From the IMG/VR virus record IMGVR_UViG_3300035232_000745: a stretch of DNA of 64,000 nucleotides; one strand, given 5' to 3'. Origin of the DNA: a virus. Shown one piece after another: positions 1 through 64,000 of this stretch. The notes beneath the pieces are model-generated. The model made no database searches. It saw nothing but the letters and a program-made list of their open reading frames with translations, and was not told the DNA's origin. The position numbers were made by a program, and so were the translations under genes. Each line of letters begins with the position of its first letter. Within the stretch, counting starts at the first letter, position 1.

Positions 1-43
1 TTACATTCATAACAGGTAATTCTGTTGAAGCTAAAGTTGAAAC

Positions 44-286
44 ATGGATTGTAGAATAATGAGCGATACTATTAGTTTTTTCGAAACTCTACAAGATCAA
101 AAAGATATTTGTAAATTTGGTCGTAGAATGGTGCACTTCTCTGAAAGTGGCATAAATATGAACGTACCTATCGAGATATTAAATGCTATGACTCGTGTTG
201 GTGATTTAATGGCTGAAACCGGATCATTGTCTAAATTAAGTAAGACAGATAAAATGGTCGTAAAATACGCTAAGAAAGTTATGTAA
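44..286 (+). CDS. hypothetical protein
   Basis: 80-aa ORF, stop overlaps next start (TAATG). Confidence 0.6.
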   Translation: MDCRIMSDTISFFETLQDQKDICKFGRRMVHFSESGINMNVPIEILNAMTRVGDLMAETGSLSKLSKTDKMVVKYAKKVM

Positions 287-759
287 TGAAAAATTCAATT
301 AAAAATATTCTTATATCGACCGCACTGGTCGTATCTTCAACTCATGCTATGGCAGGAACACCTGAAAAAGTAAAGGTGTTCGATCATACTAAGACCATAG
401 TTACGCAAGTACCTATCAACCAACAGACTTGTTCTGAGGTAAAGGTTCCGATTTATTCATCTGTCACTACGCAAGGTGACGCAGGTGGTGGAGCATTGTT
501 AGGCATGATTCTCGGCGGTATCCTTGGGAAAGGTGTTACCGGCGATGACGGTGGAGCTGCGGCCGGTGCGGTTATCGGAGGAATTGTTGGTGCTAATGAA
601 GCTCAGACTTCTACAAATCAACAAGTCGTTGGATACGAATACGAAACACGTTGTAGCATGCAAACTGGATATCGCGAAGAAACGATTGAAGCATATTCTC
701 ATTCTACAATCAGATTCCACTTAGACGGTAAACGTTACGTTTTAAAGTTTAAGAAATAA
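286..759 (+). CDS. secreted glycine-zipper 2TM protein
   Basis: signal peptide (AMA) and GALLGMILGGILG/GAAAGAVIGGIVG glycine zipper. Confidence 0.75.
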   Translation: MKNSIKNILISTALVVSSTHAMAGTPEKVKVFDHTKTIVTQVPINQQTCSEVKVPIYSSVTTQGDAGGGALLGMILGGILGKGVTGDDGGAAAGAVIGGIVGANEAQTSTNQQVVGYEYETRCSMQTGYREETIEAYSHSTIRFHLDGKRYVLKFKK

Positions 760-853
760 TGGATATACTAATCGCGAACCTAATATTCTGGCCGTTATGG
801 ATTGGATTTGGTTCTATCCCCTACATCATGATGCAGAAGGCAATTAACGAAAT

Positions 854-1039
854 ATGAAATACACATTATTGCGTGATGGTTTAACAGTACGTCAAATCGT
901 AATGGTTGGACCAACTACCGACAATAACAGATCTTCTAAAATAGTAGATCTTGAATTCGAAACATATGAAGCTGCACTAGAAGTCGCAACAGTTTTAAAG
1001 GCTGAAGTTGTCGATAATAGTATTAAGAAAGCAGCATAA
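854..1039 (+). CDS. hypothetical protein
   Basis: 61-aa ORF ending KKAA. Confidence 0.55.
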   Translation: MKYTLLRDGLTVRQIVMVGPTTDNNRSSKIVDLEFETYEAALEVATVLKAEVVDNSIKKAA

Positions 1040-1046
1040 AGTTAAC

Positions 1047-1124
1047 GGTCTCTTAGCTCAGCTGGATTAGAGCAAGTGCCTTCTAAGCACTAGGTCGTAG
1101 GTTCGAGTCCTACAGAGATCACCA
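1047..1124 (+). tRNA. tRNA-Arg(TCT)
   Basis: cloverleaf, anticodon loop CTTCTAA, GTTCGAGTCC T-arm, encoded CCA. Confidence 0.95.
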
Positions 1125-1126
1125 TT

Positions 1127-1211
1127 GCTCGCATGTTGGAATTGGTAGACAATGAAGACTTAAAATCTTTTGCCTTAGGGCGTACCGGTTCGAGTCCGGT
1201 TGCGAGTACCA
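1127..1211 (+). tRNA. tRNA-Leu(TAA)
   Basis: anticodon loop CTTAAAA, long variable arm, T-arm GGTTCGAGTCC, CCA. Confidence 0.95.
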
Positions 1212-1217
1212 AACATC

Positions 1218-1294
1218 ATTCCTCTAGCTCAATTGGTTAGAGCTGAGCGCTCATAACGCTTAGGTTGGGGGTTCGAGTCCCTCGGGGAATACCA
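1218..1294 (+). tRNA. tRNA-Met or Ile2 (CAT)
   Basis: anticodon loop CTCATAA, acceptor ATTCCTC/GGGGAAT, CCA. Confidence 0.9.
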
Positions 1295-1310
1295 AATAAA
1301 AGGAAACAAA

Positions 1311-1454
1311 ATGCAGACTCTTTATAACAAAGATGATAAAACTCTCGCCGAACTAACAAAAATATTCACTGATAACGATATAGAATATTTTATTAAAAAG
1401 AAACACGGTTGTATTGTTAAAGTGCATTTTATAGTTAAAGATGACGAAGAATGA
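1311..1454 (+). CDS. small hypothetical protein (47 aa, not in ORF track)
   Basis: AAGGA SD, MQTLYNKDDK..., ATGA overlap with galE. Confidence 0.6.
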   Translation: MQTLYNKDDKTLAELTKIFTDNDIEYFIKKKHGCIVKVHFIVKDDEE

Positions 1455-2314
1455 AAGTCCTAGTAACAGGCTGTACAGGATATGTTGGAAGTCATTTATG
1501 TAAAAAATTAAAAGAGCATGGGCACGAGGTTCATGGCTTTGATGTTAACTTTCATGGAGAACACAACGACGTAAGTTTTATCGATAAATTCTGGATACAA
1601 GATTTAAATGATAGGTATCTACACGGTTGGGGAGATGCTGTTGTACATCTCGCAGGAAGAAGCGTAGTGCCACAAAGTCTTAAAGAACCTAGTAATTATT
1701 ATCGCGTTAATACTATGGGAACTAAAAACGCTGTTGAAAAACTTCGTACAGACAACTTTATTTTTGCTAGTACAAGTTCAGCGTTTGAGATGAGATCTCC
1801 TTATGCGCGAAGTAAAGTAGGCGCAGAGGATATCATTAAGGAGAAGGCAAATGGGTACACTATTTTTCGTTTTTTTAACGTCTCTGGTACTGATGGGATA
1901 CATCGCCAGCTCGGTACTCCCTCTCATCTTATTCGCGTGGCTGCTATGGCTGCTGCTGGGAATATTCCCGATATTAAAGTCTTTGGCAATGATTATGATA
2001 CTAGGGACGGTACTTGTATACGGGATTATATACATGTGTGTGATATTAGTGATGCTATAGTAAGGGCAATTGAAAAAGGTCCTGCAAATACAGATTACGA
2101 ATGCTTAGGAAGTAATACTGGTTATAGCGTTTTTGATGTTATTAAAACAATGGAAAATGTGTCTAACACCACCATTACAAAAACATTAGCACCTCGTAGA
2201 GAAGGTGACGCGCATTCTTGTATAGTTGAAAACTTATCAGAATTTTGCGATTTAAAATATACTTTAGAAGATATGTGCTACGATCAATATAAACTTGAAA
2301 TTAAACGCATTTAA
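1451..2314 (+). CDS. galE: UDP-glucose 4-epimerase-like NAD-dependent epimerase
   Basis: TGCTGYVG Rossmann motif, YARSK catalytic motif, DGTCIRDYIHV. Confidence 0.88.
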   Translation: MKVLVTGCTGYVGSHLCKKLKEHGHEVHGFDVNFHGEHNDVSFIDKFWIQDLNDRYLHGWGDAVVHLAGRSVVPQSLKEPSNYYRVNTMGTKNAVEKLRTDNFIFASTSSAFEMRSPYARSKVGAEDIIKEKANGYTIFRFFNVSGTDGIHRQLGTPSHLIRVAAMAAAGNIPDIKVFGNDYDTRDGTCIRDYIHVCDISDAIVRAIEKGPANTDYECLGSNTGYSVFDVIKTMENVSNTTITKTLAPRREGDAHSCIVENLSEFCDLKYTLEDMCYDQYKLEIKRI

Positions 2315-2346
2315 CTGTTTACATACCTATAGAATCAGTGTAGGTT
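2311..2346 (+). promoter_or_regulatory. sigma70-like promoter with inverted TGATTCT (GANTC) in spacer
   Basis: TTTACA 2318-23, 17 nt, TAGGTT; AGAATCA at 2331-37. Confidence 0.6.
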
Positions 2347-2537
2347 GTATGTAGGTGAAACAAGACACTGCCTGACAATAACGTCGAAGAGGTCTAAGAA
2401 AGCCTAAGCGTGTTGGATCCGCATTGTTTAGGTGGGTATGAATATCTGGTACCGAAGGAAACCCAGGCGTTGCTACGAGCGAGACAAGTAGATAAGGGGA
2501 GGGACACTCGAGAAAGTCCCTCCCACGAAAATAAAAG

Positions 2538-2653
2538 TCTTTTTAATTATGGCCGGATGACAGGAATTCATAGGTTACGTTATTGCAGTAACAGGCCTAA
2601 CCGCTGCAACGGTTTCCGAGGTTCAATTCCTCGGTCGGTTATAATTAAAAAGA
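2538..2653 (+). ncRNA. non-canonical tRNA-like structured RNA
   Basis: T-arm CCGAGG-TTCAATT-CCTCGG, acceptor-like stem extended by a 13-bp perfect inverted repeat, two internal hairpins, no CCA. Confidence 0.55.
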
Positions 2654-2658
2654 TTTAT

Positions 2659-2732
2659 TAGGGTGTAGTATAATGGCAGTACAACGGATTCCAAACCCGT
2701 TGGCGTGGGTTCGATTCCTACCACCCTTGCCA
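2659..2732 (+). tRNA. tRNA-Trp(CCA)
   Basis: anticodon loop TTCCAAA, GGTTCGATTCC T-arm, G discriminator plus CCA. Confidence 0.9.
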
Positions 2733-2745
2733 AACGGGAATCGTA

Positions 2746-3423
2746 ATGTCTGAATTAACTAAATCATTATATTATGATACACCGATAGAAGAGTGGAAGC
2801 AAATATTAAACGATAATATGGACTACCACTATTGTAATCCGATGTTTAACAGCGACGTTTTTTCTAATGTAAAAACTGTCCTTGACATCGGCTGTGGATG
2901 GGGAGGGTTGGCGCGCGAGTTACGAAATAAATTTAATTTAGATGTAACTTGTTTGAGCAACTCTCCCCAACAGATAGATTATATTGGATCTGACTTTAAA
3001 ACAATTCTTGCAGATGCTGATACTTTTAAAACAGATATACATTACGATCTTATTTTATATGTGGAATCTATCGGACATATAAAAGACATAACTCTTCAAA
3101 ACATTTCAAATAATACTGATAAGATTATGATACACGATTTTGTTTCAAATCGAGAACGAAACTATCCGCATTTCGCAATTAAAATACGAACACGAGATCA
3201 GTATAAAAAGTTATTGAATGATGCTGGTTTTGAAATGACGAGATTTCATGAACATCCATACGAGCAATGGATTAAAGAATCAGAATTTTGGCTAAACAAT
3301 ATTACACCAAATATGAGTTATCAAATGAGAGTTCTTAAACAATTTACTGCTAATATAGTAAACGGTACTTACAGGAAACATAACGTAAATTGTTGCTCTA
3401 TTATAGCAAATAAAATGAAATAA
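2746..3423 (+). CDS. class I SAM-dependent methyltransferase (CFA-synthase-like N-terminus)
   Basis: VLDIGCGWGG motif I. Confidence 0.8.
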   Translation: MSELTKSLYYDTPIEEWKQILNDNMDYHYCNPMFNSDVFSNVKTVLDIGCGWGGLARELRNKFNLDVTCLSNSPQQIDYIGSDFKTILADADTFKTDIHYDLILYVESIGHIKDITLQNISNNTDKIMIHDFVSNRERNYPHFAIKIRTRDQYKKLLNDAGFEMTRFHEHPYEQWIKESEFWLNNITPNMSYQMRVLKQFTANIVNGTYRKHNVNCCSIIANKMK

Positions 3424-3427
3424 AATG

Positions 3428-3491
3428 AAATTAACTGTTTACATGACTATCATGATTCTGTATAAAGGTTATAGAAACAAACACAGAGAGA
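3428..3491 (+). promoter_or_regulatory. early sigma70-like promoter and leader, copy 1
   Basis: TTTACA-17-TATAAA; TGATTCT at 3453-59; 40 nt identical to 16060-16099. Confidence 0.8.
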
Positions 3492-3498
3492 TAAAACG

Positions 3499-3753
3499 AT
3501 GAAACTAGTTAAAGTACAACGCGAAATTCTTACAAACGCAGCAGATTCTTTTGCAAAGCACGGTGTTGAAAAGCCAATTCACGTAATGTCAGTTAACTCA
3601 AAAAATGATATCGATAACTTTCCTAAATCTTATGCTACATATTGCAAAAAGATGGAACTACTAATCGAAGCTGGTTTGATTTCTCGTGAAATTAATAATG
3701 ACGGTTACGCTTATATGACTCAAAAAGGTTATGAGTTTACAGCTACTATCTAA
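3499..3753 (+). CDS. hypothetical early protein (possible winged helix)
   Basis: follows early promoter; LIEAGLISR...YMTQKG resembles a wHTH end. Confidence 0.6.
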   Translation: MKLVKVQREILTNAADSFAKHGVEKPIHVMSVNSKNDIDNFPKSYATYCKKMELLIEAGLISREINNDGYAYMTQKGYEFTATI

Positions 3754-4034
3754 ACCGCGAAACTTTCTCCGCAACCGCACGAAGCTGTTGCATTTGGATT
3801 GACTACTTTGAGGTAACTTCCTCCCAGTTCCTCGACGTAGTCAATCGTACATCCAAAAATAAACATTTCTGCCATAGGATCAAGCCACAGATTTGCCACG
3901 TGTGGTTCTTTTTCTGTTGTTCCCCACTCATATTGAAATCCAGAACAACCACCGCCTTTTACATTAAGCGATACGTTCGGCTTGCCAGCTTTTTTTAAGT
4001 AAGCTTTTGCGTTATCTGTGACTTGAATTTTCAT
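3750..4034 (-). CDS. iscA: A-type Fe-S cluster carrier (IscA/HesB)
   Basis: GGGCSGFQY and CGCGESF motifs. Confidence 0.92.
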   Translation of the reverse strand: MKIQVTDNAKAYLKKAGKPNVSLNVKGGGCSGFQYEWGTTEKEPHVANLWLDPMAEMFIFGCTIDYVEELGGSYLKVVNPNATASCGCGESFAV

Positions 4035-4193
4035 TTACTCAGACTTCCAAATAGTCCAAGCACCCCAAGCGATAGCAACTCCTGCCGCAATCTTAGCTAA
4101 TGGTGCCATGAATAAAACCATGAGGCCAAGAGCAACTAATGCTCCGCCATCCCACGTTGTTCTTTCTTTAAGTCTGTTTTTAATCCAGTTCAT
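4035..4193 (-). CDS. small two-TM membrane protein (52 aa, not in ORF track)
   Basis: MNWIKNRLKERTTWDGGALVALG...; couples to both neighbouring ORFs. Confidence 0.7.
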   Translation of the reverse strand: MNWIKNRLKERTTWDGGALVALGLMVLFMAPLAKIAAGVAIAWGAWTIWKSE

Positions 4194-4501
4194 TTTTCTT
4201 TCCCTCCCAGGATCTTTACGCCGGCTTTTGCTTCGACGGCATTCAATCGACGTTCTAAATCGTCGATCTTTTTGGTTATTTTGGGATATTTTTTACGCCA
4301 AGCATCTTCAGGCTGTTCTAGCCAAGTAAGACCCCAACGTTCAACCAAATAATCAACAGCGTTGTCGATCTTTGCATATCCCCATAAACCAATACGGGTG
4401 GTACTTAGATAAGCTAAACAAATAGCACCTAAAATACTACCACCAATACTAGTATAAATCCAAAGACGATTAGTCGCCATATCAGTAATTATTTCAATCA
4501 T
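4190..4501 (-). CDS. hypothetical membrane protein
   Basis: N-terminal TM helix, coupled in operon. Confidence 0.7.
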   Translation of the reverse strand: MIEIITDMATNRLWIYTSIGGSILGAICLAYLSTTRIGLWGYAKIDNAVDYLVERWGLTWLEQPEDAWRKKYPKITKKIDDLERRLNAVEAKAGVKILGGKEK

Positions 4502-5228
4502 GTTCGTTCTCCCTAGTGTATTTGCAATAGTGAGTCATACTATGATCATAAGCACCGTCGAAAGGCATTCCTTTTTTCAAGGCTCTCCAGCGACCGCGCC
4601 ACTTATCTTTAATACGCTGCCATCTTGTGCACTTTCTAATGTTTCCGTAGTAATTGATATATCTCGGAGAACTGTGGTGTCTGTATCCCAACAGAGCGAA
4701 AGGTACGCAAGTGACCATGTCATTATTATTAACATGCCTATAATGGGCAGTTTTAATTGAGTTAACAAATTTCTTAGTCCCTGTTCTTGGTGATCCGTAA
4801 GTGTAAAGTGCATCAACCTTATCTTGCATTCTACTCGTTGCAATAGTAGCCATTGCTGCACCTAATGAATGTCCACATACGAAAAACGATTTACCGTCTA
4901 ATTTCATTTTATTGAGAGCAACATTAAGTTGTTCCCATATTTTATTTACTTCTTCCTGAAATCCGTTATGCACAAGTCCTGACCCATTATGGGCTCTGTC
5001 TGGCAATGCGTTTAGATCAGCTTTAATATCAGATAATTCTTTAGGTTCTGTTCCCCTAAAACATAATACAACTTCTTCTTTATTTGAAACGATATGCATT
5101 TGTGCACCATCGTGTTCAATAAATTTGTGCGATGTGTAACCAAGCTTCTTATAATGCGGTTTAGCTTCTTTCGCATCCATGTAAGCTATTTGTGCACACT
5201 GTGCCATTATACTACATTTATTTATCAT
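4494..5228 (-). CDS. class 3 lipase (alpha/beta hydrolase)
   Basis: FRGT, GHSLG nucleophile elbow, YGSPR, D..VP, C-terminal DH. Confidence 0.9.
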   Translation of the reverse strand: MINKCSIMAQCAQIAYMDAKEAKPHYKKLGYTSHKFIEHDGAQMHIVSNKEEVVLCFRGTEPKELSDIKADLNALPDRAHNGSGLVHNGFQEEVNKIWEQLNVALNKMKLDGKSFFVCGHSLGAAMATIATSRMQDKVDALYTYGSPRTGTKKFVNSIKTAHYRHVNNNDMVTCVPFALLGYRHHSSPRYINYYGNIRKCTRWQRIKDKWRGRWRALKKGMPFDGAYDHSMTHYCKYTRENEHD

Positions 5229-5421
5229 TTTTCCTATCCTTTAAAATATCTTTCATTACATTAGAAGCAGTATTCGTAAATAATCTTGGAGCTAAGCCAT
5301 GTATTAATAATACAGGAACTAATAATTGTAATCTTGCAGCGGTTTTAAAAGCATAACACATATGCTCTAAACCTGTCTCTCCAGCTTTTTCTAAGTGTAA
5401 TTTGCACTCTTTACTTAACAT
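5218..5421 (-). CDS. small conserved protein (DUF6356-like)
   Basis: HL..GET..EH...LIHGL.P.LF..TAS pattern. Confidence 0.6.
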   Translation of the reverse strand: MLSKECKLHLEKAGETGLEHMCYAFKTAARLQLLVPVLLIHGLAPRLFTNTASNVMKDILKDRKNDK

Positions 5422-5733
5422 TTATTTTCCTTTCATAGAATTCAGTTTTGCTTTTAACGCGTCAGCGCTTCCCGCCTTTTTGGCCTGTAGTTCGGATTTG
5501 GAGTTATCCCGTCGTAACTTACTACTGAGCAATACTTTACCTTCTTGCGAACTATTATCGGAATCGTAGGCAGTCTTAGCACTAACCTGTTTTCTAAGTT
5601 CTGTTGTTCTTTCTGAAAGCTCTCTAATTCTTGTTGCGAAATATCTTTCAACCATATTCTCCTTAAAACGTCGGTCGACTTCATTTTCAATGTATTCTTT
5701 ACATAACCAGTCAAATAAAAATCGTTTTATCAT
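5422..5733 (-). CDS. hypothetical protein
   Basis: start taken at MIKRF (ATGA overlap with cyclase stop). Confidence 0.6.
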   Translation of the reverse strand: MIKRFLFDWLCKEYIENEVDRRFKENMVERYFATRIRELSERTTELRKQVSAKTAYDSDNSSQEGKVLLSSKLRRDNSKSELQAKKAGSADALKAKLNSMKGK

Positions 5734-7775
5734 TTGCTTGTAGCTATAAACACACCATTCCAATCTTTAGGAAGGTTTTGAGTTTTCATAAATTTACAGC
5801 GCTCTTTCCACATATCGTAATATCCATCCATTTTATTATCAAAGTGCCCTTGCAATATTTCACATAGTGCTATTGCATCATCAAATTTCTGAGCTTGATA
5901 AGCTTCATACATTTCTTCGTGTTTTTCTTTAGGTTTTTTCCAAACATCTCTTACATCATCTAGTGCTGTGTAAATACTTAAACCAACACTCTTACCTTTA
6001 ACTTGTAAATCATCAATTTTAAGATAAAAGAAATCGTTCTTAGTAAGTTCGTAAGTTGCTTCTCCTATTAGAAGAACTTGCCCGTATTCTTTACATTTTG
6101 ATTCGACTCTAGCTGCGGTGCTGACGCTGTCCCCCAACACATCATAGCTATGTCTTTTTGTTGATCCCATTTCTCCAATGTAACCAAGTCCGGTATTAAT
6201 ACCCGCGCCCATACCGACGGGAGGTCTTCCTTCAGGAATGATAATATCTTCATTAAATTTCTCCACTGCTTTAAGCATTTTAAATGCTGTCGTTACTGAG
6301 GTAAAGGCATGATTTTCATCATCAATCGGAGCATTATGTATGTGCATTGAAGCATCACCGATATATTTAATTATCATACCATTAGCATCTAATACAGGTT
6401 CTGTAATAGCATCCATATAACCGTTCATTATTCTAGTCAATCCTTTAACGTCATCTCCGAAACTTTCACCTAAAGGAGTAAAGCCTCGCAAATCACTAAA
6501 AACGATTGATACGTCTCTTTTAACGCCTTCTTTAATTAATGATGGATTTTCCTGTAACATCTTAACAACTGTTGGTGATGCATAACCAGCAAATTGTTTT
6601 TTGATTTCTTGTTTCTGTAAAAATTCGTCTACAAATTTTACAATATACCGTAAACTGCCAACGAAGAATAACATAACAGAAATAGTAAGGCCGTCAACAA
6701 GAATATTTGAAGTTTGAAATACATAGATTGATCCTCCTATAAATCCGCCTATTGTTAATACGAATGCTCCGATACCTATAAAAGTCCAATAAGATAAGCC
6801 TATTATTAATAATCCTGCTATAAGTAATGCAGCTAACTCTCCCCAAGCTTTTGCATCGGCGTGACGCGTAATGTTTGACTCATTAAATACAGTACCTAAC
6901 ATTGCTGCTTGCATTTGATGTGGAAATACCGATCCCATAGCTGTAGCAATTGGTTGTGTAATACCAGCTGCTGTTGGGCCAACAAAAACTATCGATCCAT
7001 CTAAATTGTCTGGTAAATCAGTAATGCTATATTCCATATAACCTTGTGACCAATCAACCCAAACTTCTCCTGCTTCGTTTGTTGGTATGATACCAAATTG
7101 TGGTATTCTTAATTTATCAACACCAAGAGGTGAAAGTTTAATTTGGAAACTCGGATCTCCAGATAATACACGAAGTACTTCCATTGTAACGTTTGGATAT
7201 AGAGTACCACCGCTTTCAAAGACTAAAGGTGCACGTCTTGTAACACCGTCTATTTCTGGAAAGGTGTTGATGATTCCTGACCCCATTGCATTATTTTCAA
7301 GGCTTGGTACGTTAGCGATGATCCCAGGTATACTTGGAATAAGAGACATATAATCGCTATTAATAATAGAGGCTCCCGGATTAATTGGTTCATTTTTGTT
7401 CTCCTCAGAGCCTAACATTGTTAAAATTACTGGTACTTGCTGCATAGTAAGAGCAAGGTCTTGATCTTCACCAGATCTATCTTCTTCACTCATTAATACA
7501 TTGAATACCACGAGGCCTGCGCCTCTGTTATATAAATCTATAATAAAATCTGAATATGTAGCACGCGGAAATGGCCATTGACCGTATTTTTCTAAAGCTG
7601 ATCTGTCTATGTTTACGGTATAAATGTTATTTTGAACTGGTTCTTGATTTACAATTAACTGATCAAAATATCTTAATCTTAGACTTTCTATTAAGGCTGG
7701 ATTACTTGCGTGCAACCATGCGAATAAGCATAATAATATTATACTCCATGCTGGAGAGAATAACAGTTTTTTCAT
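5730..7775 (-). CDS. CHASE2-domain class III adenylate/guanylate cyclase
   Basis: CHASE2 (GQWPFPR, DGVTRRAPL), 3 TM helices, FSDLRGFT, KYIGDA, GINTG, YDVLGD. Confidence 0.93.
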   Translation of the reverse strand: MKKLLFSPAWSIILLCLFAWLHASNPALIESLRLRYFDQLIVNQEPVQNNIYTVNIDRSALEKYGQWPFPRATYSDFIIDLYNRGAGLVVFNVLMSEEDRSGEDQDLALTMQQVPVILTMLGSEENKNEPINPGASIINSDYMSLIPSIPGIIANVPSLENNAMGSGIINTFPEIDGVTRRAPLVFESGGTLYPNVTMEVLRVLSGDPSFQIKLSPLGVDKLRIPQFGIIPTNEAGEVWVDWSQGYMEYSITDLPDNLDGSIVFVGPTAAGITQPIATAMGSVFPHQMQAAMLGTVFNESNITRHADAKAWGELAALLIAGLLIIGLSYWTFIGIGAFVLTIGGFIGGSIYVFQTSNILVDGLTISVMLFFVGSLRYIVKFVDEFLQKQEIKKQFAGYASPTVVKMLQENPSLIKEGVKRDVSIVFSDLRGFTPLGESFGDDVKGLTRIMNGYMDAITEPVLDANGMIIKYIGDASMHIHNAPIDDENHAFTSVTTAFKMLKAVEKFNEDIIIPEGRPPVGMGAGINTGLGYIGEMGSTKRHSYDVLGDSVSTAARVESKCKEYGQVLLIGEATYELTKNDFFYLKIDDLQVKGKSVGLSIYTALDDVRDVWKKPKEKHEEMYEAYQAQKFDDAIALCEILQGHFDNKMDGYYDMWKERCKFMKTQNLPKDWNGVFIATSK

Positions 7776-7900
7776 TTTTTAGCCTCATCCTCTTTACAAT
7801 CACATCTATAACAGACGTCATTAACACACTCTTGGCAGGACGAAGCATAACAATGGCATCCGTGACCACATTTTTGGCATGTTCTTTTCGGTCCTTGCAC
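7772..7900 (-). CDS. Cys-rich metallothionein-like peptide (42 aa, not in ORF track)
   Basis: GGAG SD, GTG start, 9 Cys and 2 His, ATGA overlap with cyclase. Confidence 0.7.
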   Translation of the reverse strand: MQGPKRTCQKCGHGCHCYASSCQECVNDVCYRCDCKEDEAKK

Positions 7901-7913
7901 TTTTATAACTCCG

Positions 7914-7945
7914 TATAAATAATACATATTCTTAAACTATTTATA
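7914..7945. promoter_or_regulatory. pair of oppositely oriented T4-type late promoters
   Basis: TATAAATA on + at 7914-21 and on - at 7938-45. Confidence 0.7.
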
Positions 7946-8087
7946 ATGAAACGCTTTGGATTAGGATTAGATCATAGAACATATCGAAGATATCTATTCT
8001 GGATGTGAGCCAGTAGGTAGAGCAGAACCTTCACGATCACACATCGTAAGATTTTGCTTCGGTACTTCACATGCGCATTGTACATTA

Positions 8088-8747
8088 ATGTGTTTATTAT
8101 CTGAAGCATTTATTAAAGCACAATTATTAGCTGAAGCAGGAGATGTTGAACCTTACCACATTTCTATTGTTTGGCAGTTAGAATTAGATTTCAAAAGAAA
8201 AGAAGAAAACGCAGAGTCTGCTTACGAAATTATGAAATTTTTTGTAAATAATATGCTTCCTCCTAAGAATGGAGCTATAATTAGCATATATAAAACTAAA
8301 CCTTCTTTTATTCAAACAGCGTGGAAATTAACTCAAGTCTGGCCGTTCAAAAAACAATGGACGGGAGGCGGTGGTTTTGTGACAGTACACAAATCAGAAG
8401 CTTTAATGTCTAAGACTAGATATCCAGGTATTTTAACAACTGAAGAAAATATAATTCCAGAAATAGAAACAAAGTACGATACGAAATTTATAGATTATAC
8501 AGTACCTATTAAAACTGTTTATGATTTATTATTATTAACAGATAAGCACTATAGTTACAGCGGAGGAACAGCTTATACCTCAGCTATGACTGGAACTCCT
8601 ACTGAGATTTGGACGCATGATCCTAATGATCCCAACACACCTTGGGGTTATATGGGTATATCGCCAAATAAAATTACACAATATAATAAAGGGATCTATC
8701 AAGGTCCTATTGAATATATTAAATTATATGGAGACAACAATGATTGA
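8088..8747 (+). CDS. hypothetical protein (possibly glycosyltransferase-like)
   Basis: 219-aa ORF; frame open upstream to 7971; YSGGTAY..AM.GTP resembles a GT9-type C-terminus. Confidence 0.55.
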   Translation: MCLLSEAFIKAQLLAEAGDVEPYHISIVWQLELDFKRKEENAESAYEIMKFFVNNMLPPKNGAIISIYKTKPSFIQTAWKLTQVWPFKKQWTGGGGFVTVHKSEALMSKTRYPGILTTEENIIPEIETKYDTKFIDYTVPIKTVYDLLLLTDKHYSYSGGTAYTSAMTGTPTEIWTHDPNDPNTPWGYMGISPNKITQYNKGIYQGPIEYIKLYGDNND

Positions 8748-9426
8748 TTGTATTATACCAGCGAGATTGGAATCTACAAGATTTCCAAGTAAAGTATTAG
8801 CCGAAGTTAAAGGTAAGTCTGTATTACAGCATTGTGTTGATAACGCAAATAGCGCAAAGGATATTAGACGCGTTTGGATTGCTTCGAACTGCGTATCGTT
8901 ATTAGACCCAGAAGGAGGATTACTTACTGGTGATCATCATGAAACGTGCACATCACGAGTATCACAGGCTGCGTGGGATGTAAAAGCTGATTATATTGTT
9001 AATTTGCAAAGCGACGAACCTTGTGTTACTGGTGATATGATAGACGACATGATTAAATATATGTTTCAGAAAAATGCAAGAGTGGTTCAATGTTGTTATC
9101 CATTGACAGATGAAGAAAGAGGCAATATAAACGTAGTTAAGGCTGTTATCAGTAATGGCAAAATCATTTACTTAACACGAACACCTGATCGTGAATTAAT
9201 GCATAGTCCAAACCTTGTTGGAATTAACGGTTTATATTGTTATGATATTTCTACAATAAGATCGTTTAATTCTTACGATCAGGAATTAACTACGCGACAC
9301 AAAGGATTAGATACTTTGGCATTCATAGGTATTGTAGACGTGTATCCCTTCATGATCGAAGAGAGAACACCAGCAGTAGACATTCCTTCTGATATAGAAT
9401 TAGTGGAGAAATATCTTGATAGATGA
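8740..9426 (+). CDS. kdsB: CMP-KDO synthetase-like cytidylyltransferase
   Basis: IIPARLESTRFPSK, NLQSDEP, VDIPSD; start at MIDC after GGAG. Confidence 0.82.
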   Translation: MIDCIIPARLESTRFPSKVLAEVKGKSVLQHCVDNANSAKDIRRVWIASNCVSLLDPEGGLLTGDHHETCTSRVSQAAWDVKADYIVNLQSDEPCVTGDMIDDMIKYMFQKNARVVQCCYPLTDEERGNINVVKAVISNGKIIYLTRTPDRELMHSPNLVGINGLYCYDISTIRSFNSYDQELTTRHKGLDTLAFIGIVDVYPFMIEERTPAVDIPSDIELVEKYLDR

Positions 9427-9859
9427 TAGAATAATTAAATACATATCGCATGCTCCAAGAGTCGCGTTTATTGGTAATGGCGGAAATCTTGCTATAGCAC
9501 AACACGGAGCTTCTGATATGACAAGACACTTAAATAAGCATTGTTTTGCTCCAGATTCTGTTCACTTAACTGCTCTTGGAGGTGATAGTAATTGGCATGA
9601 AAAATGGATTAATCAATACGCAATATTTTCTGATTGTATAATCGGTATTACTACTCGTAAAGACTCTCCTATTATCAAAGGTCTTAGAGAACTTGGAGGA
9701 ATTTTACCCAATAGAGTAGTAATAGCACCGAAAAAAATTAGAGGCATTGATACTATTGTTGTTAATGAAACGACTTATCACGAATTTGAAATACAAGCTT
9801 TAAGCACAATTTATAAAATTATTGAACAGTGCGGAGCCAAATTACCTAGTATTGATTGA
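9416..9859 (+). CDS. SIS-domain sugar-phosphate isomerase (GmhA-like)
   Basis: IGNGGNLAIAQH motif. Confidence 0.65.
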   Translation: MIDDRIIKYISHAPRVAFIGNGGNLAIAQHGASDMTRHLNKHCFAPDSVHLTALGGDSNWHEKWINQYAIFSDCIIGITTRKDSPIIKGLRELGGILPNRVVIAPKKIRGIDTIVVNETTYHEFEIQALSTIYKIIEQCGAKLPSID

Positions 9860-10183
9860 TCCGAGCGGTATATCTATTCCAATTACAATACCACCGCCAT
9901 TGCCTTCTTGACCGTATGTTAAATAGTATTTGTCTTTGTATAAAAGTCTTGCAGCAGGAATAACTGGGCCATACACATAACCAGAAACGATTACTGTTTC
10001 TAAAGTTAGATTTTCAGTTAAATCTGATGATCTTCCAAAATAAAAGCTAGGCTTCTTAATTGAGTTGTAATAAACGCCCATTGTTAAATTTTCATAATTC
10101 GCAGTAAATTTTGGGTGGTAATTACTATAATCATTTTCAAAGCCGACATGCAGAGATAAAGCTAAACCTAATACAAATTCCAT
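9842..10183 (-). CDS. hypothetical protein, small beta-rich exported or outer-membrane candidate
   Basis: hydrophobic N-terminus, aromatic alternating strands; last gene of curli operon. Confidence 0.5.
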   Translation of the reverse strand: MEFVLGLALSLHVGFENDYSNYHPKFTANYENLTMGVYYNSIKKPSFYFGRSSDLTENLTLETVIVSGYVYGPVIPAARLLYKDKYYLTYGQEGNGGGIVIGIDIPLGSINTR

Positions 10184-11020
10184 TTAATTATGTTGCTCAA
10201 CACTTACAACACAACCGTTTGGGTTTGTGCAAACGCCAGATAGAGTAAATGATTTAGAAGAGGTGTCGGTTTGTTGACTAACTGTTACATTATAGGCAGG
10301 ACCGTATATGCTTTCTACACTAATGCTTGCTGAGGCAGAATTCATTCCACGTTGGTTTAAATCAATTACATTATAATTTCCTGACAACTCAATATCAGCA
10401 GTTTTTTGTCCGCCATTACCACGCTGATAAGTTGTAACATCATTCCCAGTACCTGAAATATCAAGGTCTAAAATATGCTTTTGATTTCCTCTTTGAGTCA
10501 TTTCAACATCATTACTATTACCAGAAATTTCTGCAGTTAATTCATGCCTACCATAACCTGTACTTTGTTGATCTGTCTGTGCTGATTTAATATCGTTATA
10601 ATTTCCGCTAATTGTAATTGTTGCGGTATGGTCACCACCTTCTGATAAATCAGTTGTACCATCAGAATGTTTACCTTGCCATACCGTTAAGTCGTTATTA
10701 TCACCTGTTACCATTGCAGTAATCATTCCGCTGTCACCGCCACCGCCTTGATAGAAATCTATGTTGTTGTTATCTCCATCTAACATTCCTGCAATACCAT
10801 GATACTGACCGATCTGCACCATATCAACTGTATTACTATCACCTTCAATACCTGTAGTCTGTCCACTTATACCAGTAATATAATTCTGACTACCATCTTG
10901 TGTGATAGTCAACGTAAAATTATCGCCTGATTGATACATATAAACTTCATTTGGTCCACTATTTGATTTGGATGATGTCAATAGTATTATTACCAACGCC
11001 AAGACGATAATCCCAAACAT
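10184..11020 (-). CDS. curlin-like beta-solenoid protein 2 (CsgB-like)
   Basis: signal peptide MFGIIVLAL; repeated G.N...Q.G units (ISGNSNDVEMTQRG etc.). Confidence 0.75.
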   Translation of the reverse strand: MFGIIVLALVIILLTSSKSNSGPNEVYMYQSGDNFTLTITQDGSQNYITGISGQTTGIEGDSNTVDMVQIGQYHGIAGMLDGDNNNIDFYQGGGGDSGMITAMVTGDNNDLTVWQGKHSDGTTDLSEGGDHTATITISGNYNDIKSAQTDQQSTGYGRHELTAEISGNSNDVEMTQRGNQKHILDLDISGTGNDVTTYQRGNGGQKTADIELSGNYNVIDLNQRGMNSASASISVESIYGPAYNVTVSQQTDTSSKSFTLSGVCTNPNGCVVSVEQHN

Positions 11021-12089
11021 ATTCGTCTTGTTGTTGAATATTAATCGTATATCCATATTGTTGCTCCACATATATTCTTAAATGATGGTAATAACCGGTG
11101 TCGTCTCTTTCAAAAACCCAACTAGGGTCTTCTCTATTTAAAGTAATTCTTGTTTGAGGATCATAACCCTCTTCAACAAAATTAAAAAACTCTTTATTCT
11201 GAGCATCTAATTCTGACATTAATCTGCGCATTAGCGCAATGTTTAATTGTTCAATCATATCATGTAACAGTTCGCCAAGATAATAATCACTATCTCTTAA
11301 ATCAAATTCTGTTAACCATATATCTTTAATACTCTCTTCTAATATGTCCATATTCAAACCGTCAAAATTTAAGAAATCTATATCTAGGAAATCTGTCATT
11401 TGTTCCAATGGTTGGCCATCTTCTTCAAATAAAGGTTTTTTCTTTCTTAAAATCAAAAGGTTCGTTATATCGCTTTCATCAAGCGCTAAGAACATTGGTT
11501 TAGTTGGTTTTGACCACCTGCTTTTTATTATTGTTGCCTGAAATGCTTTGTTCATAATAACGAAACCTGTATCAGACTCAACTGAAATTTCACCAGTTAC
11601 ACAATTTGTTTTTCCAAGTTGGTCAATGGAACAAGAAGGTAACAGCGTTACCATAGTCCCACCTGCTTCATCAACGACCATAACAAAATCAGTACCTAGT
11701 ACACCTATCGTTGCTGACGGTGTTTTGATACTGACGTTTCTTCGGCTATTCTTCGCGATTGCTCCAGATGCATAACGTATTGTTCCCAATGTCGCACGTA
11801 ATCCCAACTTCCCAGTCCCGGCATTTGGGTCATAAACAAAATCATCAATTACTAACCTCGCATGCTCAGTGATGTCGACTCGTGTTTCATCAACAAAGTC
11901 GATACGCATTCTGCCTTTTGCGGTGACGGCGGTATCCATGGGTTGCACCCCAATACCTTCCCCGCCGTCAATAACATTTCTACCACGCTCAAGTACGCCA
12001 GATCCCGAAAAAGACCCTATTTCACCTGCATCGCCAAAGCATAAGCTCGGTGTCAACAGAATGGCAATGAAGCCAATAATATTCCACAT
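10959..12089 (-). CDS. secreted FecR-domain protein
   Basis: signal peptide; D...T..GR..I.F.D.T, TPSATIGVLGTDF FecR signature. Confidence 0.85.
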   Translation of the reverse strand: MWNIIGFIAILLTPSLCFGDAGEIGSFSGSGVLERGRNVIDGGEGIGVQPMDTAVTAKGRMRIDFVDETRVDITEHARLVIDDFVYDPNAGTGKLGLRATLGTIRYASGAIAKNSRRNVSIKTPSATIGVLGTDFVMVVDEAGGTMVTLLPSCSIDQLGKTNCVTGEISVESDTGFVIMNKAFQATIIKSRWSKPTKPMFLALDESDITNLLILRKKKPLFEEDGQPLEQMTDFLDIDFLNFDGLNMDILEESIKDIWLTEFDLRDSDYYLGELLHDMIEQLNIALMRRLMSELDAQNKEFFNFVEEGYDPQTRITLNREDPSWVFERDDTGYYHHLRIYVEQQYGYTINIQQQDEYVWDYRLGVGNNTIDIIQIK

Positions 12090-12091
12090 TT

Positions 12092-12835
12092 TTAATCAGA
12101 TTGTGTAATTTGAACATTTTGACTATCTCCTGAAAAAGTAGCATCTACTTTGTTATCGTATATGCCGCTTTGTATTATAATATAATCTGACCCGCCACCA
12201 GTAATTGTTAAGTCAACAGTATGACCTGCGACATCACCATTTCCTGTGCTGTCAATTGCAATCAAGTTACCTTCTGAGTCAGCTTGAACATCGTATGTTA
12301 AATGCGTACGATTTCCTGCTCCTGCTGTAACACCAGTGCTTGAGTTATTTGATACAACTGTAATATTAGCATCTGTACCGTCTATATCAGCATAAACTCC
12401 TGAACTGTTACCAGTGATTGTAAAATTAGCAACTAAATCTTCTGTATCAGCACTTTCACCGATATAGATTTTAAAGTTGTTGTCATCACCTGAAACACCT
12501 ATGTTTAAAGTAACATCTTCACAATTTACTCCACTCGTAGAATCACAAGTTAAGTCAACTGTGTTGTCATCACCCGTAAATGTCCAAGTACCAGTGTAGG
12601 TATTACCTTTAATGATAGCGTCAATTTGGTTATAATCACCAGTTTGAGTGATGTTAAACGTCATTGCGTCACCATCTAATGTGGCATCAGTAGTACTGTC
12701 ACCAAATTCGTTGTCTTGTCCGTCTTGGACTATATCTAAATCTAATGTATCACCAGATTGTGTAATATAAATGTCGTTTGCAAGTGTAGGCGATGCAAAC
12801 AACAGTGCCATAACAAAGAGAATAATCTGTTTCAT
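12092..12835 (-). CDS. curlin-like beta-solenoid protein 1 (CsgA-like)
   Basis: signal peptide ending TLA; I.Q.G..N repeats, very acidic. Confidence 0.75.
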   Translation of the reverse strand: MKQIILFVMALLFASPTLANDIYITQSGDTLDLDIVQDGQDNEFGDSTTDATLDGDAMTFNITQTGDYNQIDAIIKGNTYTGTWTFTGDDNTVDLTCDSTSGVNCEDVTLNIGVSGDDNNFKIYIGESADTEDLVANFTITGNSSGVYADIDGTDANITVVSNNSSTGVTAGAGNRTHLTYDVQADSEGNLIAIDSTGNGDVAGHTVDLTITGGGSDYIIIQSGIYDNKVDATFSGDSQNVQITQSD

Positions 12836-12847
12836 TCCCTATCTCCG

Positions 12848-13651
12848 TTAATTGATTTCTTTAAAATTCCATAATTCCCTCTTGACTCCTTCTGTCACTA
12901 ATTCAATAACCCCTTGTTCAATAGCTGCTCTTACAGCATAATTTACGGGCTCATTTACAGAATAGCCGTTTTCAATCTCTACATTTTCACGACCTAAATC
13001 TATAAATTTAAATATATCAGCCGATGAACGATAACTCGCTATAGATTTCTCTGTAGCAATACTCATTAAAACTTTTCCACTGCTAACGCTTACTAGTCTC
13101 ATAACTATCGTAACAGTGTCTACTCGATACTCAGTTGAGGCGCCTACACCCAGGAACCTTGCTCCAGCACCGCCAGCTGCGGTATCAGAGTCGTAACCAA
13201 CAACTCCACCTTCTAACAATAACCCTGCAAATAACATAGGTTGTAATGGAGTTGGACCGCTTTCTTCTCCTTTTTCATAAACTTCTCTTGTTTGTCTTAT
13301 AAGTTGACGTTCTTTAATTAAATTATCGATACCAACTCTTTCAACTACTTCAAACCAAGATCCGTTACCGACATCTTGCAATGCTTTAATCACCCATACC
13401 TCTGCGCCTTGCGTAACAGCAGAAGATAAAGATGAATTTGAACTTGATTTTCTTTGTCCTGTTTTATCATTAAAAGCGTATACCGCAATAGTTATTTTAG
13501 GACCGCCTAACTCTGGTACAGCAAGCAGTCTTTCATCAATAGGACTTACTGATAAAGTTGGCGAATCATCAAGCCCGCGTAATACACTTATACTTCCAGG
13601 AGCTGCACAAGCACCTAATAAAAGAAATAAAAATAAAGGCAGTAATCTCAT
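12848..13651 (-). CDS. csgG: curli secretion channel lipoprotein
   Basis: lipobox LGAC; F.DKTGQRK, AVTQGA, WFEVVER..IDNLIKERQLIR. Confidence 0.93.
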   Translation of the reverse strand: MRLLPLFLFLLLGACAAPGSISVLRGLDDSPTLSVSPIDERLLAVPELGGPKITIAVYAFNDKTGQRKSSSNSSLSSAVTQGAEVWVIKALQDVGNGSWFEVVERVGIDNLIKERQLIRQTREVYEKGEESGPTPLQPMLFAGLLLEGGVVGYDSDTAAGGAGARFLGVGASTEYRVDTVTIVMRLVSVSSGKVLMSIATEKSIASYRSSADIFKFIDLGRENVEIENGYSVNEPVNYAVRAAIEQGVIELVTEGVKRELWNFKEIN

Positions 13652-14115
13652 TAAAAATTGAACTCCCCAGCACCAGGTATTGTGATTTCAGTCACACTAC
13701 CATCTTCTTCAGTAACAGTTAACGTAATAGAACCTGTTACTGGATCTCTTAACCAAGCAATTGTATTATCTTCAAGTGATGTTGACCCACTATTCGAACA
13801 CGCATCACCGCAATCAGCAAACATGGAGTCAACCATTTGCTTTGATAGTGTTGCATAAATTCTTGATTCTACGTTACGAAGAAATTTTGCTAGAGTAGTA
13901 TTTTCTGCTTCTCTTTCAAGTTCTTCTGCAATTCGCTTTTGCTCATCTCTGTAATCTTCTTTGCGATTATGAGAAAGTTGTTCAATGGATAAAACGTGCG
14001 TTGAATACCCATTTCCATAGTGAAACGCCGGAGATTTAAATCCCCATACTAATTCACTCGCCGCGCTGTTGTTTGTCAGGAACAGTATCGCCATCGCTAG
14101 CATTAAATGTTTCAT
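13651..14115 (-). CDS. csgF: curli assembly protein
   Basis: signal peptide then SELVWGFKSPAF.GNG; directly upstream of csgG. Confidence 0.85.
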   Translation of the reverse strand: MKHLMLAMAILFLTNNSAASELVWGFKSPAFHYGNGYSTHVLSIEQLSHNRKEDYRDEQKRIAEELEREAENTTLAKFLRNVESRIYATLSKQMVDSMFADCGDACSNSGSTSLEDNTIAWLRDPVTGSITLTVTEEDGSVTEITIPGAGEFNF

Positions 14116-14437
14116 TATCTTCTCCGGTTGAGTTAAACGCTTTATTTCCCGATTGATATTCAGCAACTAATCTATGTAATTCATCAGTACGTTTCGGATT
14201 TAGTTTAGATCTATATTCCAAAACCATTGATAGTTTGCTATTTAGTCTAATCAGATCATTATCTAACATTCTAACGCGATCAACTAGTTTAATTAAAGTA
14301 AACATAGCTTCACCCAGGACCGGATCAATTACCTCCGTAACCCATTTCCATATAAAGAATATGAAGTAGCCCATACCAACTGCTGATACGATAGGAAAAC
14401 CGTATTCACTTATTGCACCGGCTATATCTAATTCCAT
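14054..14437 (-). CDS. GFPI-motif single-TM coiled-coil protein (YvrJ/holin-like), paralogue B
   Basis: YGFPIV TM, then DRVRMLDNDLIRL. Confidence 0.7.
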   Translation of the reverse strand: MELDIAGAISEYGFPIVSAVGMGYFIFFIWKWVTEVIDPVLGEAMFTLIKLVDRVRMLDNDLIRLNSKLSMVLEYRSKLNPKRTDELHRLVAEYQSGNKAFNSTGEDNETFNASDGDTVPDKQQRGE

Positions 14438-14455
14438 TTTTATTCCTTTTAATTT

Positions 14456-14635
14456 CTAATCAGAAATTTTTACTAACCAACCTTTATCGTCTACGCGAAA
14501 GGTATCGCCAGGTTTATAAAGCCAATGATCTTTTGGCGAGCCGTCCTTTTGGACGCCCATGACTTCACCTGGCCAATCTCCTTCAACTCTAAAGTTTGTT
14601 CCAGCTTGGCTTATATTGTAATCCATCCAAATCAT
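14456..14635 (-). CDS. small hypothetical protein (59 aa, not in ORF track)
   Basis: MIWMDYNISQ...GDTFRVDDKGWLVKI; TAATG coupling to upstream ORF. Confidence 0.7.
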   Translation of the reverse strand: MIWMDYNISQAGTNFRVEGDWPGEVMGVQKDGSPKDHWLYKPGDTFRVDDKGWLVKISD

Positions 14636-14841
14636 TAAGCTATTTCCTCTTTTACGAAATTCTCAATTAATTTGTTAGGATTTCCAATATGTTCAAAGTA
14701 ACCATTGGGACCTACTCTAAATTCGTCTCCGATATTTAGTTTCACGTCATCAATAACGAAAAACTTATCATCTAAGTTCTTTTCATTGAGAATGCGAAAA
14801 CCATTCTTAAATTTTGTTAATACTAAATCTTTCCAAAACAT
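14635..14841 (-). CDS. small hypothetical protein, paralogue of 14456-14635
   Basis: MFW...GDEFRVGPNGYFEHI. Confidence 0.7.
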   Translation of the reverse strand: MFWKDLVLTKFKNGFRILNEKNLDDKFFVIDDVKLNIGDEFRVGPNGYFEHIGNPNKLIENFVKEEIA

Positions 14842-15119
14842 TAATCTCTCCTTGCATCATCTTTACCCTCATTTGCAGCAATACGATCTATATTTGGTCT
14901 AACATTTAAAGCATAGCTCAATAAGGCATCAATTTTCACTAAATCATTATTCATAGTTTGAACTCTGTTGTCCAAACCTGTCATTATATTTTTAAGAGAA
15001 TTTACGGTGTCTGTAACACTAGCTAATATAAACTTTAGTGTAATAAATACAAAAACGCCAGCAGCTAAAGCGCCAGCTATAGGAAAGCCTACATCACCAA
15101 TTAAAGATAAAAACTCCAT
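14841..15119 (-). CDS. GFPI-motif single-TM coiled-coil protein, paralogue A
   Basis: VGFPIA TM, then DNRVQTMNNDLVKI. Confidence 0.7.
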   Translation of the reverse strand: MEFLSLIGDVGFPIAGALAAGVFVFITLKFILASVTDTVNSLKNIMTGLDNRVQTMNNDLVKIDALLSYALNVRPNIDRIAANEGKDDARRD

Positions 15120-15136
15120 ACATTCTCCTCACAGTT

Positions 15137-15144
15137 TATTTATA
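15137..15144 (-). promoter_or_regulatory. T4-type late promoter of the curli operon
   Basis: TATAAATA on - strand just upstream of GAGGAG SD. Confidence 0.75.
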
Positions 15145-15197
15145 ATAAATAGAAATGAAAACAGAATTTATTTCATAATTACGTAGAGGAAACTAAA

Positions 15198-15668
15198 ATG
15201 TATGAATATAGAGCAACAATTAACAGAGTAATTGACGGTGATACAGTAGATTGTGACATTGATCTAGGTTTCGGTGTAGTTTTAGCTGATGAAAGAGTAA
15301 GAATTATGGGTATTGATACTCCTGAGTCACGAACAAGTGATAAAGTTGAGAAAGTATTCGGACTTGCAGCTAAAAAAAGATTAAAAGAATTACTAGGAAA
15401 ACAGTGTATTCTTAAAACACAAATCGCTAAAAACGGAGAAGATATGAAGGGCAAATTTGGTCGTATTCTAGGTGACTTTATGTCAGAAGACGATAGAATG
15501 GTTACTCATATTATGGAAGAAGAAGGACATTGTGTTCCTTATTTTGGTGGATCTAAAGAAGATACACAAGCTCAACACACAGCTAATAGAGAAAGACTCT
15601 TAAAAGAAGGAGTCGTGAGCAAAGCTGAATACGATAAAGCTGTTGCAATTATGGAGAAAAAGAAATAA
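15198..15668 (+). CDS. SNase/thermonuclease family protein
   Basis: VIDGDT, RVRIMGIDTPES, GKFGRILG. Confidence 0.88.
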   Translation: MYEYRATINRVIDGDTVDCDIDLGFGVVLADERVRIMGIDTPESRTSDKVEKVFGLAAKKRLKELLGKQCILKTQIAKNGEDMKGKFGRILGDFMSEDDRMVTHIMEEEGHCVPYFGGSKEDTQAQHTANRERLLKEGVVSKAEYDKAVAIMEKKK

Positions 15669-16021
15669 TGGAAAATTTTACTTTAGAAGAATTAAACACG
15701 ATGGCTACGAACGCTAGCATGACATTCGCTGTAACTGCATGTAATTTTCATCAAATTAATGCTTCAGACGAAGCATGTTATAATATTACGACGGATAATG
15801 ATTTGATTGGATTAGTATACATCAGAGATACAGGAAAAGAAGGTTCAGCGTTTAGATACAGAGCTTCATTTGATTCTTTACAAACTCAAGCTCATCTTGA
15901 TGCTGCACAAGCTGCACGTCCTAATTTAGATGACGGTGATCCATCTCATGGTGTCAGTGTTGGAAATACTCAATCTGGTATGAGTCAAGCACCAGGTTTA
16001 ACTCCTGCAACTCAAGATTAA
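15668..16021 (+). CDS. hypothetical protein
   Basis: coupled ORF. Confidence 0.6.
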   Translation: MENFTLEELNTMATNASMTFAVTACNFHQINASDEACYNITTDNDLIGLVYIRDTGKEGSAFRYRASFDSLQTQAHLDAAQAARPNLDDGDPSHGVSVGNTQSGMSQAPGLTPATQD

Positions 16022-16027
16022 TTTCAT

Positions 16028-16099
16028 TTAATTACAAATTAACTGTTTACATCAGTGTAATGATTCTGTATAAAGGTTATAGAAACAAACACAGAGAGA
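16028..16099 (+). promoter_or_regulatory. early sigma70-like promoter and leader, copy 2, with CtrA-like box
   Basis: TTAA-N7-TTAAC 16028-43, TTTACA-17-TATAAA, TGATTCT 16061-67. Confidence 0.8.
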
Positions 16100-16105
16100 A
16101 ACAAA

Positions 16106-16486
16106 ATGAAATATCAAATTTTTCAAATCCGCACTACAGACGCAGAAATCGCAGCTTTTAACAAAACTGAAGATTATGCTTCAGCTCCTAAACTAAAAGC
16201 ACGTCGCGATATGCAGTTTCCTACTCTTGTTAACTCAACAGTACAAGATCTTGCAGCAGACGCTTTCTTCGGCGGTTTATACACTCACGTTGCAAATATC
16301 ACTGCATCAGATCTTGAGCATGTATTTGAAATTTCAAACATTGGTCCAGAAACTGCTATCGAGCGCCTTGATCGTAAACATTCACTTTCAGTGGGTGACA
16401 TTGTAATCGACGAAAACAATATCGTTTGGGTAGTAGCTGACTTCGGTTTCGAAGAAGTTACTGAATTACAAGTTGTAGCAGCTTAA
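16106..16486 (+). CDS. YodL-like early protein
   Basis: LE.VF..N...HSLSVGDIV motif; ends VVAA. Confidence 0.6.
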   Translation: MKYQIFQIRTTDAEIAAFNKTEDYASAPKLKARRDMQFPTLVNSTVQDLAADAFFGGLYTHVANITASDLEHVFEISNIGPETAIERLDRKHSLSVGDIVIDENNIVWVVADFGFEEVTELQVVAA

Positions 16487-16490
16487 CTAG

Positions 16491-16528
16491 CTGTTTACAA
16501 CTCCCCAATAATCCGTTATACTGATTCT
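16491..16528 (+). promoter_or_regulatory. early sigma70-like promoter
   Basis: TTTACA 16494-99, 17 nt, TATACT, TGATTCT 16522-28. Confidence 0.75.
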
Positions 16529-16545
16529 TAGATAAACAAAGGAAA

Positions 16546-16959
16546 ATGAAAATGGCATATGATTATTCAGACGACTGTATCTCAGACTTCCACAAAGAAG
16601 TTTATGGATTTCGCCCAACTCAAGCTTACATGGAAGAGTGGAATACACTTTCTCCAAATCAAAAGCAAAAAGTTTGGGACGAGTATGCGCGTGTTAATGA
16701 AATTCAAATGATCGAATCAAAAGCTCAAGAAGAGCGTGATATCGTAAAATTCGAAGATCGTATCACAGACGTTATGAATATCGGTGCAGGTGATCGTAAA
16801 ACAGCTTTACGTTGGATCTCTGATCAAGAAACATTCTACCACGAACAAGATGTTGAGCATTTTGTTTGGCAGCAGGGAGTTTTATTTACTTCTTACGGTA
16901 GACAATTAATTAAAGATTTGTTAGCTATCGTCAAGTACGAAAGCTGCGAATACGCATAG
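16546..16959 (+). CDS. hypothetical early protein
   Basis: SDFHKEVYGFRP motif; AAGGA SD. Confidence 0.7.
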   Translation: MKMAYDYSDDCISDFHKEVYGFRPTQAYMEEWNTLSPNQKQKVWDEYARVNEIQMIESKAQEERDIVKFEDRITDVMNIGAGDRKTALRWISDQETFYHEQDVEHFVWQQGVLFTSYGRQLIKDLLAIVKYESCEYA

Positions 16960-17012
16960 TGTAGCGTGGAGAGGTGTAACACACAGCCAAAGCACTAACT
17001 AGAAGGTGGAGT

Positions 17013-17050
17013 AATAGGGAGGTTATTAAGTTAGCCTCCCTATTTTTTTT
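17013..17050 (+). terminator. rho-independent terminator
   Basis: AATAGGGAGG...CCTCCCTATT followed by T run. Confidence 0.8.
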
Positions 17051-17375
17051 ATTTTTTCTTCAAAGCATCAGCACCAAAAAATGCTGCGACTAATGCAGAA
17101 ATAGCTACAAAATATGTGGGTGCAATATCACCGACAATATTTGCAGCTTGATCTAATTCTAAGTAAGACGTAAGAACAATTGCAAACGGGTATAATAACA
17201 TTCCCATTAAAGCAAACCAAGTCATTTTACGCATAGCATCGCGTTGAGCGTCTTGATCTTCCATTTCTTTACGTTTAAATTCTAAATGCATTTCCATTTC
17301 TGCTTTAGAAATGTTTCCGTCTCCGTTGACGTCCATTCCTTCTGCGGCATCTGCATCGATAGTTTTCTTCGCCAT
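17049..17375 (-). CDS. EF-hand-like loop plus two-TM protein
   Basis: DVNGDGNISKAE loop, two C-terminal TM helices. Confidence 0.7.
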   Translation of the reverse strand: MAKKTIDADAAEGMDVNGDGNISKAEMEMHLEFKRKEMEDQDAQRDAMRKMTWFALMGMLLYPFAIVLTSYLELDQAANIVGDIAPTYFVAISALVAAFFGADALKKK

Positions 17376-17431
17376 TGGTTTCTCCTATAACAATTAACAA
17401 ACATAACAAAGACTTCAATACACTTATTTAT

Positions 17432-17439
17432 TATAAATA
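17432..17439 (+). promoter_or_regulatory. T4-type late promoter
   Basis: TATAAATA. Confidence 0.7.
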
Positions 17440-17469
17440 TAACAAGGCCTAGTCAAATTAGAAAAGGAG

Positions 17470-17658
17470 ATGAACATGGCAATTAAAGTAAGCACTACAG
17501 TTGTGATTACCAACGCTTTAGAACTGCAAAACATTGCAACGGTTGATGGTACAACAGAATCAACAATCCAAGCAGCAGTTAGAGCAAACGACCACAAATT
17601 AATCATACGGGATTCAGCAGGAACAGAAACCTTTAGGCTTCACGGCGTTACAGCGTAA
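17470..17658 (+). CDS. small putative virion protein
   Basis: late promoter, AGGAG SD. Confidence 0.6.
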   Translation: MNMAIKVSTTVVITNALELQNIATVDGTTESTIQAAVRANDHKLIIRDSAGTETFRLHGVTA

Positions 17659-18653
17659 TGGCAGGCTGGTTACTACAAGGCAACTTAACTGGAAGTGGCG
17701 TTTCTCTAGATATGCCAAACCCAGCGCTTGATCCATATGAAAATCAAGTCTTGAGAAGAATCGCTTATCTGTATTCACTTAATACTACTGTCGAGTTAAG
17801 CGTAGTTGCTTCTGGTGGAAACTTGGGTACTATTTCAGAAATTAGACAACAAGCCGGTGCAAGTACATCACAAACTTCTGCTCAAGGCGGTTTTGCTTCT
17901 GCTGCGAATACACCAAATATTTCTAGCATAAGTACAAACTATGCTCGCATTAGTCAAACAGTAAGCAGTTCACCGCCTGCATTACCTACTGATACTGACC
18001 TCCACAGATTTCCGCTTAAAATGAATGCTACTTCTGGAGACCTTCAATCTATGAATTTTCAAGACTGCATGGATTATTTTATTGAACCAGCAATTGCATA
18101 TATAACAAGCGGATCACCTACTGTTCAAGCAGGTGGAGCTTATCATATATCCACATCAAGCAGTGTCTCTGGCTCTACTTTAGTATCAGCAACTCCGGTG
18201 TTTATCGATACAAGAGCAGATGCTGCTGCTTACACTGCAGGCGGAATTGGAGAAACTCAAGACCAACCTACAACTATTAATAGCTATTACTTACATAAAG
18301 TTACACCAGCGTCTAATACTCCTGACTTTATGCCAGTATATTGGGATTATACAAATGGCGATATAAGAGAAATGTCTTTATCTATGTTTGATGATATATT
18401 TGGACCAATGATACAAAACTATGTAGTTAACGGAAGTGGCGAAGTAGGACAAAATCTAAAAATAAGATATAATATCAATGGCTCTGGCACTACAATGGGT
18501 ACTGTTATGGCAGACACATATTTAAGTGGATCGTCAGCTTCTGGATATACACAAAGATTTGTAAGTGCATCAGATTATCGAACGCAAGAATTTCCAAATG
18601 GTACACCAGCAACAAACGCATCTCACACATTGAAGAGTTTATTATCTAACTAA
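17658..18653 (+). CDS. putative virion or tail-fibre-associated protein
   Basis: S/T/G-rich, low charge, late operon. Confidence 0.6.
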   Translation: MAGWLLQGNLTGSGVSLDMPNPALDPYENQVLRRIAYLYSLNTTVELSVVASGGNLGTISEIRQQAGASTSQTSAQGGFASAANTPNISSISTNYARISQTVSSSPPALPTDTDLHRFPLKMNATSGDLQSMNFQDCMDYFIEPAIAYITSGSPTVQAGGAYHISTSSSVSGSTLVSATPVFIDTRADAAAYTAGGIGETQDQPTTINSYYLHKVTPASNTPDFMPVYWDYTNGDIREMSLSMFDDIFGPMIQNYVVNGSGEVGQNLKIRYNINGSGTTMGTVMADTYLSGSSASGYTQRFVSASDYRTQEFPNGTPATNASHTLKSLLSN

Positions 18654-18663
18654 GGAATATATT

Positions 18664-19221
18664 ATGGCAGAATTTAGTGGCAACGTCAACGCGGCGTATT
18701 ATATGAATGAAGAATGCAGTTTAATTGAAATTGTATATACGTCTTACGACAGTGATCCAGACGGTGAAAAACTTAAATACATGGTTGAAGTAGATGATAA
18801 TGATGCAAACTATAAAGCTTTGATTGCAGAAGGTTATGATGCAGAAAAGCTTGCTGAGCAAACTTCTGAATATAAAAGAGCTCATAGTAGGCAGTTTAAT
18901 CATCTAGTTAATACTCTTGCAGAAGAACTTGCAGAAGAACTTTCTGGCTCGCCTTTATTGGAACGAAAGAAAATAGAACTAGAAAAACAAATCGAAGAAC
19001 TGAACGAGAAGAAAAAGCTTAAAGTCTATAGCATGGATAATGAAATGTTTGATTTTATTGATACAAATGAAGACTCTTCCAGCCTATTTAAATTTAAACT
19101 TTGGGCTTTAGATAATGAAAAGTACAAAGGCATGACAAAAGAAAACAAAAAGCAAATAAGAAAAGCTAAATCCCTCGTAGAGGGATTTTCAATATTACAT
19201 TCAGTATCAATATCTGAATAA
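18664..19221 (+). CDS. hypothetical protein
   Basis: 185-aa ORF with coiled coil. Confidence 0.65.
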   Translation: MAEFSGNVNAAYYMNEECSLIEIVYTSYDSDPDGEKLKYMVEVDDNDANYKALIAEGYDAEKLAEQTSEYKRAHSRQFNHLVNTLAEELAEELSGSPLLERKKIELEKQIEELNEKKKLKVYSMDNEMFDFIDTNEDSSSLFKFKLWALDNEKYKGMTKENKKQIRKAKSLVEGFSILHSVSISE

Positions 19222-20276
19222 TGTTATGGAACCCAAGCGATATCAAGGTATTTCTTGATATCAGCACTTTTTGTAATGCAGGCTGTCCTCAATGTCATAG
19301 AACCAATTCTAACGGTTTAGGTAAAGTCGATTGGCTTCCTTTAGTACAATGGGATCTTGCAACATTTCAAAAAGCGTTTTCACCAGAAGATTTAAAGTAT
19401 ATTAATACATTTAAGTTTTGCGGAACTTTTGGTGATCCTGTTATGTGCAAAGAACTTGATAAGATATTCAAATACATTATAGATAATTCCGAAACAACAA
19501 TATCAGTAGACACTAATGGCAGTATTCGAAATGAAGATTGGTGGTGGAATGTAGGAGTAATGTGCAGTAATAGACTTGAAGTTGTTTTTGCTGTTGACGG
19601 CATAGACCAAGAAATGCATAGCAAGTATCGCAGATTTACAGATCTAGAAAAAGTTCTATCTAACATGGAAACTTTATCTATGACTAATGCTATAGTACAT
19701 TCTCAATCTGTTTTGTTTAAACACAATCAAGAATACAAGGATGAATTAACTGCTTTAGTTAAAAAGAACGGATCTGTCAGACATACGTTTGTAATATCTG
19801 ACAGATTTGATAGAGTTGACAACGGAAAAGACGTGTTTATTGATGAGAATGGTAAAGAAGATTATTTCGAAAGAGCTGATCATGAAATTTTACCAAAAGG
19901 TTATGTTGCAGGAACAAAAAACAATATTCTTAGCAATGAAATAATTTGTCGTTGGGCAAAACCTCGTAATGAAATAGTCGTAAATCCAGACGGTCAAATA
20001 ATGCCATGCTGTTACCATGCTAATGCGCATTATATGCATCGACAAGGAATAACAAATGAAATGAATAAACACGACGTATATTCTAAGGGTTATAACAAAG
20101 ATTTAAAAAAGTATAACTTGTTTCATTCAAATCTAACTGATATACTTAATAGCGAATGGTTTACAAAAACTTTACCGCAAAGTATTAATAGCGATAAACC
20201 AATAAAACAATGTGAAAAACAATGCAGTTCTAGAACAAAAAAACTTCATCAAATAAGAGAATATCATGACACCTGA
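19221..20276 (+). CDS. radical SAM protein with SPASM/twitch domain
   Basis: CNAGCPQC; C-terminal DGQIMPCC...CEKQC. Confidence 0.9.
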   Translation: MLWNPSDIKVFLDISTFCNAGCPQCHRTNSNGLGKVDWLPLVQWDLATFQKAFSPEDLKYINTFKFCGTFGDPVMCKELDKIFKYIIDNSETTISVDTNGSIRNEDWWWNVGVMCSNRLEVVFAVDGIDQEMHSKYRRFTDLEKVLSNMETLSMTNAIVHSQSVLFKHNQEYKDELTALVKKNGSVRHTFVISDRFDRVDNGKDVFIDENGKEDYFERADHEILPKGYVAGTKNNILSNEIICRWAKPRNEIVVNPDGQIMPCCYHANAHYMHRQGITNEMNKHDVYSKGYNKDLKKYNLFHSNLTDILNSEWFTKTLPQSINSDKPIKQCEKQCSSRTKKLHQIREYHDT

Positions 20277-20877
20277 AAATATTATTTTTGTAAAACACGG
20301 CGATAAGTATAACGCCGAACATGTGAATAGATTAAGAGATCAATTAATGGTATACTTTCCATCTTCGCAATATCTCTGTTATACAGAAGATCATTTAGGA
20401 GTTGAAATAGAATGCATTCCGTGTTTTAAAAAACCACAATTAAGATTTTGGTGGAATAAACTCGCTATGTTTAGTTCAGACTTTCCTGTCAGAGGTAAAT
20501 GTTTATTCTTCGATTTAGATATGGATATTAAAGAAGATCCAACTTCCTATTTAAAATGGGATGGATTAACTGTACTTAATTCGTATTGGAAACAAGATAT
20601 GTATATGGCAAAACACGCTTACGACGTGACAATAAATAGTTCAATAATCACATGGACTGCTGGCGAACAAACCCATATATGGGATCACTTGTTAACTAAT
20701 AAAGATTATTATACTCGTAAATATAAAGGTATTGATAGATTTTTAATTCATGAAGGTTTTGATATAAACAGATTTGATGATGGAATTGTAAACAGTGTAG
20801 CAAATCCTTATGAAGGTACTGCACCGATTAATATGTATAATGGAATAAATTATGAACTACAAAGAACTGCTTTATAA
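20266..20877 (+). CDS. putative glycosyltransferase (GT-A, DxD)
   Basis: K.GDKY...V, WWNKL..F, FFDLD, NSSII. Confidence 0.7.
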   Translation: MTPENIIFVKHGDKYNAEHVNRLRDQLMVYFPSSQYLCYTEDHLGVEIECIPCFKKPQLRFWWNKLAMFSSDFPVRGKCLFFDLDMDIKEDPTSYLKWDGLTVLNSYWKQDMYMAKHAYDVTINSSIITWTAGEQTHIWDHLLTNKDYYTRKYKGIDRFLIHEGFDINRFDDGIVNSVANPYEGTAPINMYNGINYELQRTAL

Positions 20878-21490
20878 AAACGCTTTAAAAGAAATTGAAG
20901 AAATCTATACTCAATCAAAGTATGATCCTGATGTAGATTTGTATAGAAGTTTCGATATTATAAACTCAGTAAATGAAAACCAATTTAAAAGTAAAGAATG
21001 GCTTATTAAAGAAGTATTACCTTATTTAAGCGGCGTTAAACATATTTGTATAATGGGTTCGTGGTACGGTCTAATAAGTTTACTTATTAGAAGATACGTG
21101 TCAGATAACGTAGTAATTCATAATATAGATACAGATCCTTTATCTAAAAAATTTGCTTTAAGTTTAACCGATGGTATAAGGCATAAGAATACGCACTTTG
21201 TTGTGGAAGATGCTGCAGATTTTGCGATTTCTAATATCGAATGGTTTGATCTAATTATAAACACAAGTACAGAACATATGGAACAGGAAGATATAAAGAT
21301 GATGACTATGCTTAAAAAGAAAAAGGCGATCGTTTGTTTTCAGGGTAATAATTATAACGAAATACAATCGCACATTAATACTCACGATACGTTGGAAGAG
21401 TTTCTTGAATCGTTAGAGTTAAATAAAGTGTTTTTTAAGGAGTCACTTGCTACTGAAAGATATAATAGATATATGGTAATAGGCCGATGA
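20852..21490 (+). CDS. class I SAM-dependent methyltransferase
   Basis: MGSWYG, INTSTEH. Confidence 0.7.
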   Translation: MNYKELLYKNALKEIEEIYTQSKYDPDVDLYRSFDIINSVNENQFKSKEWLIKEVLPYLSGVKHICIMGSWYGLISLLIRRYVSDNVVIHNIDTDPLSKKFALSLTDGIRHKNTHFVVEDAADFAISNIEWFDLIINTSTEHMEQEDIKMMTMLKKKKAIVCFQGNNYNEIQSHINTHDTLEEFLESLELNKVFFKESLATERYNRYMVIGR

Positions 21491-23229
21491 AAAGACTTAT
21501 TTTTACAATACACGACGATATTGATAATACCAACGCATCTTCCAATAATAAAGAATTAATGGGCTTTGATCAGTTCGAAGTAATAAAGACTAGCCATTCA
21601 GATAACGCTAAAAGGGCTTTATTAAAAAAATACTTTAATGATCTTATCGACAATAAGAGAGAATACGCAGATAAAATCGGCGTAGATTTTAAATTTTTTC
21701 ATAATGAAATGAAAGATTTTGATGTAGATACTTCACTCGAATTCACTAAAGTTAATCTATACAAACATCATTTATACGCAAAGATGGCTGAAGAGTATGA
21801 CGAAGTTTTATATGTTGATACAGACGTGTTGTTTAATACTGATGAAAATATTTTTGACGCACACGATTTAAGCAAAGGTATTCATGTTAAAGACCAAGAT
21901 GAAAAGATAATTTCAAGAGAAAAGTCTGAGGTATTATTAAGTTTTGTTGGATTAAGAAGTCCTATTTTAAAGTACTTTATTACTAAAGATTTATTAGACG
22001 GTAAAGAATGTCATGTAATTAATACGGGTATTATGTTAGGCAGATCTGAAGATATTTTAAATATTAAATTTATTGAGAGAATGAAAGAAGCAATTGAAAA
22101 GATAAATGTTCTTAAGACAAAAAAGAATCTTATCAATGCACTTTATTATCCAAATAACGAGTCTATATTCTCTTACATACTTGAAAAATACAATGTACCG
22201 TATGCTATATTAGAAGATGAGTGGCATAACATTTATGACGGATTTGGTGCAGATCCTATCAAAGGAAAGTGTGTACACATTATTCATAAACAGTTTGACC
22301 ACTTTTTTAATAAAAGAACAAAGGCTATATTCTCTTTACATATTGACATACACGAAGATAATCTAGATCATCCAAAGAGTTATAGTGATACAGAAGAAAA
22401 CAAAAGCGCATCAACCAAACGTTTATTAAATCAATATAGAGATAAACTACTTGATAACCACAAAGACTATGCCGACAAAATTGGTGTAGAGTATATTCAT
22501 TATTCAAGAGACGACAATTATGAAGAGTTTAAAAGTAGATTTCCAGACTTATCAGAATACGATGTAGTTAATCTATATAAAGTTTGGTTGCTAGATAAAC
22601 TTACAAAAGATTACGACACAGTAATGTATGTAGATTTTGATACTACATTTATTAATTACGACTCGCCATTTAATACTATGCCAGCAGACTTTGCTTTTTG
22701 TTGTATTATGGATGATAAGAAGCTATTACATATTGATGAAACAAATGATTACTTGAATAATTATAAAAAAGACTTTAGAAACCCTGAAGCTAAATACTGG
22801 AATGCTCATGCTCTTTTACAAGAGGATGATGAACCAGGAGACAATATAGTATTCAATACCGGAGTTATGCTTGCTTCTAAAGAAGTAATGAAAAAGATCG
22901 ATTATTTTTCTGATATTGATAGCGTAATAGAAACTATGAAAGAGCTAAAAGAAGACGAGTTCAGTATGTATCCTCAAAACATAAGGGCTTCGTTTGGATA
23001 TGACAATGAAACTATTATGTCTTATAAGACTAGAATTAACGACGTACCGTTATTTTATCTTGGGTATAAATGGCACACAAGACATTTCTATGGAAATAAG
23101 CATGAGTTTATTGAAGGTACACCAGAAAGAAAAAGAGCTTTGCTAAAATTAAAAGGCTCTATAAAGGAAGAAAACACTACTATAATTCATTTCATATCTA
23201 AGAATTTTGGTTTATATTTCGATGAATGA
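21487..23229 (+). CDS. tandem two-domain glycosyltransferase
   Basis: duplicated YADKIG, NLYK, YVD.D, NTG.ML, NE.I.SY. Confidence 0.75.
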   Translation: MKRLIFTIHDDIDNTNASSNNKELMGFDQFEVIKTSHSDNAKRALLKKYFNDLIDNKREYADKIGVDFKFFHNEMKDFDVDTSLEFTKVNLYKHHLYAKMAEEYDEVLYVDTDVLFNTDENIFDAHDLSKGIHVKDQDEKIISREKSEVLLSFVGLRSPILKYFITKDLLDGKECHVINTGIMLGRSEDILNIKFIERMKEAIEKINVLKTKKNLINALYYPNNESIFSYILEKYNVPYAILEDEWHNIYDGFGADPIKGKCVHIIHKQFDHFFNKRTKAIFSLHIDIHEDNLDHPKSYSDTEENKSASTKRLLNQYRDKLLDNHKDYADKIGVEYIHYSRDDNYEEFKSRFPDLSEYDVVNLYKVWLLDKLTKDYDTVMYVDFDTTFINYDSPFNTMPADFAFCCIMDDKKLLHIDETNDYLNNYKKDFRNPEAKYWNAHALLQEDDEPGDNIVFNTGVMLASKEVMKKIDYFSDIDSVIETMKELKEDEFSMYPQNIRASFGYDNETIMSYKTRINDVPLFYLGYKWHTRHFYGNKHEFIEGTPERKRALLKLKGSIKEENTTIIHFISKNFGLYFDE

Positions 23230-23842
23230 AAGAAATAAAAGAGGAATAGTAATAGATGCTTCACATAAATGCATGCTTAAATGTCATAAATGTGAAAGAG
23301 CTTGGTACGTAAAGAATAGACAAAAAGTTCCAGGTAACGATTTAACGGTAGATCAGTTCAAAAAAATAGCTAGGTATTATACAAACTTTATAGAATTTTG
23401 CGGACAAAGAGGTGACGTAGTAATGAATCCAGATTTGGCAAAGTTTTTAGAAATTACTTATGAAGCAGGTATCGATACAAAAGTAAATACTGCTGCTGGT
23501 TATAGAGATATGAATTGGTATATAGAATGTTTTAAAGCAAATCCAAATTGCGATTGGACATTTGGAATAGATGGATTACCAGAGCAAAGTCATATATATC
23601 GCAAAAATCAAGATGGAGTAAAGCTATTTAATATTATGGTTGAAGCAACAAAGCATTTAAACAAAAAACCTGTTTGGCAATATATAGCTTTTAATTATAA
23701 CGAAGATAATATAGAATTAGCAAAAGAAATGGCACGAGATAATAATATTATATTTGAACTTAATGTTTCTGCCAGATTCGATGGACCAAACGATCCTTAT
23801 ATACCGGAAGGAAAAAATCTTGCAACGTCCTTTATATCCTAA
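23222..23842 (+). CDS. radical SAM protein (core only)
   Basis: CMLKCHKC, FGIDG, YRKN, WQYI.F.YN. Confidence 0.85.
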   Translation: MNERNKRGIVIDASHKCMLKCHKCERAWYVKNRQKVPGNDLTVDQFKKIARYYTNFIEFCGQRGDVVMNPDLAKFLEITYEAGIDTKVNTAAGYRDMNWYIECFKANPNCDWTFGIDGLPEQSHIYRKNQDGVKLFNIMVEATKHLNKKPVWQYIAFNYNEDNIELAKEMARDNNIIFELNVSARFDGPNDPYIPEGKNLATSFIS

Positions 23843-24134
23843 ATGTATGAACGGTACAAGAACCAGAGCATTGACTGCAGACGGATATATAGTACCGTGT
23901 TGCTGGACAGATAGCTACAAAAGTAGACAGCATAAAATATACAAACAATTATTTGATCCGGCATTGCATATAAATAACTTTGAAAATGTAGAGGATATTG
24001 AAGACTCTATCATTTGGAATAAAATTGAAGTGATGATAGATTATGGGCACGAAGACTTAGATATATGCCACAGAATGTGTGGTAGACCTAACGAAAAAGA
24101 TACTCCCTTCAGACAAAAAATACGCTCGGAATGA
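23820..24134 (+). CDS. stand-alone SPASM/twitch domain
   Basis: YPKC...DGYIVPCCW...CHRMC; TTG start after GGAAGG (start uncertain). Confidence 0.7.
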   Translation: MQRPLYPKCMNGTRTRALTADGYIVPCCWTDSYKSRQHKIYKQLFDPALHINNFENVEDIEDSIIWNKIEVMIDYGHEDLDICHRMCGRPNEKDTPFRQKIRSE

Positions 24135-24139
24135 ATTTA

Positions 24140-24172
24140 TTGACATTTCGTGATTAACAATGTACTATAACA
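24140..24172 (+). promoter_or_regulatory. sigma70-like promoter
   Basis: TTGACA-17-TACTAT. Confidence 0.65.
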
Positions 24173-24216
24173 TTATCTCTATGAGATAAACACATCATAA
24201 AAGGAGAAACAATATT

Positions 24217-24987
24217 ATGATTAAGAACTTTATTATTGCCGCAGCTTTTGTTGCGACTTCAGCATCAGCAGAAACAACAGTTGTAAATACTGGATCAGAC
24301 TCAGGCGGCTTTAATGCGGTTATGAGTATGGTTGCAGAACAGATTGGAACAAACGTTGTACAAGCTGGAAACCCGGTTATCGCTGCTTCTTATTTCGATA
24401 ACGGTGATGTTGTGACTATGTGGTCTACTGAATGGCCTGCAGATGATAGTCTACCAAAACCTGCTATTGATGGTGATACTATCGTAGCATTGCAAACCTA
24501 CGAAACAATTTTATGTTCTCGTGAATATACATCGCTTTCTTCAATGGCTGGCGAAACTGTAAAGATTGCTACATGGGGAGAATCTCCTGCAGTAAATAAA
24601 TTCTTAGATGAATTGGGCGCTGATAACCAAGTAACTTTTGAGGTAGTACCTTACGAAGGTTCTGGCGGAACAACGCGCGGTTATTTGGGTGGAGATGCTG
24701 ATACAATCTTTACTATTCAAACACGCCAATCAAAAGTAGAAGCAGACGGAACGTGTTTTGCATTTAGTGCAGATGGTGGTTTAGATTTCGCTTTTGTTGA
24801 TATGATTTTGGCAGTGAATGCATCTGGTGATACAGTTACTGAACTACGAAATGCAGTTACTGAGTTAGCAGCTACAGAAGCATGGCAGACTTCTTTTGAA
24901 GGTACAGTTACTTACGTTGTAGATGATTCTAACAAAGAAGCAATCGTAGCTAAAACAAATGCAGCAATTTTGTTGAACACTAACTAA
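24217..24987 (+). CDS. periplasmic solute-binding protein, TctC/Bug-like
   Basis: signal peptide ASA; VVPYEGSGG...LGGDAD motif; TctA nearby. Confidence 0.65.
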   Translation: MIKNFIIAAAFVATSASAETTVVNTGSDSGGFNAVMSMVAEQIGTNVVQAGNPVIAASYFDNGDVVTMWSTEWPADDSLPKPAIDGDTIVALQTYETILCSREYTSLSSMAGETVKIATWGESPAVNKFLDELGADNQVTFEVVPYEGSGGTTRGYLGGDADTIFTIQTRQSKVEADGTCFAFSADGGLDFAFVDMILAVNASGDTVTELRNAVTELAATEAWQTSFEGTVTYVVDDSNKEAIVAKTNAAILLNTN

Positions 24988-26144
24988 TAGTATTCGATAG
25001 AATTTTGTAGTTCTTCTTTAACGGCCTGATATGTTTTTTGCATATCAGGCTTTTTTGTGCCTAGTACAATTATGCTCATATTAAAAATGCTGTCTGATGC
25101 GTTAGTTTGTTCTGCGATTACTTTACCTTCATGTAACTCATGAGAAGTTTCACTAATATATTCTTTTAGGTGCGAATAATCTTTAACCCTTTTGATTGTG
25201 CCGGGTTTTAAATCAGCCTGTCTCCAAATAAAGTGTTTATTATATTGTATTTTCTTATTCGATATAATGTCAGGTATGACAGTAAACCCCATTGCTTTAT
25301 CCATAAGAGTATTACCAGTACCAATTCTGGGATTGCAATCTATCATTTTAGTTATGCCGTCATAAACATAAAAGTCAGGACCAGAAATAAACATATTTCT
25401 AACTCCCAACACGTCTGCTATACTCTCGTAAAATATTTCAGATGATTCTTTTACGATATCTGGTACTTCATCCTCATCAATACTTTGAATAACGTAAGGA
25501 TGATTGTAATATTTTGAGTTGCCGTAACGAATAAGCTTTGTATCAAGTTTTACACAAAATTGTCTATGCACGTTTCCATCCATATCGATATAAGCATAAT
25601 AGCCATAAACTTCAGAATACGTAGGTAACATTTCTTGAACCATATAATAACTTTGTACGTTATTAAATTTAGGGTCAGTAAATCCTTTCTTATTTGTTTC
25701 AAAGAAATTATCTGGTATATTGTTTAGTAATTCTTCTTTACTGTGATATGAAGTATAAGAAAATCCATCTAATTTAGTACCAGAACCCACAGTAGGTTTA
25801 ACTATAAGATCTCCATCGAACAAATCTTCTTCGCACGTTGGTATCACGCTTTTAGGTATCATATCTCCTAATCCTATAGCTATACAAAAATCGTCAAACT
25901 TCTTTTTGTCAGTCAGCACTTCAGCAGCTGAAACAGAAAGGTTTTTTAAACCTAACTTAATTTCTAACTGCGCTTGAACTGGTAATAGACTTTCTGATAA
26001 AGTCCATATCCTATCATAAGAGCCTTCTATTGTATCAAAGTTATCAGTTTTTATATCTACAGTTTGGCCTAAACTTTCAATAGCTTTCTTCATGCAACCT
26101 ATTCTATGATGAGCTCTGGCGTATGATAATATAAGATTTTTCAT
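24984..26144 (-). CDS. ATP-grasp domain protein
   Basis: DKKKF, IVKPTVGSG, VQE, IDCNPRIG. Confidence 0.8.
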   Translation of the reverse strand: MKNLILSYARAHHRIGCMKKAIESLGQTVDIKTDNFDTIEGSYDRIWTLSESLLPVQAQLEIKLGLKNLSVSAAEVLTDKKKFDDFCIAIGLGDMIPKSVIPTCEEDLFDGDLIVKPTVGSGTKLDGFSYTSYHSKEELLNNIPDNFFETNKKGFTDPKFNNVQSYYMVQEMLPTYSEVYGYYAYIDMDGNVHRQFCVKLDTKLIRYGNSKYYNHPYVIQSIDEDEVPDIVKESSEIFYESIADVLGVRNMFISGPDFYVYDGITKMIDCNPRIGTGNTLMDKAMGFTVIPDIISNKKIQYNKHFIWRQADLKPGTIKRVKDYSHLKEYISETSHELHEGKVIAEQTNASDSIFNMSIIVLGTKKPDMQKTYQAVKEELQNSIEYY

Positions 26145-27400
26145 GAGTATATCGCGATCACTCTCATTAAGTTATTCCAAAATAGATCTGTTAAAAAGAA
26201 ACCGTATAATATAGGAAATGTATCCCACTTTCTTATAAAATAACCCAAAACAGATAGTGCTAGTAATGATATTAATAACCATTCTTTTACAGGATATATA
26301 TGTAAACTCATTATAGAAATGAATACAACTATTAACGTCGTAATTATATGTTTGTGTTGTTTTATATATTTGGCTATAATACCTAACTGATTAAAACAAA
26401 CCCAAGATAGAAATAAACATATGACAAGAATAAGAGGAATATAATAAAGTATATCCTTAAATATGTGTAACGTTTCAATATCAAATGTAAATCCTCTCGA
26501 TAATACCAAATAATATATCAAGACTTCACTACTCACAATAGGAATTCCTAATATTATTAATGGCAGTAACGAGCTTAATGCTCCACTATTATTCGCAGAT
26601 TCAGCCGCAGCAATCTTGTTGATATCTGTCTTAACTACGTTAGCGCTTAAATAACCACCTAATATGTTTGTTACTCCTGGAATTAATCCTGCCCAAAAAC
26701 CAATGAATGCTCCTATTATAGTAGAAGGCACGGTTTTAATATCATAACCAAACTTAGATATTTTATTATTATCTTTAAATTCTTTATCTTTAAATTTCAG
26801 TATTTCTGGTATGATATACAAACCAATCATTACAGAACTAAAGGGTATTCCCAAAGTTAAGTAATCAATACCAAAAGTTCCCCATGTTTCATAAGATATA
26901 TTATCAAAACCTATCTTTGCGAGCACACCACCAAATACGAAAAGAATAATAGATTTCCATTTAGCCTGCTCTGATAGAAATATTAAAAGAATGATTGCTA
27001 TTGATATGACTACTACTTGTATTGTGCTATTATAGAATTTAAATAAGCCAAATAAGTTTGATGCAAAGGCCAAAAATAAACCTACAGCAAAGATAGATCC
27101 TATTGTGCTTGAGACAGCATTAGAGCTTACTGCGTAATGACCCTTTCCTTCTAGGAACAGTTTATGCCCGTATCTTGCAGTTGTAACCGCAGCAGCGTCT
27201 CCTGGTATCCCGTATAGTATGCCAGTTACAGAATTGGTATAATTTGATGTGATGATTAACGCTACATAAAAGATTAGAATATTAAACGGATCTAAAAACG
27301 CTAATAGAGGATAGAAAGTTGCGACAGCGAGAAATGCTCCTGCTCCTGGAATAATTCCAAATATCACACCAGCAAATATGCCGAGTAAACACCAAATCAT
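26141..27400 (-). CDS. tctA: tripartite tricarboxylate transporter TctA family permease
   Basis: GIIPGAG, GIPGDAAA, AAESANN, LGIP repeats. Confidence 0.85.
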   Translation of the reverse strand: MIWCLLGIFAGVIFGIIPGAGAFLAVATFYPLLAFLDPFNILIFYVALIITSNYTNSVTGILYGIPGDAAAVTTARYGHKLFLEGKGHYAVSSNAVSSTIGSIFAVGLFLAFASNLFGLFKFYNSTIQVVVISIAIILLIFLSEQAKWKSIILFVFGGVLAKIGFDNISYETWGTFGIDYLTLGIPFSSVMIGLYIIPEILKFKDKEFKDNNKISKFGYDIKTVPSTIIGAFIGFWAGLIPGVTNILGGYLSANVVKTDINKIAAAESANNSGALSSLLPLIILGIPIVSSEVLIYYLVLSRGFTFDIETLHIFKDILYYIPLILVICLFLSWVCFNQLGIIAKYIKQHKHIITTLIVVFISIMSLHIYPVKEWLLISLLALSVLGYFIRKWDTFPILYGFFLTDLFWNNLMRVIAIYS

Positions 27401-28044
27401 TAGCTACATATACCGTTATCTAACATATAATGAAATAAATCTTTATCCCAATGCAAGCATATTACTATTATAATCATATCATCTTTAGTTGAAAATACGC
27501 AATGCCTTTTGTTTCCATTGAAATACCATAGTGATCCGTTATTGCATTTAACAATCTTATCATCGTATAACCATTTAAAATGATATTCGTTTACGTTCAC
27601 AAAAGCTGTCAATCTTATTTCATCATAAGAAGAATCGTGTTTGTTGATATCGAAATGATCTGGAAAGAAACCTCCTCTATCCATTCTTAAAAAGTGGCAG
27701 CGCGTTATCCAACGTTCCCACGGCAATAATAATCTAGAAAGTTCTTCGCTTTGTGTCCACACTTTTGTTGGAACTACAATGTCTTGATTGTTTACTACGA
27801 TTCCAGTTTCTTGTTCGTAGTTTTTTAAACTAGTTAAGTCAGGAATTCCGCTTAATCCGCCGTCGATTGATGTAACACTGAGGCCCCATCTATTGTTCGG
27901 TTTATTGGGATTATATCGTTTCCAATCGTCTTTGAAAGGTTCTATTTCTTTCATAACTTTACGAGCATCAAAACCTTGGAATTCTTGCCAATCAGACATC
28001 ATGCCTAATCGCGTTAATGCTTGAGCGTCTTCGTCCCACTTCAT
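27400..28044 (-). CDS. Fe(II)/2OG oxygenase (Asp/Asn beta-hydroxylase-like)
   Basis: GGFFPDHFD...H facial triad; start at MKWDE after GAGG SD. Confidence 0.7.
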   Translation of the reverse strand: MKWDEDAQALTRLGMMSDWQEFQGFDARKVMKEIEPFKDDWKRYNPNKPNNRWGLSVTSIDGGLSGIPDLTSLKNYEQETGIVVNNQDIVVPTKVWTQSEELSRLLLPWERWITRCHFLRMDRGGFFPDHFDINKHDSSYDEIRLTAFVNVNEYHFKWLYDDKIVKCNNGSLWYFNGNKRHCVFSTKDDMIIIVICLHWDKDLFHYMLDNGICS

Positions 28045-28075
28045 AATAATAACCTCATATTTAATAGTATAGAAG

Positions 28076-28117
28076 TATTTATAATACGGTTGACATTTTT
28101 CTAAGTCACGGTATAAT
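28076..28117. promoter_or_regulatory. late promoter (-) back-to-back with sigma70 promoter (+)
   Basis: TATAAATA on - at 28076-83; TTGACA-16-TATAAT on + at 28090-28117. Confidence 0.7.
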
Positions 28118-28208
28118 AGTCTTATAGCTAAACAATAAATAGCTTCGTTATCAATAATGGTAACTTTTGTGAGCGACGGGGTAAAGCCGTCAAACAAAGG
28201 AGAAATAT

Positions 28209-29174
28209 ATGGAACTACTCACAGTGTGGAGCCTTGTCGGCTTCCTGCTAGCTGCTTATGCGGTAATAGCGAATGATTCAGTACAGACTCTCGGTACATG
28301 GATGGCATCAAACAATGAGAGATTTAGTTATAAAACATTATGGGCTGCAGCATCTGCCGTCTTATTAGCTACACTATGGTATGGTTGGAGCGTCAATGGT
28401 GGCGATATTAGTTATGGTCGTTTAAATAAGATTCCATGGCAAGAAGTACAATGGTATCATGCCGCGGCACCAGCAATATTAGTTGCATTAACTCGTATTG
28501 GTGTACCAGTATCAACATCATTTTTAGTTTTATCTGTATTCGCTTCAACGTTCGTGTTGGAAAAAATGCTAATGAAATCTATTATGGGTTATGGTGTAGC
28601 GGCTGCGTTTGCTTATCTTGTATGGTTTGCAATTCATAAGTATTTCGGTAGATGGTATGATGAAACTCAGCCAGTAAGCGAAAGTAATAAGAACTATTGG
28701 CGTGTTGCTCAATGGGTTGCTACAGGTGGTTTATGGTACACATGGCTATCACATGATATTGCTAACATAGCAGTATTTTTACCACGTCAAGTACCGGTAG
28801 ACTTAATGATACTTATATCATTTGTATTTGTCGGTGGATTGTTCTTTATGTTTAGAGAACGGGGTGGTAAGATCCAGCAAATCGTATTAGAGAAACATAA
28901 CACTCGATACGTACGATCGGCCACATTGATTGATTTATTCTATTGGTTGTGTCTATACTTCTTTAAAGAACTAAATGATATTCCTATGAGTACAACATGG
29001 GTTTTCGTTGGTTTACTTGCAGGTCGAGAACTTGCAATGGCTACATACTTTGGTAAAAAGAAAACAAAATCAGTATTTCCATTAGTTGCTAAAGACTTTG
29101 GAAAAATGATGGTTGGTCTTGGTGCTTCAGTAGCATTAGTATTACTTATTCATACTGTGATTAATCCAGTGTAA
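28209..29174 (+). CDS. multi-TM transporter, PiT/PHO4-related
   Basis: ANDSVQTLG/PVSTS and HDIANI/PMSTT inverted-repeat motifs. Confidence 0.65.
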   Translation: MELLTVWSLVGFLLAAYAVIANDSVQTLGTWMASNNERFSYKTLWAAASAVLLATLWYGWSVNGGDISYGRLNKIPWQEVQWYHAAAPAILVALTRIGVPVSTSFLVLSVFASTFVLEKMLMKSIMGYGVAAAFAYLVWFAIHKYFGRWYDETQPVSESNKNYWRVAQWVATGGLWYTWLSHDIANIAVFLPRQVPVDLMILISFVFVGGLFFMFRERGGKIQQIVLEKHNTRYVRSATLIDLFYWLCLYFFKELNDIPMSTTWVFVGLLAGRELAMATYFGKKKTKSVFPLVAKDFGKMMVGLGASVALVLLIHTVINPV

Positions 29175-29248
29175 TATTTTTATCACATATTACTTTTAAT
29201 GGGCCTCTTGTATTTACATTTGGCCCATTTTACATTATATATACTTAG

Positions 29249-29500
29249 TGAACGTTGAAGTGACGTGAATACGGATCGGACCGCGGGGCAGTACCGCGCA
29301 TCTCCACCACAAGCGCATTATGTGTGTTTTTGATGGGGATGAACTAGGATCGACGGACGGGATAGCTAAGTGGAGTTCATCGGGTGATCGCGTATAGATC
29401 AATTAAACTAAATGCAAATGAAAATTTCGCACCATCTGGTTATGCTCTAGCAGCATAAACACAGGGGGTTGGCAACTTACCTAGCAACAGAAAAGTTCGC
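29249..29500 (+). ncRNA. ssrA: circularly permuted two-piece tmRNA
   Basis: 3' CATCTCCACCA (ends 29309) lies before 5' GGGGATG (29335) with a G3-U70 pair; tag ANENFAPSGYALAA* at 29414-58; outer ends approximate. Confidence 0.92.
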
Positions 29501-29535
29501 ATACATACAAACTATTAGAAAAGGAAAGAAGTAGT

Positions 29536-30336
29536 ATGAATAAATTTTTAACAACAACAGCTTTAGTATTTTTAGGAACGTCAGCATTCGCAGAGGAAGC
29601 TGCTCCAGAAGCACCAGCGGCAGTCACACTCGGTGGCTCAATCGAAACAGTAATCGCAGAAGGTGCAAACGATAAGTACGGCGCTACTACTTCGTTCGAA
29701 CTTAATGGTAATCTTGCTAACGGCTTAGCAACAGGCTCAATGGATTTCGTAGTAGGTTCTTCAGATGAACTTAAATTAGACGAATGGTCAATGGGCACAA
29801 CAGTAGCAGGCATGGGTTTATCTTTCGGAGATCAAGGTAATGCATGGATCTCAACTGAAGCAGGTTCAACAATCGAAGAGCCAACTATGAATGAAAGCTT
29901 ACAAATTTCAGGTTTAGGCGCAACAGTAGCTCTTGGATTTACAAGTGTATCTACAGACGTAACAGATATTTCTAATGTTCAAGCAACATACGGTATGGAT
30001 CTTTCAATCCTCGAAATATCAACAGCTGGTGACTATAACATTGATTCACAAGACTGGGTAATTGCAGGTCGTGCAGATACAGCAGGAATGATTGACGGAG
30101 TTCGTTTAGGCGGTGCAATGTCTTACGGTTCAGCATCTGAAAATATTGGTTTTGAAGCTGACGCAACAGTAATGGGCGTAACTGCTTACTTATCTGGTGA
30201 TCAAGACGATATGGCTCAGCATGTAGGTGGTTCATATACATACAATCTAAAAGGTTTAGATCTTGAAGGTGCAGTAGATTATGACATCGATGCAGAAGCA
30301 TACACACCAAAAGCGACTTTAAGCTTTAACTTCTAA
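29536..30336 (+). CDS. outer-membrane porin
   Basis: signal peptide AFA, amphipathic strands, C-terminal LSFNF. Confidence 0.8.
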   Translation: MNKFLTTTALVFLGTSAFAEEAAPEAPAAVTLGGSIETVIAEGANDKYGATTSFELNGNLANGLATGSMDFVVGSSDELKLDEWSMGTTVAGMGLSFGDQGNAWISTEAGSTIEEPTMNESLQISGLGATVALGFTSVSTDVTDISNVQATYGMDLSILEISTAGDYNIDSQDWVIAGRADTAGMIDGVRLGGAMSYGSASENIGFEADATVMGVTAYLSGDQDDMAQHVGGSYTYNLKGLDLEGAVDYDIDAEAYTPKATLSFNF

Positions 30337-30381
30337 ACTTACTCTACACAGTAAATTGCATTAACTTACTCTACACAGTAA
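30336..30381 (+). repeat. 19-nt direct repeat x2, each a stem-loop
   Basis: AACTTACTCTACACAGTAA at 30336-54 and 30363-81. Confidence 0.9.
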
Positions 30382-30390
30382 GTTACATTT

Positions 30391-30414
30391 AAGGGAGCTT
30401 CGGCTCCCTTTTTT
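30391..30414 (+). terminator. rho-independent terminator
   Basis: GGGAGC-TTCG-GCTCCC plus T run. Confidence 0.9.
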
Positions 30415-30459
30415 GTTGTTATAAATAATATTACATCATTATAGAGAGGCGTTTACATT

Positions 30460-31002
30460 ATGACAAACAAATTAAAGCAACTCACTTGGGCACATCACCA
30501 AGCCGCAGAACGCAGAAAGTTTGCTAAGCAATTAATAAGCGGTGGTATTGATCCATTCGTATATTATAAATTTCTTAATTGCCAATATCTAGTCTACAAG
30601 TTATTAGAAGATATTGTAATTATTCCCCCACATCTTGCAACAATTTATAGGGCACCACGTATACTTCAAGATATTGAAGAACTTGGTGAGATCTACGGGT
30701 TTGATGATATTGATCATTATCCAGAATCTGTAGGCCGTTGTATGTCACACATGCAAGGTTTAGCTGATGCAGATGATAATGATGGTTTACTGTCTCATAT
30801 GTATGTAAGACACTTTGGTGAATTACACGGCGGACAAATCATTAAAGCTAAAACACCTGGGAAAGGTGTAATGTATGAATTTGAAGGTGATACTAAAGTT
30901 CTTATTGAAGAATTCAGAAAACTTTTACACGATGGCATGGAAGTAGAAGCTAAACGTTGTTTCGACTTTGCTTCAGAACTGTTTGACGAATTATCTAAAT
31001 AA
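30460..31002 (+). CDS. heme oxygenase
   Basis: T...H..AE proximal His, HMYVRHFGELHGGQII; late promoter at 30420-27. Confidence 0.9.
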   Translation: MTNKLKQLTWAHHQAAERRKFAKQLISGGIDPFVYYKFLNCQYLVYKLLEDIVIIPPHLATIYRAPRILQDIEELGEIYGFDDIDHYPESVGRCMSHMQGLADADDNDGLLSHMYVRHFGELHGGQIIKAKTPGKGVMYEFEGDTKVLIEEFRKLLHDGMEVEAKRCFDFASELFDELSK

Positions 31003-31064
31003 ACGTTTACATATACGTAAAAATATGGTATTATAAATTAATAATCTATACAAGGAGGAATACA

Positions 31065-31232
31065 ATGCATAATGAAGCATTAGAAGAAGTTAACCTCAAG
31101 CCAAAGCCTCGTGCTTTAAGGATGTTGCGAAGTAGAGCAGCACGAACCAGGCGAAGACTTCAGAAATCAATATCTGAAACTAGATTAGTAAATGAATATA
31201 ATAAATTAAGAAGGCTACGTAAAAAGAAATGA
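31065..31232 (+). CDS. small very basic protein (55 aa, not in ORF track)
   Basis: GGAGG SD, Arg/Lys-rich, ATGA overlap with next ORF. Confidence 0.65.
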   Translation: MHNEALEEVNLKPKPRALRMLRSRAARTRRRLQKSISETRLVNEYNKLRRLRKKK

Positions 31233-31957
31233 TTTTCCATAGAAGGAAAAAAATAACGGTAGATGCTTTTACAGATCAGGAAAATATTGCAAAATATCCA
31301 ATAGAAAGATCTAATAAGCATTTACCGAGTTGGTTTACTGACATGAAAACCGTAATAAAAAAGAAAAGCACTCAAGGATTAGTAGGAAAAACTGCTACGT
31401 TTAAAATGTGTCAAGGCTTTCAAGATAATATTAATAATAGCTTTACTATTTCATTATGGGCAGATTTGATGTTTAGAGTAGAAGTAGATGGAACGTTTTC
31501 ATACCAATACCCAAATAAACTTTGCAACTTTGGAATGGAATCTCATAATAGTCCTGAAGCAACTCCAATGGGTGAATTTGCACCGCTTAAGCATTTAAAG
31601 ATATTTTCGCCCTGGGTTTTAAGAGAAAAAACTGGTGTAAACTTCTATTGGTCTCAAGCTTTTTGGTCTTATGGCGCAGCTGCATCAGATATGCTTATTC
31701 CGCCTGGTGTCGTTAATTACAAATATCAGAATGGAACACATATTAATTTAATGATACAGGCTGGAAAACAATTAGATTTAGACGCAGGTCAACCTCTCGT
31801 TTATCTACATCCTTTAACTGAAAACAAAGTAGAAATCAAAACTCATGTAGTAGATACAAAAGAGTATGAAAAATTAAAGCATGCAACAGTCTATAACAAG
31901 TTTGTAGGCGGATATAAAACACATAAGAAGAACTCAAAATGCACCCACTCTGGATAA
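31229..31957 (+). CDS. hypothetical beta-rich protein (DUF6065-like)
   Basis: P.WF, T.K.C.G, PW...G, PG.V, G.PL..L.P pattern. Confidence 0.65.
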   Translation: MIFHRRKKITVDAFTDQENIAKYPIERSNKHLPSWFTDMKTVIKKKSTQGLVGKTATFKMCQGFQDNINNSFTISLWADLMFRVEVDGTFSYQYPNKLCNFGMESHNSPEATPMGEFAPLKHLKIFSPWVLREKTGVNFYWSQAFWSYGAAASDMLIPPGVVNYKYQNGTHINLMIQAGKQLDLDAGQPLVYLHPLTENKVEIKTHVVDTKEYEKLKHATVYNKFVGGYKTHKKNSKCTHSG

Positions 31958-32622
31958 GACTAAACGAATATGCTGATCATCTTACACAATGCTTTGATCA
32001 GCAATTTACTCGTTATAATAACGAAAAGTATACAGAAGATCTAAAATTTAAAGATTGGAAAGATACTTTTTGGAAATCCGAACAAGTAAGTAAAGTCCAT
32101 CTTAAAACTATTGTACCTGATGATGGTAAAGGTTTATGGCTTATGCATATTAATATATTTCCAAGAGTAGGCATTGAACTGCCGATTTTGGGATTTGATA
32201 TTGTAGCAGGACCTAAAAAAATTACAGGTTCGTTTATGGACTTTTCACCACTGCATGGTTATGATCATGCTTATAATGATTATATGGCGAAAAAAGTTTA
32301 CGGTATCGAATGGAATAAACCACGAGAACTACCCGAATGGGCTAAAGAAATTTTCTCTGATAATATGCTAGCTGTTGGCAATATTAGAGATGGCGAAGAA
32401 CTAGACCAGTTTATGGCCATAACAAAAGATTTGGTTGATCATTACTTAACTAATCTTAAAGACAGTGCGTTTGTATCAAATCGTGATACAAAACCATTAC
32501 TTAACAAATACTGCACAAATCAAAAGATGAACCCTCATCTTCATAGATCTATTTTAGCTATGGGTATTTCAGAGGAAGGAAAAAACCAATACGTCGACGA
32601 CGTTCTATTTGAGGTAATTTAA
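31939..32622 (+). CDS. ferredoxin-dependent bilin reductase (PcyA/PcyX-like)
   Basis: WLMHINIFP..LPILGFDIVAG, DFSP, RELPEWA..IFS, YC.NQK.NP. Confidence 0.88.
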   Translation: MHPLWIRLNEYADHLTQCFDQQFTRYNNEKYTEDLKFKDWKDTFWKSEQVSKVHLKTIVPDDGKGLWLMHINIFPRVGIELPILGFDIVAGPKKITGSFMDFSPLHGYDHAYNDYMAKKVYGIEWNKPRELPEWAKEIFSDNMLAVGNIRDGEELDQFMAITKDLVDHYLTNLKDSAFVSNRDTKPLLNKYCTNQKMNPHLHRSILAMGISEEGKNQYVDDVLFEVI

Positions 32623-32781
32623 ATGGAAAAAGGGTTTACAATTAATGCATGTTGTAGTAGAGTAAACATAATATCTGAATCACAAACATTGACATTCGGC
32701 GAACACTTGTTCCTCGTGACTGTAGTTCATTGTTCTAATTGTGGTTCAATTAAAGCAACTACTAATATTAAGGAACACAAA

Positions 32782-32982
32782 ATGGCAGGCGATACTATAA
32801 TAGTAGAAAAAGCAGGAAAAACACTTAAGGCTGAATATTTTACAACAACAGATGGTTGTGGATGCAGATTTTTTATTAACGAAGAATTTATTCAAGAAGA
32901 ATTATATCAAGGTAAATCTATTACATGGGCAGAAAGTGCTGCGAGTAATTGGTTGTCTGGGGTGAAAACATTAAATGGATAA
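32782..32982 (+). CDS. hypothetical protein
   Basis: start at MAGDT after AAGGA SD. Confidence 0.6.
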   Translation: MAGDTIIVEKAGKTLKAEYFTTTDGCGCRFFINEEFIQEELYQGKSITWAESAASNWLSGVKTLNG

Positions 32983-33229
32983 TAAGGAAAAGGTTATAAA
33001 TCCAAGAACTCCAGAAAAAGTACACCACGATATATCATATATGTTACAAACTGGCGTTAACTATGTTGATGCTCTTGTTGAATATGCTCGTAAAAATGAT
33101 TTAGAAATAGAGGCGGTTGCTGATATTGTTAAAAAGTCTTCGATCTTAAAAGAGAAAGTAAGAAACGAAGCTGTTAAAATGAAAATGGTTATAAGAGAAG
33201 ATGATAAAGACATCACAGAGCTTTGCTAA
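32975..33229 (+). CDS. 33: late transcription coactivator gp33
   Basis: YVDALVEYA..N.LE.E..A.I...LKEK..EA; position before gp59. Confidence 0.85.
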   Translation: MDNKEKVINPRTPEKVHHDISYMLQTGVNYVDALVEYARKNDLEIEAVADIVKKSSILKEKVRNEAVKMKMVIREDDKDITELC

Positions 33230-33803
33230 TGAAGAGTCGTTTAATTGTTACGTAAAGTATCTTGCTATGAAAAAGCATTTTACTACTGATCAATACGACT
33301 ATCATAAGTACAGAGGAAAGATTAGAGCTTCATTCGATACGTATCGTACTCGTAATGATGTTTTCTTCTTCCATAAGCTTGCTCAAAAAGATGATCCAGA
33401 GAAATTACTAATGGCTAACATGATAGTTAAGCCTAATATATGGATAAGAGAAATTCTTGAGCAAGCAGGTGAAGATCGATATATTGACTGGTTGAAGAAG
33501 CGAGACTCGCTTACTCGCGTAGTTAAAGAAGATCTAACCAAATTAAGAGACGTATATCAGGATAATTTTGTTTCAGTTAATGGACAACATCCTGAGATAT
33601 TACGTCTCTTTATACAAAGACAAATAACACTTGAAACTTTTACGATACTTACGCATTCCGCAAAGATATTTGATTATTGGGATGCAAATTTGGTTGACAA
33701 AATCGTGGCACGTGATATTATAAGACTATCTAAGAAGTATTATCCTTTCTTAGATATAGATCAAAAAAAGTTTAAAAAGGTTATCAAAGACTACTTCTTT
33801 TGA
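33201..33803 (+). CDS. 59: helicase loader gp59
   Basis: YLAMKKHF...YDY.KY.GK, R.D.FFF.KL. Confidence 0.9.
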   Translation: MIKTSQSFANEESFNCYVKYLAMKKHFTTDQYDYHKYRGKIRASFDTYRTRNDVFFFHKLAQKDDPEKLLMANMIVKPNIWIREILEQAGEDRYIDWLKKRDSLTRVVKEDLTKLRDVYQDNFVSVNGQHPEILRLFIQRQITLETFTILTHSAKIFDYWDANLVDKIVARDIIRLSKKYYPFLDIDQKKFKKVIKDYFF

Positions 33804-33887
33804 TATAAATAGATGGTGGACACATTCCACATATACATCGCAATATAAAACAAACGCTATACAACGCAAAATTAGGAGAAATAAACC

Positions 33888-34814
33888 ATGACTATGGATT
33901 TCAACGCACTGAAAAAGAATCGTTCAACATCACTTAACAAGTTGAACTCACAGCTCGAAAAGATTACACAGAAGAGCTACTCAGACCCCAACGAAGGTAA
34001 AATTTGGAAGCCTACCCGCGATAAAGCTGGTAATGGCTTTGCTATTATTCGTTTCCTACCAGCAGCACAAGGTGAAGAGATGCCTTTTGTTCGTGTATGG
34101 GATCACGGTTTCCAAGGCCCAACAGGCTTATGGTATATCGAAAACTCACTTACAACTATTAACGTAGACGATCCCGTTTCAGAGTATAACTCTAAACTAT
34201 GGAATTCAGGTATTGAATCTGATAAAGAAATTGCTCGTAAGCAAAAGCGTCGTCTTAAGTATTTCGCAAACGTTTTAGTTGTCAAAGACTCAGCAAATCC
34301 TGAAAACGACGGCAAAGTATTCATGTACCAGTTTGGTGCAAAGATCTTTGAAAAGTTGAACGATTTGATGAACCCACAGTTCGACGATGAAACAGCAATC
34401 AATCCGTTTGATTTCTGGGAAGGTGCTAACTTCCGTCTCAAGATTCAAAAAGTAGCTGGTTATCCCAACTATGATAAATCAGACTTTGATAGCGTATCAG
34501 CAATTGCTGATGATGATTCAGAGATCGAACGTATTTGGAATCAACAGCACAAGTTGCAAGACATGGTTGATCCAAAGAACTTTAAATCATATTCAGAATT
34601 GAAAGCAAAACTTTACAGAGTTCTTGCTCTTGATGAAGAAGCTTCGACACCTTCTACAGCTGAAGAAGATGATGATTTAGATCTAAGCAGCTTCGGTAAT
34701 AAGTCGGCCCCAGAACCTACTTTAAAAGAAGCTATGCCAGCTCAAGCGGCAAGTGTACCTATGGACGATGATGACGACGACCTCTCAATTTTTAAGGAAC
34801 TAGCGAATGGTTAG
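33888..34814 (+). CDS. 32: single-stranded DNA-binding protein gp32
   Basis: DKAGNGFAIIRFLP, WYIEN, FDFWEGANFRLK, acidic tail. Confidence 0.97.
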   Translation: MTMDFNALKKNRSTSLNKLNSQLEKITQKSYSDPNEGKIWKPTRDKAGNGFAIIRFLPAAQGEEMPFVRVWDHGFQGPTGLWYIENSLTTINVDDPVSEYNSKLWNSGIESDKEIARKQKRRLKYFANVLVVKDSANPENDGKVFMYQFGAKIFEKLNDLMNPQFDDETAINPFDFWEGANFRLKIQKVAGYPNYDKSDFDSVSAIADDDSEIERIWNQQHKLQDMVDPKNFKSYSELKAKLYRVLALDEEASTPSTAEEDDDLDLSSFGNKSAPEPTLKEAMPAQAASVPMDDDDDDLSIFKELANG

Positions 34815-35133
34815 TAAAACCTACGAAGAGGTTTTAGATTTTGACTTCGGCTTCAGCTTCATTGATGAAGAGCTTCAGGAAAAAGAAGCTGCGGCCGAGG
34901 AAAAAATTCAAGAAGTCAGTAACGAAAAACAATCACTTGAGGACCAACTCAATGATGCTAAAGTAGCTGCTGACGACTTTGAATATCGTCTAGAACTTCT
35001 ATATAAATCAATTACTCCGTTCTTAGATAATCTTTGTAAGAACGAAGAAAAATCAACAATTTATTGGCCTGATCGAGTAAGTAAGATCGAGGCCTATAAG
35101 ACTAAATTATATAGTATTGTAGAGGGAAAATAA
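34807..35133 (+). CDS. conserved hypothetical protein
   Basis: DFDFGFS...P.L.NL.KN..K..IYWP.R. Confidence 0.7.
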   Translation: MVSKTYEEVLDFDFGFSFIDEELQEKEAAAEEKIQEVSNEKQSLEDQLNDAKVAADDFEYRLELLYKSITPFLDNLCKNEEKSTIYWPDRVSKIEAYKTKLYSIVEGK

Positions 35134-35134
35134 T

Positions 35135-36208
35135 ATGAGTCTATTAGACAAACTAGTGAAAAACAGCACGATTAAAATGACGGCTCCTCTTATGGACTCT
35201 AAAGTTTACGGCAAAAAAGACATGGCACCTACACAGGTTCCAATGGTAAATGTCGCGTTATCAGGTAGAATTGATGGCGGTGTTGTTCCAGGCTTGCTAG
35301 TATTAGCAGGTCCTTCTAAGCACTTTAAATCAGCATTCGCATTGTTGATGGCTGGTGCTTATATGAAAGCAAATCCAGATGCTGTACTATTATTTTATGA
35401 TGCAGAATTTGGTACACCTCAAGCTTACTTCGAATCTTTCGATATTGATATGGATCGTGTAGTACATACTCCAATTACAAATGTTGAAGAACTTAAGTTT
35501 GATATCTCTCATCAGCTTGATCAAGTTGAAAAGGGTGAACAAGTTATCGTTGTTATTGACTCTGTTGGTAACTTAGCTTCTAAGAAAGAAGTAGATGACG
35601 CACTTGATGGTAAGTCAGTTGCAGATATGTCTCGAGCAAAAGCTCTTAAGTCTTTGTTTCGAATTGTTACGCCGCATCTTAATCTTAAAGATATTCCGCT
35701 CATTGCTGTTAACCACACATACAAAGAGATCGGTCTATATCCTAAAGATATTATTTCTGGCGGTACAGGCATTTATTATTCAGCAGATGCTATTTGGATT
35801 ATCGGTCGCCAACAAGATAAAGTTGGTACAGAAATTCAAGGCTATCACTTCGTTATTAATATCGAAAAATCAAGACACGTTAAGGAAAAATCTAAGATTC
35901 CAATCTCAGTGTCATGGGATGGTGGTATTATGAAATGGTCGGGTCTAATGGATGTGGCTGAAAAAGGTGGCTATCTTAACAAGCCTAAAGTTGGATGGTA
36001 TGAAGCTATTAATCCTGAAACTGGTGAAGTCATATCTGAAAAGCTTATGCGTGCCAAAGAAGTTAACGATAATAAAGAGTTTTGGCTAAAAATGTTTGAA
36101 GAAACTAATTTTGCTTCTTACATCAAGAGTCACTTTACAATCGGAGCTGGTGGTTCGATCATGAGAAACGATGACGACGAAGTTATTGAAGAGACCTCAG
36201 TCGAATAA
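35135..36208 (+). CDS. uvsX: RecA-like recombinase
   Basis: AGPSKHFKS, DSVGNLASKKE, DMSRAK, GGTG..YSAD. Confidence 0.96.
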   Translation: MSLLDKLVKNSTIKMTAPLMDSKVYGKKDMAPTQVPMVNVALSGRIDGGVVPGLLVLAGPSKHFKSAFALLMAGAYMKANPDAVLLFYDAEFGTPQAYFESFDIDMDRVVHTPITNVEELKFDISHQLDQVEKGEQVIVVIDSVGNLASKKEVDDALDGKSVADMSRAKALKSLFRIVTPHLNLKDIPLIAVNHTYKEIGLYPKDIISGGTGIYYSADAIWIIGRQQDKVGTEIQGYHFVINIEKSRHVKEKSKIPISVSWDGGIMKWSGLMDVAEKGGYLNKPKVGWYEAINPETGEVISEKLMRAKEVNDNKEFWLKMFEETNFASYIKSHFTIGAGGSIMRNDDDEVIEETSVE

Positions 36209-36301
36209 GGTTGACATTTTCAACTTAATGTTTTACTATAAATTTGTGGCGGGTAATTATGTTGCTCGCCACAATTCAACTTAGAATTCTGGGAATATAT
36301 A

Positions 36302-37732
36302 ATGATCGAAGCAACAGTACTATCTAATCTGATATTTAATGAAGACTACTTTAGAAAAGTATATCCTTATATTAAAACAGATTACTTTGAAGACCACAAT
36401 CTTCAAAAGATATTCAACACTTACTCCGAGTATGTAGATGAATATCGTGATCCTCCATCAATAGAGGTTCTAAAATTACAACTTGATAAAAAGAAAGATA
36501 TGAACGAGGATACGTATAAAAACGTAATGTCCTCTGTAGATACACTAAAAGTTGATGAGAAAACAGACTTTGATTGGCTAGTTAAAGAAACTGAGAAGTT
36601 TTGCCAAGATAGAGATCTATACAATGCAATCCGTAAAGCAATCTTAGTTGTTGATGGATCAGAAACTGAATTAAGTAAAGACGGTTTACCAGCGCTACTT
36701 CAGGACTCATTAGGTATAAGCTTTGATACAAGTGTAGGCCATGATTTTCTTGAAGACTATGAAGCACGTTATGACTTCTATCACAAGAAAGAAGAGCGTA
36801 TTCCTTTTGATATAGATATTATGAATAAGATTACGAAGGGTGGTTTGCCTCGTAAATCAATGACAGTTCTTTTGGCTACAACTGGTGGCGGTAAATCTTT
36901 AGTTAAATGCCATGCCGCAGCAGCAGCTTTACTTCATGGTAAAAACGTATTATATATTACTATGGAAATGGCTGAAGAACGTATTTCAGAACGCATAGAT
37001 GCTAATATGCTTAATGTTACTATTGATGAAGTAGCTGAAATGCCACGCGATGTATACTACAAACGTATGGAACGCATCAAAGGCAAATCAACTGGCAAGT
37101 TAGTTGTTAAAGAATTCCCAACAGGTTCTGCACACGTAGGTCACTTTCGTCATCTCTTAACAGAGCTACGAATGAAACGTAACTTCAAACCAGATATTAT
37201 TATGATTGATTATCTAAACATATGTGCATCAGCTCGTGTCAAAGGTGCTGCTGCAGCTAATTCATATACATTAGTTAAGTCAATTGCAGAGGAGGTACGT
37301 GGTCTTGCGATGGAATACAATTGTGCTGTTATTACTTCGTCTCAATTTAATCGTGACGGGTACGGGAATACTGACGTTGATCTTACTAATACTTCTGAAA
37401 GTATGGGAATAACACATACTGCTGATTGCATATTAGGTCTAATTACAACAGAAGAATTAGATAATCTAGGCCAGCTTATGATTAAACAATTAAAGAATAG
37501 ATGGGGTGATTTAAGTTACTATCGTAGATTTGTTGTAGGTATTGATAGAGCTAAGATGCAACTATACGATCTTGAAGATGGAGCACAAAATTTAAGTCAA
37601 GCTCCAGCAGTTGCTAATACAATGCCAAGACCTTCCGTTTCTTTTAGTGATGATAATGGTCCAGTATTTGATAAAGGTCCACTTGGCAGAGTTGATAAGA
37701 AATCATTGTTCGGTGCAGGAGGGATTTCATGA
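36302..37732 (+). CDS. 41: DnaB-like replicative helicase gp41
   Basis: TKGGLP, ATTGGGKS, EMAEE.I.ERIDAN, DYLNIC, QLKNR. Confidence 0.96.
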   Translation: MIEATVLSNLIFNEDYFRKVYPYIKTDYFEDHNLQKIFNTYSEYVDEYRDPPSIEVLKLQLDKKKDMNEDTYKNVMSSVDTLKVDEKTDFDWLVKETEKFCQDRDLYNAIRKAILVVDGSETELSKDGLPALLQDSLGISFDTSVGHDFLEDYEARYDFYHKKEERIPFDIDIMNKITKGGLPRKSMTVLLATTGGGKSLVKCHAAAAALLHGKNVLYITMEMAEERISERIDANMLNVTIDEVAEMPRDVYYKRMERIKGKSTGKLVVKEFPTGSAHVGHFRHLLTELRMKRNFKPDIIMIDYLNICASARVKGAAAANSYTLVKSIAEEVRGLAMEYNCAVITSSQFNRDGYGNTDVDLTNTSESMGITHTADCILGLITTEELDNLGQLMIKQLKNRWGDLSYYRRFVVGIDRAKMQLYDLEDGAQNLSQAPAVANTMPRPSVSFSDDNGPVFDKGPLGRVDKKSLFGAGGIS

Positions 37733-37923
37733 GTTACGTAGTGTTTACTTCATTGAAGAATAAAAAGAAATACGATATCGTAGAAACAAAATGGAATACA
37801 AGAATTGAATTAAGAATTGCTAAGAACGAAGCAAACAAGTTAGCTCGTAGACTTAATCTTGGTAATGGGTTTGGTTCTGGTCCTGTACCAGCTTTCTTCT
37901 GCATAAAAACATCAAACGCGTGA
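37729..37923 (+). CDS. small hypothetical protein
   Basis: coupled ORF, LNLG.GF...P.FF. Confidence 0.6.
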   Translation: MSYVVFTSLKNKKKYDIVETKWNTRIELRIAKNEANKLARRLNLGNGFGSGPVPAFFCIKTSNA

Positions 37924-38114
37924 TGAAAAAGATAGTTCTTGTAAGAAATCGCATGTTGCTTTCTGCTTTGTTGAAAGCGTTAATTCGTTATATGAACTAT
38001 CAAGAAAAAACTAAAAAATATATTAACCCTAAATCTCAATGGTCCGGGGTTAATAATACAGAAGAAACTCTTATGCTTCAAGTTAAGAGAGTTTTAGAAA
38101 GACGATTGGGTTAA
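37920..38114 (+). CDS. small hypothetical protein
   Basis: coupled ORF. Confidence 0.45.
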   Translation: MMKKIVLVRNRMLLSALLKALIRYMNYQEKTKKYINPKSQWSGVNNTEETLMLQVKRVLERRLG

Positions 38115-38482
38115 GACGTGTAACCACTTTCTTTAGTGAGTTTCATAATGACGTGGAATGGTCCGTCGCCAATGATGCGTATGTCTCTATCTGCATATAC
38201 GTTGTCTACGAAACCTGTATATTCATGAGAACCAGAGTTAACAAAATAATAATGTCCGTGAGCAGTTGCGCCATCCCACCTAGATACATCTACGTGTTTG
38301 TTGACTTTACAACCCCAAAATATTTCTTTAATTGTAACAGAAGCTGTACCCGAATCAAAAGTTTCGCCAGCAGCGGCAAGGTCTGATAGTGCAACATCAA
38401 CAGTATCGCCAGATGAGTCTGTTACGTATACTTTGATTACTGCTTCGTTCTGTGATCTTTTTAAATAATGAATACTAGACAT
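38111..38482 (-). CDS. putative virion protein
   Basis: start MSSIH after GAGG SD; late promoter on - at 38503-10. Confidence 0.65.
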   Translation of the reverse strand: MSSIHYLKRSQNEAVIKVYVTDSSGDTVDVALSDLAAAGETFDSGTASVTIKEIFWGCKVNKHVDVSRWDGATAHGHYYFVNSGSHEYTGFVDNVYADRDIRIIGDGPFHVIMKLTKESGYTS

Positions 38483-38637
38483 TGCAACCTCTTTTTTTAT
38501 TTTATTTATAAAATGACAAACTGTCACATTTTCACTTGGTGCATAACCGCAATGCCAAATAGGGCATGCTAATTTACCAATTTCCTTAATAAATAAAATT
38601 GTAAAACAGTTTAACACTTATTAGGAAAGGTACCAGA

Positions 38638-38913
38638 ATGGCACACACACTAAATAACGAATCATCTGCAGCATCAGTATTTGCATACAAAGTTGTAGTC
38701 TTCTTCGAAAAATTCGGCGCAGCAATGGCTAAGCGTAGAGAAGCACGAGCAACATTCAAAACCCTCCAAGGATTAACAGATCGCGAACTTAGCGACATTG
38801 GTATCAGTCGTGGAGACATTCGCTCGATCGCAAACGACACATGGGAAGATAATCGTAAACGCGATACTTTACCATATGCATCAACTAACTCTAACTTAAA
38901 AGGTTTTGTATAA
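38638..38913 (+). CDS. DUF1127 (YjiS-like) small protein
   Basis: L..LTDRELSDIGISRGDI. Confidence 0.9.
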   Translation: MAHTLNNESSAASVFAYKVVVFFEKFGAAMAKRREARATFKTLQGLTDRELSDIGISRGDIRSIANDTWEDNRKRDTLPYASTNSNLKGFV

Positions 38914-39101
38914 TGGAAATCGCAGGTGAACAACCAGTAAGAATGCCAAAATTTTTTAGATTATTAGCAAAAGGCTTAGTTGCTCTTGGAATGTTCTTAT
39001 GGGCATTTGGTGAGTCAGCAGGTAGAGCAAGAGCTGCAAGTGAATTATATCGTCAAGGATATGTAGAAGAAGCAAGAAGATTAATGTTGGAGAGTAAATA
39101 A
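38913..39101 (+). CDS. small protein with GRARAA.EL motif
   Basis: coupled ORF in DUF1127 operon. Confidence 0.7.
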
Positions 39102-39322
39102 TGACTGGTGATATAGCAACAATGGGCGCATTAATTGGCGCAGGGTTAGCAACATTTGGTATGGGTGGCGCAGCCATCGCAGTAGGAATGATTGTTGGTA
39201 GTGTACTTAAAGTAATGCCTAAGAAGCCGGATACTGGTACAATGTTTGTAGGAGTCGCATTTGCAGAAGCATTAGGAATCTTTGCATTCTTAGTAGCATT
39301 ATTATTAATGTTTGCGATCTAA
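39101..39322 (+). CDS. atpE: ATP synthase F0 subunit c paralogue with altered loop
   Basis: [20 protein letters not shown] with carboxylate Glu. Confidence 0.9.
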
Positions 39323-39543
39323 TGGTTGGTGAACAACACCTCGAGATCTCAGCGCAAGTAGTACAGAAATTAGGTTTCTATATGTTTGTGGTAATGACAT
39401 CTCTAATATTAATATGCATAGCATTTGGGTTTTATGCAGTGATTACTAAGTTTAAAGAACCCACATGGAAAGAAGCGTGTATCGCACAAGGCGGTGTACC
39501 AGTACAGTTAGAAAAATCATACTTCGACTGTAAGAAGCTGTAA
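39322..39543 (+). CDS. small single-TM protein
   Basis: TM helix plus C..GG......C. Confidence 0.6.
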   Translation: MVGEQHLEISAQVVQKLGFYMFVVMTSLILICIAFGFYAVITKFKEPTWKEACIAQGGVPVQLEKSYFDCKKL

Positions 39544-39558
39544 CAAAGAGGAAACGTA

Positions 39559-39693
39559 ATGTTTAAACGATTTATGAAATTAATGGAATATAGAAGTTAC
39601 TGCATGAGTATTAAGCAGTTGAGAGAAATGGGTATGTATGATAAAGCTGATGAAATCTCAGAATTCAAACACAACATGTATAAAACAAGTTAG
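39559..39693 (+). CDS. small protein (44 aa, not in ORF track)
   Basis: GAGG SD; QLREMGMYDKA resembles [11 protein letters not shown] of 38913 ORF. Confidence 0.55.
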   Translation: MFKRFMKLMEYRSYCMSIKQLREMGMYDKADEISEFKHNMYKTS

Positions 39694-39701
39694 GATATAA
39701 T

Positions 39702-40130
39702 ATGAAAACACTTTATTTTTATTTAGCAGTCTTCGCCGCAGTATTTACAGTGAGCGCAGCAAACGCAGACGTAACAATCGAAATGTTAAACAAGCGCGAC
39801 GATGGCGCTAAGATGGTTTACTCACAAGATATTACACGTATCGAAGTGGGTGAGATTATCACATGGATACCAACATCAAAAGGTCATAACGTAGAATTTA
39901 TTGCAGGACCAGACGGATGGAAGTTGCCTAAGAAATCAAAATTAAATAAAGTAGTTGAGATGCAGTTCAATACACCTGGTGTATATTTGTATCAATGTTC
40001 ACCACATAAAACAATGGGCATGATTGCTATTGTCGTTGTAGGTGATGGCGGAGATGGTTTATCTGTTCCAGGTAAAAAGATTAAAGGCAAGTCAAAGAAA
40101 AGACTTAAAGAAATAATGGCTGACCTATGA
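39702..40130 (+). CDS. pseudoazurin (type 1 blue copper protein)
   Basis: signal peptide, GHNV, YQCSPHKTMGM ligands. Confidence 0.9.
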   Translation: MKTLYFYLAVFAAVFTVSAANADVTIEMLNKRDDGAKMVYSQDITRIEVGEIITWIPTSKGHNVEFIAGPDGWKLPKKSKLNKVVEMQFNTPGVYLYQCSPHKTMGMIAIVVVGDGGDGLSVPGKKIKGKSKKRLKEIMADL

Positions 40131-40264
40131 TCGATCCAGACCACACTTACGTAAAGCCTAAAGGTGAGAAGAAAAAAGGCGGAAAGTAATAACTTTATAA
40201 ATCCGTATAAATAAAGGGTAGGCATTAAGTTGTCTACCTTTTTTTGATTCAACGGAGAAATATT

Positions 40265-40828
40265 ATGGGAAGAATACGTGATAGAGGTAATGATGGCGGT
40301 AATGTTTATAGGTGGCAAACATTAGCAAGATTCGTAAATACTAACGGTTGGAGAAGAGGCGCAGAACTAGGAGTTCACGATGGCGTTAACTACAAATATT
40401 TAATTAATAATTGTCCGAATTTACATTTAATCGGTGTAGATTTATACGAGCCACAACCAGAAAATAATGGTCCAGAAAAGTGGACTCCAGGCGAACATGG
40501 TCATGCTTGGAATCATAACGCATATTATGACGATATGAGAGAATTTTCAATAAAACACCCAGATAGAACTGATATAATTAAAGACTATACCACAGAAGCT
40601 GCTAAGACGGTTTATGATGGTTCATTAGATTTTGTATTCATCGATGCTGATCATGGATATGAAGGTTGTTTGCGTGATATTAAAGCGTGGGATAGTAAAG
40701 TACGAGAAGGTGGTATTGTATTTGGACATGATATTCATTTCCCTACTGTACAAAAAGCAGTTACAGAATTTTACGGTGAAAACTCTTGGAACGTTGAAGA
40801 TGATTTTATTTGGTGGGTGCAAAAGTGA
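40265..40828 (+). CDS. class I SAM methyltransferase (Methyltransf_24-like)
   Basis: GAELGV, DFVFIDADH.YE, GG...GHD. Confidence 0.85.
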   Translation: MGRIRDRGNDGGNVYRWQTLARFVNTNGWRRGAELGVHDGVNYKYLINNCPNLHLIGVDLYEPQPENNGPEKWTPGEHGHAWNHNAYYDDMREFSIKHPDRTDIIKDYTTEAAKTVYDGSLDFVFIDADHGYEGCLRDIKAWDSKVREGGIVFGHDIHFPTVQKAVTEFYGENSWNVEDDFIWWVQK

Positions 40829-41475
40829 ATATTGAAAAGAAGCTGACACAGATTTGGATAGGACCTAAGCCTGCTCCGCTTACATGGATGCACACTTGGA
40901 GAGATAAACATCCTGACTGGGAATATTCTATATTTGATGATAGTATGCTTCATAATCGTAAATGGCATAACCAACATTTAATTGATCGTTACTATGCAAT
41001 GCAAAAGTGGCCAGGAGTATCAGACTTAATAAGATATGAATTGTTATATGAAAGAGGTGGCTTTTGGCCAGAAGCTGATATGACTTGCTTAGAAAATACT
41101 GATGAGTTGTTTACTTCACCAAAAGATCATGCTTATTCTTGTTATGAAAATGAAAAAGGAAGACAAAACTTTATTCAACCTATTATGGCATGTAATCCAG
41201 GTAATGCTTTCGTAAAACATGTCATAGATACATTACATATATTAACACCAAACGAATTAAGCCCAGAACCTTTTAGATCAACTGGAAATCTATTCTTAGC
41301 TCGTCATGTTCCGCATTGGATGCATCAACTTACAGTATGGCCCAGTCATTACTTCATTCCTTTGTTTTACATTGGCGGAGCTAAAAGATATGATGGACCT
41401 GATAAGGTTTATGCCGATCATAAATGGGGATCAACCGGCCATGCAAATAGTATAACATATGATAAGGGTTTATAA
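40825..41475 (+). CDS. GT32-like glycosyltransferase
   Basis: QIWIG, W...HPDWEY, SDLIRYELLY..GG. Confidence 0.82.
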   Translation: MNIEKKLTQIWIGPKPAPLTWMHTWRDKHPDWEYSIFDDSMLHNRKWHNQHLIDRYYAMQKWPGVSDLIRYELLYERGGFWPEADMTCLENTDELFTSPKDHAYSCYENEKGRQNFIQPIMACNPGNAFVKHVIDTLHILTPNELSPEPFRSTGNLFLARHVPHWMHQLTVWPSHYFIPLFYIGGAKRYDGPDKVYADHKWGSTGHANSITYDKGL

Positions 41476-42146
41476 TGTACATATCTCACAAATATAAATT
41501 GATATTTTTAAGATCTCCGAAAACCGCTAGTAGCAGCTTATCAGAGTTTTTTATTAAAAACATTCCCGATCCTGATGCTATATACACGCCAGTAGAAGAT
41601 AGTAATATAAAAGGAACATTGAGTCAGGATATTATTAATAGATATAAAACTCATTTCAAATTTTATCATTTTACTTTGCAAGATATAATTGATAATAATA
41701 TTATTACGAAAGAACAGGCATTATCATATCGTTCTATTTGTGTTATAAGAGATCCAGTCGATAGACAAAAAAGTTTTTACTACTTTTATAAAAAATGGAA
41801 ACAACCTGGTTCTCAAGCGAGCATTGAACAATACAACGATTGGACATCAAACGGTCCTTTTATAGGTGAACCTAACTCTGGTATATTACAATCATCTTTT
41901 TTAAAAATCGATAACAAAATTGTAGGAGAGTATTGGTTGTATCAAAACTTTCATAATGATTTAAGTCAATTAATGCGAGAATTAGACTTATCGGTAACAC
42001 ATATGTTACCACAGCATAAGACAGACTTTAGAAAAAACAGAGATAACGAAATAAAGTTTAACGAGTTTGCCACTGATAATTTAAACAAATTCTTTGGTTC
42101 AGATGTTAAGTTGTATAATGAATTATTAGAAGAGACTTATGTATGA
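41475..42146 (+). CDS. sulfotransferase family 2 protein
   Basis: PKTASSS PAPS loop, IRDP.DR..S. Confidence 0.8.
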   Translation: MYISHKYKLIFLRSPKTASSSLSEFFIKNIPDPDAIYTPVEDSNIKGTLSQDIINRYKTHFKFYHFTLQDIIDNNIITKEQALSYRSICVIRDPVDRQKSFYYFYKKWKQPGSQASIEQYNDWTSNGPFIGEPNSGILQSSFLKIDNKIVGEYWLYQNFHNDLSQLMRELDLSVTHMLPQHKTDFRKNRDNEIKFNEFATDNLNKFFGSDVKLYNELLEETYV

Positions 42147-42826
42147 AAGCTTACATATTAAAGATTGATACTCAAACATCGAATGAATATGCTAAAGTTT
42201 GTTCTGATAGCTGCAACAATATAGGACTTGATTGGGAGTATTTTAACGGGTTTCAAAACATGTCTGGAAAGATGGCTTTTAATACTTTAAATATCCCTGG
42301 TTTACCTGTAGAAACATACAGTCACATCGATAACCCTTCTACTGGCCATAAAGCTATGTGTGCTACAGCTGGTCATTTTGCGATATGGCAGAAAATTGCT
42401 AAGTCTGACCACGATGTAGGTATAGTTTTAGAACATGACGCAGTTATGTTACAACCAGTAACTATACAAATACCAGAAAATACTATCGTTGTTCTTGGTT
42501 ACAAAGTTAAAGATAAAGATAGATACGATCACAAATCTGCTGGTGTTCCTAATGATTTAATAAGAATTGACGGGCACGAAGGAGCTCACGCTTATGCAAT
42601 AACTAAAAGAACTGCTAAGTTCTTGCTCAATGAATTGAGCATACAAGGTGTTCATAGCGCAATAGATAATGATTATTTTATTAGAAGACAGCGCAGAACT
42701 GCAATGCCTTTAACTATAGCATCACCTACACCAGCTATAGGATGGTTAAGGGAATCTACCATATGGCAAGAAAGTTCTCATACTAATTATGAATTTATAC
42801 CCTCTTTTCATAAATATTATAAATAG
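42143..42826 (+). CDS. GT25-like glycosyltransferase
   Basis: H..IWQ, VLEHDA, GAHAYAIT..A. Confidence 0.75.
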   Translation: MKAYILKIDTQTSNEYAKVCSDSCNNIGLDWEYFNGFQNMSGKMAFNTLNIPGLPVETYSHIDNPSTGHKAMCATAGHFAIWQKIAKSDHDVGIVLEHDAVMLQPVTIQIPENTIVVLGYKVKDKDRYDHKSAGVPNDLIRIDGHEGAHAYAITKRTAKFLLNELSIQGVHSAIDNDYFIRRQRRTAMPLTIASPTPAIGWLRESTIWQESSHTNYEFIPSFHKYYK

Positions 42827-42857
42827 AAATAAATCTCAATACAATAGGATTGCTCTC

Positions 42858-44966
42858 ATGGCTGATGATAAAGACGTTAAAACAGATGAAAAATCTAAAA
42901 AGAAAAATTCTAAGAATTTTGACAGTTCAAAATATATAGATGTAGAACCTACATTGGATGAAAAAGAAGAGACTAACGAGGCTCTTTTAACCAGAATGCA
43001 AAGACGTGCACGCGGTATTACAATGCGTAAAAATCGTTTTAAGATTAAAAGAGGTAGAGAAAAAGCTGCCCGCAGAATGGCATCAGTCGAAATACTTAAA
43101 AAGAGAGCACGTAAACAAGCTATACGCAATTTAAAAGCCAAATTCGCTAAAAATAAAAGATATGCTGAAATGAGCGCTGGTGAAAAGATAGTCATCGATA
43201 AAAGAATTTCTAAGTTACCAGCATCTAGATTGAATGCTATGGCTCGTAAGTTATTGCCAAGTGTCAAAACTGCTGAACGCGCAAGAAAAACACATGCTAA
43301 GAAAGAGTCTGTTTCTTTATCAAGCATGGTAGATAATAATTTAAATGAAGCAACAATGTGGGGTCAAAGACAAGGCAAGCGTCCTCATATGCTTCTTGAT
43401 AAAGATAACAAACCAAAATTCGATAAACGTTTTAGAATGTATAAACCTAAAATGGAAGAAAGTGTTGATGATTTTGATGAGATCCTCAATTTATTAGAAA
43501 CAACAGAAGATTACGTTAGTAGCGAACAAGGACGAGAAGATATGCAAAGCTTTAAAGAAAACACAAGGCTAAAGTTAATTAATAAAATTAAAAACTCAGG
43601 CGTAGTTAAGTCAGGTTCCATGTCAAAAGACGCACCAGTTAAAAAGGAAAAAGAAGAGATCAAAGAGCTATCGATTGCTGACGTTCAAAAGGCCACAGCG
43701 ATGGCAAAGAAACGACAAGAAAAGGAACGTAATGCTAAAGGAAAAACCAGTGTATCGACGACTGATCTTGCAGCACGTATGCCTAAGAAAGAAGCAGCTG
43801 ATTTAGCAGATCTCGCAAACGAAAAGATTAAAGATAAAAAAGAAATTGGTGAAATACCAAAAGACAGCGAAAGAAAATTTAAGCGTCGTAAAACCGTAGT
43901 TGATAAAGAAATAGAAAAAAATGACGTGGAAGAAGCAGCAACTCAAAGATCTTTGTTAAACATTGTTGCTAAAAACGAAGCATTTGGTCGTGCAAGATTT
44001 TCTCAAGAACTAAAAAGAAAAGGAATGGATGTAAATAAAATGCATTCCGACAATGTTAAAGATGCAGAAGCTGCAAAGAAAAGATCGGCAGAAGCTGAAA
44101 AAGATTTAGCTGATTTCAGAAAAAAGCACGGAATGAAAGAGTCAACAAACGGTGTACGTCAACCAAAGCATATGGACCCTAAGCCAACAAGCATTAAATC
44201 TATTACTACAACCAAAAGAAATCCTACTAAAGTTAAACCAAAACCGGCTGCAAACAACCGGCCAGGATATGTTGCTGGAGATGAGTACATTGGTGAAGCA
44301 CAACTTGACGAGTTATCGCCTGAAACAATGATGAGCTATAAAAAGAAAGCTGATTACAGTGCAGATCGTGCAGCAAACTCTGCAGCTGCTAAAATTCTTA
44401 GAGGTAAAGATAAAGACGGCAATAGAGCTGATCATTCTCCTGAACTTAAGACTATGAAAAAACGCAGAGAAGGCGACAGACTGTATAATACAAGAGCTGC
44501 CGATAAGTTAAGAAAGGCTTTACAAAAAGAAGCTACTATTCCTGATGGACAAACTGCTTTTACAAAAAGACCAGATGTGACAGATAGCGATAAAGATAAA
44601 CTTCTTAAGATTAAAGCAATGATGGATAAAGAACGCTCAAAGAAAAATACGAATGAGAAATATGCTTCAGATGCTCAACGTAAAGCAGTATGGGCATCGA
44701 GAAATGATAAGAAAAATGAAGCCCAGGTAGACGAGATGGATATTTCTGTTAAGTCTATTACTAAGTCAGGACTTAGAAAAGTTGGTGATGAACCTAAACT
44801 AAAGGCTGATTTAAAAGCTTTAAGAGATAGACTTAATAAAGATAAGGGTGACGGATACGGCTCAAATAAATCATTAAAAGCTAATTACGGCGAAGAAGCT
44901 GGTGCAGGAGAACAAGGTACTGATAAATTAGTTAATAGATTTAAAAAGGACACTCCCAATGCTTAG
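42858..44966 (+). CDS. large K/E-rich putative head internal or core protein
   Basis: late promoter at 42818-25; many L/V/I-x-E gp21-type cleavage motifs; LDELSPE module. Confidence 0.65.
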   Translation: MADDKDVKTDEKSKKKNSKNFDSSKYIDVEPTLDEKEETNEALLTRMQRRARGITMRKNRFKIKRGREKAARRMASVEILKKRARKQAIRNLKAKFAKNKRYAEMSAGEKIVIDKRISKLPASRLNAMARKLLPSVKTAERARKTHAKKESVSLSSMVDNNLNEATMWGQRQGKRPHMLLDKDNKPKFDKRFRMYKPKMEESVDDFDEILNLLETTEDYVSSEQGREDMQSFKENTRLKLINKIKNSGVVKSGSMSKDAPVKKEKEEIKELSIADVQKATAMAKKRQEKERNAKGKTSVSTTDLAARMPKKEAADLADLANEKIKDKKEIGEIPKDSERKFKRRKTVVDKEIEKNDVEEAATQRSLLNIVAKNEAFGRARFSQELKRKGMDVNKMHSDNVKDAEAAKKRSAEAEKDLADFRKKHGMKESTNGVRQPKHMDPKPTSIKSITTTKRNPTKVKPKPAANNRPGYVAGDEYIGEAQLDELSPETMMSYKKKADYSADRAANSAAAKILRGKDKDGNRADHSPELKTMKKRREGDRLYNTRAADKLRKALQKEATIPDGQTAFTKRPDVTDSDKDKLLKIKAMMDKERSKKNTNEKYASDAQRKAVWASRNDKKNEAQVDEMDISVKSITKSGLRKVGDEPKLKADLKALRDRLNKDKGDGYGSNKSLKANYGEEAGAGEQGTDKLVNRFKKDTPNA

Positions 44967-45456
44967 TTTTAAACAATTTGTTATTGAAGCAAGAGATACT
45001 CATTGCTCAGATAAATGTTGTGGTTCCGACGTTAAAAGAGAAGATTGCGATTGCCCACCAACTTGTGAGCATTGTAATTGCAACGCAGTTGACGAAGCTT
45101 GTTGGGATACTCATAAACAAGTAGGAATGAAGAAAAAAGGCGATAAGATGGTACCAGATTGTGTACCTAAAGAAGATGTAGATGAAGGTATTGTTGGATC
45201 AGCTTTATCAGGCGTATTTAAAGGCGCTGCTAAAACAGTTGTAGGTGGAACACGCCTAGCCGGTAAGGGTATCAGAAGAGCATCTGTAGCAGGGAGAGCA
45301 GACGCAGCTGAGAAAAAAGCTAAAAAAGCCGAACAAAAGAATAAAGATCGTGAAAGACTTACTAAGATGAAAGCAAGATACGATGCTGCAAAAGCTAAAG
45401 CAAGAGAAAGAGCTAATGCACCGGTAAAGCCAACTAAATCAGGAGCTACTTCATGA
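44959..45456 (+). CDS. putative internal head protein with Cys-rich module
   Basis: N-terminal MLSFKQFVIE targeting-like sequence. Confidence 0.65.
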   Translation: MLSFKQFVIEARDTHCSDKCCGSDVKREDCDCPPTCEHCNCNAVDEACWDTHKQVGMKKKGDKMVPDCVPKEDVDEGIVGSALSGVFKGAAKTVVGGTRLAGKGIRRASVAGRADAAEKKAKKAEQKNKDRERLTKMKARYDAAKAKARERANAPVKPTKSGATS

Positions 45457-45683
45457 AAAAGTTTAAGTCATTCTTAGAAGCAAAAGACCAAAATCCTGGT
45501 GAATACGATCAAGAAGGAAGCATGGCTAAGACATCTTTGCGCACTATGATAGATGCTGCAACTGAATTGTCTAATATGCTAGGCGATGATGATAATCTAC
45601 CAGAATGGGTTCAAGGCAAAATTACTAAGGCCACTGATTATATTGATACCGCAAGAGATTATATGAAGTCAGAAAAGAGTTAA
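45453..45683 (+). CDS. putative internal head protein
   Basis: MKKFKSFLE; EG.MA...LPEWVQ.KIT.A.DY. Confidence 0.65.
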   Translation: MKKFKSFLEAKDQNPGEYDQEGSMAKTSLRTMIDAATELSNMLGDDDNLPEWVQGKITKATDYIDTARDYMKSEKS

Positions 45684-45686
45684 TAA

Positions 45687-46067
45687 ATGTTAAGATTTAA
45701 GCTTTTTTGCGAAAGAGTAACTCAGAGACAGATTACTGATTTAGAAAAATTTGGTGATAAACTGCTTAATAAGTACAATATCGATATCGAGTTTTCTAGA
45801 CATTTCGCAGATAGGATGAATGATCCAAGAAACAAACCAGAGATTAAGATAGCAGAGCTTCAGAAACTGTTTAAAAAGATTGCTAAGAGAAAAGGCAAAT
45901 CAATTAAACAGTTAGGGCCTGATGTGCAAGCTGTTTTAAAAGATATTGATACAGATTTAAATTTGCCTATTGTTATTCATTATAACAAAGGTGAATTTGA
46001 GATTACGCATAAAACTATTATGCGCAAAAAGAATTTTAGAACCCCAAACGACGTGGTGAAAGTATGA
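45687..46067 (+). CDS. putative internal head protein (HF.DR motif, possible RNase fold)
   Basis: MLRFKLFCE; RHFADRMNDPRN, KTIMRK. Confidence 0.6.
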   Translation: MLRFKLFCERVTQRQITDLEKFGDKLLNKYNIDIEFSRHFADRMNDPRNKPEIKIAELQKLFKKIAKRKGKSIKQLGPDVQAVLKDIDTDLNLPIVIHYNKGEFEITHKTIMRKKNFRTPNDVVKV

Positions 46068-46522
46068 AAAGATTTATTCAGTTTACAGAAAACGCTAGTT
46101 ACTATAAAGGCATTCCTAAAAAACAAAAAGATGACAGAGAACGTCATTTTGAAAAAGGCGCAAAGATGGATGATGGTAATCCAGCTGCTTATAAACCTGC
46201 TCCAGGAGATAAAGATGCTAAGACTAAAGAGTCAAAGCATACAAAGAAAGCACGCGCAATGGGTTTTACAAACGAAGAGTTTGATTTCTTAGGAGAAGAC
46301 GCTGCAGGTAAATCTTTAGCAGATAAAGCAAAAAAATCGGGTATGGCCGCAGGTATTTTGCGTAAAGTATATAATAGAGGTGTTGCGGCATGGCGTACTG
46401 GACATAAACCTGGCACAACTCCACAACAATGGGGTCATGCTAGGGTAAATTCTTTCATTACAAAGTCTTCTGGTACTTGGGGAGGAGCTGATAAAGACTT
46501 AGCTTCTAAGGTAAAAAAATGA
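46064..46522 (+). CDS. putative internal head protein (DUF5824-like)
   Basis: MKRFIQFTE; VYNRG.AAW.TGH.PG..PQQW..ARVNSF. Confidence 0.65.
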   Translation: MKRFIQFTENASYYKGIPKKQKDDRERHFEKGAKMDDGNPAAYKPAPGDKDAKTKESKHTKKARAMGFTNEEFDFLGEDAAGKSLADKAKKSGMAAGILRKVYNRGVAAWRTGHKPGTTPQQWGHARVNSFITKSSGTWGGADKDLASKVKK

Positions 46523-47424
46523 TAACTTTTAAACAATATATAGCAGAACAAGAAGATAAGGCTACACCTGGCTTTGATAAAGATAAAGATGGAAACGTTT
46601 TTGTTGCTCATGATACTTCATTCGACAGGAAAAAAGAAAAAGAAAAGAAAAAAGATACTAACGAATCTATAATAAAAAAAGTTAAAAAAGCTTTTGGCGT
46701 TAAAGCAGATCATGAAAAATCTTTAGCTGATCACGCTGCGAGTCATAATAAAACAGATCACAGTGAACATCTATCAAACCATTCTTCTCGCGCACATGAT
46801 GACAATCATGAGAGTGAAGCTTTCGGTCATTTTAAACGTAACTCTTCAGAAATGAATGAGCATTTAATAAGTCAGCATAAAAAAGGATTAAGTCCTGATC
46901 ATCACAAAGGCTACAGTAAAAAAGCTGCTCACGAGCACAAAATACATAAAATGGACCATTCGCATTGGGATGACCACAGTGAATTTCCTGATCGTCACGA
47001 GCAAAAACATATTCGCAATAGCGAAGCCCATGTGCATCACACAATCCATAAACATTCTAAACCTCTTGGTAAAAAAATAACTTTGTATCACGGTTCACAT
47101 CACGACTTTGGTGCAGCAGCTGCAAAACATCCAAAAGGTATAATTCACAACCCAGCTCATATGTCTACATCACATGATCATAAATCAGCAAAAGAATTTG
47201 GAAGCGGACATATTCTTGCAATTCACGCCGATAAGAAAACTAAAGCCGTTCATATAGACGGCGAAGGCGCACGCCAACAGTCCAACCATCCTGAAAAAGA
47301 AACAGTTCTTCCAGCTGGAACTAAATTAAAACATGTTAAATCACATAAAACATCCGACGGCTATACAGTACACCACTTTAAAGTCCATAGTCAACACGAT
47401 AATGGCAAGCATTACGATCACTAG
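46519..47424 (+). CDS. His-rich ADP-ribosyltransferase-like internal head protein
   Basis: MITFKQYIAE; TLYHG, MSTS, EKETVLPAGTKL. Confidence 0.7.
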   Translation: MITFKQYIAEQEDKATPGFDKDKDGNVFVAHDTSFDRKKEKEKKKDTNESIIKKVKKAFGVKADHEKSLADHAASHNKTDHSEHLSNHSSRAHDDNHESEAFGHFKRNSSEMNEHLISQHKKGLSPDHHKGYSKKAAHEHKIHKMDHSHWDDHSEFPDRHEQKHIRNSEAHVHHTIHKHSKPLGKKITLYHGSHHDFGAAAAKHPKGIIHNPAHMSTSHDHKSAKEFGSGHILAIHADKKTKAVHIDGEGARQQSNHPEKETVLPAGTKLKHVKSHKTSDGYTVHHFKVHSQHDNGKHYDH

Positions 47425-47435
47425 AGAGATATTAG

Positions 47436-47759
47436 ATGAAAACTTTTAAAACATATATTAGTGAATTATATACTGAAGAAAAAGATCCACGTTTAAAGAA
47501 CGCTGGTGTAGCCGGTTTTAATAAAGCCAAAGGTACTCCTTCTCATCCTACTAAAAGTCATATTGTTGTTGCTAAAGATGGTGACAAAGTTAAAACAATT
47601 CGATTTGGTCAGCAAGGTGCAAGTACAGCTGGTGATCCTAAAAAGGGTGAGTCTGATAAAATGAAAGCAAAACGTAAGTCGTTTAAGGCTCGCCACGGTA
47701 AAAACATCGCTAAGGGGAAAATGTCAGCCGCATATTGGGCTGATAAGGTCAAATGGTAA
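47436..47759 (+). CDS. putative internal head protein (DUF6321-like)
   Basis: MKTFKTYISE; KTIRFGQQG, SFKARH, SAAYWA. Confidence 0.65.
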   Translation: MKTFKTYISELYTEEKDPRLKNAGVAGFNKAKGTPSHPTKSHIVVAKDGDKVKTIRFGQQGASTAGDPKKGESDKMKAKRKSFKARHGKNIAKGKMSAAYWADKVKW

Positions 47760-47804
47760 TTTTTTTATAAATACTATCAGTAAACATACAAAAAGGAAAT
47801 CAAA

Positions 47805-48122
47805 ATGAAACGGTTTAGTACATTCATTAACGAATTAGAAGAAAGTAAAAAGAAACTTTCTGGTGGACAAAAGGCGTTAGATAAAGATAACGATGGAGAC
47901 ATTGACGGTGACGATTTTGCTATGATGCGTAAAAAGAAAAACGAAGAAACAGATCAGCTTGATGAATTATCGCCTGAAAAGTTAGGAACTTATATTAATA
48001 AAGCTTCTGATGATGCTTCTGATTTCCAGAATACGTCTAAGCGTAAAAAAGGTATTATGAGAGCTACTAAGAAATTAGTTACGAAAGCTGGTGGCGATAA
48101 AGACCAGGTCACAAACTATTAA
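47805..48122 (+). CDS. putative internal head protein with EF-hand-like loop
   Basis: late promoter at 47766-73; MKRFSTFINE; DKDNDGDIDGDDF; LDELSPE. Confidence 0.65.
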   Translation: MKRFSTFINELEESKKKLSGGQKALDKDNDGDIDGDDFAMMRKKKNEETDQLDELSPEKLGTYINKASDDASDFQNTSKRKKGIMRATKKLVTKAGGDKDQVTNY

Positions 48123-48146
48123 TTAACCCAAACTAGGAGAACAACA

Positions 48147-48449
48147 ATGGCACTATGGGGAAAAACAGATGCACTAGCTTCCGTACCAAAATGGTTGGAA
48201 GATGCTGCATCAAACACAAACAAATCAAACGATCGCGATAACGCAATCTTTGTCGACCTTACAGAGGCAGGCATTGCATCTAACCGCGCTAAAGGTATTA
48301 CTGGTCCAGGCTGGTGGTTGTATCATACATCAAATAGCCGTCATTATGCAGAATGCTTGGTACCGATGAAAGTAACCGCAGTTGCTGCTGGCGACTTAGG
48401 TGTTACTGGTGATACAGCTGTTGAAGACGCGATTGTAGCTGACGCATAA
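48147..48449 (+). CDS. putative virion protein
   Basis: MALWG...PGWW..R..ECLV pattern; GGAG SD. Confidence 0.65.
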   Translation: MALWGKTDALASVPKWLEDAASNTNKSNDRDNAIFVDLTEAGIASNRAKGITGPGWWLYHTSNSRHYAECLVPMKVTAVAAGDLGVTGDTAVEDAIVADA

Positions 48450-48454
48450 ACAAA

Positions 48455-48829
48455 ATGAAATTAACAGAATCAACCTTTCTGTTATTTGCTTCGAAGTATT
48501 ACGACAATCCTAATTGTACTGATATAATCGAATTCGATGAGGACTTGAAAAGATTTCAATATTTACGTAAACTTTTTGGTAGATATAGACAAGATAATGA
48601 TTTGAAAGAAAGGTTGATTTTGAACCACTTGATCGTCATATATAATATTTTTGGACCTGAAGCAACTAACATGCTCTTTATGAAGCTACATGACTATCAC
48701 GAGTATTTAAAGCCGTTCGTAGAGTATTTAAACTTTATGCCTTCGGTAATAGAATATGATGATATTATGCTTAGTAAAGATAATATTATTTCAGATATAA
48801 GTATAAGCGAAAAGCTTAGAGGAATTTAA
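48455..48829 (+). CDS. conserved T4-like hypothetical protein
   Basis: YDNP.C...EF.EDLKRF.Y, ERLILNH. Confidence 0.75.
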   Translation: MKLTESTFLLFASKYYDNPNCTDIIEFDEDLKRFQYLRKLFGRYRQDNDLKERLILNHLIVIYNIFGPEATNMLFMKLHDYHEYLKPFVEYLNFMPSVIEYDDIMLSKDNIISDISISEKLRGI

Positions 48830-48832
48830 CAA

Positions 48833-49501
48833 ATGGTAGTAGATCTATTTTTAGTCTATCAATTTATAAGACGTTTAGCTACACCATTTAATAAATGGGA
48901 AGCACATAAACTCGGCATCATTGATGATAAGGGTAATGTCTTAATTAAATCAAAAGAATTTACTAACTCTCGTCAGAGAAAGGCGTGGGGTATATTTGAT
49001 AGAATGATAGCAAATCTAAAGAAACTCCTAGCTAAAGTGCCTGGTGGTAGTTCTAGATTTGCTACATACGCAGCTGCGTTATTCCTCATTAAAGAATATA
49101 AAGTGTTCACAGATGAATCAACTCTTACTGAAGACATAAGTGATGAACAACTACAAGAATCTATGGAATTATTTTCTAGTAGGTATAACCATTATACTGT
49201 GTTAGCTGAAAATGTCAACGAAAAGTTGAAAAAGAGTGATGATATGGGTGCTTGGATAGACGACTTTCAAGACTCAGACGCTCCTCAGTTTAAAGGTAAA
49301 TCAAAAGAGAAAAAACGTAAGATGGCAATTGCTGCAAAGCTAAGTGCTATGGATGAAGAACCAGTTAATAATGTAGGTGGTGGTAATATCGCCGGAATGG
49401 ATGGTGGCCATATGTCTAAAGCAGGACAAAAGAAATGGACGTCAAAGAATAGTTCTTCAAAAAATAAAAGACTAAGAGACATTATTGGAGATAAAACATG
49501 A
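48833..49501 (+). CDS. conserved T4-like hypothetical protein
   Basis: YQFIRRL.TPF..W.A..LGIID..G, YAAALFLIKE. Confidence 0.75.
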   Translation: MVVDLFLVYQFIRRLATPFNKWEAHKLGIIDDKGNVLIKSKEFTNSRQRKAWGIFDRMIANLKKLLAKVPGGSSRFATYAAALFLIKEYKVFTDESTLTEDISDEQLQESMELFSSRYNHYTVLAENVNEKLKKSDDMGAWIDDFQDSDAPQFKGKSKEKKRKMAIAAKLSAMDEEPVNNVGGGNIAGMDGGHMSKAGQKKWTSKNSSSKNKRLRDIIGDKT

Positions 49502-50346
49502 TTACGTTAGAACAATTCAGTGCAATGATTCCTTCAAATAAAAATCCTGAAGCTTGGTATGAAGCAGCAGTTCCTATGTTTGAAAAATATGAAATCAATA
49601 CAAACAATCGTATCGCTGGCTTCATGGCTCAGTGTGCGCATGAGTCATTAGACTTTACCCGTTTAGTAGAAAATCTTAATTATTCAGAAAAAGCATTAAA
49701 CTCAGTGTTTGGTCGTTACTTTGGAAAGGGTAAAAGAAATGCAAAAGACTACGCTAGAAACCAAGAAAAAATTGCAAACTACGTCTATCAAGATGAGTTT
49801 AGGTCCAAACGAGGAGCCTTGGGAAACGTTAATCCCGGCGATGGCTGGCTCTTTAGGGGTCGAGGTATCAAGCAGCTTACAGGCAGAAATAATTACACAC
49901 AATTCGCAAATACAGTAGATATGACAGCCGAAGAAGCGGCTGAGTATGTTTCAACGCCTAAGGGCGCTATTGAGTCTGCTTGTTGGTTTTGGTCTACAAA
50001 TAAGTTAGAAAAATGGGCAGATAAAGGCGATAATAAAGGGTTAACTAAAAAAATTAATGGCGGTACTATTGGTTTAGATGACCGTAATCGTCGTTGGGAT
50101 GAAGCATTAGCAATCCTTGGCGGTAAAGCACCAGCCCCCAAGAAAACATCTACAAATGCAGTACGCACTCTACGTAAAGGTATGCAAGGTGATGATGTTA
50201 AAAAGATGCAAAAGGCTATTGGCGTAACAGCTGATGGTGATTTTGGATTTGGAACTCTTACTGCCGTAAAGAAATGGCAAAAGATGAACGGTTTAACTGC
50301 AGATGGTATTGTTGGACCAGCAACTCAAGCTAAAATGTTTAGTTAG
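49498..50346 (+). CDS. GH19 endolysin with C-terminal peptidoglycan-binding domain
   Basis: AQCAHES, ENLNYS, GRG..QLTGRNNY, INGG..G; DG.FG..T, DGIVGPAT. Confidence 0.93.
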   Translation: MITLEQFSAMIPSNKNPEAWYEAAVPMFEKYEINTNNRIAGFMAQCAHESLDFTRLVENLNYSEKALNSVFGRYFGKGKRNAKDYARNQEKIANYVYQDEFRSKRGALGNVNPGDGWLFRGRGIKQLTGRNNYTQFANTVDMTAEEAAEYVSTPKGAIESACWFWSTNKLEKWADKGDNKGLTKKINGGTIGLDDRNRRWDEALAILGGKAPAPKKTSTNAVRTLRKGMQGDDVKKMQKAIGVTADGDFGFGTLTAVKKWQKMNGLTADGIVGPATQAKMFS

Positions 50347-50384
50347 TATAAATAGAATATAGTTTAAACAAAGGAGGCAGTAAA

Positions 50385-50591
50385 ATGTCATTAGAAAAAA
50401 TTATTGCAGCTGCAATCGAAGGCGATGCAGTTGAAGTCAATAACACGTTCAGCGAAGAAATTAGCAATCGTATCGCTTTGGCTTTAGAAGAAAAATATAA
50501 AAAAGCTATGGAAGCAAAAGCTGACGACGAAGACGAAGATGATGAAGACGAAGATGAAGATGATGATGACGACGAGGATGACGACGAGTAA
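50385..50591 (+). CDS. small acidic protein (prohead-core-like)
   Basis: late promoter at 50347-54; poly-D/E tail. Confidence 0.55.
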   Translation: MSLEKIIAAAIEGDAVEVNNTFSEEISNRIALALEEKYKKAMEAKADDEDEDDEDEDEDDDDDEDDDE

Positions 50592-50608
50592 GTCGTTGAT
50601 CTAAAAAT

Positions 50609-51133
50609 ATGCCATCATTCTTATATTTAGGCATTATAATCATGGCAATGGGTGGAGGCGGTGCAGTCTACTACAAATCCACCCAAGCCAAAATTGTAGA
50701 ACTTGTACAATATAATGCCACATTGACAGCACAAGTAGATCAGATTGCTCAAGTTAATGAAAAGAACTTAGCAACAATTGCTGACATGCAAGCAAACTTT
50801 GAACGTCAAAGAGAGCAATATGATGAGTTGCAAAAATCATTCAGCGAAATTAACGCACAGAAAAATCAATTGCAAAAACGCTTAGGTGACCACGATTTAG
50901 GAGCATTAGCTGCTGCTAAGCCTACATTAGTAGAAAGGGTCGTTAACGGAGCTTCTAAGAAAGCTTTTAGATGTTTTGAATTGGAATCAGGAGCTGAACT
51001 AACAGATAATGAAAGGAAAGCTAAAAATGCAAAAGCGTTTAATAGCGAGTGTCCTTGGGTTTACGATGATCTTATCGCTAGCGGCGTGCTCATCAAATCC
51101 GATAGTGGAACCACCGCCGAAAATAATAACTGA
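50609..51133 (+). CDS. i-spanin (Rz-like)
   Basis: N-terminal TM, coiled coil, overlaps a lipoprotein gene, near endolysin. Confidence 0.7.
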   Translation: MPSFLYLGIIIMAMGGGGAVYYKSTQAKIVELVQYNATLTAQVDQIAQVNEKNLATIADMQANFERQREQYDELQKSFSEINAQKNQLQKRLGDHDLGALAAAKPTLVERVVNGASKKAFRCFELESGAELTDNERKAKNAKAFNSECPWVYDDLIASGVLIKSDSGTTAENNN

Positions 51134-51389
51134 AACAGAATACGTTAAACCATCTAAACCAATTGTTCCTAATCCTCCTCAATTAACTATGAGAGAAATA
51201 GAATTTATAATTGTAACTCCAGAAAATGTAGATGAAGTATTCGCAAAACTAAAATCTGAAGATAAGGCAATATTTGGTTTAACGGATAAAGGTTATGGAG
51301 ATATAGCTTTGAATCTTGCAGATTTAAGAGCATACATTCAACAACAAAAGAAAATCATAGGCATATACGAATCTCAGTATGACCAGTAA
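51027..51389 (+). CDS. o-spanin lipoprotein (Rz1-like)
   Basis: lipobox LAAC, Pro-rich segment. Confidence 0.72.
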   Translation: MQKRLIASVLGFTMILSLAACSSNPIVEPPPKIITETEYVKPSKPIVPNPPQLTMREIEFIIVTPENVDEVFAKLKSEDKAIFGLTDKGYGDIALNLADLRAYIQQQKKIIGIYESQYDQ

Positions 51390-51541
51390 GAATAGCAGTT
51401 ATGCTATAAAAAAGTCTATTTTGTTGAACCAACCAGCCCAATATTCATAAATATAGATATATCATTTCTAGTGTGATTATATTATAATCATGGAGTTCGC
51501 CACTAGCCTCCGTTATCAAAAGGCATTAAAGGAATAATATA

Positions 51542-52036
51542 TTGTCAAAAGAACAAACTAATTGGGAAACAGATATACGCCTAATACAAAGTGATATCAA
51601 ACAAATCCAAAAGTTCTTTAACAAGGTTGAATCATCAATGGAACTTATGGTCGACCTTAGTAAAAACGTTGCTGTCCAGTCAGAAGTAATCGCTTTTACA
51701 AAAGAAAAGTTAGAAGAAATTGAACGTACGGTTGACGAAACTAGACGTAATGAAGATTTACGTTTACAAGTATTGAGCGATAGGTTAGAAGAATACAGAC
51801 GATCGTCTCGTGGAGACCATGAAAAACTTGCGCAGCACAACGCTGAAAAACGAGCTATGAGTAATAAAGAAATACTTGAAAAGCTTGAAGTAATGGAACG
51901 TGGTTTGCATTCTCGTATCAACGATCAGAATAAAAAAGTTAATGCCCTAGAAAATTGGAAATACTATATGATGGGTATTGGCGGGGTAATCGTTCTTCTT
52001 GTCGCGCGAATTAATTGGCCATATCTTTTTAATTAA
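51542..52036 (+). CDS. coiled-coil protein with C-terminal TM
   Basis: LENWKYYMMG..G tail. Confidence 0.65.
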   Translation: MSKEQTNWETDIRLIQSDIKQIQKFFNKVESSMELMVDLSKNVAVQSEVIAFTKEKLEEIERTVDETRRNEDLRLQVLSDRLEEYRRSSRGDHEKLAQHNAEKRAMSNKEILEKLEVMERGLHSRINDQNKKVNALENWKYYMMGIGGVIVLLVARINWPYLFN

Positions 52037-52040
52037 GTTG

Positions 52041-52069
52041 TGTACATCTGACAGATTCCGGCGTATAAT
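52041..52069 (+). promoter_or_regulatory. sigma70-like promoter of primase
   Basis: TGTACA-17-TATAAT with GATTC in spacer. Confidence 0.6.
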
Positions 52070-52101
52070 GTTATTATCACGCAACATGGAATCAATTTAT
52101 A

Positions 52102-53112
52102 ATGGTAGATTTTGTAGACATACAATATGCTCAAATGCTTTCTGGTCGTCTAGATCAGTTTAAGATAAAACATACTAATCCGTATAAAATCAACTTTCGT
52201 TGTCCTATCTGTGGTGACTCTCAAAAGTCACGCTCAAAGGCACGCGCTTGGTTGTTAGAACGAGACAACAAATTCTCATTCTATTGTCATAATTGTAATG
52301 CTTCTCAAGGATTTTCATATTTCCTTAAAGGCCAAGATATGCAATTATACAATGATTACGTAGCTGATAAGTTTGTAGGTAAAGCTAATAATACTATTAA
52401 GGATACCAAACAAGACGATGATAAGTTTAAGACTAAGGCTCCTGTTTTTAACAAAACAAATCCTCTTGCCAAAATTAAAAAGGTAAGTCAGCTTAAACAT
52501 GATCATCCTATAAAGCGTTATATCAATCAACGTAAAATTCCACCATCACATCATTACCGTTTATATTTTGCGCGTAAGTTTAAAACATGGATTAATGAAA
52601 TTATTCCTGGTAAGTTTCAAAGTGTAAAGCACGACGAACCTCGTTTAATCATTCCGTTTCTAGACGAACGCGGTAATTGTTTTGGTGTCTCAGCGCGTGG
52701 ATTTGATCCTGAAGGTATCAGATATATAACTATAATGTTTGAAGATAGACCAAAGATATTTGGTTTAGATAAAGTAGATCAAACCCAAATATATTATATT
52801 GTAGAAGGCGCTATTGACAGTTTCTTCTTATCAAATGCAATATCTATGAATGGTGCTGAAGGTAATAGTAATTCTGCTAACGATAACGCTGTATATGTCT
52901 TTGATGCAGAGCCTAGAAATAAAGAGATATGCAATCGCATGGAGAAGGTTATTAAGAACGGCCATAAAGTTTGTATTTGGCCATCTGATATAGATGGTAA
53001 AGATATAAACGAAATGTTTCTAGCAGGATTAAATCCTGAAAGAATAATAGAAGAAAATACGTACTATGGTTTAACAGCCGAATTAAAATTAGCCGCATGG
53101 CGCAAAACTTGA
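52102..53112 (+). CDS. 61: DNA primase gp61
   Basis: NFRCPICGDS, CHNC zinc finger, VEGAIDS, D.EPRNKEI, KDINEM. Confidence 0.96.
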   Translation: MVDFVDIQYAQMLSGRLDQFKIKHTNPYKINFRCPICGDSQKSRSKARAWLLERDNKFSFYCHNCNASQGFSYFLKGQDMQLYNDYVADKFVGKANNTIKDTKQDDDKFKTKAPVFNKTNPLAKIKKVSQLKHDHPIKRYINQRKIPPSHHYRLYFARKFKTWINEIIPGKFQSVKHDEPRLIIPFLDERGNCFGVSARGFDPEGIRYITIMFEDRPKIFGLDKVDQTQIYYIVEGAIDSFFLSNAISMNGAEGNSNSANDNAVYVFDAEPRNKEICNRMEKVIKNGHKVCIWPSDIDGKDINEMFLAGLNPERIIEENTYYGLTAELKLAAWRKT

Positions 53113-53122
53113 AGGATTAAAA

Positions 53123-53794
53123 ATGAAAGCTAGACTAATCGCATATTCACAACCATCCAAAGATGAAATCATTGGTTTGGACGACGTACAAGATTTAATC
53201 GCGTACTGCGCAAGAGTATCAAACCCATCGAACCAATTAAACCAAGAAACAGCTCCTAAGCTATTGTCATATCTTGCTAAACATGCTCATTGGTCACCGT
53301 TTGAAATGGCTAATGCTACTATGGAAATTGAAACAACCCGTGATATCGCTCGCCAAATGTTACGTCATCGTTCATTTGCATTCCAAGAGTTTAGCCAACG
53401 CTATGCTGATATCCGTGACCTAGATAGTAAAATGGTTGTTCGTAAAGCTAGATTACAAGATCCAAAAAATCGGCAAAACAGCGTTATGACTGACGATGTA
53501 TCTCTGCATATGGCTTGGGAAGTTCATCAACGAAATGTTTGGAACGAAGCAATGAAATCATATGCGTGGGCTATTGAAAATGGTATCGCAAAAGAACAGG
53601 CTCGTGCTATTTTACCTGAAGGTAATACACCAAGTCGTTTATATATGCAAGGTTCTATTCGTTCGTGGATCCATTATATTGAACTACGTTCGTCTAATGG
53701 AACACAACAAGAACATATGGAAATTGCTATTGCTTGTGCCGAAGCCATCACAAAAATATTCCCAAGCATCGGCGCTTTTATTCAAAAAGATTGA
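53123..53794 (+). CDS. thyX: flavin-dependent thymidylate synthase
   Basis: HWSPFE, RHRSFAFQEFSQRY, AKEQAR. Confidence 0.97.
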   Translation: MKARLIAYSQPSKDEIIGLDDVQDLIAYCARVSNPSNQLNQETAPKLLSYLAKHAHWSPFEMANATMEIETTRDIARQMLRHRSFAFQEFSQRYADIRDLDSKMVVRKARLQDPKNRQNSVMTDDVSLHMAWEVHQRNVWNEAMKSYAWAIENGIAKEQARAILPEGNTPSRLYMQGSIRSWIHYIELRSSNGTQQEHMEIAIACAEAITKIFPSIGAFIQKD

Positions 53795-53937
53795 CATATT
53801 ACCACATATGTGGTACCGTAGTTGATAAATACACCTACCAATTGATAGACTCATTGGTAGAATTCCAAATAAAAGTAGTAAACGTTGCATAGTTTTGTGA
53901 TGCGTACTACTTTACACTTTTAAACAAAGAGGCGCCT

Positions 53938-55233
53938 ATGATGTTAGAGAATACGCAACCAATTTCAAATGTAATAGAACTATTAAGACCGGTTAATTAT
54001 GTAACAAAACGTGACGGAACTACAAAAGATTTCGATAAAGACAAGATTACAGCAGCCGTAGAAAAAGCTATGAAAGGTATTGGAATTAGAAGTAAAAACT
54101 TATCAAGTGAGATTACTTCTGAAGTCGTAGAAACTATCAATCTAGAATCAAATGATGTTATTGTAAATGTTGATACTATCCATAAAACAGTAGAGAATGT
54201 TATAATGGATATGGGTTTACACGATTTAGCTCGTGAGTATATCCTATTTCGTTTTAACAACAAACCAGACATCTTTCGTAAGCGCACAAGCTTAAAGCCA
54301 TACGAGTATCCTCAACTAGTAGAATATACTGACGCTATTCGTCATTCATATTGGGTACACACTGAGTTTAATTATTCAGCTGATATTCAAGACATGAAGG
54401 TCCGTATGAAACCAGAAGAAGTCGAAATCGTAAAGAAAGCCATGTTGGCTATCTCTCAAATTGAAGTTGCAGTTAAAACTTTCTGGGCTAAAATTGGCGA
54501 TAGATTTCCTAAACCTGAAATCGCGGCAGTTGGTATTACATTTGGCGAATCAGAAGTTCGTCATGCCGATGCATATTCAAACTTAATCGAGATTATGGGT
54601 CTTAATGAAGAGTTTGAAAAAGTAGTAGAAGTACCTGCGATGAAAAAGCGTATTGCTTATTTAGAGCAATCAATTGGTTCTCCTGCAGATGATAAAGACT
54701 ATTTCCACAAAATCATTCTATTCTCTATGTTTGTTGAAAACGTATCTTTATTCTCTCAGTTCTTAATTATGATGGCTTTCAATAAACACAAGAATGTTCT
54801 TAAAGGTATTTCAAATGCAGTTGAAGCAACATCAAAAGAAGAAGATATCCACGCTCGTTTCGGATTTGAGCTTGTAAATATTATCCGTGAAGAAAACCCA
54901 GAATGGTTCGATAAAGATAGTAATAACGAAGTTAATCGTCTTTGCCGTGATGCGTTCAAAGCCGAGTCTGCAATCGTTGATTGGATTTATGCCGAGCATG
55001 ATTTAGACTTTTTACCCAAAGCAACAGTGAAAGAATTCCTTAAGCATCGCTTTAATCAATCGTTAAAAGCTATTGATATGAAGCCTTTGTACGAGGTTGA
55101 TGAAGAAGCAATTGCAAGTACTGAATGGTTCGTAGAAGAAATCCTAAGTACCAAAAATGTTGATTTCTTTGTCAAGCGTTCGACCGCTTATTCTAAGAAG
55201 ACAAAGGCATTCACTGAAGACGATTTATTTTAA
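53938..55233 (+). CDS. nrdB: class I ribonucleotide reductase beta subunit with N-terminal ATP-cone
   Basis: VTKRDG...FDKDKI..AV ATP-cone; SQIEVAVK, ESEVRH, EN.SLFSQF, KEEDIH. Confidence 0.93.
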   Translation: MMLENTQPISNVIELLRPVNYVTKRDGTTKDFDKDKITAAVEKAMKGIGIRSKNLSSEITSEVVETINLESNDVIVNVDTIHKTVENVIMDMGLHDLAREYILFRFNNKPDIFRKRTSLKPYEYPQLVEYTDAIRHSYWVHTEFNYSADIQDMKVRMKPEEVEIVKKAMLAISQIEVAVKTFWAKIGDRFPKPEIAAVGITFGESEVRHADAYSNLIEIMGLNEEFEKVVEVPAMKKRIAYLEQSIGSPADDKDYFHKIILFSMFVENVSLFSQFLIMMAFNKHKNVLKGISNAVEATSKEEDIHARFGFELVNIIREENPEWFDKDSNNEVNRLCRDAFKAESAIVDWIYAEHDLDFLPKATVKEFLKHRFNQSLKAIDMKPLYEVDEEAIASTEWFVEEILSTKNVDFFVKRSTAYSKKTKAFTEDDLF

Positions 55234-55244
55234 GGAAGTATATT

Positions 55245-56942
55245 ATGAGAAAATACAAAAAATTCTATTGGCTAAATGATGACTCCAAGACATTTTTGTC
55301 GCGCGGTTATCTAGAAGAAAAAGAAAAGCCGCAAGACCGTATCCGTTTCATTGCTGATAAAGCTGAATGGTACCTTAAGGATATGGCAAAAACAAAAGCA
55401 GGTAAAGCTTCTTATGACGGCTTTTCTGATAAATTTTATGACTACATGAGTCGTGGTTTTTATTCCCTAGCATCCCCTATTTGGGCAAACTATGGTAAAG
55501 AACGTGGGTTGCCAGTATCATGTTTTGGATCGTACATCGATGATAGCATGTCAGCAATCTTATTCGGCCATGCAGAAAATGGCATGTTGATGAAAAATGG
55601 TGGTGGTACATCAGGTTATTTTGGCGCAATCAGACACCGTGGAGCTCCTATCCGAGACTCAGGTGAATCTTCAGGTTCTGTGCACTTCATGCAGATGTAC
55701 GATACTTTGGCTTCAGTCGTATCACAAGGTTCAGTACGTCGTGGTTTCTTTGCTGCATATCAAGACATTGAACACCCAGACGCTGACGAGTTTCTAGACA
55801 TTGGCACAGAAGGTAATCCTATTCAAGGGTTAACAACTGGCATCAATGTTAGTAACAAATTCATTGATGAAATGAAAGCTGGAGATCCAGACAAACGTCG
55901 TCTATGGGCAAAGGTACTACAACGTCGTTCTGAAATTGGTTTCCCTTATATTCTATTTTCAGATAACGTAAACGATGGTCGACCGCAAGTATATAAAGAT
56001 AAGGATATGAGAGTACACGCTTCAAATATGTGTGCTGAAATTGCATTACCATCTTCACACGAGGAAACGTTTACATGCGTATTGTCTTCTCTTAATGTTT
56101 TACATTGGGATGAAATCAAAGAAACAGATGCGATTGAAACATTGACTATGTTCCTTGATACGGTATGCGAAGAGTTTGTTCGTAAAACAGCTGGTCAAAT
56201 CTATATGAAACGTGCTCGTGATTTTGCTATGAAACACCGTGCCCTTGGTGCTGGTATTTTAGGATGGCATTCTCATCTACAATCTAAAATGATTTCCTTT
56301 GAGTCAAAAGAAGCATCTCAGTTAAACCTTGAGATTGCTAAAACAATGCAAGAACGTTCGTATGAAGCGTCTCGTCAAATGGCTAAAACATTAGGTGAAC
56401 CAGAATTACTTGAAGGTTATGGAATGCGTAATACCACAACAATGGCTATTGCTCCTACTAAATCATCAAGCTTTATCCTTGGTCAAGTATCACAATCTAT
56501 TGAGCCAGAATTCTCTAACGCTTATGTTAAAGATCTAGCGAAAATGAAAGTTACTATTCGCAATCCATATTTAAAAGAATTGTTAATTAGTAAAGAACAA
56601 GATACGCCAGATGTATGGGAATCAATTAAAAACCGTGACGGATCTGTTCAGCATCTTGAGTTCTTAACTGAAGACGAACGTGCAGTATTTAAAACTTTCT
56701 CAGAGATTAGTCCAAATACTATTATTGACCAAGCTGCAATTCGTCAACAGTACGTTGATCAAAGTCAAAGCTTAAACTTAATGTTAGATCCAGATATGAC
56801 TGTCAAAGATATTAATGCCCTATATTTGTACGCAAACGAGATGGGTGTTAAGAGTTTATATTATGCTTATTCTATGTCAGCAGCACAATCTCTTACGAGG
56901 AAACGTGTTATGTCAGCAGATTGCGCAGCGTGTGAAGCATAA
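55245..56942 (+). CDS. nrdA: class I ribonucleotide reductase alpha subunit (no ATP-cone)
   Basis: [26 protein letters not shown]-terminal CAAC. Confidence 0.95.
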
Positions 56943-56949
56943 AAATAAT

Positions 56950-58143
56950 ATGGAATATATGAAATACTTTGAAAACACGATTGACGAATACAAATCAGAC
57001 GGAAGATATAGAGTCTTTAACGATATATTGAGAGAGCGGGGGAATTTCCCTCGCTCAATATGGTATGGAAAATATGCTCCAAAGAATATAGTTAACTGGT
57101 GCTCAAATGATTATTTGGGCATGGGTCAAAATCAGTATGTTATTGATGCTATGCACACAGCTCTGGATCAAACCGGTGCTGGTTCTGGAGGAACAAGAAA
57201 TATTGGTGGAACATCTCACTATCACGTAACACTTGAAAGAGAATTAGCATCTTTACATAAAACAGAGTCTTCATTACTTTTCTCTAGTGCTTATGTAGCA
57301 AATGAGTGGACTTTAATAGCCTTATCTAGAATCATACCAAATATCTGTTTTATATCAGATAACAAAAATCATGCTTCTTTAATCATGGGAATAAAACATT
57401 CTCGTAGTGAAAAAAGAGTATTTAAACATAACGATATGAACGATTTAGAAGCAACGTTAAAGAAAGTCGTTAAACAAAAATTAAATCCTGTAATCGTATT
57501 CGAGTCCGTGTATAGTATGGACGGTGATATATCTCCTATCAAAGATATTGTTGCGTTGGCGCATAAATATAACGCGTTAACTTATATTGATGAAGTTCAC
57601 GCAGTAGGTTTATATGGTGAGACTGGTGGCGGATATTGTGAACAATTAAACATGTACTCTGACGATATAGATATAATTAACGGAACGCTTGGTAAAGCTT
57701 TCGGTGTACAAGGAGGTTATATTGCAGCTAATAAAACGATTGTTGATGCTATTAGATCAGTCGCAAGCGGATTTATATTCACAACATCCATCTCACCTGT
57801 TTTGTGTGCTGGGGCTATCGCCTCTATAAATTACGTAAAAGATCACAAATCACTTAGAGAAAAACATCAATCAAAAACTAAGCAGCTTAAGAAAATGCTT
57901 AGAAGAAGGAATATACCAGTGCATGAAAATGCATGTACTCATATTGTTCCTATAATGGTAAACGACGCGTTTAAATGCAAAGAAGCAAGCGATCGGTTAC
58001 TTAACGAATACGGCATATATATTCAAGCAATCAACTCACCAACTGTAGAAGCTGGAACAGAAAGATTGCGCATTGCTCCGACTCCATTCCACACAGATAA
58101 CATGATGATGGAGTTGGTATCAGCTCTAAGGGATGTATTATAA
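56950..58143 (+). CDS. hemA: 5-aminolevulinate synthase
   Basis: [41 protein letters not shown] lysine. Confidence 0.95.
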
Positions 58144-58616
58144 TGAATCAATTACAAGCCGCTTTCTTTAGCGGTCAAACACAGAAAGATAATAGTATGA
58201 CTAAGATTAAAAAAGCCTTTTGGTTTGTATTAGGCATCCTCTTGGTAGGCGTAGCTTATTTAGGAGTATTACTACCTGGACTACCGTGGAGTACACCTAT
58301 TTTAGGGGCGACGTTTTGTTTTGCCAAGTCCTCCGACCGTTTACACAACTGGATTATGAACCACCCAAGGTTTGGTCCATTTGTTAAAAACTGGTCTAAA
58401 CTAAGAGTTTACCCTCAAAAAGCAAAATATTTAATGGTTGCAGTAATGTCAACATCATTAGGATTTATGTATTTTGGTACGGGAAATATAAAAGCAACAT
58501 TGTATATGTTTATTATGTTTGCACTAATCGTTATTTGGGCATGGCGTTACCCAGGTAGTAAAGCGGAAGCAGAACGTCGTATTGAAGCCGGTGAAAAAAT
58601 CGGTTGGTTAAAGTAA
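58143..58616 (+). CDS. YbaN/DUF454 inner-membrane protein
   Basis: GV.LPGLP..P...A.FCF.KSS.RLH.W...HP.FGP. Confidence 0.85.
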   Translation: MNQLQAAFFSGQTQKDNSMTKIKKAFWFVLGILLVGVAYLGVLLPGLPWSTPILGATFCFAKSSDRLHNWIMNHPRFGPFVKNWSKLRVYPQKAKYLMVAVMSTSLGFMYFGTGNIKATLYMFIMFALIVIWAWRYPGSKAEAERRIEAGEKIGWLK

Positions 58617-58630
58617 AGGATATGGTTAAC

Positions 58631-59575
58631 ATGAAACAAATATTAAGTGCGGTTTTAGCCACAACTATAGCATCAGGTGCTATGGCAGGTGGACATGAAC
58701 AACCCGAAGAAAAAAACGGACCGTTTGTTAACGGCACTTTTGAAATCTATATTGACGACACAAATACTGAAGGAACAGTTGATACTCGTTTTGAGGCCAT
58801 GGGTGGTTACGAAACAGACATCGATCATCCTTTAGCAAATTGGGCAGGTTTTGGAGCAAGGTTCGATACAAACTATGCTTTGAACAGATCTCTTGATAAC
58901 ACAATTACTGAAAAGCAAATGGGACTCGGTATCGGTAATAACGCAAGATTATACGTAGGTGAAACAGATGCTCAGCGTTTAGGTTTTGCAAAAACATCTA
59001 AAATCGGTGCACCTGTTATTATTACAAAACCAAGTTCTCGTATTGATCATAACGAAAAAGTAGTTCTTACTTTTGGTGGTTGGGAAAACAACGACGAGTT
59101 TGAATTTAATACATATCGTTTAAAGCGTGATATGCCATATGGCGGCGTAGTTGGTTGGAATCCTGAAGACGATTCACTATATTACGGTGCAACTGCTCGA
59201 GTAAGTATTCTCGACGTTTCGTATATGGGCATTAAGAAAGATGATGAAACACAACATGGTTATTCGGTTGGCACATCATTCCATCGCATGGGAGTTCCAG
59301 TAGGTCTTGGCATTGAAAGATGGGAAGACGCTGAGAATACACGCATGGACTTTGGTGTAATGTATAATTATAGTAAAGAAATAATGTTTACTGCGCATAG
59401 AGTTGCAGACGACGACTTAGGATTTACATATAACTATCTTGCAGCAATTCATACTAAAGGACCAGTTGAGTTAGGATTATATCTACATCAAGGAAAAGAC
59501 CAAGTAAATCCTTGGACCGGTCAAAAATCAGAAATCGATGATAGCATTAAGGCTACAATCAAATATAAATTCTGA
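58631..59575 (+). CDS. outer-membrane porin-like beta-barrel
   Basis: signal peptide AMA, C-terminal IKYKF. Confidence 0.7.
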   Translation: MKQILSAVLATTIASGAMAGGHEQPEEKNGPFVNGTFEIYIDDTNTEGTVDTRFEAMGGYETDIDHPLANWAGFGARFDTNYALNRSLDNTITEKQMGLGIGNNARLYVGETDAQRLGFAKTSKIGAPVIITKPSSRIDHNEKVVLTFGGWENNDEFEFNTYRLKRDMPYGGVVGWNPEDDSLYYGATARVSILDVSYMGIKKDDETQHGYSVGTSFHRMGVPVGLGIERWEDAENTRMDFGVMYNYSKEIMFTAHRVADDDLGFTYNYLAAIHTKGPVELGLYLHQGKDQVNPWTGQKSEIDDSIKATIKYKF

Positions 59576-59655
59576 TTATAAATAAACTTAATATGGCAAT
59601 CACCTCTGATATCACGTGATTGCTTTTACAAAATGTTATTGATGAGGAGTATATA

Positions 59656-60678
59656 ATGAAGAGAATATTAATTACTGGTGGCGGTGGCTTTATTGCCCAT
59701 CATTTAATTAACCAAGTGCTTATGCGAACAGATTGGGAAATTGTAACACTAGATCGCTTAGATTATAGTGGCAATCTTAATCGTTTACACGACTTGCTTC
59801 AAGAACGTACTCCAACCGAGAGGAAAAGAGTCCGCACAATCTTCCACGATTTAAAAGCAGAAATTAACCCGATGCTAGAAGCAGACATCGGTCCTGTTGA
59901 TATCATTGCACATCTTGCAGCAGGCTCTCACGTAGATCGTTCTATTGATAGACCTATGGAATTTGTGATGGATAACGTTGTTGGTACTGCAAACCTTTTA
60001 GATTATGGTCGAAGACAAGATAATCTAGAACGTTTCTTGTACTTTTCAACTGATGAAGTATTTGGTCCTGCACCAGAAGGTGTTAAATACGATGAATACG
60101 ATCGTTATAATTGTACTAATCCTTATTCTGCATCTAAAGCTGGAGCAGAAGAACTCGCAGTAGCTTATCAAAATACATATAAAATGCCAATATACATTAC
60201 CCATACAATGAACGTATTTGGCCAAAGACAACATCCAGAAAAGTTTATTCCTATGACTATTCGTAATGTACGAGATGGCGGTACGGTAACTATTCACAGT
60301 GATGAAACAAAAACAATTCCAGGTTCACGTCATTATATTCATGCTGAAGATGTTGCAGATGCTACATTGTTCCTATTAGAAAACGAACGCACTCTTGATA
60401 TGACAAACAATACAGGCATTAAGTGTCCTAAGTTTAATATTTGTGGATCGACAGAATTAAACAATTTAGAATTAGCTCAATTAATTGCAGAGTCTCAAGG
60501 GAAGGAATTAAATTATGAATTTATGGATTTCCATTCTAGCCGTCCTGGGCATGATCTTCGTTATGCTCTTAGCGGTGATCGTATGGCGAACATGGGTTGG
60601 ACTCCACAACCAGTTAGAGAAAGAATTGATGAAGTGGTTCAATGGACTTTAAACAATAGAAGGTGGTTAGACATATGA
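59656..60678 (+). CDS. rfbB: dTDP-glucose 4,6-dehydratase
   Basis: TGGGGFIA, HLAAGSHVDRS, STDEVFG, PYSASKA, RPGHD.RY; late promoter at 59577-84. Confidence 0.9.
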   Translation: MKRILITGGGGFIAHHLINQVLMRTDWEIVTLDRLDYSGNLNRLHDLLQERTPTERKRVRTIFHDLKAEINPMLEADIGPVDIIAHLAAGSHVDRSIDRPMEFVMDNVVGTANLLDYGRRQDNLERFLYFSTDEVFGPAPEGVKYDEYDRYNCTNPYSASKAGAEELAVAYQNTYKMPIYITHTMNVFGQRQHPEKFIPMTIRNVRDGGTVTIHSDETKTIPGSRHYIHAEDVADATLFLLENERTLDMTNNTGIKCPKFNICGSTELNNLELAQLIAESQGKELNYEFMDFHSSRPGHDLRYALSGDRMANMGWTPQPVRERIDEVVQWTLNNRRWLDI

Positions 60679-61253
60679 GTTTTGTACAATTTATAGAAGG
60701 TGAATATAATAGAGTAAAGAACACTTTCTCTGATATTAACGAACACATCGAATTGCTATATACTTTAGGAATGGAATGTGATAGAATATGTGAAATGGGT
60801 GTCAGAGATGGTGCTAGTACTAGAGCATTTCTTAATACTAACGCATCTTTGAGATCATACGATATCGAATTAAACGAAGAAGTTCAAAACCTATTCACAA
60901 GAGCAAAGTCTGTTGGAAAAGATGTAACTTATGAAAAAGAGAACGTTTTGAATATTGAAATTGAGCAGTGTGATTTGTTGTTCATTGATACGTGGCATTC
61001 TGGTTCTCAATTAAAACGTGAGCTAGAAATACATGGTAACAAGGCTAACAAATATTTAGTATTCCATGACACTCATACATATGGATGCAGAGATGAAAAA
61101 CAAAACTGGAGAGACTTTGCGGATAAACGACCAATAGCAGGCGAAGGGTTACTTAAATCAATAATCGATTTTGTTATCGAAAATCCTGAATGGAAGTTTA
61201 AAGAATTAAGAACAAATAATAACGGCCTAACCGTTCTAGAAAGGACAAAGTAA
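60675..61253 (+). CDS. class I SAM methyltransferase
   Basis: EMGVR.G.ST, DLLFIDTWH, FHDT, NNGLT. Confidence 0.8.
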   Translation: MSFVQFIEGEYNRVKNTFSDINEHIELLYTLGMECDRICEMGVRDGASTRAFLNTNASLRSYDIELNEEVQNLFTRAKSVGKDVTYEKENVLNIEIEQCDLLFIDTWHSGSQLKRELEIHGNKANKYLVFHDTHTYGCRDEKQNWRDFADKRPIAGEGLLKSIIDFVIENPEWKFKELRTNNNGLTVLERTK

Positions 61254-62794
61254 TGATTGTAGATTGCTTTCCATTTTTTGCACCAACAGGAGAAGAACTC
61301 TTAAAACTAAGAGTTAATCTTTTAAAAGATGTAGTCGATAAATTTATTATTGTTGAGTCTGATAAAACTCACAGCGGTAAACCAGTACAAAGAAAGTTTC
61401 TTGAGATTGCCCAGAAGCATGGTCTTCCAATGGAAAAAATCATCTACGTCGAACATCACATTCCAGAACGTGAAGATATCGTAGTTGAAAAGATTGATAA
61501 GATTAATGCAGGTGTAAATAAAGATAATGAAGATTCAGTATATGCTCGTGCAAGAGAAAGAATGCAAAAAGATGCGGTAATGGAAGGCATGTCTGGTTTT
61601 AGAGATAACGATGTATTCTTATACGGTGATGCTGATGAAATCATTAGACCAGAAAATGTTAAATGGGTTGCAAGAATGGCTCTTGCACATCAAGAAATTA
61701 TTCTCAAAATACCGTTAGCTTATCTGCAGGGTCGTGCCGATTTAAGAGCATATAATACTGACGATAGTCCAGTTGTATGGTGGAAAGCCATGTTCTTTGC
61801 GAGTAAAAAACAAATTATGGAGTTTTCAATAAACAAAATCCGTTGTGGTTCTATGCACCTCCCAATTCGTTGGCCAACACACAATAATCGTGTGATACAA
61901 GATATGGGCTGGCACTTTGCTTGGATGGGCGATTCTGATATGAGAAAAGTAAAAGCAGATTCTTTTGCACACGCGTTTGATAATTTTGATTGGATGGAAG
62001 ATGTAAAAGGATATCAAGACTATGCTAATTGGGATATGCATCTAACTGAAGAAGGACCAGCACCAGATGGAAACATCAATCATAAACTTAAAAGGTACGG
62101 AATAGAAAACTTACCTAGTATTATTTTCGAAGATGAAAGCCTGCGTGACTTCTTGTTGCCTCCTACTGATATAAAAGAAGAGTTTAAGTTTAATAAGTGT
62201 GATTGTTTTTGGTGTCAAAAGCTTAAGTTCCCTTTGATGTATAATCTCGACGGCGAAAGAAATTGGTTTGAAGTTCCGAGAAGTTGTAGTGTAACAATTA
62301 AAGAATCATTTCCTGAAAGACGTCAAGTATTTAGAGATACAGACGAATATGATGAAGCACGAGGTAGACCAATCGTAGTTTACTCAGATCCTATTAATAG
62401 ATTTGTTTCATGTATTAACGGTTATCTTGTAGAAAAACAACGTTATTATCATTATGGTGAAGATATTTTTGCGTCGTTTGGTAAAAAACTTAGTGAATGT
62501 ACTAAGCAAGAAAAGATAGATTTATTCTTTAAACATCTGCATAAAATCGGATCATCTCATCAGCTTCATCATTTTCACCCTCAAGCTTGGTTCGTTGATA
62601 CTAATAAGTTTAAAAAGTTTACTTTAGTTAAAAAAGAAGATGTTTCTTCAACCTTTAATGTTAAACATAAACTGAACCAAACTACGAAAGAAATCTTTGA
62701 GCAAGATTTTAGTGAAGAACAAATTGATTTTCTTAAACGCCTTTATGCTGTAGACTACGCCTTTTGGGATAAGTACAAACCAGATGAAAGTTAG
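61253..62794 (+). CDS. GT17-like glycosyltransferase fused to a sulfotransferase-like domain
   Basis: DCF.F, VD.F.IVES..THSG, DADEI, GWHF; C-terminal VPRSCS.T, DP.NRFVS, HF.PQ. Confidence 0.75.
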   Translation: MIVDCFPFFAPTGEELLKLRVNLLKDVVDKFIIVESDKTHSGKPVQRKFLEIAQKHGLPMEKIIYVEHHIPEREDIVVEKIDKINAGVNKDNEDSVYARARERMQKDAVMEGMSGFRDNDVFLYGDADEIIRPENVKWVARMALAHQEIILKIPLAYLQGRADLRAYNTDDSPVVWWKAMFFASKKQIMEFSINKIRCGSMHLPIRWPTHNNRVIQDMGWHFAWMGDSDMRKVKADSFAHAFDNFDWMEDVKGYQDYANWDMHLTEEGPAPDGNINHKLKRYGIENLPSIIFEDESLRDFLLPPTDIKEEFKFNKCDCFWCQKLKFPLMYNLDGERNWFEVPRSCSVTIKESFPERRQVFRDTDEYDEARGRPIVVYSDPINRFVSCINGYLVEKQRYYHYGEDIFASFGKKLSECTKQEKIDLFFKHLHKIGSSHQLHHFHPQAWFVDTNKFKKFTLVKKEDVSSTFNVKHKLNQTTKEIFEQDFSEEQIDFLKRLYAVDYAFWDKYKPDES

Positions 62795-63029
62795 GGCAGG
62801 TAGTGCCAATATAGATGTTCTAAGACTTGAAATTAAAGATTTAAATAGAGAGATTAGCGATCTATATAAAGAGCATGATATAGTAAGAAACCAAAATATG
62901 ATGCTTCTCGAAGTATTAACAGATCTGACCGGTGACGAAAGTTATTGGTCAGATGAAGCAAAGAAGACTGGTATTGTCTTTAAACTTACGAATGTACTAA
63001 CACAAATAAAAAATAATTTTGGTCACTAA
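62784..63029 (+). CDS. hypothetical protein
   Basis: coupled ORF. Confidence 0.5.
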   Translation: MKVRAGSANIDVLRLEIKDLNREISDLYKEHDIVRNQNMMLLEVLTDLTGDESYWSDEAKKTGIVFKLTNVLTQIKNNFGH

Positions 63030-63030
63030 A

Positions 63031-63068
63031 TAGTTTACAACCTATAGAAAACAGTATAGACTGATTCT
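63031..63068 (+). promoter_or_regulatory. sigma70-like promoter
   Basis: TTTACA 63034-39, 17 nt, TAGACT, TGATTCT 63062-68. Confidence 0.7.
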
Positions 63069-63096
63069 ATAATAATATAAACTATGAGGCAGTACT

Positions 63097-63621
63097 ATGA
63101 AGTTTAAAAAAATTACATCAGCTCTTATTGCAGTAGCTATTAATACAGCTGCGTTTGGAGCTCTTGTCTATACAGGTCAAGAGCTTGCAGCTCAAGAAGT
63201 AGAAAAAGACTTTGTTGAGTATCAAACACAAGAAATGAATTGCTTAGCTCTCAATATATACTTTGAGACTCATGCAGTATCATTAGTTGATGCAATGTCA
63301 GTCTCTGATGTTGTATTAAATAGAGTAATGAGTAAGCGCTTTCCTGATAGCGTATGTGACGTTGTTCATCAAGGTTTTAAACCAGGAAAGAAATCATGTC
63401 AATTTAGTTGGTATTGCGATGGTAAACACGATACACCTTATGATAATGACGCATGGGAAAAATCTCGTAAATATGCACGAGACATGTATCTTGGCAATCA
63501 ATACCGAGGAATTACAGAAGGTGCAACACATTACCACGCGCATTGGATGAAAGCTTATTGGGCTCCATCCATGCATAGAGTAGCGCGTATGGGTTCTCAT
63601 ATATTCTACAGAGAAGATTAA
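63097..63621 (+). CDS. SleB-like cell wall hydrolase (Hydrolase_2)
   Basis: CLALNIYFE, V.NRV...FP..VC.VV.Q, CQFSWYCDG, GATHYHA. Confidence 0.92.
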   Translation: MKFKKITSALIAVAINTAAFGALVYTGQELAAQEVEKDFVEYQTQEMNCLALNIYFETHAVSLVDAMSVSDVVLNRVMSKRFPDSVCDVVHQGFKPGKKSCQFSWYCDGKHDTPYDNDAWEKSRKYARDMYLGNQYRGITEGATHYHAHWMKAYWAPSMHRVARMGSHIFYRED

Positions 63622-63762
63622 TATGATAATAATCAGAGCATATTACAACAAAGCGTGGGTGAATAAATACTTCACTTGCGCATTAGATGCACAAGAATAT
63701 CGCGATTGGCTTGATGCTAGATACGCTCAAGTTCAATGGATAAATTACTAAGGAGAAAAATA

Positions 63763-64000
63763 ATGTCAGATGAACGATACGTCGTAGCGACGGTTGTCTC
63801 TACTCATAGGATGCGCTATGCAATTCCAGTAAGTAAGATGGAAACCGAAGAAGGCGTCCCATTAAGTATGACAGAAGCGAGTGTCATTGAGTATGTTAAT
63901 GACTCAGTCACATGCGAAGAAGTAAAAGAATTTTCCCAACATTTTCTTGGAGAGCAAATCATCGATACAATGATATTAGATGAAGAGCGAATTCTTAAAC
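63763..64000 (+). CDS. hypothetical protein (truncated by window end)
   Basis: AGGAG SD, open to the end of the window. Confidence 0.65.
   Translation, partial: MSDERYVVATVVSTHRMRYAIPVSKMETEEGVPLSMTEASVIEYVNDSVTCEEVKEFSQHFLGEQIIDTMILDEERILK

Follow-up and report, generated by a model that had tools for sequence, protein, structure and literature searches.

In alphaproteobacteria, the textbook example of an epigenetic cell-cycle module is the pair GcrA and CcrM, neither of which is known from E. coli. A link between phages and this module is reportedly seen in the phiCbK-like Caulobacter phages, which are said to encode a GcrA homologue. The early promoters of phage T4 are sigma70-dependent, with a GTTTAC -35 element and a TATAAT -10 element. 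In Caulobacter crescentus, the sigma70 promoters that are methylated by CcrM and activated by GcrA include PcsM and PmipZ (Haakonsen 2015, PMC4647560; Wu 2018, PMC5887438; Wu 2023, PMC9976885). The word recognized by GcrA is YGAKTCK, with an optimum of TGATTCG (PMC4647560); TGATTCG is both the consensus and the crystallised site, and the protein contacts 7 bp. Promoters that depend on GcrA and CcrM have their GANTC no more than about 40 bp from the start. Caulobacter sites are 'narrowly centered around -20', with populated ranges of -20 +/- 1, -30 +/- 2 and, downstream, +2 to +30; in PcsM the GAATC lies at -22 to -18 (PMC9976885).

We analyzed a 64,000-nucleotide stretch of viral DNA (the window), which derives from an uncultured marine T4-like phage, probably one that infects a low-GC roseobacter. 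Sigma70-like promoters with a GTTTAC -35 element, a -10 element and 17-nt spacing precede its putative early gene clusters, most of whose small ORFs belong to no known family. A sequence-only reading of the window had reported that five GTTTACA-N17-(-10) promoters share the 7-mer TGATTCT and had proposed that they are wired to the CcrM/GcrA system of the host. The five promoters are present, with TTTACA starting at 2318, 3438, 16046, 16494 and 63034, TGATTCT at 3453, 16061, 16522 and 63062, and the inverted form AGAATCA at 2331; the 7-mer fits the published GcrA word YGAKTCK (PMC4647560). All features given here as start..end lie on the + strand, and box centers are given relative to predicted start sites. 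The first early promoter (2317..2346, GTTTACA-N17-TAGGTT), which is also kept in contig C166 of the G001 co-assembly, carries the inverted box at 2331-2337 with GAATC centered at about -19, and is followed by an 83-aa ORF, a tRNA-Trp and a class I methyltransferase ORF. The second (3437..3466, GTTTACA-N17-TATAAA) has TGATTCT in the spacer at 3453-3459, centered at about -17, and precedes an 84-aa ORF; the third (16045..16074; TGATTCT at 16061-16067, again centered at about -17; 126-aa ORF downstream) is, as had been recognized, a second copy of the same cassette. The fourth (16493..16528, GTTTACA-N17-TATACT) precedes a 137-aa ORF (phrog_21968) and has TGATTCT at 16522-16528, abutting the -10 so that GATTC occupies -6 to -2. 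The fifth (63033..63070, GTTTACA-N17-TAGACT), upstream of a cell-wall hydrolase gene (PF07486), has CTGATTCTA at 63061-63069, 3' of the -10; in its spacer, a spacer box persists in decayed form (TAGAAAACAG).

The promoters that had been set apart as box-less have no GANTC between -35 and +1. These are the TTGACA promoters at 24140 (24140..24168, TTGACA-N17-TACTAT), 28090, 36211 (36211..36239, before a gp41-type helicase gene) and 53791 (53791..53819, before ribonucleotide reductase genes), and the GTTTACA sites at 31006 (31006..31034, TTTACA-N17-TATTAT) and 32635. The primase (phrog_47) promoter (52041..52069, TGTACA-N17-TATAAT) does have the spacer GATTC ascribed to it, at 52054-52058 and centered at -20; its context is AGATTCC, which is not a YGAKTCK word.

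Promoters were chosen motif-blind over 115 kb, comprising the window and the non-overlapping parts of three contigs of the co-assembled genome that are 93-97% identical to it (L009, L011 and L019), as intergenic matches to TT[GT]AC[AG]-N17-TAnnn[TA] with a same-strand ORF within 150 nt. GANTC fell between -36 and +2 in 15 of the 24 promoters obtained, in all 15 cases as TGATTCT or AGAATCA (binomial P of 7e-11 for GANTC and 2e-21 for TGATTC[TG]), and a sixteenth promoter has TGATTCT at +7. In the count of TGATTCT/AGAATCA that had been suggested as a check, the word is very strongly associated with promoters and shows no excess over the window as a whole (17 copies against ~14 expected by base composition); the 12 copies outside promoters resemble ordinary coding sequence. 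Genome-wide, GAWTC is depleted (O/E 0.64) and GASTC is not (1.3). Promoters with and without the box differ in -35 type, TTTACA versus TTGACA (Fisher P 0.02); weaker -10 hexamers in the box promoters were considered and rejected, as the mean match to TATAAT is equal in both sets. Enrichment of k-mers in the intergenic DNA of the window picked out the late promoter TATAAATA and GTTTACA and did not flag TGATTCT, because five copies are too few. Together with the copying of one cassette to 3438 and 16046, this last result is what could be said for attributing the pattern to chance or to a by-product of recently duplicated promoter cassettes, against which stands the binomial P of <=1e-10 on the motif-blind set.

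The box occupies discrete positions: its center lies at -19 in the spacer (three cases in the window phage), at -17 in the duplicated cassette, at -4 to -2 after the -10, and once at +7. The -19 class reads AGAATCA or CGAATCA on the top strand, in the orientation found in Caulobacter PcsM; the cassette box points the other way from the remaining spacer boxes and is borderline to the published GcrA range. The boxes at -4 to -2, of which there are ten, and a single box at -8 fall outside the published ranges. In eight promoters the box abuts the -10 directly at an invariant place, spanning -7 to +1, with a fixed C before it and a fixed A after it. The only conserved parts of these eight promoters are the -35 region, the -10 and CTGATTCTAtAA; their spacers are unrelated (mean pairwise identity 0.33 versus 0.27 for random sequence), so recent duplication is not the explanation. 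Conservation in the window phage extends over 9 bp (CTGATTCTA, found in either orientation), and the flanks beyond the 7-mer differ from clade to clade. In the 95% identical L013 ortholog of the promoter at 3437..3466, the first 10 spacer bases contain 5 differences and AATGATTCTGTATAAA is unchanged. We also considered the box as a mere -10-like TAGAAT and rejected this, since relatives show ACGAAT at that place and the common core is GAATCA.

More distant relatives reveal that the box changes place. Promoters of diverged orthologs (62-82% amino-acid identity) of the genes at 16546 and 63097 carry CGAATCA, the reverse complement of the Caulobacter GcrA optimum TGATTCG, at spacer positions 8-14 (L207/L208 for the promoter at 16493..16528; L127-L129 and L131-L133 for that at 63033..63070), while the window promoters of the same genes have the box at -4; the box is therefore kept as its position changes. 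The core common to the window phage and its relatives, TGATTC[TG], comprises two of the eight YGAKTCK words among 16,384 possible 7-mers. In a sample of IMG/VR, the spacing of TTGACA-N{0,12}-CGAATCA peaks at a gap of 7, with 36 matches against a mean of 8.2 in the other bins (Poisson 7e-13), and the opposite orientation is flat; GATTC straight after the -10 is enriched about 2-fold (20 versus 10.1, P 0.004). The same architecture is also present in unrelated viral contigs with few or no proteins in common with this phage; 10 of 19 have none in common with it. In 964 kb of DNA from IMG/VR relatives, scans built on GTTTACA returned almost no matches, since TTGACA takes its place there. With the box kept in relatives whose flanks have diverged, and with a position-specific peak in IMG/VR, an origin by chance or duplication is highly improbable and effectively refuted. 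The box is a genuine element that is restricted in position and orientation, kept through positional turnover and depleted elsewhere.

A second possibility is that RNA polymerase holoenzyme itself reads the box as part of the core promoter, for example as a discriminator or start-site element 3' of the -10, with no cofactor or methylation involved. Eight promoters have the box at an invariant place, abutting the -10, in the zone from -7 to +1 where the non-template strand is contacted by sigma region 1.2 and the core recognition element. However, the same word stands inverted in the double-stranded spacer at -19, and it swaps places in orthologous promoters, which a strand-specific discriminator contact cannot explain; moreover, the T4 genome has no such promoter bearing the word after the -10, despite its GTTTAC -35 type. 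We consider this explanation quite unlikely.

Among isolates, a near-identity search against isolate phages gave tRNA matches only, and when the same phages were searched by BLAST with a 66-nt box promoter, the only hits were generic AT-rich promoters from phages of Firmicutes. Scans found no box promoters in CRP-2, HMO-2011, ICBM2, MEP401 or Cr30, nor in T4 or cyanophage S-PM2; across T4, S-PM2, HTVC008M and phiM12 there were none or only isolated ones, the latter in phiM12. Of these phages, Cr30 is an alphaproteobacterial T4-like phage, and CRP-2, ICBM2 and HMO-2011 are roseobacter/SAR116 podophages. The strict pattern matched seven times in 101 Rhodobacteraceae genomes, against none in the control, which is too few for a host promoter class.

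The host is likely to be an Amylibacter-like member of the Rhodobacteraceae, as judged from co-assembly, GC content and tmRNA type. The phage carries a permuted tmRNA of alphaproteobacterial type (29204..29549, tag ANENFAPSGYALAA), which points to an alphaproteobacterial host, and the G001 co-assembly in which it occurs also contains a bacterium of ~36-39% GC; the CcrM of this bacterium is 97% identical to the one in an Amylibacter MAG. The bacterial contigs of G001, which we infer to be those of the host, encode one GcrA and one CcrM; gcrA adjoins a gene for aspartate kinase, and ccrM is flanked by mutY and rnhB. The helix-turn-helix of this GcrA, SASQIAK-LGGVTRNAVIGKVHRLGL, equals that of Caulobacter save for one residue preceding it; the recognition helix is identical and the DNA-binding domain conserved. 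The search for gcrA or a GANTC methyltransferase that had been advised turned up neither a GcrA (PF07750) nor a CcrM-type methyltransferase (PF01555) carried by a phage in G001, and no DPPY-type ORF in the window. In G001, phages of this group have genes for divergent members of the thymidylate synthase family that look like pyrimidine hydroxymethylases; modified pyrimidines are therefore possible in the major groove read by GcrA and CcrM, and the phage DNA may be hypermodified.

Taken together, these observations suggest that TGATTCT is a cis-acting element of the phage's TTTACA-type early promoters, with TGATTCG as its counterpart in diverged relatives, and that it is most likely a GcrA box, a reading to which we give a probability of roughly 0.55. 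GcrA wiring is the best explanation of the data, albeit an unproven one in which we infer the reader, any part played by methylation and the direction of the effect. The proposal of the sequence-only reading has partial, in silico support from the word, from the -19 placement, from the exact optimum at that place in relatives and from the host genes, and it is weakened by the commonest placement, at -4, which is outside the Caulobacter range. That placement (GATTC at -6 to -2) is nearly free of sites in Caulobacter GcrA promoters, and neither rigid placement nor invariant flanks are obviously needed by a flexibly tethered reader.

These same features would be accommodated if the box were the site of another monomeric DNA-binding protein, with the GANTC core a coincidence. 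Such a protein could be injected with the virion or made very early by the phage, or could be a different host factor, and the TTTACA promoters might then be a delayed-early or middle class that it switches on or off. The conserved 9 bp (CTGATTCTA) exceed the 7-bp contact of GcrA, the rigid -4 placement corresponds to no known GcrA position, and the small early ORFs without a family could include a regulator. However, the core is exactly TGATTC[TG], with the position and orientation seen in Caulobacter PcsM, and the flanks outside the 7-mer vary between clades; recurrence in unrelated viral contigs, too, is easier to reconcile with a host factor than with one of phage origin. We consider this alternative unlikely.

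If GcrA is the reader, host RNA polymerase-sigma70 already carrying it would be drawn to the box promoters or helped to open them. Its DNA-binding domain would read the GANTC-containing 7-mer, best when methylated by the cell-cycle-limited CcrM, either in the spacer (centered at -19, YGAKTCK on the bottom strand) or just 3' of the -10 (centered at -4, YGAKTCK on the top strand). This promoter class serves small early genes of unknown function, the cell-wall hydrolase gene and the tRNA/methyltransferase unit; the gp41-type helicase and ribonucleotide reductase genes have box-less TTGACA promoters. A wider generalization is possible, if doubtful: a widespread set of marine phages of Rhodobacteraceae and other alphaproteobacteria, T4-like and others, may have made their early transcription dependent on GcrA-sigma70 reading CcrM-methylated boxes, so that infection would start efficiently only in cells in the right cell-cycle or methylation state and the early promoters would shut themselves down as unmethylated replicas accumulate, which would act as an epigenetic early-to-late timer.

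We found no paper on phage promoters built around the GcrA/CcrM recognition word. If the GcrA reading is true, this would be the first instance of a lytic phage recruiting, as cofactor of its early promoters, a methylation reader of the host. The success of infection in roseobacters, which abound in the ocean, would be tied to the cell-cycle phase of the host, and the phage would have a simple means of timing its exit from early transcription. If the -4 placement is GcrA-dependent, it would extend the known geometry of GcrA action.

Compared with the early promoters of T4, those of the window phage share a GTTTACA variant of the -35, the 17-nt spacing and a position ahead of clustered small genes that run in one direction; the genome is T4-like and also contains TATAAATA late promoters. 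In contrast, T4 lacks any TTKACA-N17-TANNNT promoter in which GANTC occurs in the spacer or just 3' of the -10. As with the phiCbK-like phages, an alphaproteobacterial phage appears to be tied to the GcrA module, there through a phage-borne protein and here, where no phage gcrA was found, through cis-acting promoter boxes. With the GcrA promoters of Caulobacter crescentus, those of this phage share the GANTC core, the YGAKTCK flanks, usually a single box, a sigma70-type frame, spacer boxes whose center is near -20 and whose top strand reads GAATC, and boxes on either side of the -10; the probable host has CcrM, and the helix-turn-helix of its GcrA is identical to that of Caulobacter. The phage boxes differ in being rigidly placed, with extended flanks (CTGATTCTA), and in lying mainly at -4, abutting the -10, a position that is unpopulated in Caulobacter; and whereas the Caulobacter boxes belong to cell-cycle genes, those described here belong to the early promoters of a phage.

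We examined the heptamer TGATTCT, which the sequence-only reading had placed at five promoters of the form GTTTACA-N17-(-10), with -35 elements at 2318, 3438, 16046, 16494 and 63034; all of its coordinates for promoters and boxes were correct. Across the window TGATTCT and its inversion AGAATCA occur 17 times against approximately 14 expected, and the 12 copies outside promoters resemble ordinary coding sequence. Enrichment was assessed in a promoter set chosen blind to the motif (TT[GT]AC[AG]-N17-TAnnn[TA], mostly outside ORFs and followed after 5-150 nt by the start of an ORF on the same strand) and drawn from 114.7 kb, comprising the window and non-overlapping parts of contigs C102, C166 and C235 of G001, a co-assembled genome. 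Among the genomes compared, G001 lies closest to the window, with which several of its contigs share 93-97% identity: C166 reaches upstream of the window start, C173 corresponds to 2679 to ~39000, C102 runs from ~38500 onward and 19 kb past the window end, and C235 (L019) is taken to lie further downstream. Fifteen of the 24 promoters carry GANTC between -36 and +2, and in all 15 it is TGATTCT or AGAATCA; the background expectation per promoter is 0.086 for GANTC and 0.016 for TGATTC[TG] (binomial P 7e-11 and 2e-21). One additional promoter has TGATTCT at +7. The earlier observation is thus confirmed and extended, with enrichment that is strong at promoters and absent window-wide. Chance or duplication as the source of the pattern is excluded for practical purposes. 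Under a maximal-order Markov model GAATC/GATTC is depleted genome-wide (O/E 0.64) and GACTC/GAGTC slightly enriched (O/E 1.3); stray boxes may have been purged, or a restriction system specific for GAWTC may have been avoided.

With +1 set 7 nt after the -10 as the predicted start site, the boxes fall into a few positional classes. Three promoters have AGAATCA on the top strand centred at -19, and the duplicated cassette (3438 and 16046) has TGATTCT at -17. Eight promoters have top-strand TGATTCT centred at -4, where the first T of the box is the last base of the -10, and single promoters carry AGAATCA at -3, -2 and -8. The eight -4 promoters have in common only ..agc.GTTTACA, the -10 (TAtaCT) and GATTCTAtAA, while their spacers are no closer than random sequence (mean identity 0.33); CTGATTCTA, the 9-mer of this class, reads on the opposite strand as TAGAATCAG, the form seen in the -19 class. 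Boxes accompany 13 of 16 TTTACA elements vs 2 of 8 TTGACA elements (Fisher P 0.02), and -10 quality is equal in box and box-less promoters. Downstream of box promoters lie small ORFs without a known family, a tRNA/methyltransferase unit and a cell-wall hydrolase gene; TTGACA promoters without the box precede the genes for helicase and ribonucleotide reductase, and the primase promoter has GATTC centred at -20 in a non-YGAKTCK context. The cassette pair is a duplicated promoter and 5' leader, with the identical stretch GGTTATAGAAACAAACACAGAGAGA 3' of the -10 (3460-3500 and 16068-16108) and different small ORFs downstream.

Comparison with relatives reveals that the box changes position. IMG/VR orthologs of the 63097 gene (62-68% identity) and the 16546 gene (79-82%) are preceded by TTGACA/TTGACG-N17 promoters at the corresponding place; the spacers are dissimilar except that all have (a)aCGAATCA at positions 8-14, so that GAATC falls at -21 to -17. 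The window promoters of both genes carry the box after the -10 rather than in the spacer, and a decayed copy, TAGAAAACAG, remains in the spacer of the 63034 promoter. Two orthologous promoters that each keep one box at a shifted position argue for selection on the box, and its shift between spacer and post-(-10) site suggests that the two sites are functionally equivalent. Among the matches listed for TTGACA-N{0,12}-CGAATCA in IMG/VR, a gap of 7 accounts for 36 cases, where the other twelve bins average 8.2 (Poisson 7e-13), with a -10 three bases on in nearly all; the equivalent scan with top-strand TGATTCG was flat, with no gap peak among the matches listed. Contigs with a gap of 7 come from varied phage types, and only 9 of 19 have any protein in common with the window. 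GATTC directly 3' of the -10 in TTGACA-N17-TANNNT is up approximately two-fold (20 vs 10.1, P 0.004), and 7 of the 20 extend to GATTCTA. In more distant marine T4-like contigs (134 pattern sites, 829 kb) no GANTC was found at these offsets.

TTKACA-N17-TANNNT promoters with GANTC in the middle of the spacer or no more than 3 nt past the -10 are absent from T4 and from cyanophage S-PM2. HTVC008M gave a single weak match to the box-promoter pattern and Cr30 none, CRP-2, HMO-2011, ICBM2 and MEP401 have no box promoters, and phiM12 has a few, one with CGAATC in both spacer and post-(-10) position. These controls indicate that the architecture is lineage-restricted and not general among phages of alphaproteobacteria. 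Two boxes per promoter, a spacer CGAATC plus GATTC or CGAATC immediately 3' of the -10, are seen in phiM12 (NC_027204.1, 143001-143035) and in contig L527 (IMGVR_UViG_3300034018_000472). The strict pattern was found 7 times across 101 Rhodobacteraceae genomes and the reversed control not once, counts too small to interpret. Contigs C58 and C69 of one such genome, G017, hold three similar promoters (TTGACTC-N5-ACGAATC-N4-TAGGCT), and these may mark a prophage or repeated element with spacer-box architecture inside a roseobacter genome.

The window (GC 35.8%) encodes T4-type proteins of replication and nucleotide metabolism (gp41-type helicase, UvsX, gp32-type SSB, gp61-type primase, class I ribonucleotide reductase) and four tRNAs, and TATAAATA, the T4 late-promoter word, is abundant in its intergenic DNA. 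Its closest isolate phages are T4-like, at ~50% amino-acid identity, with Sinorhizobium, Caulobacter and cyanobacterial hosts. A permuted tmRNA of alphaproteobacterial type (29204-29549, tag ANENFAPSGYALAA) has a TTTACA-N17-TATATA promoter (29213), and versions of their own are carried by at least four more T4-like contigs of G001 (tags ANDNYKPSGFALAA, ANENFAPSGLALAA). G001 also contains further, more diverged T4-like contigs. A class I SAM methyltransferase ORF (PF13489/PF13649; 2746-3423) follows tRNA-Trp directly in the region 3' of the 2318 box promoter and lacks a DPPY-type DNA methyltransferase motif. A search of the window and G001 for gcrA and a CcrM-type methyltransferase located both on bacterial contigs and neither in the window or the G001 phage contigs, so any methylation of phage DNA would need the host enzyme, which in Caulobacter is cell-cycle limited. 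The bacterial gcrA (183 aa) adjoins an aspartate kinase gene, and ccrM (368 aa, DPPY) is flanked by mutY and rnhB, on contigs of GC 36-39%, similar to the phage. This CcrM shares 97% identity with the enzyme of an uncultured Amylibacter MAG and 75-80% with many from Rhodobacteraceae. The tmRNAs of G001 comprise one strong alpha-type, whose tag ANDNKAPMALAA would be that of the host, and several phage-type. Co-assembly, base composition and the type of tmRNA point to a probable host among low-GC roseobacters that have both CcrM and GcrA.

A GcrA-type box is the best explanation of these data, at a probability of about 0.55, and the box would recruit or assist the host GcrA-sigma70 holoenzyme. 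The main rivals are a different trans-acting reader, which is rather unlikely, and an element intrinsic to RNA polymerase, which is improbable. Transcription may depend on methylation and the cell cycle, as first proposed. Six divergent thymidylate-synthase-family ORFs (~240-260 aa) on phage-like G001 contigs C93, C179, C108, C69, C105 and C76 (L455 and others), one carrying SMRSNDVVYGYKND, are candidate pyrimidine hydroxymethylases, so that DNA in this phage group may be hypermodified; CcrM or GcrA could be blocked by a modified pyrimidine at this site. In the literature searched, GcrA boxes have not been reported from phage promoters.

The methylated site preferred by GcrA is TGATTCG, more broadly YGAKTCK, and sites in GcrA-regulated promoters are either 'narrowly centered around -20' or scattered between +2 and +30, and are nearly absent around the -10 (Haakonsen et al., PMC4647560). 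The GcrA DNA-binding domain has been crystallised on TGATTCG with all seven bases contacted, and a linker of ~60 residues tethers it to sigma70 domain 2 (Wu et al., PMC5887438; PMC9976885); in the cryo-EM complex GAATC of PcsM lies at -22 to -18 (Wu et al., PMC9976885). Alignment of residues 1-45 of the G001 GcrA to the Caulobacter structure revealed an unchanged helix-turn-helix. The phage -19 class and the relatives' CGAATCA agree with PcsM in word, in orientation and, to within 1 bp, in position, whereas the -4 class resembles Caulobacter GcrA promoters in word only and lies outside the published range. Its top-strand orientation is that of PmipZ (box written TGAGTCG, PMC9976885), which would fit a reader tethered between the spacer and post-(-10) positions.

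What the first reader, a model, noticed from the sequence alone, without database searches (positions are those of the whole stretch)
2538..2653. tRNA-like RNA with two exactly complementary hairpin loops and a 13-bp extended closing stem
Seen: just upstream of tRNA-Trp is a good T-arm (CCGAGG-TTCAATT-CCTCGG, 2616-34) and an acceptor-like pairing (GGCCGG/TCGGTT). There is no CCA. Instead the stem is extended by a perfect inverted repeat (2538-50 with 2641-53). In place of the anticodon and variable arms are two hairpins, GTTA-[TTGCAG]-TAAC (2579-92) and AACCG-[CTGCAA]-CGGTT (2599-2614). The two 6-nt loops are exact reverse complements, and both contain GCA, the Cys anticodon. Inference: this looks like a selected structure rather than a decayed tRNA-Cys. 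It could form kissing loops or hand-in-hand oligomers (as phi29 pRNA does), or act as a tRNA-mimic decoy for anticodon nucleases or tRNA-binding defence proteins.
Basis: partly seen in the sequence, partly recalled or inferred. Interest (0 to 1): 0.75.

Follow-up and report, generated by a model that had tools for sequence, protein, structure and literature searches.

The report
Small phage tRNA-mimic with kissing loops
A marine phage carries a roughly 90-base RNA gene that keeps the top half of a tRNA but replaces the codon-reading end with two hairpin loops that evolution keeps matched to each other; it is a compact, uncatalogued cousin of phage T4's long-unexplained 'RNA C', and its job is untested.

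Summary
Pattern scans found about 33 related records, roughly 16 independent, in IMG/VR viral contigs and phage-like metagenome contigs. Stems are only about 34% identical, yet the two 6-nt loops are exact complements in every member: the loops swap, one outer pair shows all four Watson-Crick types, and a homologue found without fixing the loops has CUGGCG/CGCCAG. So the loops pair with each other, and the Cys anticodon is not what is conserved. The 13-bp extension is part of a 22-bp stem that belongs to the slot: relatives wrap unrelated small RNAs in such stems there, so it is probably a processing signal. CCA is encoded in 1 of 17 members against 39 of 42 neighbouring tRNAs. T4 rnaC has the same plan at 139 nt (function unknown), and this scan has noted that design on other phage DNA before. 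Best reading: a processed, non-decoding tRNA top-half mimic locked by kissing, more likely between molecules than within one. No expression data; function inferred. New variant of a known kind.

The parts
2317..2342 (+). Promoter-like site heading the ncRNA/tRNA-Trp unit
   Evidence: Motif GTTTACA..TRTA occurs 7 times, all on +, against 0.9 expected; pattern was derived by eye from two of the copies, and the generic sigma-70 scan does not list it. Inferred.
2347..2526 (+). Upstream unannotated structured RNA ending in a 9-bp GC hairpin (2497-2524); marks the slot
   Evidence: Conserved in related phages; no Rfam hit at gathering score. A separate RNA, context only.
2535..2550 (+). 5' strand of the AU-rich closing (putative processing) stem
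   Evidence: 16 pairs with 2641-2656, continuous with the acceptor; like stems wrap other cargo RNAs in this slot.
2551..2556 (+). Acceptor-like stem, 5' strand (pairs 2635-2640)
   Evidence: a G-to-A change at 2551 in L019 turns G-U into A-U.
2557..2571 (+). Reduced D-like hairpin with GG in the loop
   Evidence: MFE; variable across the family, with a GG shortly after the acceptor in most members (by inspection).
2572..2598 (+). Long arm (anticodon position), 9-10 bp with internal loop
   Evidence: loop-proximal pairs 70/85 paired with several pair types.
2583..2588 (+). Kissing loop 1 (UUGCAG)
   Evidence: Complementary to loop 2 in all members, with compensatory changes.
2599..2614 (+). 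Short arm (variable-arm position), 5 bp, with kissing loop 2 (CUGCAA, 2604-2609)
   Evidence: 62/68 cells paired, 3-5 pair types per position.
2616..2634 (+). Canonical T arm (loop UUCAAUU)
   Evidence: 84/85 cells paired; the T-loop motif was part of most search patterns.
2635..2656 (+). Acceptor 3' strand, A at the discriminator position (2641), no CCA, then 3' strand of the closing stem
2659..2732 (+). tRNA-Trp(CCA), ordinary, with encoded CCA end; downstream neighbour

Best explanation
A phage non-coding RNA gene of an uncatalogued family (core 85-93 nt). It is co-transcribed with tRNA-Trp (inferred), cut out of the precursor at the 22-bp closing stem, probably by RNase III (inferred), and folds into a tRNA top half (acceptor-like stem, T arm, D-region GG) whose lower half is a long and a short arm (shown by covariation). 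The two 6-nt loops form a 6-bp kissing helix (shown by covariation). It cannot decode and is probably not charged (6-nt paired loops, no encoded CCA). The kiss is more likely head-to-tail between molecules, giving closed dimers or small rings (about 55%; inferred from arm geometry), which would hide the nuclease-prone loops and present several tRNA elbows and acceptor ends. Most likely use: a stable, non-cleavable tRNA-shaped competitor for host proteins that grip the tRNA top half during infection, such as tRNA-attacking defence enzymes (inferred, about 35% for this last step).
For: Family: 22 records segmented, more. Loop-loop helix 102/102 cells paired in 17 members; outer pairs 34/34 Watson-Crick, best of 100000 shuffles 29/34; pair 6 shows AT, GC, CG, TA; median stem identity 34%. 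Test with no condition on loop 1 or on complementarity: 11/11 viral hits with a T arm and a short second hairpin are complementary (one is an intron tRNA), against 1/19 in GTDB. Loop-blind scan: L660/L742, 71-74% identical to L343/L223/L305 and syntenic, have CUGGCG/CGCCAG, three further compensatory changes. The loop order differs between the window and syntenic L337, and between close relatives L010 and L179. CCA 1/17 versus 39/42 in neighbouring tRNAs. Stand-alone copy 16 nt behind a sigma-70-like site in L222. Precedent: in ROOL and GOLLD, phage RNAs near tRNA islands, kissing loops found by covariation proved intermolecular (PMC12286853).
Against: Covariation cannot tell cis from trans pairing. 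Members with no linker all have a bulge in the long arm, those with regular arms have a 2-3-nt linker, and the loop-to-loop path is 13-16 nt; this fits a hinge for kissing within one molecule just as well. The geometry model is crude. No conserved partner protein was found. Nothing here tests the decoy role. Stems were part of my filters, so their pairing percentages are inflated, and most members were found by fixing UGCA.
Confidence: 0.4

Rival explanations
1. Same RNA, but the loops kiss within one molecule: a monomeric tRNA mimic whose lower half is clamped into a compact, nuclease-resistant domain, the miniature of T4 rnaC.
For: Fixed loop-to-loop path of 13-16 nt and a hinge (bulge or linker) in nearly every member; short arm plus 6-bp kiss is about as long as the long arm; T4 rnaC has a long bulged arm and a 10-bp arm with complementary loops.
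Against: Several members have an unbroken 8-10-bp arm, a 2-3-nt linker and loops closed directly by covarying pairs; closure would need an unusually sharp bend (crude).
Confidence: 0.3
2. A structural or storage RNA: the kissing builds cages, filaments or condensates (ROOL/GOLLD-like) or tethers a protein, and the tRNA half only recruits host processing and modifying enzymes for maturation and stability.
For: ROOL and GOLLD sit in phage tRNA islands and assemble by kissing loops (PMC12286853); Y RNAs use a tRNA-like domain as a module (PMC4201824); the slot takes several unrelated structured RNAs.
Against: Only two sticky ends per monomer, so rings or chains rather than cages; no Ro60/TROVE gene in five member contigs, all incomplete; no conserved neighbour gene.
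Confidence: 0.15
3. Anticodon-specific decoy or anti-tRNA: the loops imitate or capture tRNA-Cys(GCA) or tRNA-Ala(UGC) anticodon loops.
For: UGCA is present in 17 of 18 non-redundant members, and the commonest loop 1, CUGCAA, equals positions 32-37 of a Cys anticodon loop, so descent from a tRNA-Cys is plausible.
Against: Loops are 6 nt; outer bases covary with each other, not with a fixed host tRNA; L660/L742 lost GCA from both loops and kept the pairing; UGCA was fixed in most of my searches, so its frequency is inflated.
Confidence: 0.07
4. Packaging-motor RNA like phi29 pRNA.
Against: Found in tRNA clusters of T4-like and other phages and replaced by unrelated RNAs, or by an almost empty stem, in close relatives; T4-type motors need no RNA (own knowledge).
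Confidence: 0.03
5. Decayed tRNA-Cys or a chance fold.
For: No CCA, weak D arm, not recognised by tRNA models.
Against: Compensatory changes in four helices and in the loop-loop helix across distant phages.
Confidence: 0.02

Closest known systems
Phage T4 rnaC (species 1 RNA, NC_000866 70908-71046)
   Same: In a phage tRNA cluster; T arm and acceptor-like ends; a long and a shorter arm whose 6-nt loops are exact complements, UUGACG/CGUCAA; CCA not encoded; function unknown (PMC3014915; expressed late, PMC9697503).
   Different: 139 nt with arms of over 20 and 10 bp, against 85-93 nt with arms of 8-10 and 3-6 bp; different loops; no sequence similarity (T4-like genomes gave no match to the element); this family keeps a D-like element. 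I found no paper describing the rnaC loop pairing.
ROOL and GOLLD RNAs (PMC12286853)
   Same: Phage non-coding RNAs near tRNA islands, unknown function, kissing loops supported by covariation that proved intermolecular.
   Different: 550-830 nt multi-domain cages with many bridges; not tRNA-shaped; no Rfam match here.
Bacterial and phage Y RNAs, YrlA (RF02553; PMC4201824)
   Same: Non-decoding RNA with a tRNA-like D/T/acceptor domain, present in phages, long terminal helix.
   Different: YrlA has permuted T-then-D order, a Ro60-binding motif and an adjacent Ro60 gene; here the order is that of a normal tRNA, with no GNCGAA motif, no Ro60 found and complementary loops.
phi29 pRNA (own knowledge)
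   Same: Two complementary loops that could link monomers hand in hand.
   Different: No tRNA top half in pRNA; 4-bp loop contact; tied to the phi29 motor and essential, whereas this RNA is an exchangeable accessory.
Class II tRNAs and tRNA-Sec-like tRNA-Cys (RF00005, RF01852)
   Same: Four-arm cloverleaf with a variable arm, canonical T loop.
   Different: Anticodon arm twice as long, 6-nt loop, reduced D arm, no CCA; no model match.

Membership tests
tRNA (RF00005 / RF01852) | Match to tRNA covariance models | tested here: not met
   No ARAGORN call or Rfam hit up to E 5 in the window; none for 11 member loci up to E 1; ARAGORN labels a few as tRNA-???.
tRNA (RF00005 / RF01852) | 5-bp anticodon stem with 7-nt loop | tested here: not met
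   8-10-bp arm, 6-nt loop closed by covarying pairs.
tRNA (RF00005 / RF01852) | T arm and acceptor-like stem of about 12 bp together | tested here: met
tRNA (RF00005 / RF01852) | CCA end and aminoacylation | tested here: inconclusive
   CCA encoded in 1/17 versus 39/42 neighbours; addition after transcription cannot be tested.
T4 rnaC-type RNA | tRNA top half plus two arms with complementary 6-nt loops, in a phage tRNA cluster | tested here: met
   T4; this family.
T4 rnaC-type RNA | Sequence homology and size (about 140 nt, long arms) | tested here: not met
   blastn of the element finds nothing in 50,697 phage records; rnaC hits are confined to T4-like enterobacterial phages; size 85-93 nt. 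Works like it, not shown to be a member.
T4 rnaC-type RNA | Stable processed transcript during infection | not testable with these tools
YrlA Y RNA (RF02553) | Model match, T-before-D order, GNCGAA motif | tested here: not met
YrlA Y RNA (RF02553) | Adjacent Ro60/TROVE gene | tested here: not met
   0 of 5 member contigs, 11-65% complete; window neighbours are an epimerase and a methyltransferase.
ROOL / GOLLD / other Rfam phage RNAs | Rfam model match and size over 500 nt | tested here: not met
phi29 pRNA | Loop-loop complementarity allowing rings | tested here: met
   cis or trans not resolved.
phi29 pRNA | Essential, linked to a phi29-type packaging motor | tested here: not met
   T4-like phage; slot exchanged in relatives.

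The most novel reading that the evidence does not exclude
A natural tRNA-shaped RNA that self-assembles head-to-tail through its anticodon-position and variable-arm loops into closed dimers or rings, displaying several tRNA elbows as a multivalent, uncleavable sponge for host tRNA-targeting defence proteins; it would be the minimal member of a widespread phage class that includes T4 RNA C and would explain that RNA's function.
Probability: 0.2. Interest if true: 0.85.

Novelty: new variant of a known kind. Interest (0 to 1): 0.6.

Why it matters
T4's RNA C, made in its tRNA cluster, is still listed as of unknown function (PMC3014915, PMC9697503). This family shows, with strong compensatory evidence, that a tRNA frame with mutually pairing arms is kept by selection in unrelated phages, and does so in about 90 bases: small enough to synthesise, mutate loop by loop and solve. 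Natural loop pairs with different sequences (UGCA type and UGGC type) give ready-made swap controls. If it oligomerises, it adds a tRNA-based building block to the short list of natural RNA assemblies; if it shields against tRNA-attacking defences, it is an RNA counter-defence. It also shows that some 'undetermined tRNA' calls in phage genomes are a distinct RNA class.

Tried and rejected
blastn against 50,697 cultured-phage records with four members as queries: no homologue, so no lab phage is in hand. Rfam and ARAGORN: no family. MAFFT alignment A1 misplaced the second loop; the RNAalifold-based model R1 nested the loop-loop helix and was not used; covariation was counted on anchored, ungapped registers instead. 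A scan anchored on acceptor ends returned ordinary tRNAs only. L203 (tRNA with intron), L245 and GTDB hits (tRNA-Ala), L208 (tRNA remnant), L005-type hits (nested helix) and L335/L475 (Sec-like tRNA-Cys) were excluded. The nested fold that pairs the two loop hexamers as an ordinary helix is 3 kcal/mol worse in the window and conflicts with the covarying arm stems. Protein-coding reading rejected. Fremin et al. 2023 (PMC10690425) list candidate tRNA-like viral RNAs, two overlapping tRNA-Cys calls; their supplement is not held, so overlap with this family is unchecked. Literature searches found no description of the family.

Full report
Observation. Folding 2530-2665 gives -45.6 kcal/mol, z -5.71. 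The structure is a four-arm cloverleaf: acceptor-like stem 2551-2556/2635-2640, a small D-like hairpin 2557-2571, a 9-10-bp arm 2572-2598 tipped by UUGCAG, a 5-bp arm 2599-2614 tipped by CUGCAA, and a canonical T arm 2616-2634. The closing helix runs for 22 uninterrupted pairs. ARAGORN and Rfam see nothing there. The overlapping 83-codon ORF has a stop in a 95% identical relative.

Setting. The window is a T4-like marine phage: gp32-type single-strand binding protein 51-54% identical to phages Melnitz, S-SSM7 and Mosig, helicase and ribonucleotide reductase genes, and a permuted tmRNA of alphaproteobacterial type, which points to an alphaproteobacterial host (inference). The element lies between an unannotated structured RNA (about 2347-2526) and tRNA-Trp, behind a repeated promoter-like motif at 2317.

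The extension belongs to the slot. In 51 viral loci with the same upstream hairpin, the position holds several unrelated cargo RNAs, none with a T loop, nearly all closed by AU-rich stems of 17-27 pairs; some hold an almost empty stem. None matches Rfam. About half of the family members found elsewhere have no long extension. A duplex of 20 or more pairs is the size RNase III cuts (established knowledge), so I read the stem as a release signal for whatever RNA is placed there (inference). The exchange also shows that the RNA is an accessory.

The family. Scans of viral, metagenome and genome collections, filtered by structure, gave about 33 records, 18 after removing near-duplicates and about 16 independent. 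The core is 85-93 nt (one expanded member, L291). They lie in tRNA clusters or stand alone between genes; in L222 the RNA starts 16 nt after a sigma-70-like site. The only GTDB hit is a contig of a Rhodobacteraceae bin that carries the same phage region; that scan was truncated.

The loops pair with each other. In 17 members the six loop-loop pairs are formed in 102 of 102 cells; the two outer pairs are Watson-Crick in 34 of 34, and the best of 100000 shuffles reaches 29; one pair shows all four types; stems have median identity 34%. Because I chose members partly on structure, I repeated the test without any condition on loop 1 or on complementarity: of viral hits with only UGCA fixed, all 11 that have a T arm and a second hairpin are complementary (one is an intron-bearing tRNA), against 1 of 19 in GTDB. 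The loop order differs between the window and L337, which shares its upstream RNA and closing stem, and between the close pair L010 and L179, so the switch happened at least twice (read from similarity, no tree built). A scan blind to both loops found L660 and L742, 71-74% identical to L343, L223 and L305 with shared upstream DNA, whose loops are CUGGCG and CGCCAG. Three more pairs changed together and GCA is gone. This removes the Cys anticodon as the conserved feature, although the common loop CUGCAA suggests descent from a tRNA-Cys.

Not a decoding tRNA. The anticodon-position loop has 6 nt and is committed to pairing. CCA is encoded in 1 of 17 members, against 39 of 42 ordinary tRNAs of the same loci. 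The T arm and the roughly 12-bp acceptor-T helix are kept, so the top half is probably still read as tRNA by host enzymes, as shown for YrlA (PMC4201824); untested here.

Within or between molecules. Arms are about 8-10 and 3-6 bp with 0-4 nt between them. A crude model needs an inter-stem angle of 90 degrees or less to close the kiss in one molecule, sharper than the 120-150 degrees I recall for 6-7-bp kissing complexes, and in ROOL and GOLLD loop contacts found by covariation were intermolecular (PMC12286853). Against this, the fixed 13-16-nt path and the hinge in nearly every member fit a cis clamp. I put trans at about 55% and cis at about 35%. Duplex energies of the loop pairs are -6 to -9 kcal/mol, better than either loop with itself, which favours head-to-tail order.

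Function. Shown: a conserved, phage-borne, non-coding tRNA mimic with a loop-loop helix. Inferred: processing at the closing stem, oligomer formation, and a role as a stable competitor for proteins that bind or attack the tRNA top half. No conserved partner gene supports or contradicts this, and there are no expression data.

Comparison with what is known. T4 rnaC has the same plan at larger scale: loops UUGACG and CGUCAA on a long and a 10-bp arm, then a T arm. Its role is unknown (PMC3014915; PMC9697503; PMC12685909). There is no sequence link, so this works like rnaC but is not shown to be its homologue. It fails the membership tests for tRNA, YrlA, ROOL/GOLLD and pRNA. Earlier notes of this scan report the tRNA-frame-with-kissing-arms design in many other phages; those are unchecked except for T4, and none matched this family by sequence.

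Verdict. Real, selected, uncatalogued, and the smallest well-supported form of a phage RNA design whose best-known example is unexplained. New variant of a known kind; interest 0.6.

Noticed in passing
window 2347-2526: Separate unannotated structured RNA behind the 2317 promoter, conserved in at least 51 marine phage loci; weak sub-threshold resemblance of its 5' part to cow-rumen-1 (E 0.96).
   Followed up: partly
L027-L077, slot after the conserved hairpin: An exchangeable ncRNA slot: several unrelated small RNAs (42-195 nt), each inside an AU-rich closing stem, none in Rfam.
   Followed up: partly
L731:3457-3604 (-): A cousin RNA with T arm, long closing stem and another complementary loop pair, CUGGAA/UUCCAG, with an extra arm.
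   Followed up: no
L005:1691-1829 (-), also L007, L016, L018: Short RNAs that look like only the tRNA-like domain of tmRNA (about 80 nt, no tag frame seen); missed by ARAGORN and Rfam.
   Followed up: no
L335:852-947 (-), L475:275-365 (-): tRNA-Sec-shaped tRNA-Cys(GCA) genes; in L335 the variable-arm loop is complementary to its own anticodon loop, a possible model for how the family arose (selected by my pattern).
   Followed up: no
L733, L735, L737, L738: tRNA-like gene whose anticodon arm is a self-complementary 8-bp hairpin with a palindromic tip (ARAGORN tRNA-???), a possible homodimer former.
   Followed up: no
window 29204-29549: Phage-encoded permuted tmRNA of alphaproteobacterial type with tag ANENFAPSGYALAA.
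   Followed up: no
L010:982-1055: Duplicate of the tRNA-Trp gene with a changed anticodon, called tRNA-SeC(tca) by ARAGORN; possibly a UGA suppressor or a pseudogene.
   Followed up: no
G001 (Rhodobacteraceae Water_Bin34; L404 = contig C166): This bacterial bin holds several contigs of phages related to the window, probably mis-binned.
   Followed up: partly

Follow-up and report, generated by a model that had tools for sequence, protein, structure and literature searches.

We found that the block between positions 3,750 and 15,144 of a 64,000-nt stretch of viral DNA (IMG/VR record IMGVR_UViG_3300035232_000745, here called the window) is almost certainly the known pelagiphage cassette that combines viral type VIII secretion (T8SS; curli), a FecR protein and an adenylate cyclase (AC). 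The source is an uncultured HTVC008M/Melnitz-like T4-type marine phage that is Kyanoviridae-like. By analogy with bacterial FecR-CHASE2 systems, it is probable that the cassette detects some cue at the cell surface. The case that it signals across the envelope, from a surface apparatus through FecR to the CHASE2 cyclase, may be regarded as evenly balanced.

The gene set and the T8SS/FecR/AC linkage in pelagiphages are not new. The sequence-only reading was correct that csgF and csgG were already known from marine SAR11-type myophages; in fact the whole linkage is in print: Wittmers et al. (2022, PMC9599517) described the order csgF-csgG-curlin-FecR-curlin-adenylate cyclase, after small 'HK' genes, in SAR11 myophages and podophages. 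What we add is that the cyclase is a CHASE2 receptor, the bacterial FecR-CHASE2 pairing, the chimeric nature of the block and the co-variation of FecR with CsgG/CsgF. Further additions are that the 'HK' genes are not kinases, that the kdsB/SIS genes are cargo of a variable slot, that the lipase is lineage-specific and that a catalytic Asn of the cyclase is replaced by Ser. Neither CHASE2 nor the bacterial FecR-CHASE2 pairing is mentioned in the papers on viral curli (PMC9599517, PMC7029224, PMC9004378), and a full-text literature search combining CHASE2, curli and phage returned no paper.

Layout of the cassette and its variable slot

The features of the block are as follows, in minus-strand reading order.

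15137..15144, minus: T4-type late-promoter-like TATAAATA, 17 nt ahead of A1, which is the first gene
14841..15119, minus: A1, bitopic membrane protein of 92 aa with a single TM helix at the N-terminus followed by a coiled coil (phrog_18771, E 6.6e-30)
14635..14841, minus: x68, small soluble protein with a motif relation to x59 (conserved cluster, 17 ORFs in related loci)
14456..14635, minus: x59, small soluble protein that travels with A1/A2 (cluster of 41 ORFs)
14054..14437, minus: A2, 127-aa bitopic membrane protein (phrog_18771, E 1.4e-27)
13651..14115 (ORF to 14166), minus: CsgF homologue with signal peptide (Pfam CsgF, E 4.8e-12)
12848..13651, minus: CsgG lipoprotein, outer-membrane secretion channel (Pfam, E 8.6e-50)
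12092..12835, minus: curlin-like 1, secreted beta-solenoid with signal peptide, paralogue of curlin-like 2
10959..12089, minus: periplasmic FecR-fold protein, 376 aa (Pfam FecR, E 3.5e-9)
10184..11071, minus: curlin-like 2, secreted curlin-repeat protein (Pfam Curlin_rpt, E 3.9e-9)
9842..10183, minus: b113, small beta-rich protein after curlin-like 2 (phrog_3600, E 6e-6)
8088..9859, plus: 1.8-kb cargo insert that splits the cassette, consisting of a 219-aa ORF and the next two genes
8728-9426, plus: KdsB-like cytidylyltransferase (Pfam CTP_transf_3, E 7e-22; NCBIfam KdsB subfamily, E 2.6e-39, below cut-off)
9416-9859, plus: GmhA/SIS-like fragment, a weak match (NCBIfam GmhA, E 4e-4)
7938..7945, minus: second copy of the late-promoter-like TATAAATA, 37 nt ahead of the start codon at 7900 (GTG)
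7772..7900, minus: Cys-rich peptide, 42 aa with 9 Cys, ATGA overlap with the cyclase gene
5730..7775, minus: CHASE2 receptor and class III nucleotide cyclase, 681 aa (Pfam CHASE2, E 8e-34; Guanylate_cyc, E 5e-18)
5422..5733, minus: coiled-coil protein (cluster of 16 ORFs among relatives)
5218..5421, minus: DUF6356 small protein, lineage-specific accessory (Pfam, E 5.7e-11; 5 ORFs among relatives)
4494..5228, minus: class 3 lipase without signal peptide, nucleophile elbow GHSLG (Pfam Lipase_3, E 9e-22)
4190-4501 and 4035-4193, minus: two small membrane proteins, tightly packed with the lipase gene
3750-4034, minus: IscA/ErpA-like Fe-S carrier (Pfam Fe-S_biosyn, E 4.8e-12; NCBIfam ErpA, E 6.5e-20, below cut-off)

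The cassette genes named by the sequence-only reading were all recovered on the minus strand at the positions it gave, by Pfam and other matches, with start codons slightly corrected. The csgF start is most likely the ATG at 14115, preferred over the TTG at 14166 and giving a predicted signal peptide, and curlin-like 2 likely starts near 11020, again with a predicted signal peptide. For the Cys peptide the most likely start is the GTG at 7900, and for the coiled-coil ORF it is position 5733. The proteins are intact and carry export signals: a lipobox in CsgG, signal peptides in CsgF, both curlin-like proteins and FecR, and TM segments in the cyclase. No CsgE, CsgC or CsgD domain was detected with Pfam in any ORF of the scanned region, as had been claimed.

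The genes, their order and the phage type are the same as in the published pelagiphage T8SS region (PMC9599517, PMC7029224; HTVC008M; Melnitz, PMC9004378). Identity to the window is 49% (HTVC008M) and 47% (Melnitz) for CsgG, 42% for FecR in both, and 35% and 49%, respectively, for the cyclase. However, the window differs in being split by the 1.8-kb opposite-strand insert, in the additional late-promoter-like motif and the Cys-rich peptide ahead of the cyclase half, in the Ser at the catalytic Asn position, and in a seven-gene tail after the cyclase that includes the coiled-coil, DUF6356, lipase, two membrane and IscA-like proteins.

The cassette genes are uninterrupted in HTVC008M (KC465899) and Melnitz (MZ577097). 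In the window the cassette would run as two tightly packed units, each after a T4-type late-promoter-like motif, because two envelope-sugar genes, KdsB-like and GmhA-like, lie in opposite orientation in its variable cargo slot. This slot, which lies between the two cassette halves, ranges from 0 to 6 kb across related loci, and the same three insert genes were found at the same site in five IMG/VR contigs (L005-L008 and L024) at 50-68% identity. Within both runs, neighboring genes abut or share a few bases, with two longer overlaps of ~60 nt each (A2/csgF and FecR/curlin-like 2).

The TATAAATA motif is present on the minus strand at both sites where it had been reported. Its total of 14 copies is not above chance (11.6 expected); nine of them are intergenic and precede an ORF of the same orientation by 10-76 nt. 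The motif also precedes A1 in L003, L007, L011, L021, L046, L074 and Melnitz. We infer promoter function and late expression by analogy with T4 late promoters.

Proteins of the cassette

To characterize the cassette, we analyzed its proteins by family searches and structural models. Residues 29-264 of CsgG match E. coli CsgG structures (E 7.6e-48), and the sequence shows a lipobox (LLGAC). The Tyr-Asn-Phe of the constriction loop is Ser-Ser-Leu in the phage protein. Curlin-like 1 itself has no Pfam match, but 27 of its 34 orthologues match Curlin_rpt, and it aligns with curlin-like 2 (BLASTP E 6e-13). It was modeled as a beta-solenoid (pLDDT 84) whose best structural match is CsgA (8c50; Z 17.1, 24% identity), tied with other beta-helices. 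The b113 gene follows curlin-like 2 in 25 ORFs among related loci; its nearest named Atlas cluster carries the name PagP on 21% of members (score 0.92), a resemblance that serves as a lead only.

In the FecR protein, a signal peptide precedes the FecR beta domain (~22-200). A disordered, acidic linker (205-270) then leads to a helix and to a small beta domain at the C-terminus, which ends in a conserved curlin-like motif, G-x-x-N-x-I-x-I-x-Q; the match of this C-terminus to curlin by hhalign is weak. Its model (pLDDT 77) matches the PupR C-terminal domain (6ovk, Z 15.5), BDI_1681 (4m0n, Z 14.4) and the MpIBP anchoring domain (5ix9, Z 11.0). The authors of the viral-curli papers interpret FecR as an iron regulator (PMC9599517, PMC7029224, PMC9004378). 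The periplasmic fold is indeed that of the FecR/PupR anti-sigma regulators (FecIRA). However, the phage protein has a cleavable signal peptide in place of the cytoplasmic anti-sigma domain and TM helix, and no ECF sigma factor or TonB-dependent transducer gene lies near it. We therefore rejected a role as an iron-citrate regulator.

The cyclase consists of a TM segment, a periplasmic CHASE2 domain, a further TM segment and the cyclase domain. The catalytic residues D428, D474, K470, D545 and R556 are retained. Class III cyclases have a transition-state Asn at the position of Ser552, so activity may be low or altered; the Ser is a feature of the cyclase lineage to which the window belongs. Homologues of the preceding Cys peptide were found in relatives either beside the cyclase or within the A1-A2 group.

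The four lead genes form two paralogue pairs, A1/A2 and x68/x59. A1/A2 were found in 40 of the 41 loci having both flanks. A1 matches only viral clusters in the ESM Atlas and, among 50,697 phage records, only Melnitz (x4) and HTVC008M (x2). It is probably the 'HK' of Wittmers et al. We rejected the 'HK' genes as kinases; A1 contains no His and has no Pfam match.

Linkage in phages and bacterial counterparts

The sequence-only reading had placed the curli genes, FecR and the cyclase in one pathway, with the lipase, the small membrane proteins and iscA behind the same promoter as the cyclase, and had suggested examining whether csgFG, FecR and the CHASE2 cyclase co-occur across phages. They do: in all 55 related viral contigs that extend 6 kb or more upstream of the cyclase, FecR/curli genes lay within 12 kb of it. 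Upstream of the cyclase we found FecR in 54/55 and CsgG in 53/55, the two exceptions being a contig end and an inverted module. The cassette proteins stay together even between phages as divergent as 39% identity. The remaining genes do not belong to the core. The lipase is present in 17 of 83 related stretches (82 loci and the window), and it lies after the cyclase in 13 loci and before the module in four. Like the small membrane proteins and the IscA-like gene, it is a lineage-specific passenger or at most an optional output.

FecR distances correlate with those of CsgG/CsgF (r 0.89-0.92) but only weakly with those of the CHASE2 domain (r 0.56). The cyclase gene, for its part, is a mosaic (CHASE2 versus catalytic domain, r 0.41). 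These values thus give no indication that FecR and CHASE2 co-evolved specifically, although the FecR-CsgG/CsgF pattern could also stem from closer physical linkage. Podophage cassettes often have no cyclase (PMC9599517), which indicates that FecR can work without it.

The claim that alphaproteobacterial CHASE2 cyclases occur with FecR partners also held. Defining a pair as a FecR place within 10 kb of a cyclase place, we found, among the matches listed, 30 pairs, spread over at least 29 of the 401 Alphaproteobacteria searched; in 25 pairs the two places are no more than 3 kb apart. The phage FecR query matched 137 and the phage cyclase query 132 of the 401, largely in the same genomes. The phage FecR domain is 30-45% identical to the FecR neighbors of these cyclases, and the phage cyclase is 30-38% identical to the cyclases themselves. 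The bacterial pairs often have a third neighbor, either a TolC-like OEP or an outer-membrane protein that combines TPR and SlipAM (Slam). In Sinorhizobium meliloti, experiments showed that the outer-membrane protein NsrA is needed for signalling by the CHASE2 cyclases CyaK, CyaD1 and CyaD2, with cAMP made in response to the signal (PMC7529298, PMC13001267), and a FecR protein is paired with a CHASE2 kinase in Burkholderia and Pseudomonas (PMC5192318).

These systems (see also PMC9239204) resemble the phage cassette in combining a CHASE2 receptor of the inner membrane with an envelope protein that has a FecR domain and with a component in the outer membrane. In contrast to them, the phage FecR is soluble and periplasmic, with neither an outer-membrane barrel, as is reported for NsrA, nor long adhesin repeats, and its outer-membrane partner would be the curli pore instead of a FecR-barrel, TPR-Slam or TolC protein. 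A Crp/Clr-type receptor was not found: five related phage records, one rated complete, contain no CAP-type cNMP receptor (cNMP_binding domain).

CsgG, CsgF and curlin-repeat substrates are common to the phage and to bacterial curli (E. coli csgBAC-csgDEFG; alphaproteobacterial csg loci lacking csgC, csgD and csgE). However, the phage block lacks CsgE, CsgC and CsgD, has two large (~230-290 aa) divergent curlin-like proteins in place of CsgA/CsgB, differs at the CsgG constriction and adds FecR, the cyclase and A1/A2. No FecR or cyclase was found within 10 kb of seven alphaproteobacterial curli loci. The phage block is therefore a chimera and, as far as these seven loci go, the T8SS-FecR/CHASE2 coupling has no bacterial model. 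According to the cited papers, curli genes are absent from the known hosts, SAR11 and OM43.

Proposed signalling and competing explanations

If the cassette signals across the envelope, a CsgG/CsgF channel would be placed in the host outer membrane late in infection and would export the two curlin-repeat beta-solenoids. FecR would remain in the periplasm, associated with this apparatus, and could be anchored to the pore or to the exported solenoids through its long acidic linker and the curlin-like strand at its C-terminus. It would then report the condition of the apparatus at the surface to CHASE2, the periplasmic domain of the cyclase in the inner membrane, and the cyclase would alter cytoplasmic cAMP or another cNMP. 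The logic would be copied from bacterial FecR-domain/CHASE2-cyclase pairs and NsrA-CyaK, with the curli pore replacing the bacterial outer-membrane partner. A cNMP-tuned lysis clock is pure speculation.

A possible but less probable explanation is that one hypervariable island holds two separate functions. Curli and FecR would make surface fibres or a modified pore, acting in host aggregation ('sibling capture') or superinfection block, with FecR as a T8SS accessory that replaces CsgE or serves as nucleator or anchor; the CHASE2 cyclase would independently reprogram host physiology. The aggregation with fresh hosts suggested earlier for the window is the published 'sibling capture' idea (PMC7029224). 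The co-variation of FecR with CsgG/CsgF and not with CHASE2, the curlin-like motif conserved at its C-terminus, the lack of CsgE in the scanned region and the cassettes with FecR but no AC (PMC9599517) all fit this division, as do the variable slot that parts the halves and the promoter-like motif of each half in the window. However, the cyclase stays within 12 kb of curli/FecR in every contig of the 55 despite rearrangements and an inversion (L051), bacterial curli loci function without FecR, and it is hard to accept as coincidence that FecR genes are standard neighbors of bacterial CHASE2 cyclases.

It is improbable, though proposed for Melnitz (PMC9004378), that CsgG/CsgF is chiefly a phage-controlled envelope pore for lysis timing or molecule passage, with A1/A2 as holin/antiholin-like partners and the curlin-like proteins secondary. 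A1/A2 are the most conserved genes in the neighborhood and are confined to cassette-bearing phages, and the altered CsgG constriction and putatively late expression would suit such a pore. A1 has the architecture of one N-terminal TM helix and a coiled coil and a weak holin PHROG match (E 0.0011), but that match is far under any safe threshold. An outer-membrane pore alone would not depolarize the inner membrane, the premise of missing curlin subunits is wrong given two conserved secreted curlin-repeat proteins, and FecR and the cyclase are left unexplained. We give very little credence to the curlin-like beta-solenoids being virion fibres in an otherwise unrelated block. Tail fibres are commonly beta-helical, and the curlin-like genes are apparently late and adjoin the structural module in relatives (HTVC008M, Melnitz). 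However, virion proteins are assembled in the cytoplasm and have no Sec signal peptide, while both curlin-like proteins and all 34 orthologues inspected have one. The match to the Curlin_rpt family and the constant place of the curlin-like genes between csgG and FecR likewise argue against virion fibres.

Gene content and promoter-like motifs of the split cassette

Pfam searches and inspection of the sequence recovered all of the genes that the sequence-only reading had listed at 3750-15144.

Genes of the curli/FecR/cyclase cassette in the window
13651-14166, minus: CsgF (Pfam CsgF, E 4.8e-12, above the cut-off)
12848-13651, minus: CsgG (Pfam, E 8.6e-50; lipobox in the sequence)
12092-12835, minus: curlin-like 1 (no Pfam match of its own; paralogue of curlin-like 2)
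10959-12089, minus: FecR-domain protein (Pfam, E 3.5e-9)
10184-11071, minus: curlin-like 2 (Pfam Curlin_rpt, E 3.9e-9)
8088-9859, plus: insert with a 219-aa ORF without assignment, a KdsB-like cytidylyltransferase and a weak GmhA/SIS-like fragment
7772-7900, minus: Cys-rich peptide of 42 aa, nine of them Cys, with translational coupling to the cyclase
5730-7775, minus: CHASE2 and class III cyclase protein, 681 aa (Pfam, E 8e-34 and E 5e-18)
5218-5421, minus: DUF6356 protein (Pfam)
4494-5228, minus: class 3 lipase (Pfam)
3750-4034, minus: IscA/ErpA-like protein (Pfam)

Within each minus-strand run, neighbouring genes abut or share a few bases, with longer overlaps of about 60 nt at two junctions, A2/csgF (A2 being a small lead gene at 14054-14437) and FecR/curlin-like 2. 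Signal peptides were seen in the sequences of CsgF, both curlin-like proteins and FecR. The order csgF, csgG, curlin-repeat gene and FecR is present in the window and is followed by a second curlin-repeat gene and the cyclase, which the insert puts 2.4 kb further on. About ten marine metagenome runs of separate studies, and a viral-fraction metagenome, contain a 9.4-kb stretch nearly whole, including the insert. The split arrangement is therefore a real and widespread phage genotype. No RNA data set was listed among the matching runs; one run labelled as metatranscriptomic cDNA, which is flagged as probably DNA, matched at 99-100% identity over the first lead gene A1 (14841-15119) with the small genes x68 and x59, over A2, the csgF/csgG junction and the lipase. 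In relatives, the homologue of the Cys-rich peptide lies beside the cyclase or between x59 and A2, and so moves within the module.

We found the motif TATAAATA on the minus strand at 15137-15144 and 7938-7945. The window holds 14 copies against 11.6 expected, a count that is uninformative by itself. Nine of the 14 are intergenic and stand 10-76 nt, mostly 30-35 nt, upstream of a co-oriented ORF. The motif also precedes A1 in Melnitz and in six related viral loci (L003, L007, L011, L021, L046 and L074). By analogy with what is established for T4, we infer that these sites are late promoters. The sequence-only reading had placed late promoters at these two positions; the motifs and their placement before genes hold up, while the late function is carried over from T4. 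Because the motif stands 37 nt away, a GTG at 7900 is favoured as the start of the Cys-rich peptide. A back-to-back pair of motifs occupies opposite strands at 7914-7921 (plus) and 7938-7945 (minus), and from the plus-strand copy it is 166 nt to the ORF that leads the insert. Since the copy precedes this ORF, the insert may have its own divergent late promoter, for which the copy is a candidate. Sigma-70 promoter-like sites occurred at chance level, and the twelve terminator-like sites found were all within ORFs.

Co-occurrence in marine phages and identity of the encoded proteins

Curli genes are known from related phages. csgF and csgG with associated genes were described in pelagimyophages, for which "sibling capture" was proposed (Zaragoza-Solas et al., PMC7029224). 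Melnitz carries the genes, and a pore acting in lysis timing was proposed; clumping was not seen in Melnitz cultures (Buchholz et al., PMC9004378). In pelagic podophages and myophages, of HTVC023P and HTVC008M type, Wittmers et al. (PMC9599517) described a region of CsgF, CsgG, CsgA/B, FecR, a second CsgA/B and an adenylate cyclase, with one or two "histidine kinases" ahead of it. The authors found the cassette to be widespread, with transcripts in metatranscriptomes, and to make up 6-8% of some SAR11/OM43 phage genomes; they inferred that it came from Alphaproteobacteria and has passed from one phage family to another. The window carries the same genes in the same order in a T4-like marine phage of HTVC008M type, but its cyclase is set off by the insert. 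The curli genes, FecR and cyclase do form a group, as had been published before. CHASE2 is mentioned in none of these three papers, and our literature search found no paper combining CHASE2, curli and phage. What appears to be new here is the reading of the cyclase as a CHASE2 receptor and its tie to bacterial FecR neighbourhoods.

Among 50,697 phage records, the nearest cultured relatives by CsgG (tblastn) were HTVC008M (49% identity) and four Methylophilales Melnitz phages (47%); megablast of the region against the same records gave no match. In the deposited annotation of HTVC008M and Melnitz, csgF, csgG, curlin, FecR, curlin and cyclase are contiguous. Scanning IMG/VR with the cyclase uncovered 80 contigs, with cyclase matches at 39-89% identity, that share the module. 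ORFs were called on all of these contigs, clustered and then counted. In 55 loci the sequence reached 6 kb or more upstream of the cyclase; many of these loci are close relatives and hence not independent. FecR was found upstream on the same strand in 54 of them and CsgG in 53. The exceptions were a contig end (L005) and a locus in which the whole curli/FecR block is inverted and lies on the other side of the cyclase (L051). The co-occurrence and adjacency of csgFG, FecR and the CHASE2 cyclase across phages, which the sequence-only reading had set as a test, thus came out positive, for loci sampled through the cyclase; the frequency of curli and FecR genes in phages without it is outside the reach of this sample.

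In a scan of genome contigs with the cyclase alignment, the only hits were phage-like contigs binned into metagenome-assembled genomes (MAGs), and the best 120 matches to FecR were all phage-like metagenomic proteins. One such bin (G001) is probably the MAG labelled Rhodobacteraceae that contains the phage-like contig L083, whose cyclase is 98% identical to that of the window. It has five different phage-type CsgG genes, 48-99% identical to that of the window, on separate contigs (C173, C129, C240, C200 and C87), and several pelagimyophage contigs appear to be binned into it.

We then considered the encoded proteins. In the FecR model (pLDDT 77), a disordered acidic linker (residues 205-270) and a helix connect a confidently modelled beta domain (22-200) with a small C-terminal beta domain (308-374). 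Residues 49-212 matched the periplasmic cell-surface-signalling domain of PupR (6ovk; Z 15.5, 134 residues at rmsd 2.7) and also BDI_1681 (Z 14.4). Residues 18-112 matched the N-terminal anchoring domain of the Marinomonas ice-binding (RTX) adhesin (5ix9; Z 11.0, 73/76 residues, 22% identity). The FecR domain starts near residue 50, and a cleavable signal peptide stands in for the anti-sigma domain and TM helix. No ECF sigma-factor or TonB-receptor domain was found by Pfam in the ORFs of the region. In contrast to FecIRA, the phage FecR has no cytoplasmic anti-sigma domain, TM helix, ECF sigma partner or TonB-dependent transducer, and it is therefore not an iron-citrate regulator; the published reading of an iron regulator is unsupported. 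The last residues of FecR fit G-x-x-N-x-I-x-I-x-Q, as do the neighbouring curlin repeats; Q374 showed no variation across 32 sequences. Aligning the FecR and curlin-like 1 families with hhalign put their C-termini in register (probability 6%, E 0.0057 for one comparison), which is too weak to claim homology and leaves the C-terminal likeness as a lead.

The cyclase has the layout of a CHASE2 receptor, with an N-terminal TM helix (hydrophobic at about residues 5-25), an extracytoplasmic CHASE2 domain (14-326), a multi-TM segment (about 325-395) and an output domain, the cyclase domain at 419-596. We aligned ten viral copies and used HMMER alignments to solved cyclases. In these, the protein keeps five of the six catalytic residues, namely D428 and D474 (metal), K470 and D545 (substrate, the Lys/Asp pair that specifies ATP) and R556 (transition state); in the clade of the window, and in the window itself, Ser552 takes the place of the transition-state Asn, so that the protein is a putative cyclase. 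Viral copies further removed have Lys/Thr with Asn and Arg, as in P. aeruginosa CyaB (3r5g). A Metallophos ORF cluster (c116) that adjoins the cyclase in some relatives was considered as a cAMP phosphodiesterase and rejected, its best NCBIfam match being LpxH, below the cut-off.

A1 (92 aa) and A2 (127 aa) are paralogues (phrog_18771), in each of which a single N-terminal TM helix precedes a coiled coil. No other genes of the neighbourhood are as well conserved. A1/A2 were present in 40 of the 41 loci having both flanks, where they stand upstream of csgF or, in convergent orientation, downstream of the cyclase. The only cultured phages with A1/A2 were Melnitz and HTVC008M, which are also the T4-like records with CsgG. 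Based on position and number, they are probably the "HK" genes of Wittmers et al. The published label of histidine kinases can be ruled out, as there is no kinase domain: neither protein had a Pfam match at E <=0.01 or a DHp or HATPase_c domain, A1 is without any His, and the sole His of A2 lies in the variable tail. The nearest named ESM Atlas cluster to a lead gene was YvrJ (0.89). A1 had a weak match to holin PHROG 4898 at E 0.0011, not enough to call A1/A2 holins, and an endolysin was not found in the region.

Like curli type VIII secretion systems (T8SS), the cassette encodes CsgG, CsgF and secreted subunits with curlin repeats, but it has no recognisable CsgE, CsgC or CsgD. The sequence-only reading had noted this absence, and none of these domains was found in the scanned ORFs of 3750-15144; all three are likewise missing from alphaproteobacterial systems (PMC9599517). 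E. coli CsgG matched the CsgG of the window at E 7.6e-48; for CsgF, a phmmer search of PDB sequences failed to find the E. coli counterpart. In the alignment, a Ser-rich loop (CsgG residues about 67-76) has Ser, Ser and Leu where the constriction of E. coli CsgG has Tyr, Asn and Phe, so that the eyelet of the phage pore likely differs from that of E. coli. The two curlin-like proteins share 29% identity (E 6e-13), and Curlin_rpt was found in 27 of 34 curlin-like 1 orthologues from related phages. The AlphaFold model of curlin-like 1 is a beta-solenoid (pLDDT 84). Foldseek against the PDB returned nothing significant for this model; in a search independent of Foldseek, its top match was Pontibacter CsgA (8c50; Z 17.1, 187 residues, 24% identity, rmsd 8.7), and SufD-type beta-helices reached the same Z.

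Bacterial FecR/CHASE2 neighbourhoods and the signalling reading

We searched three phage proteins against the same 401 alphaproteobacterial genomes. Matches to the phage FecR, confined to the FecR domain (residues about 50-205), were found in 137 genomes, and matches to the cyclase at E <=1e-40, with 30-38% identity, in 132; the two sets of genomes were very largely identical. At least 30 FecR places in at least 29 genomes lay within 10 kb of a cyclase place, and at least 25 within 3 kb, these counts being lower bounds that cover about half of the FecR matches. The sequence-only statement that alphaproteobacterial CHASE2 cyclases often occur with FecR-domain partners was thereby borne out. In 20 inspected regions, which were picked for a FecR near a cyclase and so are examples of the pairing but no test of it, the FecR gene adjoined the cyclase or was one gene off in 15; in the remaining five, FecR was masked by crude ORF calling in GC-rich DNA. 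A recurrent third gene encodes TPRs joined to a SlipAM (Slam, DUF560) outer-membrane barrel; one region has a TolC-like OEP instead.

In bacteria, the FecR domain is often the N-terminal part of a protein of 900-3400 aa, and the one long protein that was Pfam-scanned (from locus L137) has Ig/cadherin-type repeats. Together with the match of the phage FecR to the Marinomonas adhesin anchoring domain, this hints that FecR-like domains may serve surface adhesins as periplasmic retention modules. In several Alphaproteobacteria (bacterial loci L131, L135, L137, L146 and L147), the FecR domain beside the CHASE2 cyclase is the N-terminus of a protein of 1700-3400 aa, and in L135 a FecR domain stands beside a TolC-like gene.

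We take NsrA of S. meliloti to be a FecR-domain carrier, an assumption based in part on the description of such proteins in PMC9239204. In S. meliloti, the response of the CHASE2 cyclases CyaK, CyaD1 and CyaD2 to a plant signal depends on NsrA, a protein of the outer membrane (PMC7529298, PMC13001267), and a Burkholderia/Pseudomonas operon pairs FecR with a CHASE2 kinase (PMC5192318). The bacterial neighbourhoods agree with three published systems, these two among them. As in the NsrA-CyaK type, the phage encodes a FecR-domain gene with a CHASE2 receptor gene. However, the phage FecR is 376 aa with no barrel in the model and has no TPR-Slam or TolC neighbour; the only outer-membrane candidates of the phage are CsgG and CsgF, whereas the bacterial neighbours are TPR with SlipAM, or OEP.

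A true CsgG orthologue (E <1e-50) was found in seven alphaproteobacterial genomes. None of the seven had a FecR or cyclase homologue within 10 kb of csgG, and five had no FecR match anywhere. Curli secretion and the FecR/CHASE2 sensor were thus found apart in the sampled bacteria, and therefore the phage block joins two bacterial systems, in agreement with a statement in PMC9599517.

The sequence-only reading had proposed that these genes form one trans-envelope pathway. Trans-envelope signalling by the curli/FecR/cyclase block is a reasonable reading, and one that the bacterial FecR/CHASE2 neighbourhoods and the NsrA precedent now ground better. An alternative reading is that FecR is mainly an accessory of T8SS. 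Pairwise distances across 42 non-redundant loci bear on both. Correlations among CsgG, CsgF and FecR were r 0.89-0.92, and that between FecR and the CHASE2 domain was r 0.56. Both halves of the cassette therefore occur together throughout, yet with shuffled alleles, and FecR stays with the curli half; this pattern could be explained by closer physical linkage of FecR to CsgG and CsgF. At the level of alleles, the data do not favour signalling over the accessory role and give no support to a specific FecR-CHASE2 interface. The part of the one-pathway claim that stood is the grouping of the three components in phages and the pairing of two of them in bacteria. The cyclase gene itself is mosaic (r 0.41 between distances of the CHASE2 and catalytic halves, 42 loci). 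L047 and L055 have a window-like catalytic half joined to a divergent CHASE2 half.

A more specific form of the signalling reading, which we regard as improbable, is a chimeric trans-envelope sensor in which a FecR/CHASE2 pair is grafted onto a curli pore and fibre events are passed through cNMP to late-infection decisions. An ancestral bacterial FecR/CHASE2-cyclase pair would have lost its outer-membrane partner (a FecR-barrel, TPR-Slam or TolC-anchored adhesin), and the orphaned pair would have been grafted onto the curli secretion pore. The C-terminal curlin-like strand and long acidic linker could tether FecR, through CsgG/CsgF, to the secreted curlin solenoids. Events at the fibre outside, such as cell contact, binding of a superinfecting phage or fibre load, would then be reported to the cyclase, and cNMP might set late-infection decisions, for example lysis timing or the activity of the neighbouring hydrolase. 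The earlier extension of the pathway to lysis timing found no support. A search of five related viral records, of which one is rated complete, gave no cNMP_binding domain (PF00027).

SAR11 and OM43, the hosts of such phages, rank among the most abundant cells of the ocean. As these hosts are without curli genes, an infected cell gains a surface apparatus that is new to it, and possibly a new input to second messengers as well. Reading the cyclase as a CHASE2 receptor with its usual FecR-domain neighbour would turn a vague "regulatory" label into a concrete, testable model of envelope signalling.

Variable cargo and the lipase tail

The gap from the last curli-side gene to the cyclase ranged from none to about 6 kb. 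The cargo in this slot comprised KdsB-like and GmhA-like genes in the window, L005-L008 and L024, and, in L058-L069, genes for an LpxH-like phosphoesterase, a GT4 glycosyltransferase and a RimK ATP-grasp enzyme. Where the cargo could be identified, it mostly acts on the cell envelope. The LpxH-like, GT4 and RimK genes lie just upstream of the cyclase in L058, L060 and L067-L069.

The sequence-only reading had also placed the lipase, IscA and small membrane proteins in the one pathway, and this part found no support. The lipase was found in 17 of 83 related stretches (82 loci and the window) and its position varied, being directly downstream of the cyclase in the clade of the window and about 3 kb upstream of A1 in L037-L042. 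The IscA-like gene and small membrane proteins behaved like the lipase. In another lineage of 13 loci (including L009, L012-L020, L027 and L028), an Abhydrolase_6 hydrolase directly follows the cyclase, sharing only the GHSxG elbow with the Lipase_3 protein of the window and otherwise unrelated to it. Each of the two hydrolases directly follows the cyclase in 13 loci. The presence of two unrelated hydrolases at the same position is curious and is no proof that the lipase belongs to the core pathway. The slot is also occupied in L026 and L029-L032, and other cargo includes a CHAP peptidase and a 612-aa secreted protein without a family match.

Follow-up and report, generated by a model that had tools for sequence, protein, structure and literature searches.

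Viral genes for the synthesis and degradation of heme have been described by Wegner et al. (2024, Nat Commun), who reported valaS, encoding 5-aminolevulinate synthase (ALAS), together with hemO and pcyA/X on marine pelagimyophage-like contigs (PMC11480375). Their term "broken cassette" denotes an arrangement in which hemO and pcyA/X occur together and valaS lies apart, and activity was demonstrated for one vAlaS, one vHemO and one vPcyA. The purpose of the bilin genes was called enigmatic, and iron supply was already weighed against an unknown bilin acceptor (PMC11480375). Among cultured phages, only Pelagibacter phage Mosig EXVC030M has a related ferredoxin-dependent bilin reductase (FDBR) adjoining a heme oxygenase (HO). 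Its FDBR shares 31% identity with the one described here but is of the Asp-type, and the phage has neither ALAS nor DUF454. Unlike the pair described here, the Mosig pair lies 5' of the neck genes and has 2OG-Fe(II) oxygenases and a putative ferrochelatase as neighbours. As Mosig has HO and PcyX without ALAS, a viral ALAS is not required for the pair to work.

We analyzed a stretch of 64,000 nucleotides of viral DNA (IMG/VR record IMGVR_UViG_3300035232_000745), referred to as the window. It belongs to a marine T4-like myophage, as gp33, gp59, gp32, UvsX and gp41 were detected. A permuted tmRNA of alphaproteobacterial type is present at 29204-29501 (RF01849, 109 bits), and the best cultured relatives of gp41 are those of Sinorhizobium phages (52% identity); the host is non-cyanobacterial and probably an alphaproteobacterium. 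A preceding sequence-only reading had likewise taken the phage to be non-cyanobacterial, and the genes it had named (heme oxygenase, bilin reductase, hemA, ybaN, iscA and pseudoazurin) were all found at the positions it gave. They are listed here together with nrdBA and the region 5' of the heme oxygenase gene:

3750-4034, minus strand: IscA/HesB-type Fe-S assembly protein (PF01521, 46.5 bits; C-terminal CGCGESF motif)
30392..30427, plus strand: stem-loop and T-run terminator, then the T4-type late-promoter motif TATAAATA (from sequence and motif scan)
30460-31002, plus strand: heme oxygenase (vHemO), 180 aa (PF01126)
31939-32622, plus strand: ferredoxin-dependent bilin reductase of the PcyA/PcyX lineage, Lys-type (PF05996)
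39702-40130, plus strand: cupredoxin of the pseudoazurin/plastocyanin family (PF00127, 51.3 bits)
53938..56942, plus strand: nrdB (with N-terminal ATP-cone) and nrdA, the operon preceding ALAS (NCBIfam)
56950-58143, plus strand: 5-aminolevulinate synthase (vAlaS, hemA), 397 aa (TIGR01821)
58143-58616, plus strand: DUF454/YbaN-family inner-membrane protein (PF04304)

Most likely, the marine T4-like myophage of the window is a further carrier of the viral tetrapyrrole genes already published, here in their split form. The main claim of the sequence-only reading is a rediscovery of this gene set: a phage that infects heterotrophs and encodes the initial step of heme synthesis as well as the branch from heme to bilins was published in 2024, and the window is one more marine example. 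As in the "broken cassette", the three genes are located on the contig of a T4-like marine phage and the ALAS lacks the heme-feedback residues. In contrast to that description, the ALAS gene of the window is placed in the nrdBA operon, the FDBR is of the Lys-type, and valaS is followed by a DUF454 gene that is translationally coupled to it. Neither of the latter two is mentioned in the accessible portions of the main text and supplements of PMC11480375, and, to the extent of these portions, the Lys-type FDBR clade and the conserved pairing of ALAS and DUF454 go beyond the findings of Wegner et al.

The ALAS scored 565 bits against TIGR01821 (equivalog cut-off 338.55) and stayed far below the cut-offs of the paralogue models BioF (321, cut-off 426) and KBL (308, cut-off 460). 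Against the solved ALAS proteins 7X98 and 2BWN, 428 and 390 bits were obtained, respectively, and alignment to both showed that the PLP lysine (R. capsulatus Lys248) is retained within a GTL-x-K-A motif. R. capsulatus His342, which functions in heme feedback, is replaced by Lys, and with its 397 residues the protein stops short of the heme-feedback Cys400. Because both feedback residues are lost, as they are in many vAlaS (PMC11480375), the enzyme would be unchecked by its product. The CB_2 phage enzyme is the only viral AlaS whose activity is documented in the literature (PMC11480375). The ALAS start codon lies 8 nt past the nrdA stop codon, and nrdBA was found 5' of ALAS in 30-36 of 80 viral ALAS loci; related IMG/VR stretches for ALAS numbered 450.

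The heme oxygenase matched PF01126 with 63.5 bits (E 3.2e-17, gathering cut-off 23). In alignments to the solved heme oxygenases HmuO and Syn HO-1, the proximal His corresponds to HmuO His20 and the distal G-x-x-x-GGQ helix is retained in the motif YVRxxGxLxGGQ. HO precedes FDBR in 72 of 80 related viral loci. The terminator upstream of the gene is situated 3' of a porin-like gene, and TATAAATA occupies 30420-30427, 33 nt 5' of the HO start. This motif occurs 14 times in the whole window compared to 11.6 expected occurrences, which is not above chance, so that only its intergenic placement is suggestive. The three enzymes, ALAS, HO and FDBR, are real and, judged by their conserved residues, look catalytically intact.

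The sequence-only reading depended on hemA accompanying the HO/FDBR pair in related phages, and this was observed. Of five long FDBR contigs, three carry ALAS, one of them being a 100%-complete relative of 221 kb, and FDBR is present on seven of ten long ALAS contigs, even where FDBR identity is only 32-48%. The split layout, with hemO and FDBR adjacent and valaS elsewhere on the genome, is shared by the window, G002, G003, G006 and the L134/L011 contig; on these relatives ALAS lies 25-29 kb 3' of HO/FDBR. In the window both loci are 25 kb apart and belong to different modules, and a common purpose in one pathway is what we infer. No other gene of the heme pathway was detected on the phage, and no Fer2 ferredoxin, ferrochelatase or phycobiliprotein-type globin was found in five related contigs, including the complete genome.

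Families, residue states, gene order and co-occurrence are direct observations, and from these we infer enzyme activities, timing of expression and purpose in the window phage as follows. From glycine and succinyl-CoA, the ALAS, whose gene closes the nrdB-nrdA operon, would form 5-ALA free of control by product, and host enzymes would convert ALA to heme. The heme oxygenase, encoded behind the terminator and the TATAAATA motif, would open heme to biliverdin IXalpha with release of Fe2+ and CO, and the reductase would use host ferredoxin to convert biliverdin to a phycobilin. The DUF454 membrane protein coupled to ALAS belongs to the module.

A different explanation, which we consider possible but rather unlikely, is that two independent functions are combined: ALAS would sustain heme, B12 or bacteriochlorophyll synthesis of the host, while HO and FDBR would free iron and clear inhibitory biliverdin, the bilin being a by-product. 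The freed iron would serve iron enzymes of the phage, such as the di-iron NrdB and, via IscA, Fe-S proteins, and an IscA gene is present. The position of ALAS within a nucleotide-metabolism operon beside nrdB and nrdA, at a distance from HO/FDBR, is consistent with this explanation, as are the occurrence of HO/PcyX without ALAS in Mosig and the lack of a bilin acceptor in the five related phage contigs; iron supply is also among the options named by Wegner et al. (PMC11480375). However, the joint presence of ALAS and FDBR on one genome extends over two FDBR subclades of deep divergence and over differing architectures, a four-electron reductase exceeds what clearance of biliverdin alone would need, and newly formed heme uses as much iron as its cleavage releases. 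The argument of the sequence-only reading against iron scavenging is reasoning rather than evidence.

The DUF454 protein scored 96.8 bits against PF04304 (cut-off 35.1), the match extending over positions 1-114 of the 115 in the profile, and its ATG overlaps the ALAS stop codon as TAATG. Because most relatives are 137-139 aa in length, the true start may well be Met19 at 58197. DUF454 follows ALAS in 65-66 of 80 viral loci, often overlapping it, and no adjacency of the two genes was found in 16 alphaproteobacterial genomes. At their C-terminus, the phage proteins possess a conserved tail, which the alphaproteobacterial homologues lack. E. coli YbaN belongs to the same Pfam family and shares the core motif G..LP..P....F....CFA[KR]SS.R.H.W...H..FGP; in contrast to the phage genes, however, the bacterial genes are not tied to ALAS. 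E. coli ybaN is a member of the conserved Fur regulon (PMC7157518, PMC10164565), and in Avibacterium a DUF454 gene is induced under iron restriction (PMC7970244).

We tentatively propose, as one possibility among others, that DUF454/YbaN is a dedicated membrane partner of the deregulated viral ALAS and that the Lys-type reductase clade makes a different bilin. DUF454 might anchor ALAS at the membrane or deal with an overflow of ALA, porphyrin or heme. According to the supplement to PMC11480375, overproduction of vAlaS leads to porphyrin accumulation in E. coli, and the pairing therefore bears on how unregulated ALA synthesis is coped with. Genomic hints at what this conserved, iron-regulated family of bacterial proteins does are rare, and the viral pairing is one of them; if the partnership is true, it would give the widespread Fur-regulated family its first functional context.

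The reductase matched PF05996 with 68 bits (E 1.2e-18, cut-off 31). Its best solved relative is PcyX (5OWG, 134 bits, compared to about 55 bits for PcyA), and the score against the PcyA model NF002760 was 93 bits, under the equivalog cut-off of 206. At the positions of PcyX D55/H69/D86 the protein carries K/H/D. Lys56 occupies the position of PcyX Asp55 and PcyA Glu76, where Lys occurs in 81 of 89 related viral FDBR sequences, and His70 and Asp87, equivalent to PcyX His69 and Asp86, are invariant in 88-89 of the 89. In a quick ML tree of 118 sequences, the window FDBR grouped with Asp-type phage FDBRs and Mosig, apart from cyanophage PcyA; the KHD clade was supported by an SH-aLRT of 99, with two Gln-type sequences as its sister. 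PcyX of uncultured oceanic phages (Ledermann 2016/2018; 5OWG, EBK42635) falls into the same half of the FDBR tree and shares with the window FDBR the retained His69/Asp86 equivalents, an adjoining heme oxygenase and a non-cyanobacterial phage as carrier. It differs by an identity of only about 31-35% and by Asp55 in place of Lys, and the window FDBR forms part of a separate, well-supported clade. PcyA of cyanobacteria, cyanophages and the CB_2 freshwater phage has the fold family and the His88/Asp105 pair in common with the window FDBR, which, however, lacks Glu76 and lies in the opposite half of the tree from cyanophage PcyA.

The sequence-only reading had taken the enzyme for a PcyX making phycoerythrobilin (PEB). 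The PcyX side of the lineage was confirmed by both the best solved relative and the tree, but Lys replaces the PcyX-specific Asp55, and for this reason we file the enzyme as PcyX-like rather than PcyX. The literature ties loss of Asp55 to formation of phycocyanobilin (PCB), which the CB_2 freshwater phage enzyme makes without Asp55. Since Lys holds the position of regiospecificity, occupied by Glu in PcyA and by Asp in PcyX, the product (PEB, PCB or another bilin) is not predictable. The Lys-type clade may make a bilin other than the PEB of classical PcyX, in which case phages of heterotrophs would have an additional class of FDBR specificity. A large and abundant marine clade with Lys at the position that distinguishes PCB (Glu) from PEB (Asp) formation bears on which receptor should be sought. 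Lys at this position could also alter or weaken catalysis.

It is very improbable that the reductase is a degenerate, non-catalytic FDBR and that only biliverdin, iron and CO matter. Lys in place of Asp55/Glu76 would fit such a loss, as Glu76 is essential for vinyl reduction by PcyA (PMC13446030). However, all of the 80 nearest viral relatives (67-91% identity) have this Lys alongside the invariant His and Asp, indicating purifying selection on a working FDBR site, and pre-PcyA enzymes in which this position is non-acidic are still active FDBRs.

The order HO-(ORF55)-(ORF242)-FDBR-ORF119-gp33-gp59 is conserved in 72-77 of 80 IMG/VR loci. Three ORFs accompany the pair in the window:

31065..31232, plus strand: ORF55, small, very basic, Arg/Lys-rich protein of 55 aa with a strong AAGGAGG ribosome-binding site
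31229..31957, plus strand: ORF242, optional insert with a predicted dUTPase-like beta fold (phrog_7084, function unknown)
32623..32982, plus strand: ORF119, between FDBR and gp33, with a Cys-rich zinc-ribbon-like N-module and a small beta-sheet/helix C-module

No phycobiliprotein or GAF family was found by Pfam scan among the approximately 65 ORFs of the window, in agreement with the sequence-only reading, which had seen no phycobiliprotein or phytochrome, and the Pfam phycobilisome and GAF models gave no match in the five related phage contigs. ORF55 had no family match in profile searches. ORF242 and ORF119 had no Pfam match; the AF2 model of ORF242 (pLDDT 82.7) matched dUTPases best (Z 10.2, rmsd 3.1, 125 aligned), and that of ORF119 (pLDDT 71.7) matched MmoD at only Z 7.9, with no bilin-binding fold among its structural matches. 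ORF119 occurs in 77 of 80 loci, its two halves being separate ORFs in some.

That ORF55 or ORF242 is the bilin receptor, as suggested before, is the least probable of these explanations: both lie inside the HO-FDBR pair without an assigned function, and ORF242 always takes this site in its 13 of 80 loci, but it is missing from the other 67, including the closest relative L086 (91% FDBR identity), its model is dUTPase-like, its distant cyanophage relative lies among unrelated hypothetical genes and not beside bilin genes, and ORF55 is a short Arg/Lys-rich peptide detected in 26 of 80 loci. The dUTPase fold is not known to bind bilins. Taken as a whole, the earlier interpretation is supported for the three enzymes and the co-occurrence of hemA, but not for the receptor ORFs or the assumption of a PcyX forming phycoerythrobilin.

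The region around the pair was also recovered in an independent assembly, in which a viral-fraction contig covers 29465-33227 with 15 differences. The runs labelled as RNA are contigs and probably derive from DNA.

The sequence-only reading had placed genes for a heme oxygenase (HO), a ferredoxin-dependent bilin reductase (FDBR), 5-aminolevulinate synthase (ALAS, hemA) and YbaN in the window, together with iscA and pseudoazurin genes. All six were borne out, the first four by family profile scores:

30460-31002, + strand, heme oxygenase (PF01126, 63.5 bits)
31939-32622, + strand, FDBR (PF05996, 68 bits)
56950-58143, + strand, ALAS (TIGR01821, 565 bits; cut-off 338.55)
58143-58616, + strand, DUF454/YbaN protein (PF04304, 96.8 bits)
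3750-4034, - strand, IscA-like gene, confirmed as real
39702-40130, + strand, cupredoxin (pseudoazurin/plastocyanin family), confirmed as real

The ALAS gene starts 8 nt past the nrdA stop, and its own stop codon is overlapped by the ATG of the DUF454 gene (TAATG). The encoded ALAS retains the PLP lysine, carries a lysine at the position of His342 and ends before position 400. Assignment of this gene to KBL or BioF was ruled out, both paralogous NCBIfam models scoring far below their own cut-offs. No credible ferredoxin was obtained in a regex scan of the window for ferredoxin and heme-binding motifs.

Viral alaS (valaS) genes are known in three forms from marine and freshwater phage contigs, the marine ones being assigned to pelagimyophages, and activity has been demonstrated for one vAlaS, vHemO and vPcyA (Wegner et al. 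2024, Nat Commun, PMC11480375). In the same study, the heme-feedback residues His342 and Cys400 were noted to be missing from many vAlaS, and iron supply, phytochromes and bilin-binding globins were discussed for the bilin enzymes, whose purpose was termed enigmatic (PMC11480375). The window fits the "broken cassette" of that study, in which hemO and pcyA/X lie together and valaS is located apart on the same phage genome. The heme-to-bilin gene set is a rediscovery of this published auxiliary gene set, and the interest of the window rests on a lysine-type reductase clade and on the pairing of ALAS with DUF454.

The neighbourhoods of the best 80 of approximately 450 viral ALAS loci were surveyed. 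A DUF454 gene was located downstream of ALAS in 65-66 of these 80 loci; in roughly half of the loci bearing it, the gene overlapped ALAS or followed within about 20 nt, and in the remainder one to three genes were inserted. Upon all-against-all clustering of neighbouring ORFs, DUF454 was by far the most constant neighbour of ALAS (65 loci versus 36 for the next-best, NrdB). Most ALAS loci without DUF454 were cut by a contig end, and on one 318-kb contig DUF454 occurred about 90 kb from ALAS. In the reverse survey of the best 80 viral DUF454 loci, out of at least 580 viral contigs with DUF454, ALAS was present within 6 kb in 53 and elsewhere on the contig in four more. Two large DUF454 records were without ALAS (330 kb, rated 93% complete; 137 kb, rated 68% complete). 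The tie between ALAS and DUF454 is strong, with exceptions. The viral locus L259 (IMGVR_UViG_3300022591_000519, 6001-10700) links DUF454 physically to tetrapyrrole genes once more: there DUF454 lies 3 kb upstream of HO-FDBR, and ALAS is found elsewhere on the 49.6-kb contig.

The two genes were adjacent in none of the 16 genomes holding both within the class of G001, the nearest bin among the genomes searched (class taken as Alphaproteobacteria). Neither ALAS nor DUF454 was found in genuine cultured phages, and a collection of 50,697 phage records yielded no genuine ALAS, the ALAS-like matches being KBL/BioF in contaminated or transducing records. The bacterial core motif, with its two conserved histidines, is present in the phage DUF454 proteins, which additionally possess a conserved C-terminal tail that is missing from alphaproteobacterial homologues. 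The conserved core of the Fur regulon includes ybaN in E. coli (PMC7157518, PMC10164565), and in Avibacterium a DUF454 gene is raised by iron restriction (PMC7970244). E. coli accumulates porphyrins upon overproduction of vAlaS (supplement of PMC11480375); DUF454/YbaN goes unmentioned in the main text and accessible supplements of Wegner et al. 2024 (PMC11480375). A reasonable hypothesis is that DUF454 may handle the products of a deregulated ALAS.

The expectation that hemA accompanies the HO/FDBR pair in related phages held in both directions. ALAS was present on three of five long FDBR contigs, among them a 221-kb record rated 100% complete; the two lacking it extend less than 25 kb past FDBR on its downstream side and are thus not informative. 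Conversely, seven of ten long ALAS contigs carried FDBR, even at only 32-48% identity to that of the window. One contig, found in both scans (as loci L134 and L011), matches the window in this layout, with about 26 kb from FDBR to the downstream ALAS. The link is not obligatory, since Pelagibacter phage Mosig EXVC030M (Mosig) has HO and PcyX without ALAS.

The best solved relative of the window FDBR was PcyX (5OWG, 134 bits), with PcyA at approximately 55 bits. The protein keeps the histidine and aspartate common only to PcyA and PcyX and has a lysine where PcyA has Glu76 and PcyX has Asp55. This lysine occurred in all 80 nearest viral relatives; the FDBRs of Mosig and of more distant ALAS contigs have aspartate there. 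Glu76 of PcyA is required for 18-vinyl reduction to PCB, and PcyX, with aspartate at this position, makes PEB (PMC13446030). PCB formation by the enzyme of the freshwater phage CB_2 was ascribed to the missing Asp55 (Wegner et al., PMC11480375). In a quick IQ-TREE maximum-likelihood tree of 118 sequences, those with Lys, His and Asp at the PcyX D55, H69 and D86 positions formed one clade (SH-aLRT 99), with two Gln-type sequences as sister (also SH-aLRT 99). The whole group was nested in the half of the tree to which phage-like FDBRs of the Asp, Ser and Asn types belong; the Glu-type PcyA sequences, cyanophage PcyA among them, occupy the other half. Judged by its residues and relatives, the window FDBR is PcyX-like, not a textbook PcyX. 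Of the earlier assumption of a PEB-making PcyX, the PcyX-side relationship stands and the product needs qualifying, as Asp55 is replaced by lysine. The lysine-type clade is marine and abundant, and its product may be PEB, PCB or another bilin.

Among the best 80 of the 128 nearest IMG/VR stretches, the common gene order was HO-(ORF55)-(ORF242)-FDBR-ORF119-gp33-gp59. The two ORFs between HO and FDBR had been proposed as candidate bilin receptors, a suggestion that is not supported. One of them gave a confident structure model:

31229-31957, + strand, ORF242 (model pLDDT 82.7)

The ORF242 model had no PDB match at E ≤ 0.001 (Foldseek), and its best fold matches in a wider VIA search were dUTPases (Z 10.2, rmsd 3.1, 125 residues). 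ORF242 occurred in only 13 of the 80 loci; the closest relative lacks it and has FDBR directly after ORF55, and a distant homologue in a cyanophage has no bilin genes nearby. ORF55 encodes a peptide of 55 aa, rich in Arg and Lys, behind a strong ribosome-binding site, and was detected in 26 of the 80. The most constant neighbour was ORF119 (77 of 80), which borders the gp33-gp59-gp32 block. In ORF119 a zinc-ribbon-like module is fused to a small beta-sheet/helix module; elsewhere these are separate genes. Its fold matches were not convincing (best Z 7.9), its Atlas lead was below 0.9, and it had no match in cultured phages. None of the three ORFs is like a known bilin-binding protein. In five related phage contigs with ALAS and FDBR, four of them incomplete, searches yielded no Fer2 (plant-type) ferredoxin, no phycobilisome family member (phycobiliprotein-type globin), no GAF domain and no ferrochelatase.

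The window comes from the genome of a T4-like myophage (G+C about 36%) and encodes gp33, gp59, gp32, UvsX, a gp41-type helicase, ThyX and a class I RNR. A host indicator is located about 1 kb upstream of HO, with ANENFAPSGYALAA as the tag peptide according to ARAGORN:

29204-29501, + strand, permuted (two-piece) tmRNA of alphaproteobacterial type (RF01849, 109 bits; RF04321, 109 bits)

The closest cultured relatives of gp41 are Sinorhizobium phages (52% identity). A non-cyanobacterial host is supported, because the tmRNA is of the alphaproteobacterial permuted type, the ALAS is of the Shemin type and gp41 is related to that of Sinorhizobium phages. Near-identical DNA recurs across many studies, in metagenomes of marine and viral-fraction origin, and one viral-fraction contig spans the entire HO-to-ORF119 stretch. 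RNA-labelled runs were assembled contigs flagged as probably DNA, which cover only parts of 29200-33300 and are uninformative on transcription. Three distinct ALAS-DUF454 contigs of phage-like character (98, 75 and 73% ALAS identity) lie in G001, a 3.6-Mb bin whose own ALAS is 54% identical and has no DUF454 beside it (contigs concerned: C102, C116, C183 and C169). This composition could reflect either an infected host or phage contigs wrongly binned together, and as mis-binning is possible, no host was deduced from G001.

The window-wide count of the late-promoter motif TATAAATA was not above chance. A 19-nt direct repeat (AACTTACTCTACACAGTAA; two copies 27 nt apart, 30336-30381, + strand) lies between the stop of a porin-like gene and the terminator preceding the HO promoter motif. 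The other genes observed were:

29536-30336, + strand, 266-aa protein like the porins of Gram-negative bacteria, directly upstream of HO, with a signal peptide and an aromatic C-terminal end (Porin_4 clusters matched at an Atlas score of 0.94, Pfam without a match; conserved at this position in 41 of 80 related loci)
28209-29174, + strand, 321-aa multi-pass membrane protein (no Pfam or PHROG match)
53938-55233, + strand, NrdB with an N-terminal ATP-cone-like segment (residues ~18-110 match the ATP-cone part of the models for NrdA and NrdD); no such segment in the 565-aa NrdA (TIGR02510)
4494-5228, - strand, class 3 lipase (PF01764, 77.9 bits)
46519-47424, + strand, ADP-ribosyltransferase-like protein (weak, sub-threshold PF03496, 20.3 bits)
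5730-7775, - strand, 681-aa protein with a CHASE2 sensor and an adenylate/guanylate cyclase catalytic domain, an unusual phage cargo

The 321-aa membrane protein has homologues of 72-93% identity on many viral contigs and lies less than 10 kb from ALAS in 20 of 80 loci and from FDBR in 15 of 80. Two ND/HD-x-x-(Q/N) motifs, recognized by eye, are reminiscent of PiT-type transporters.
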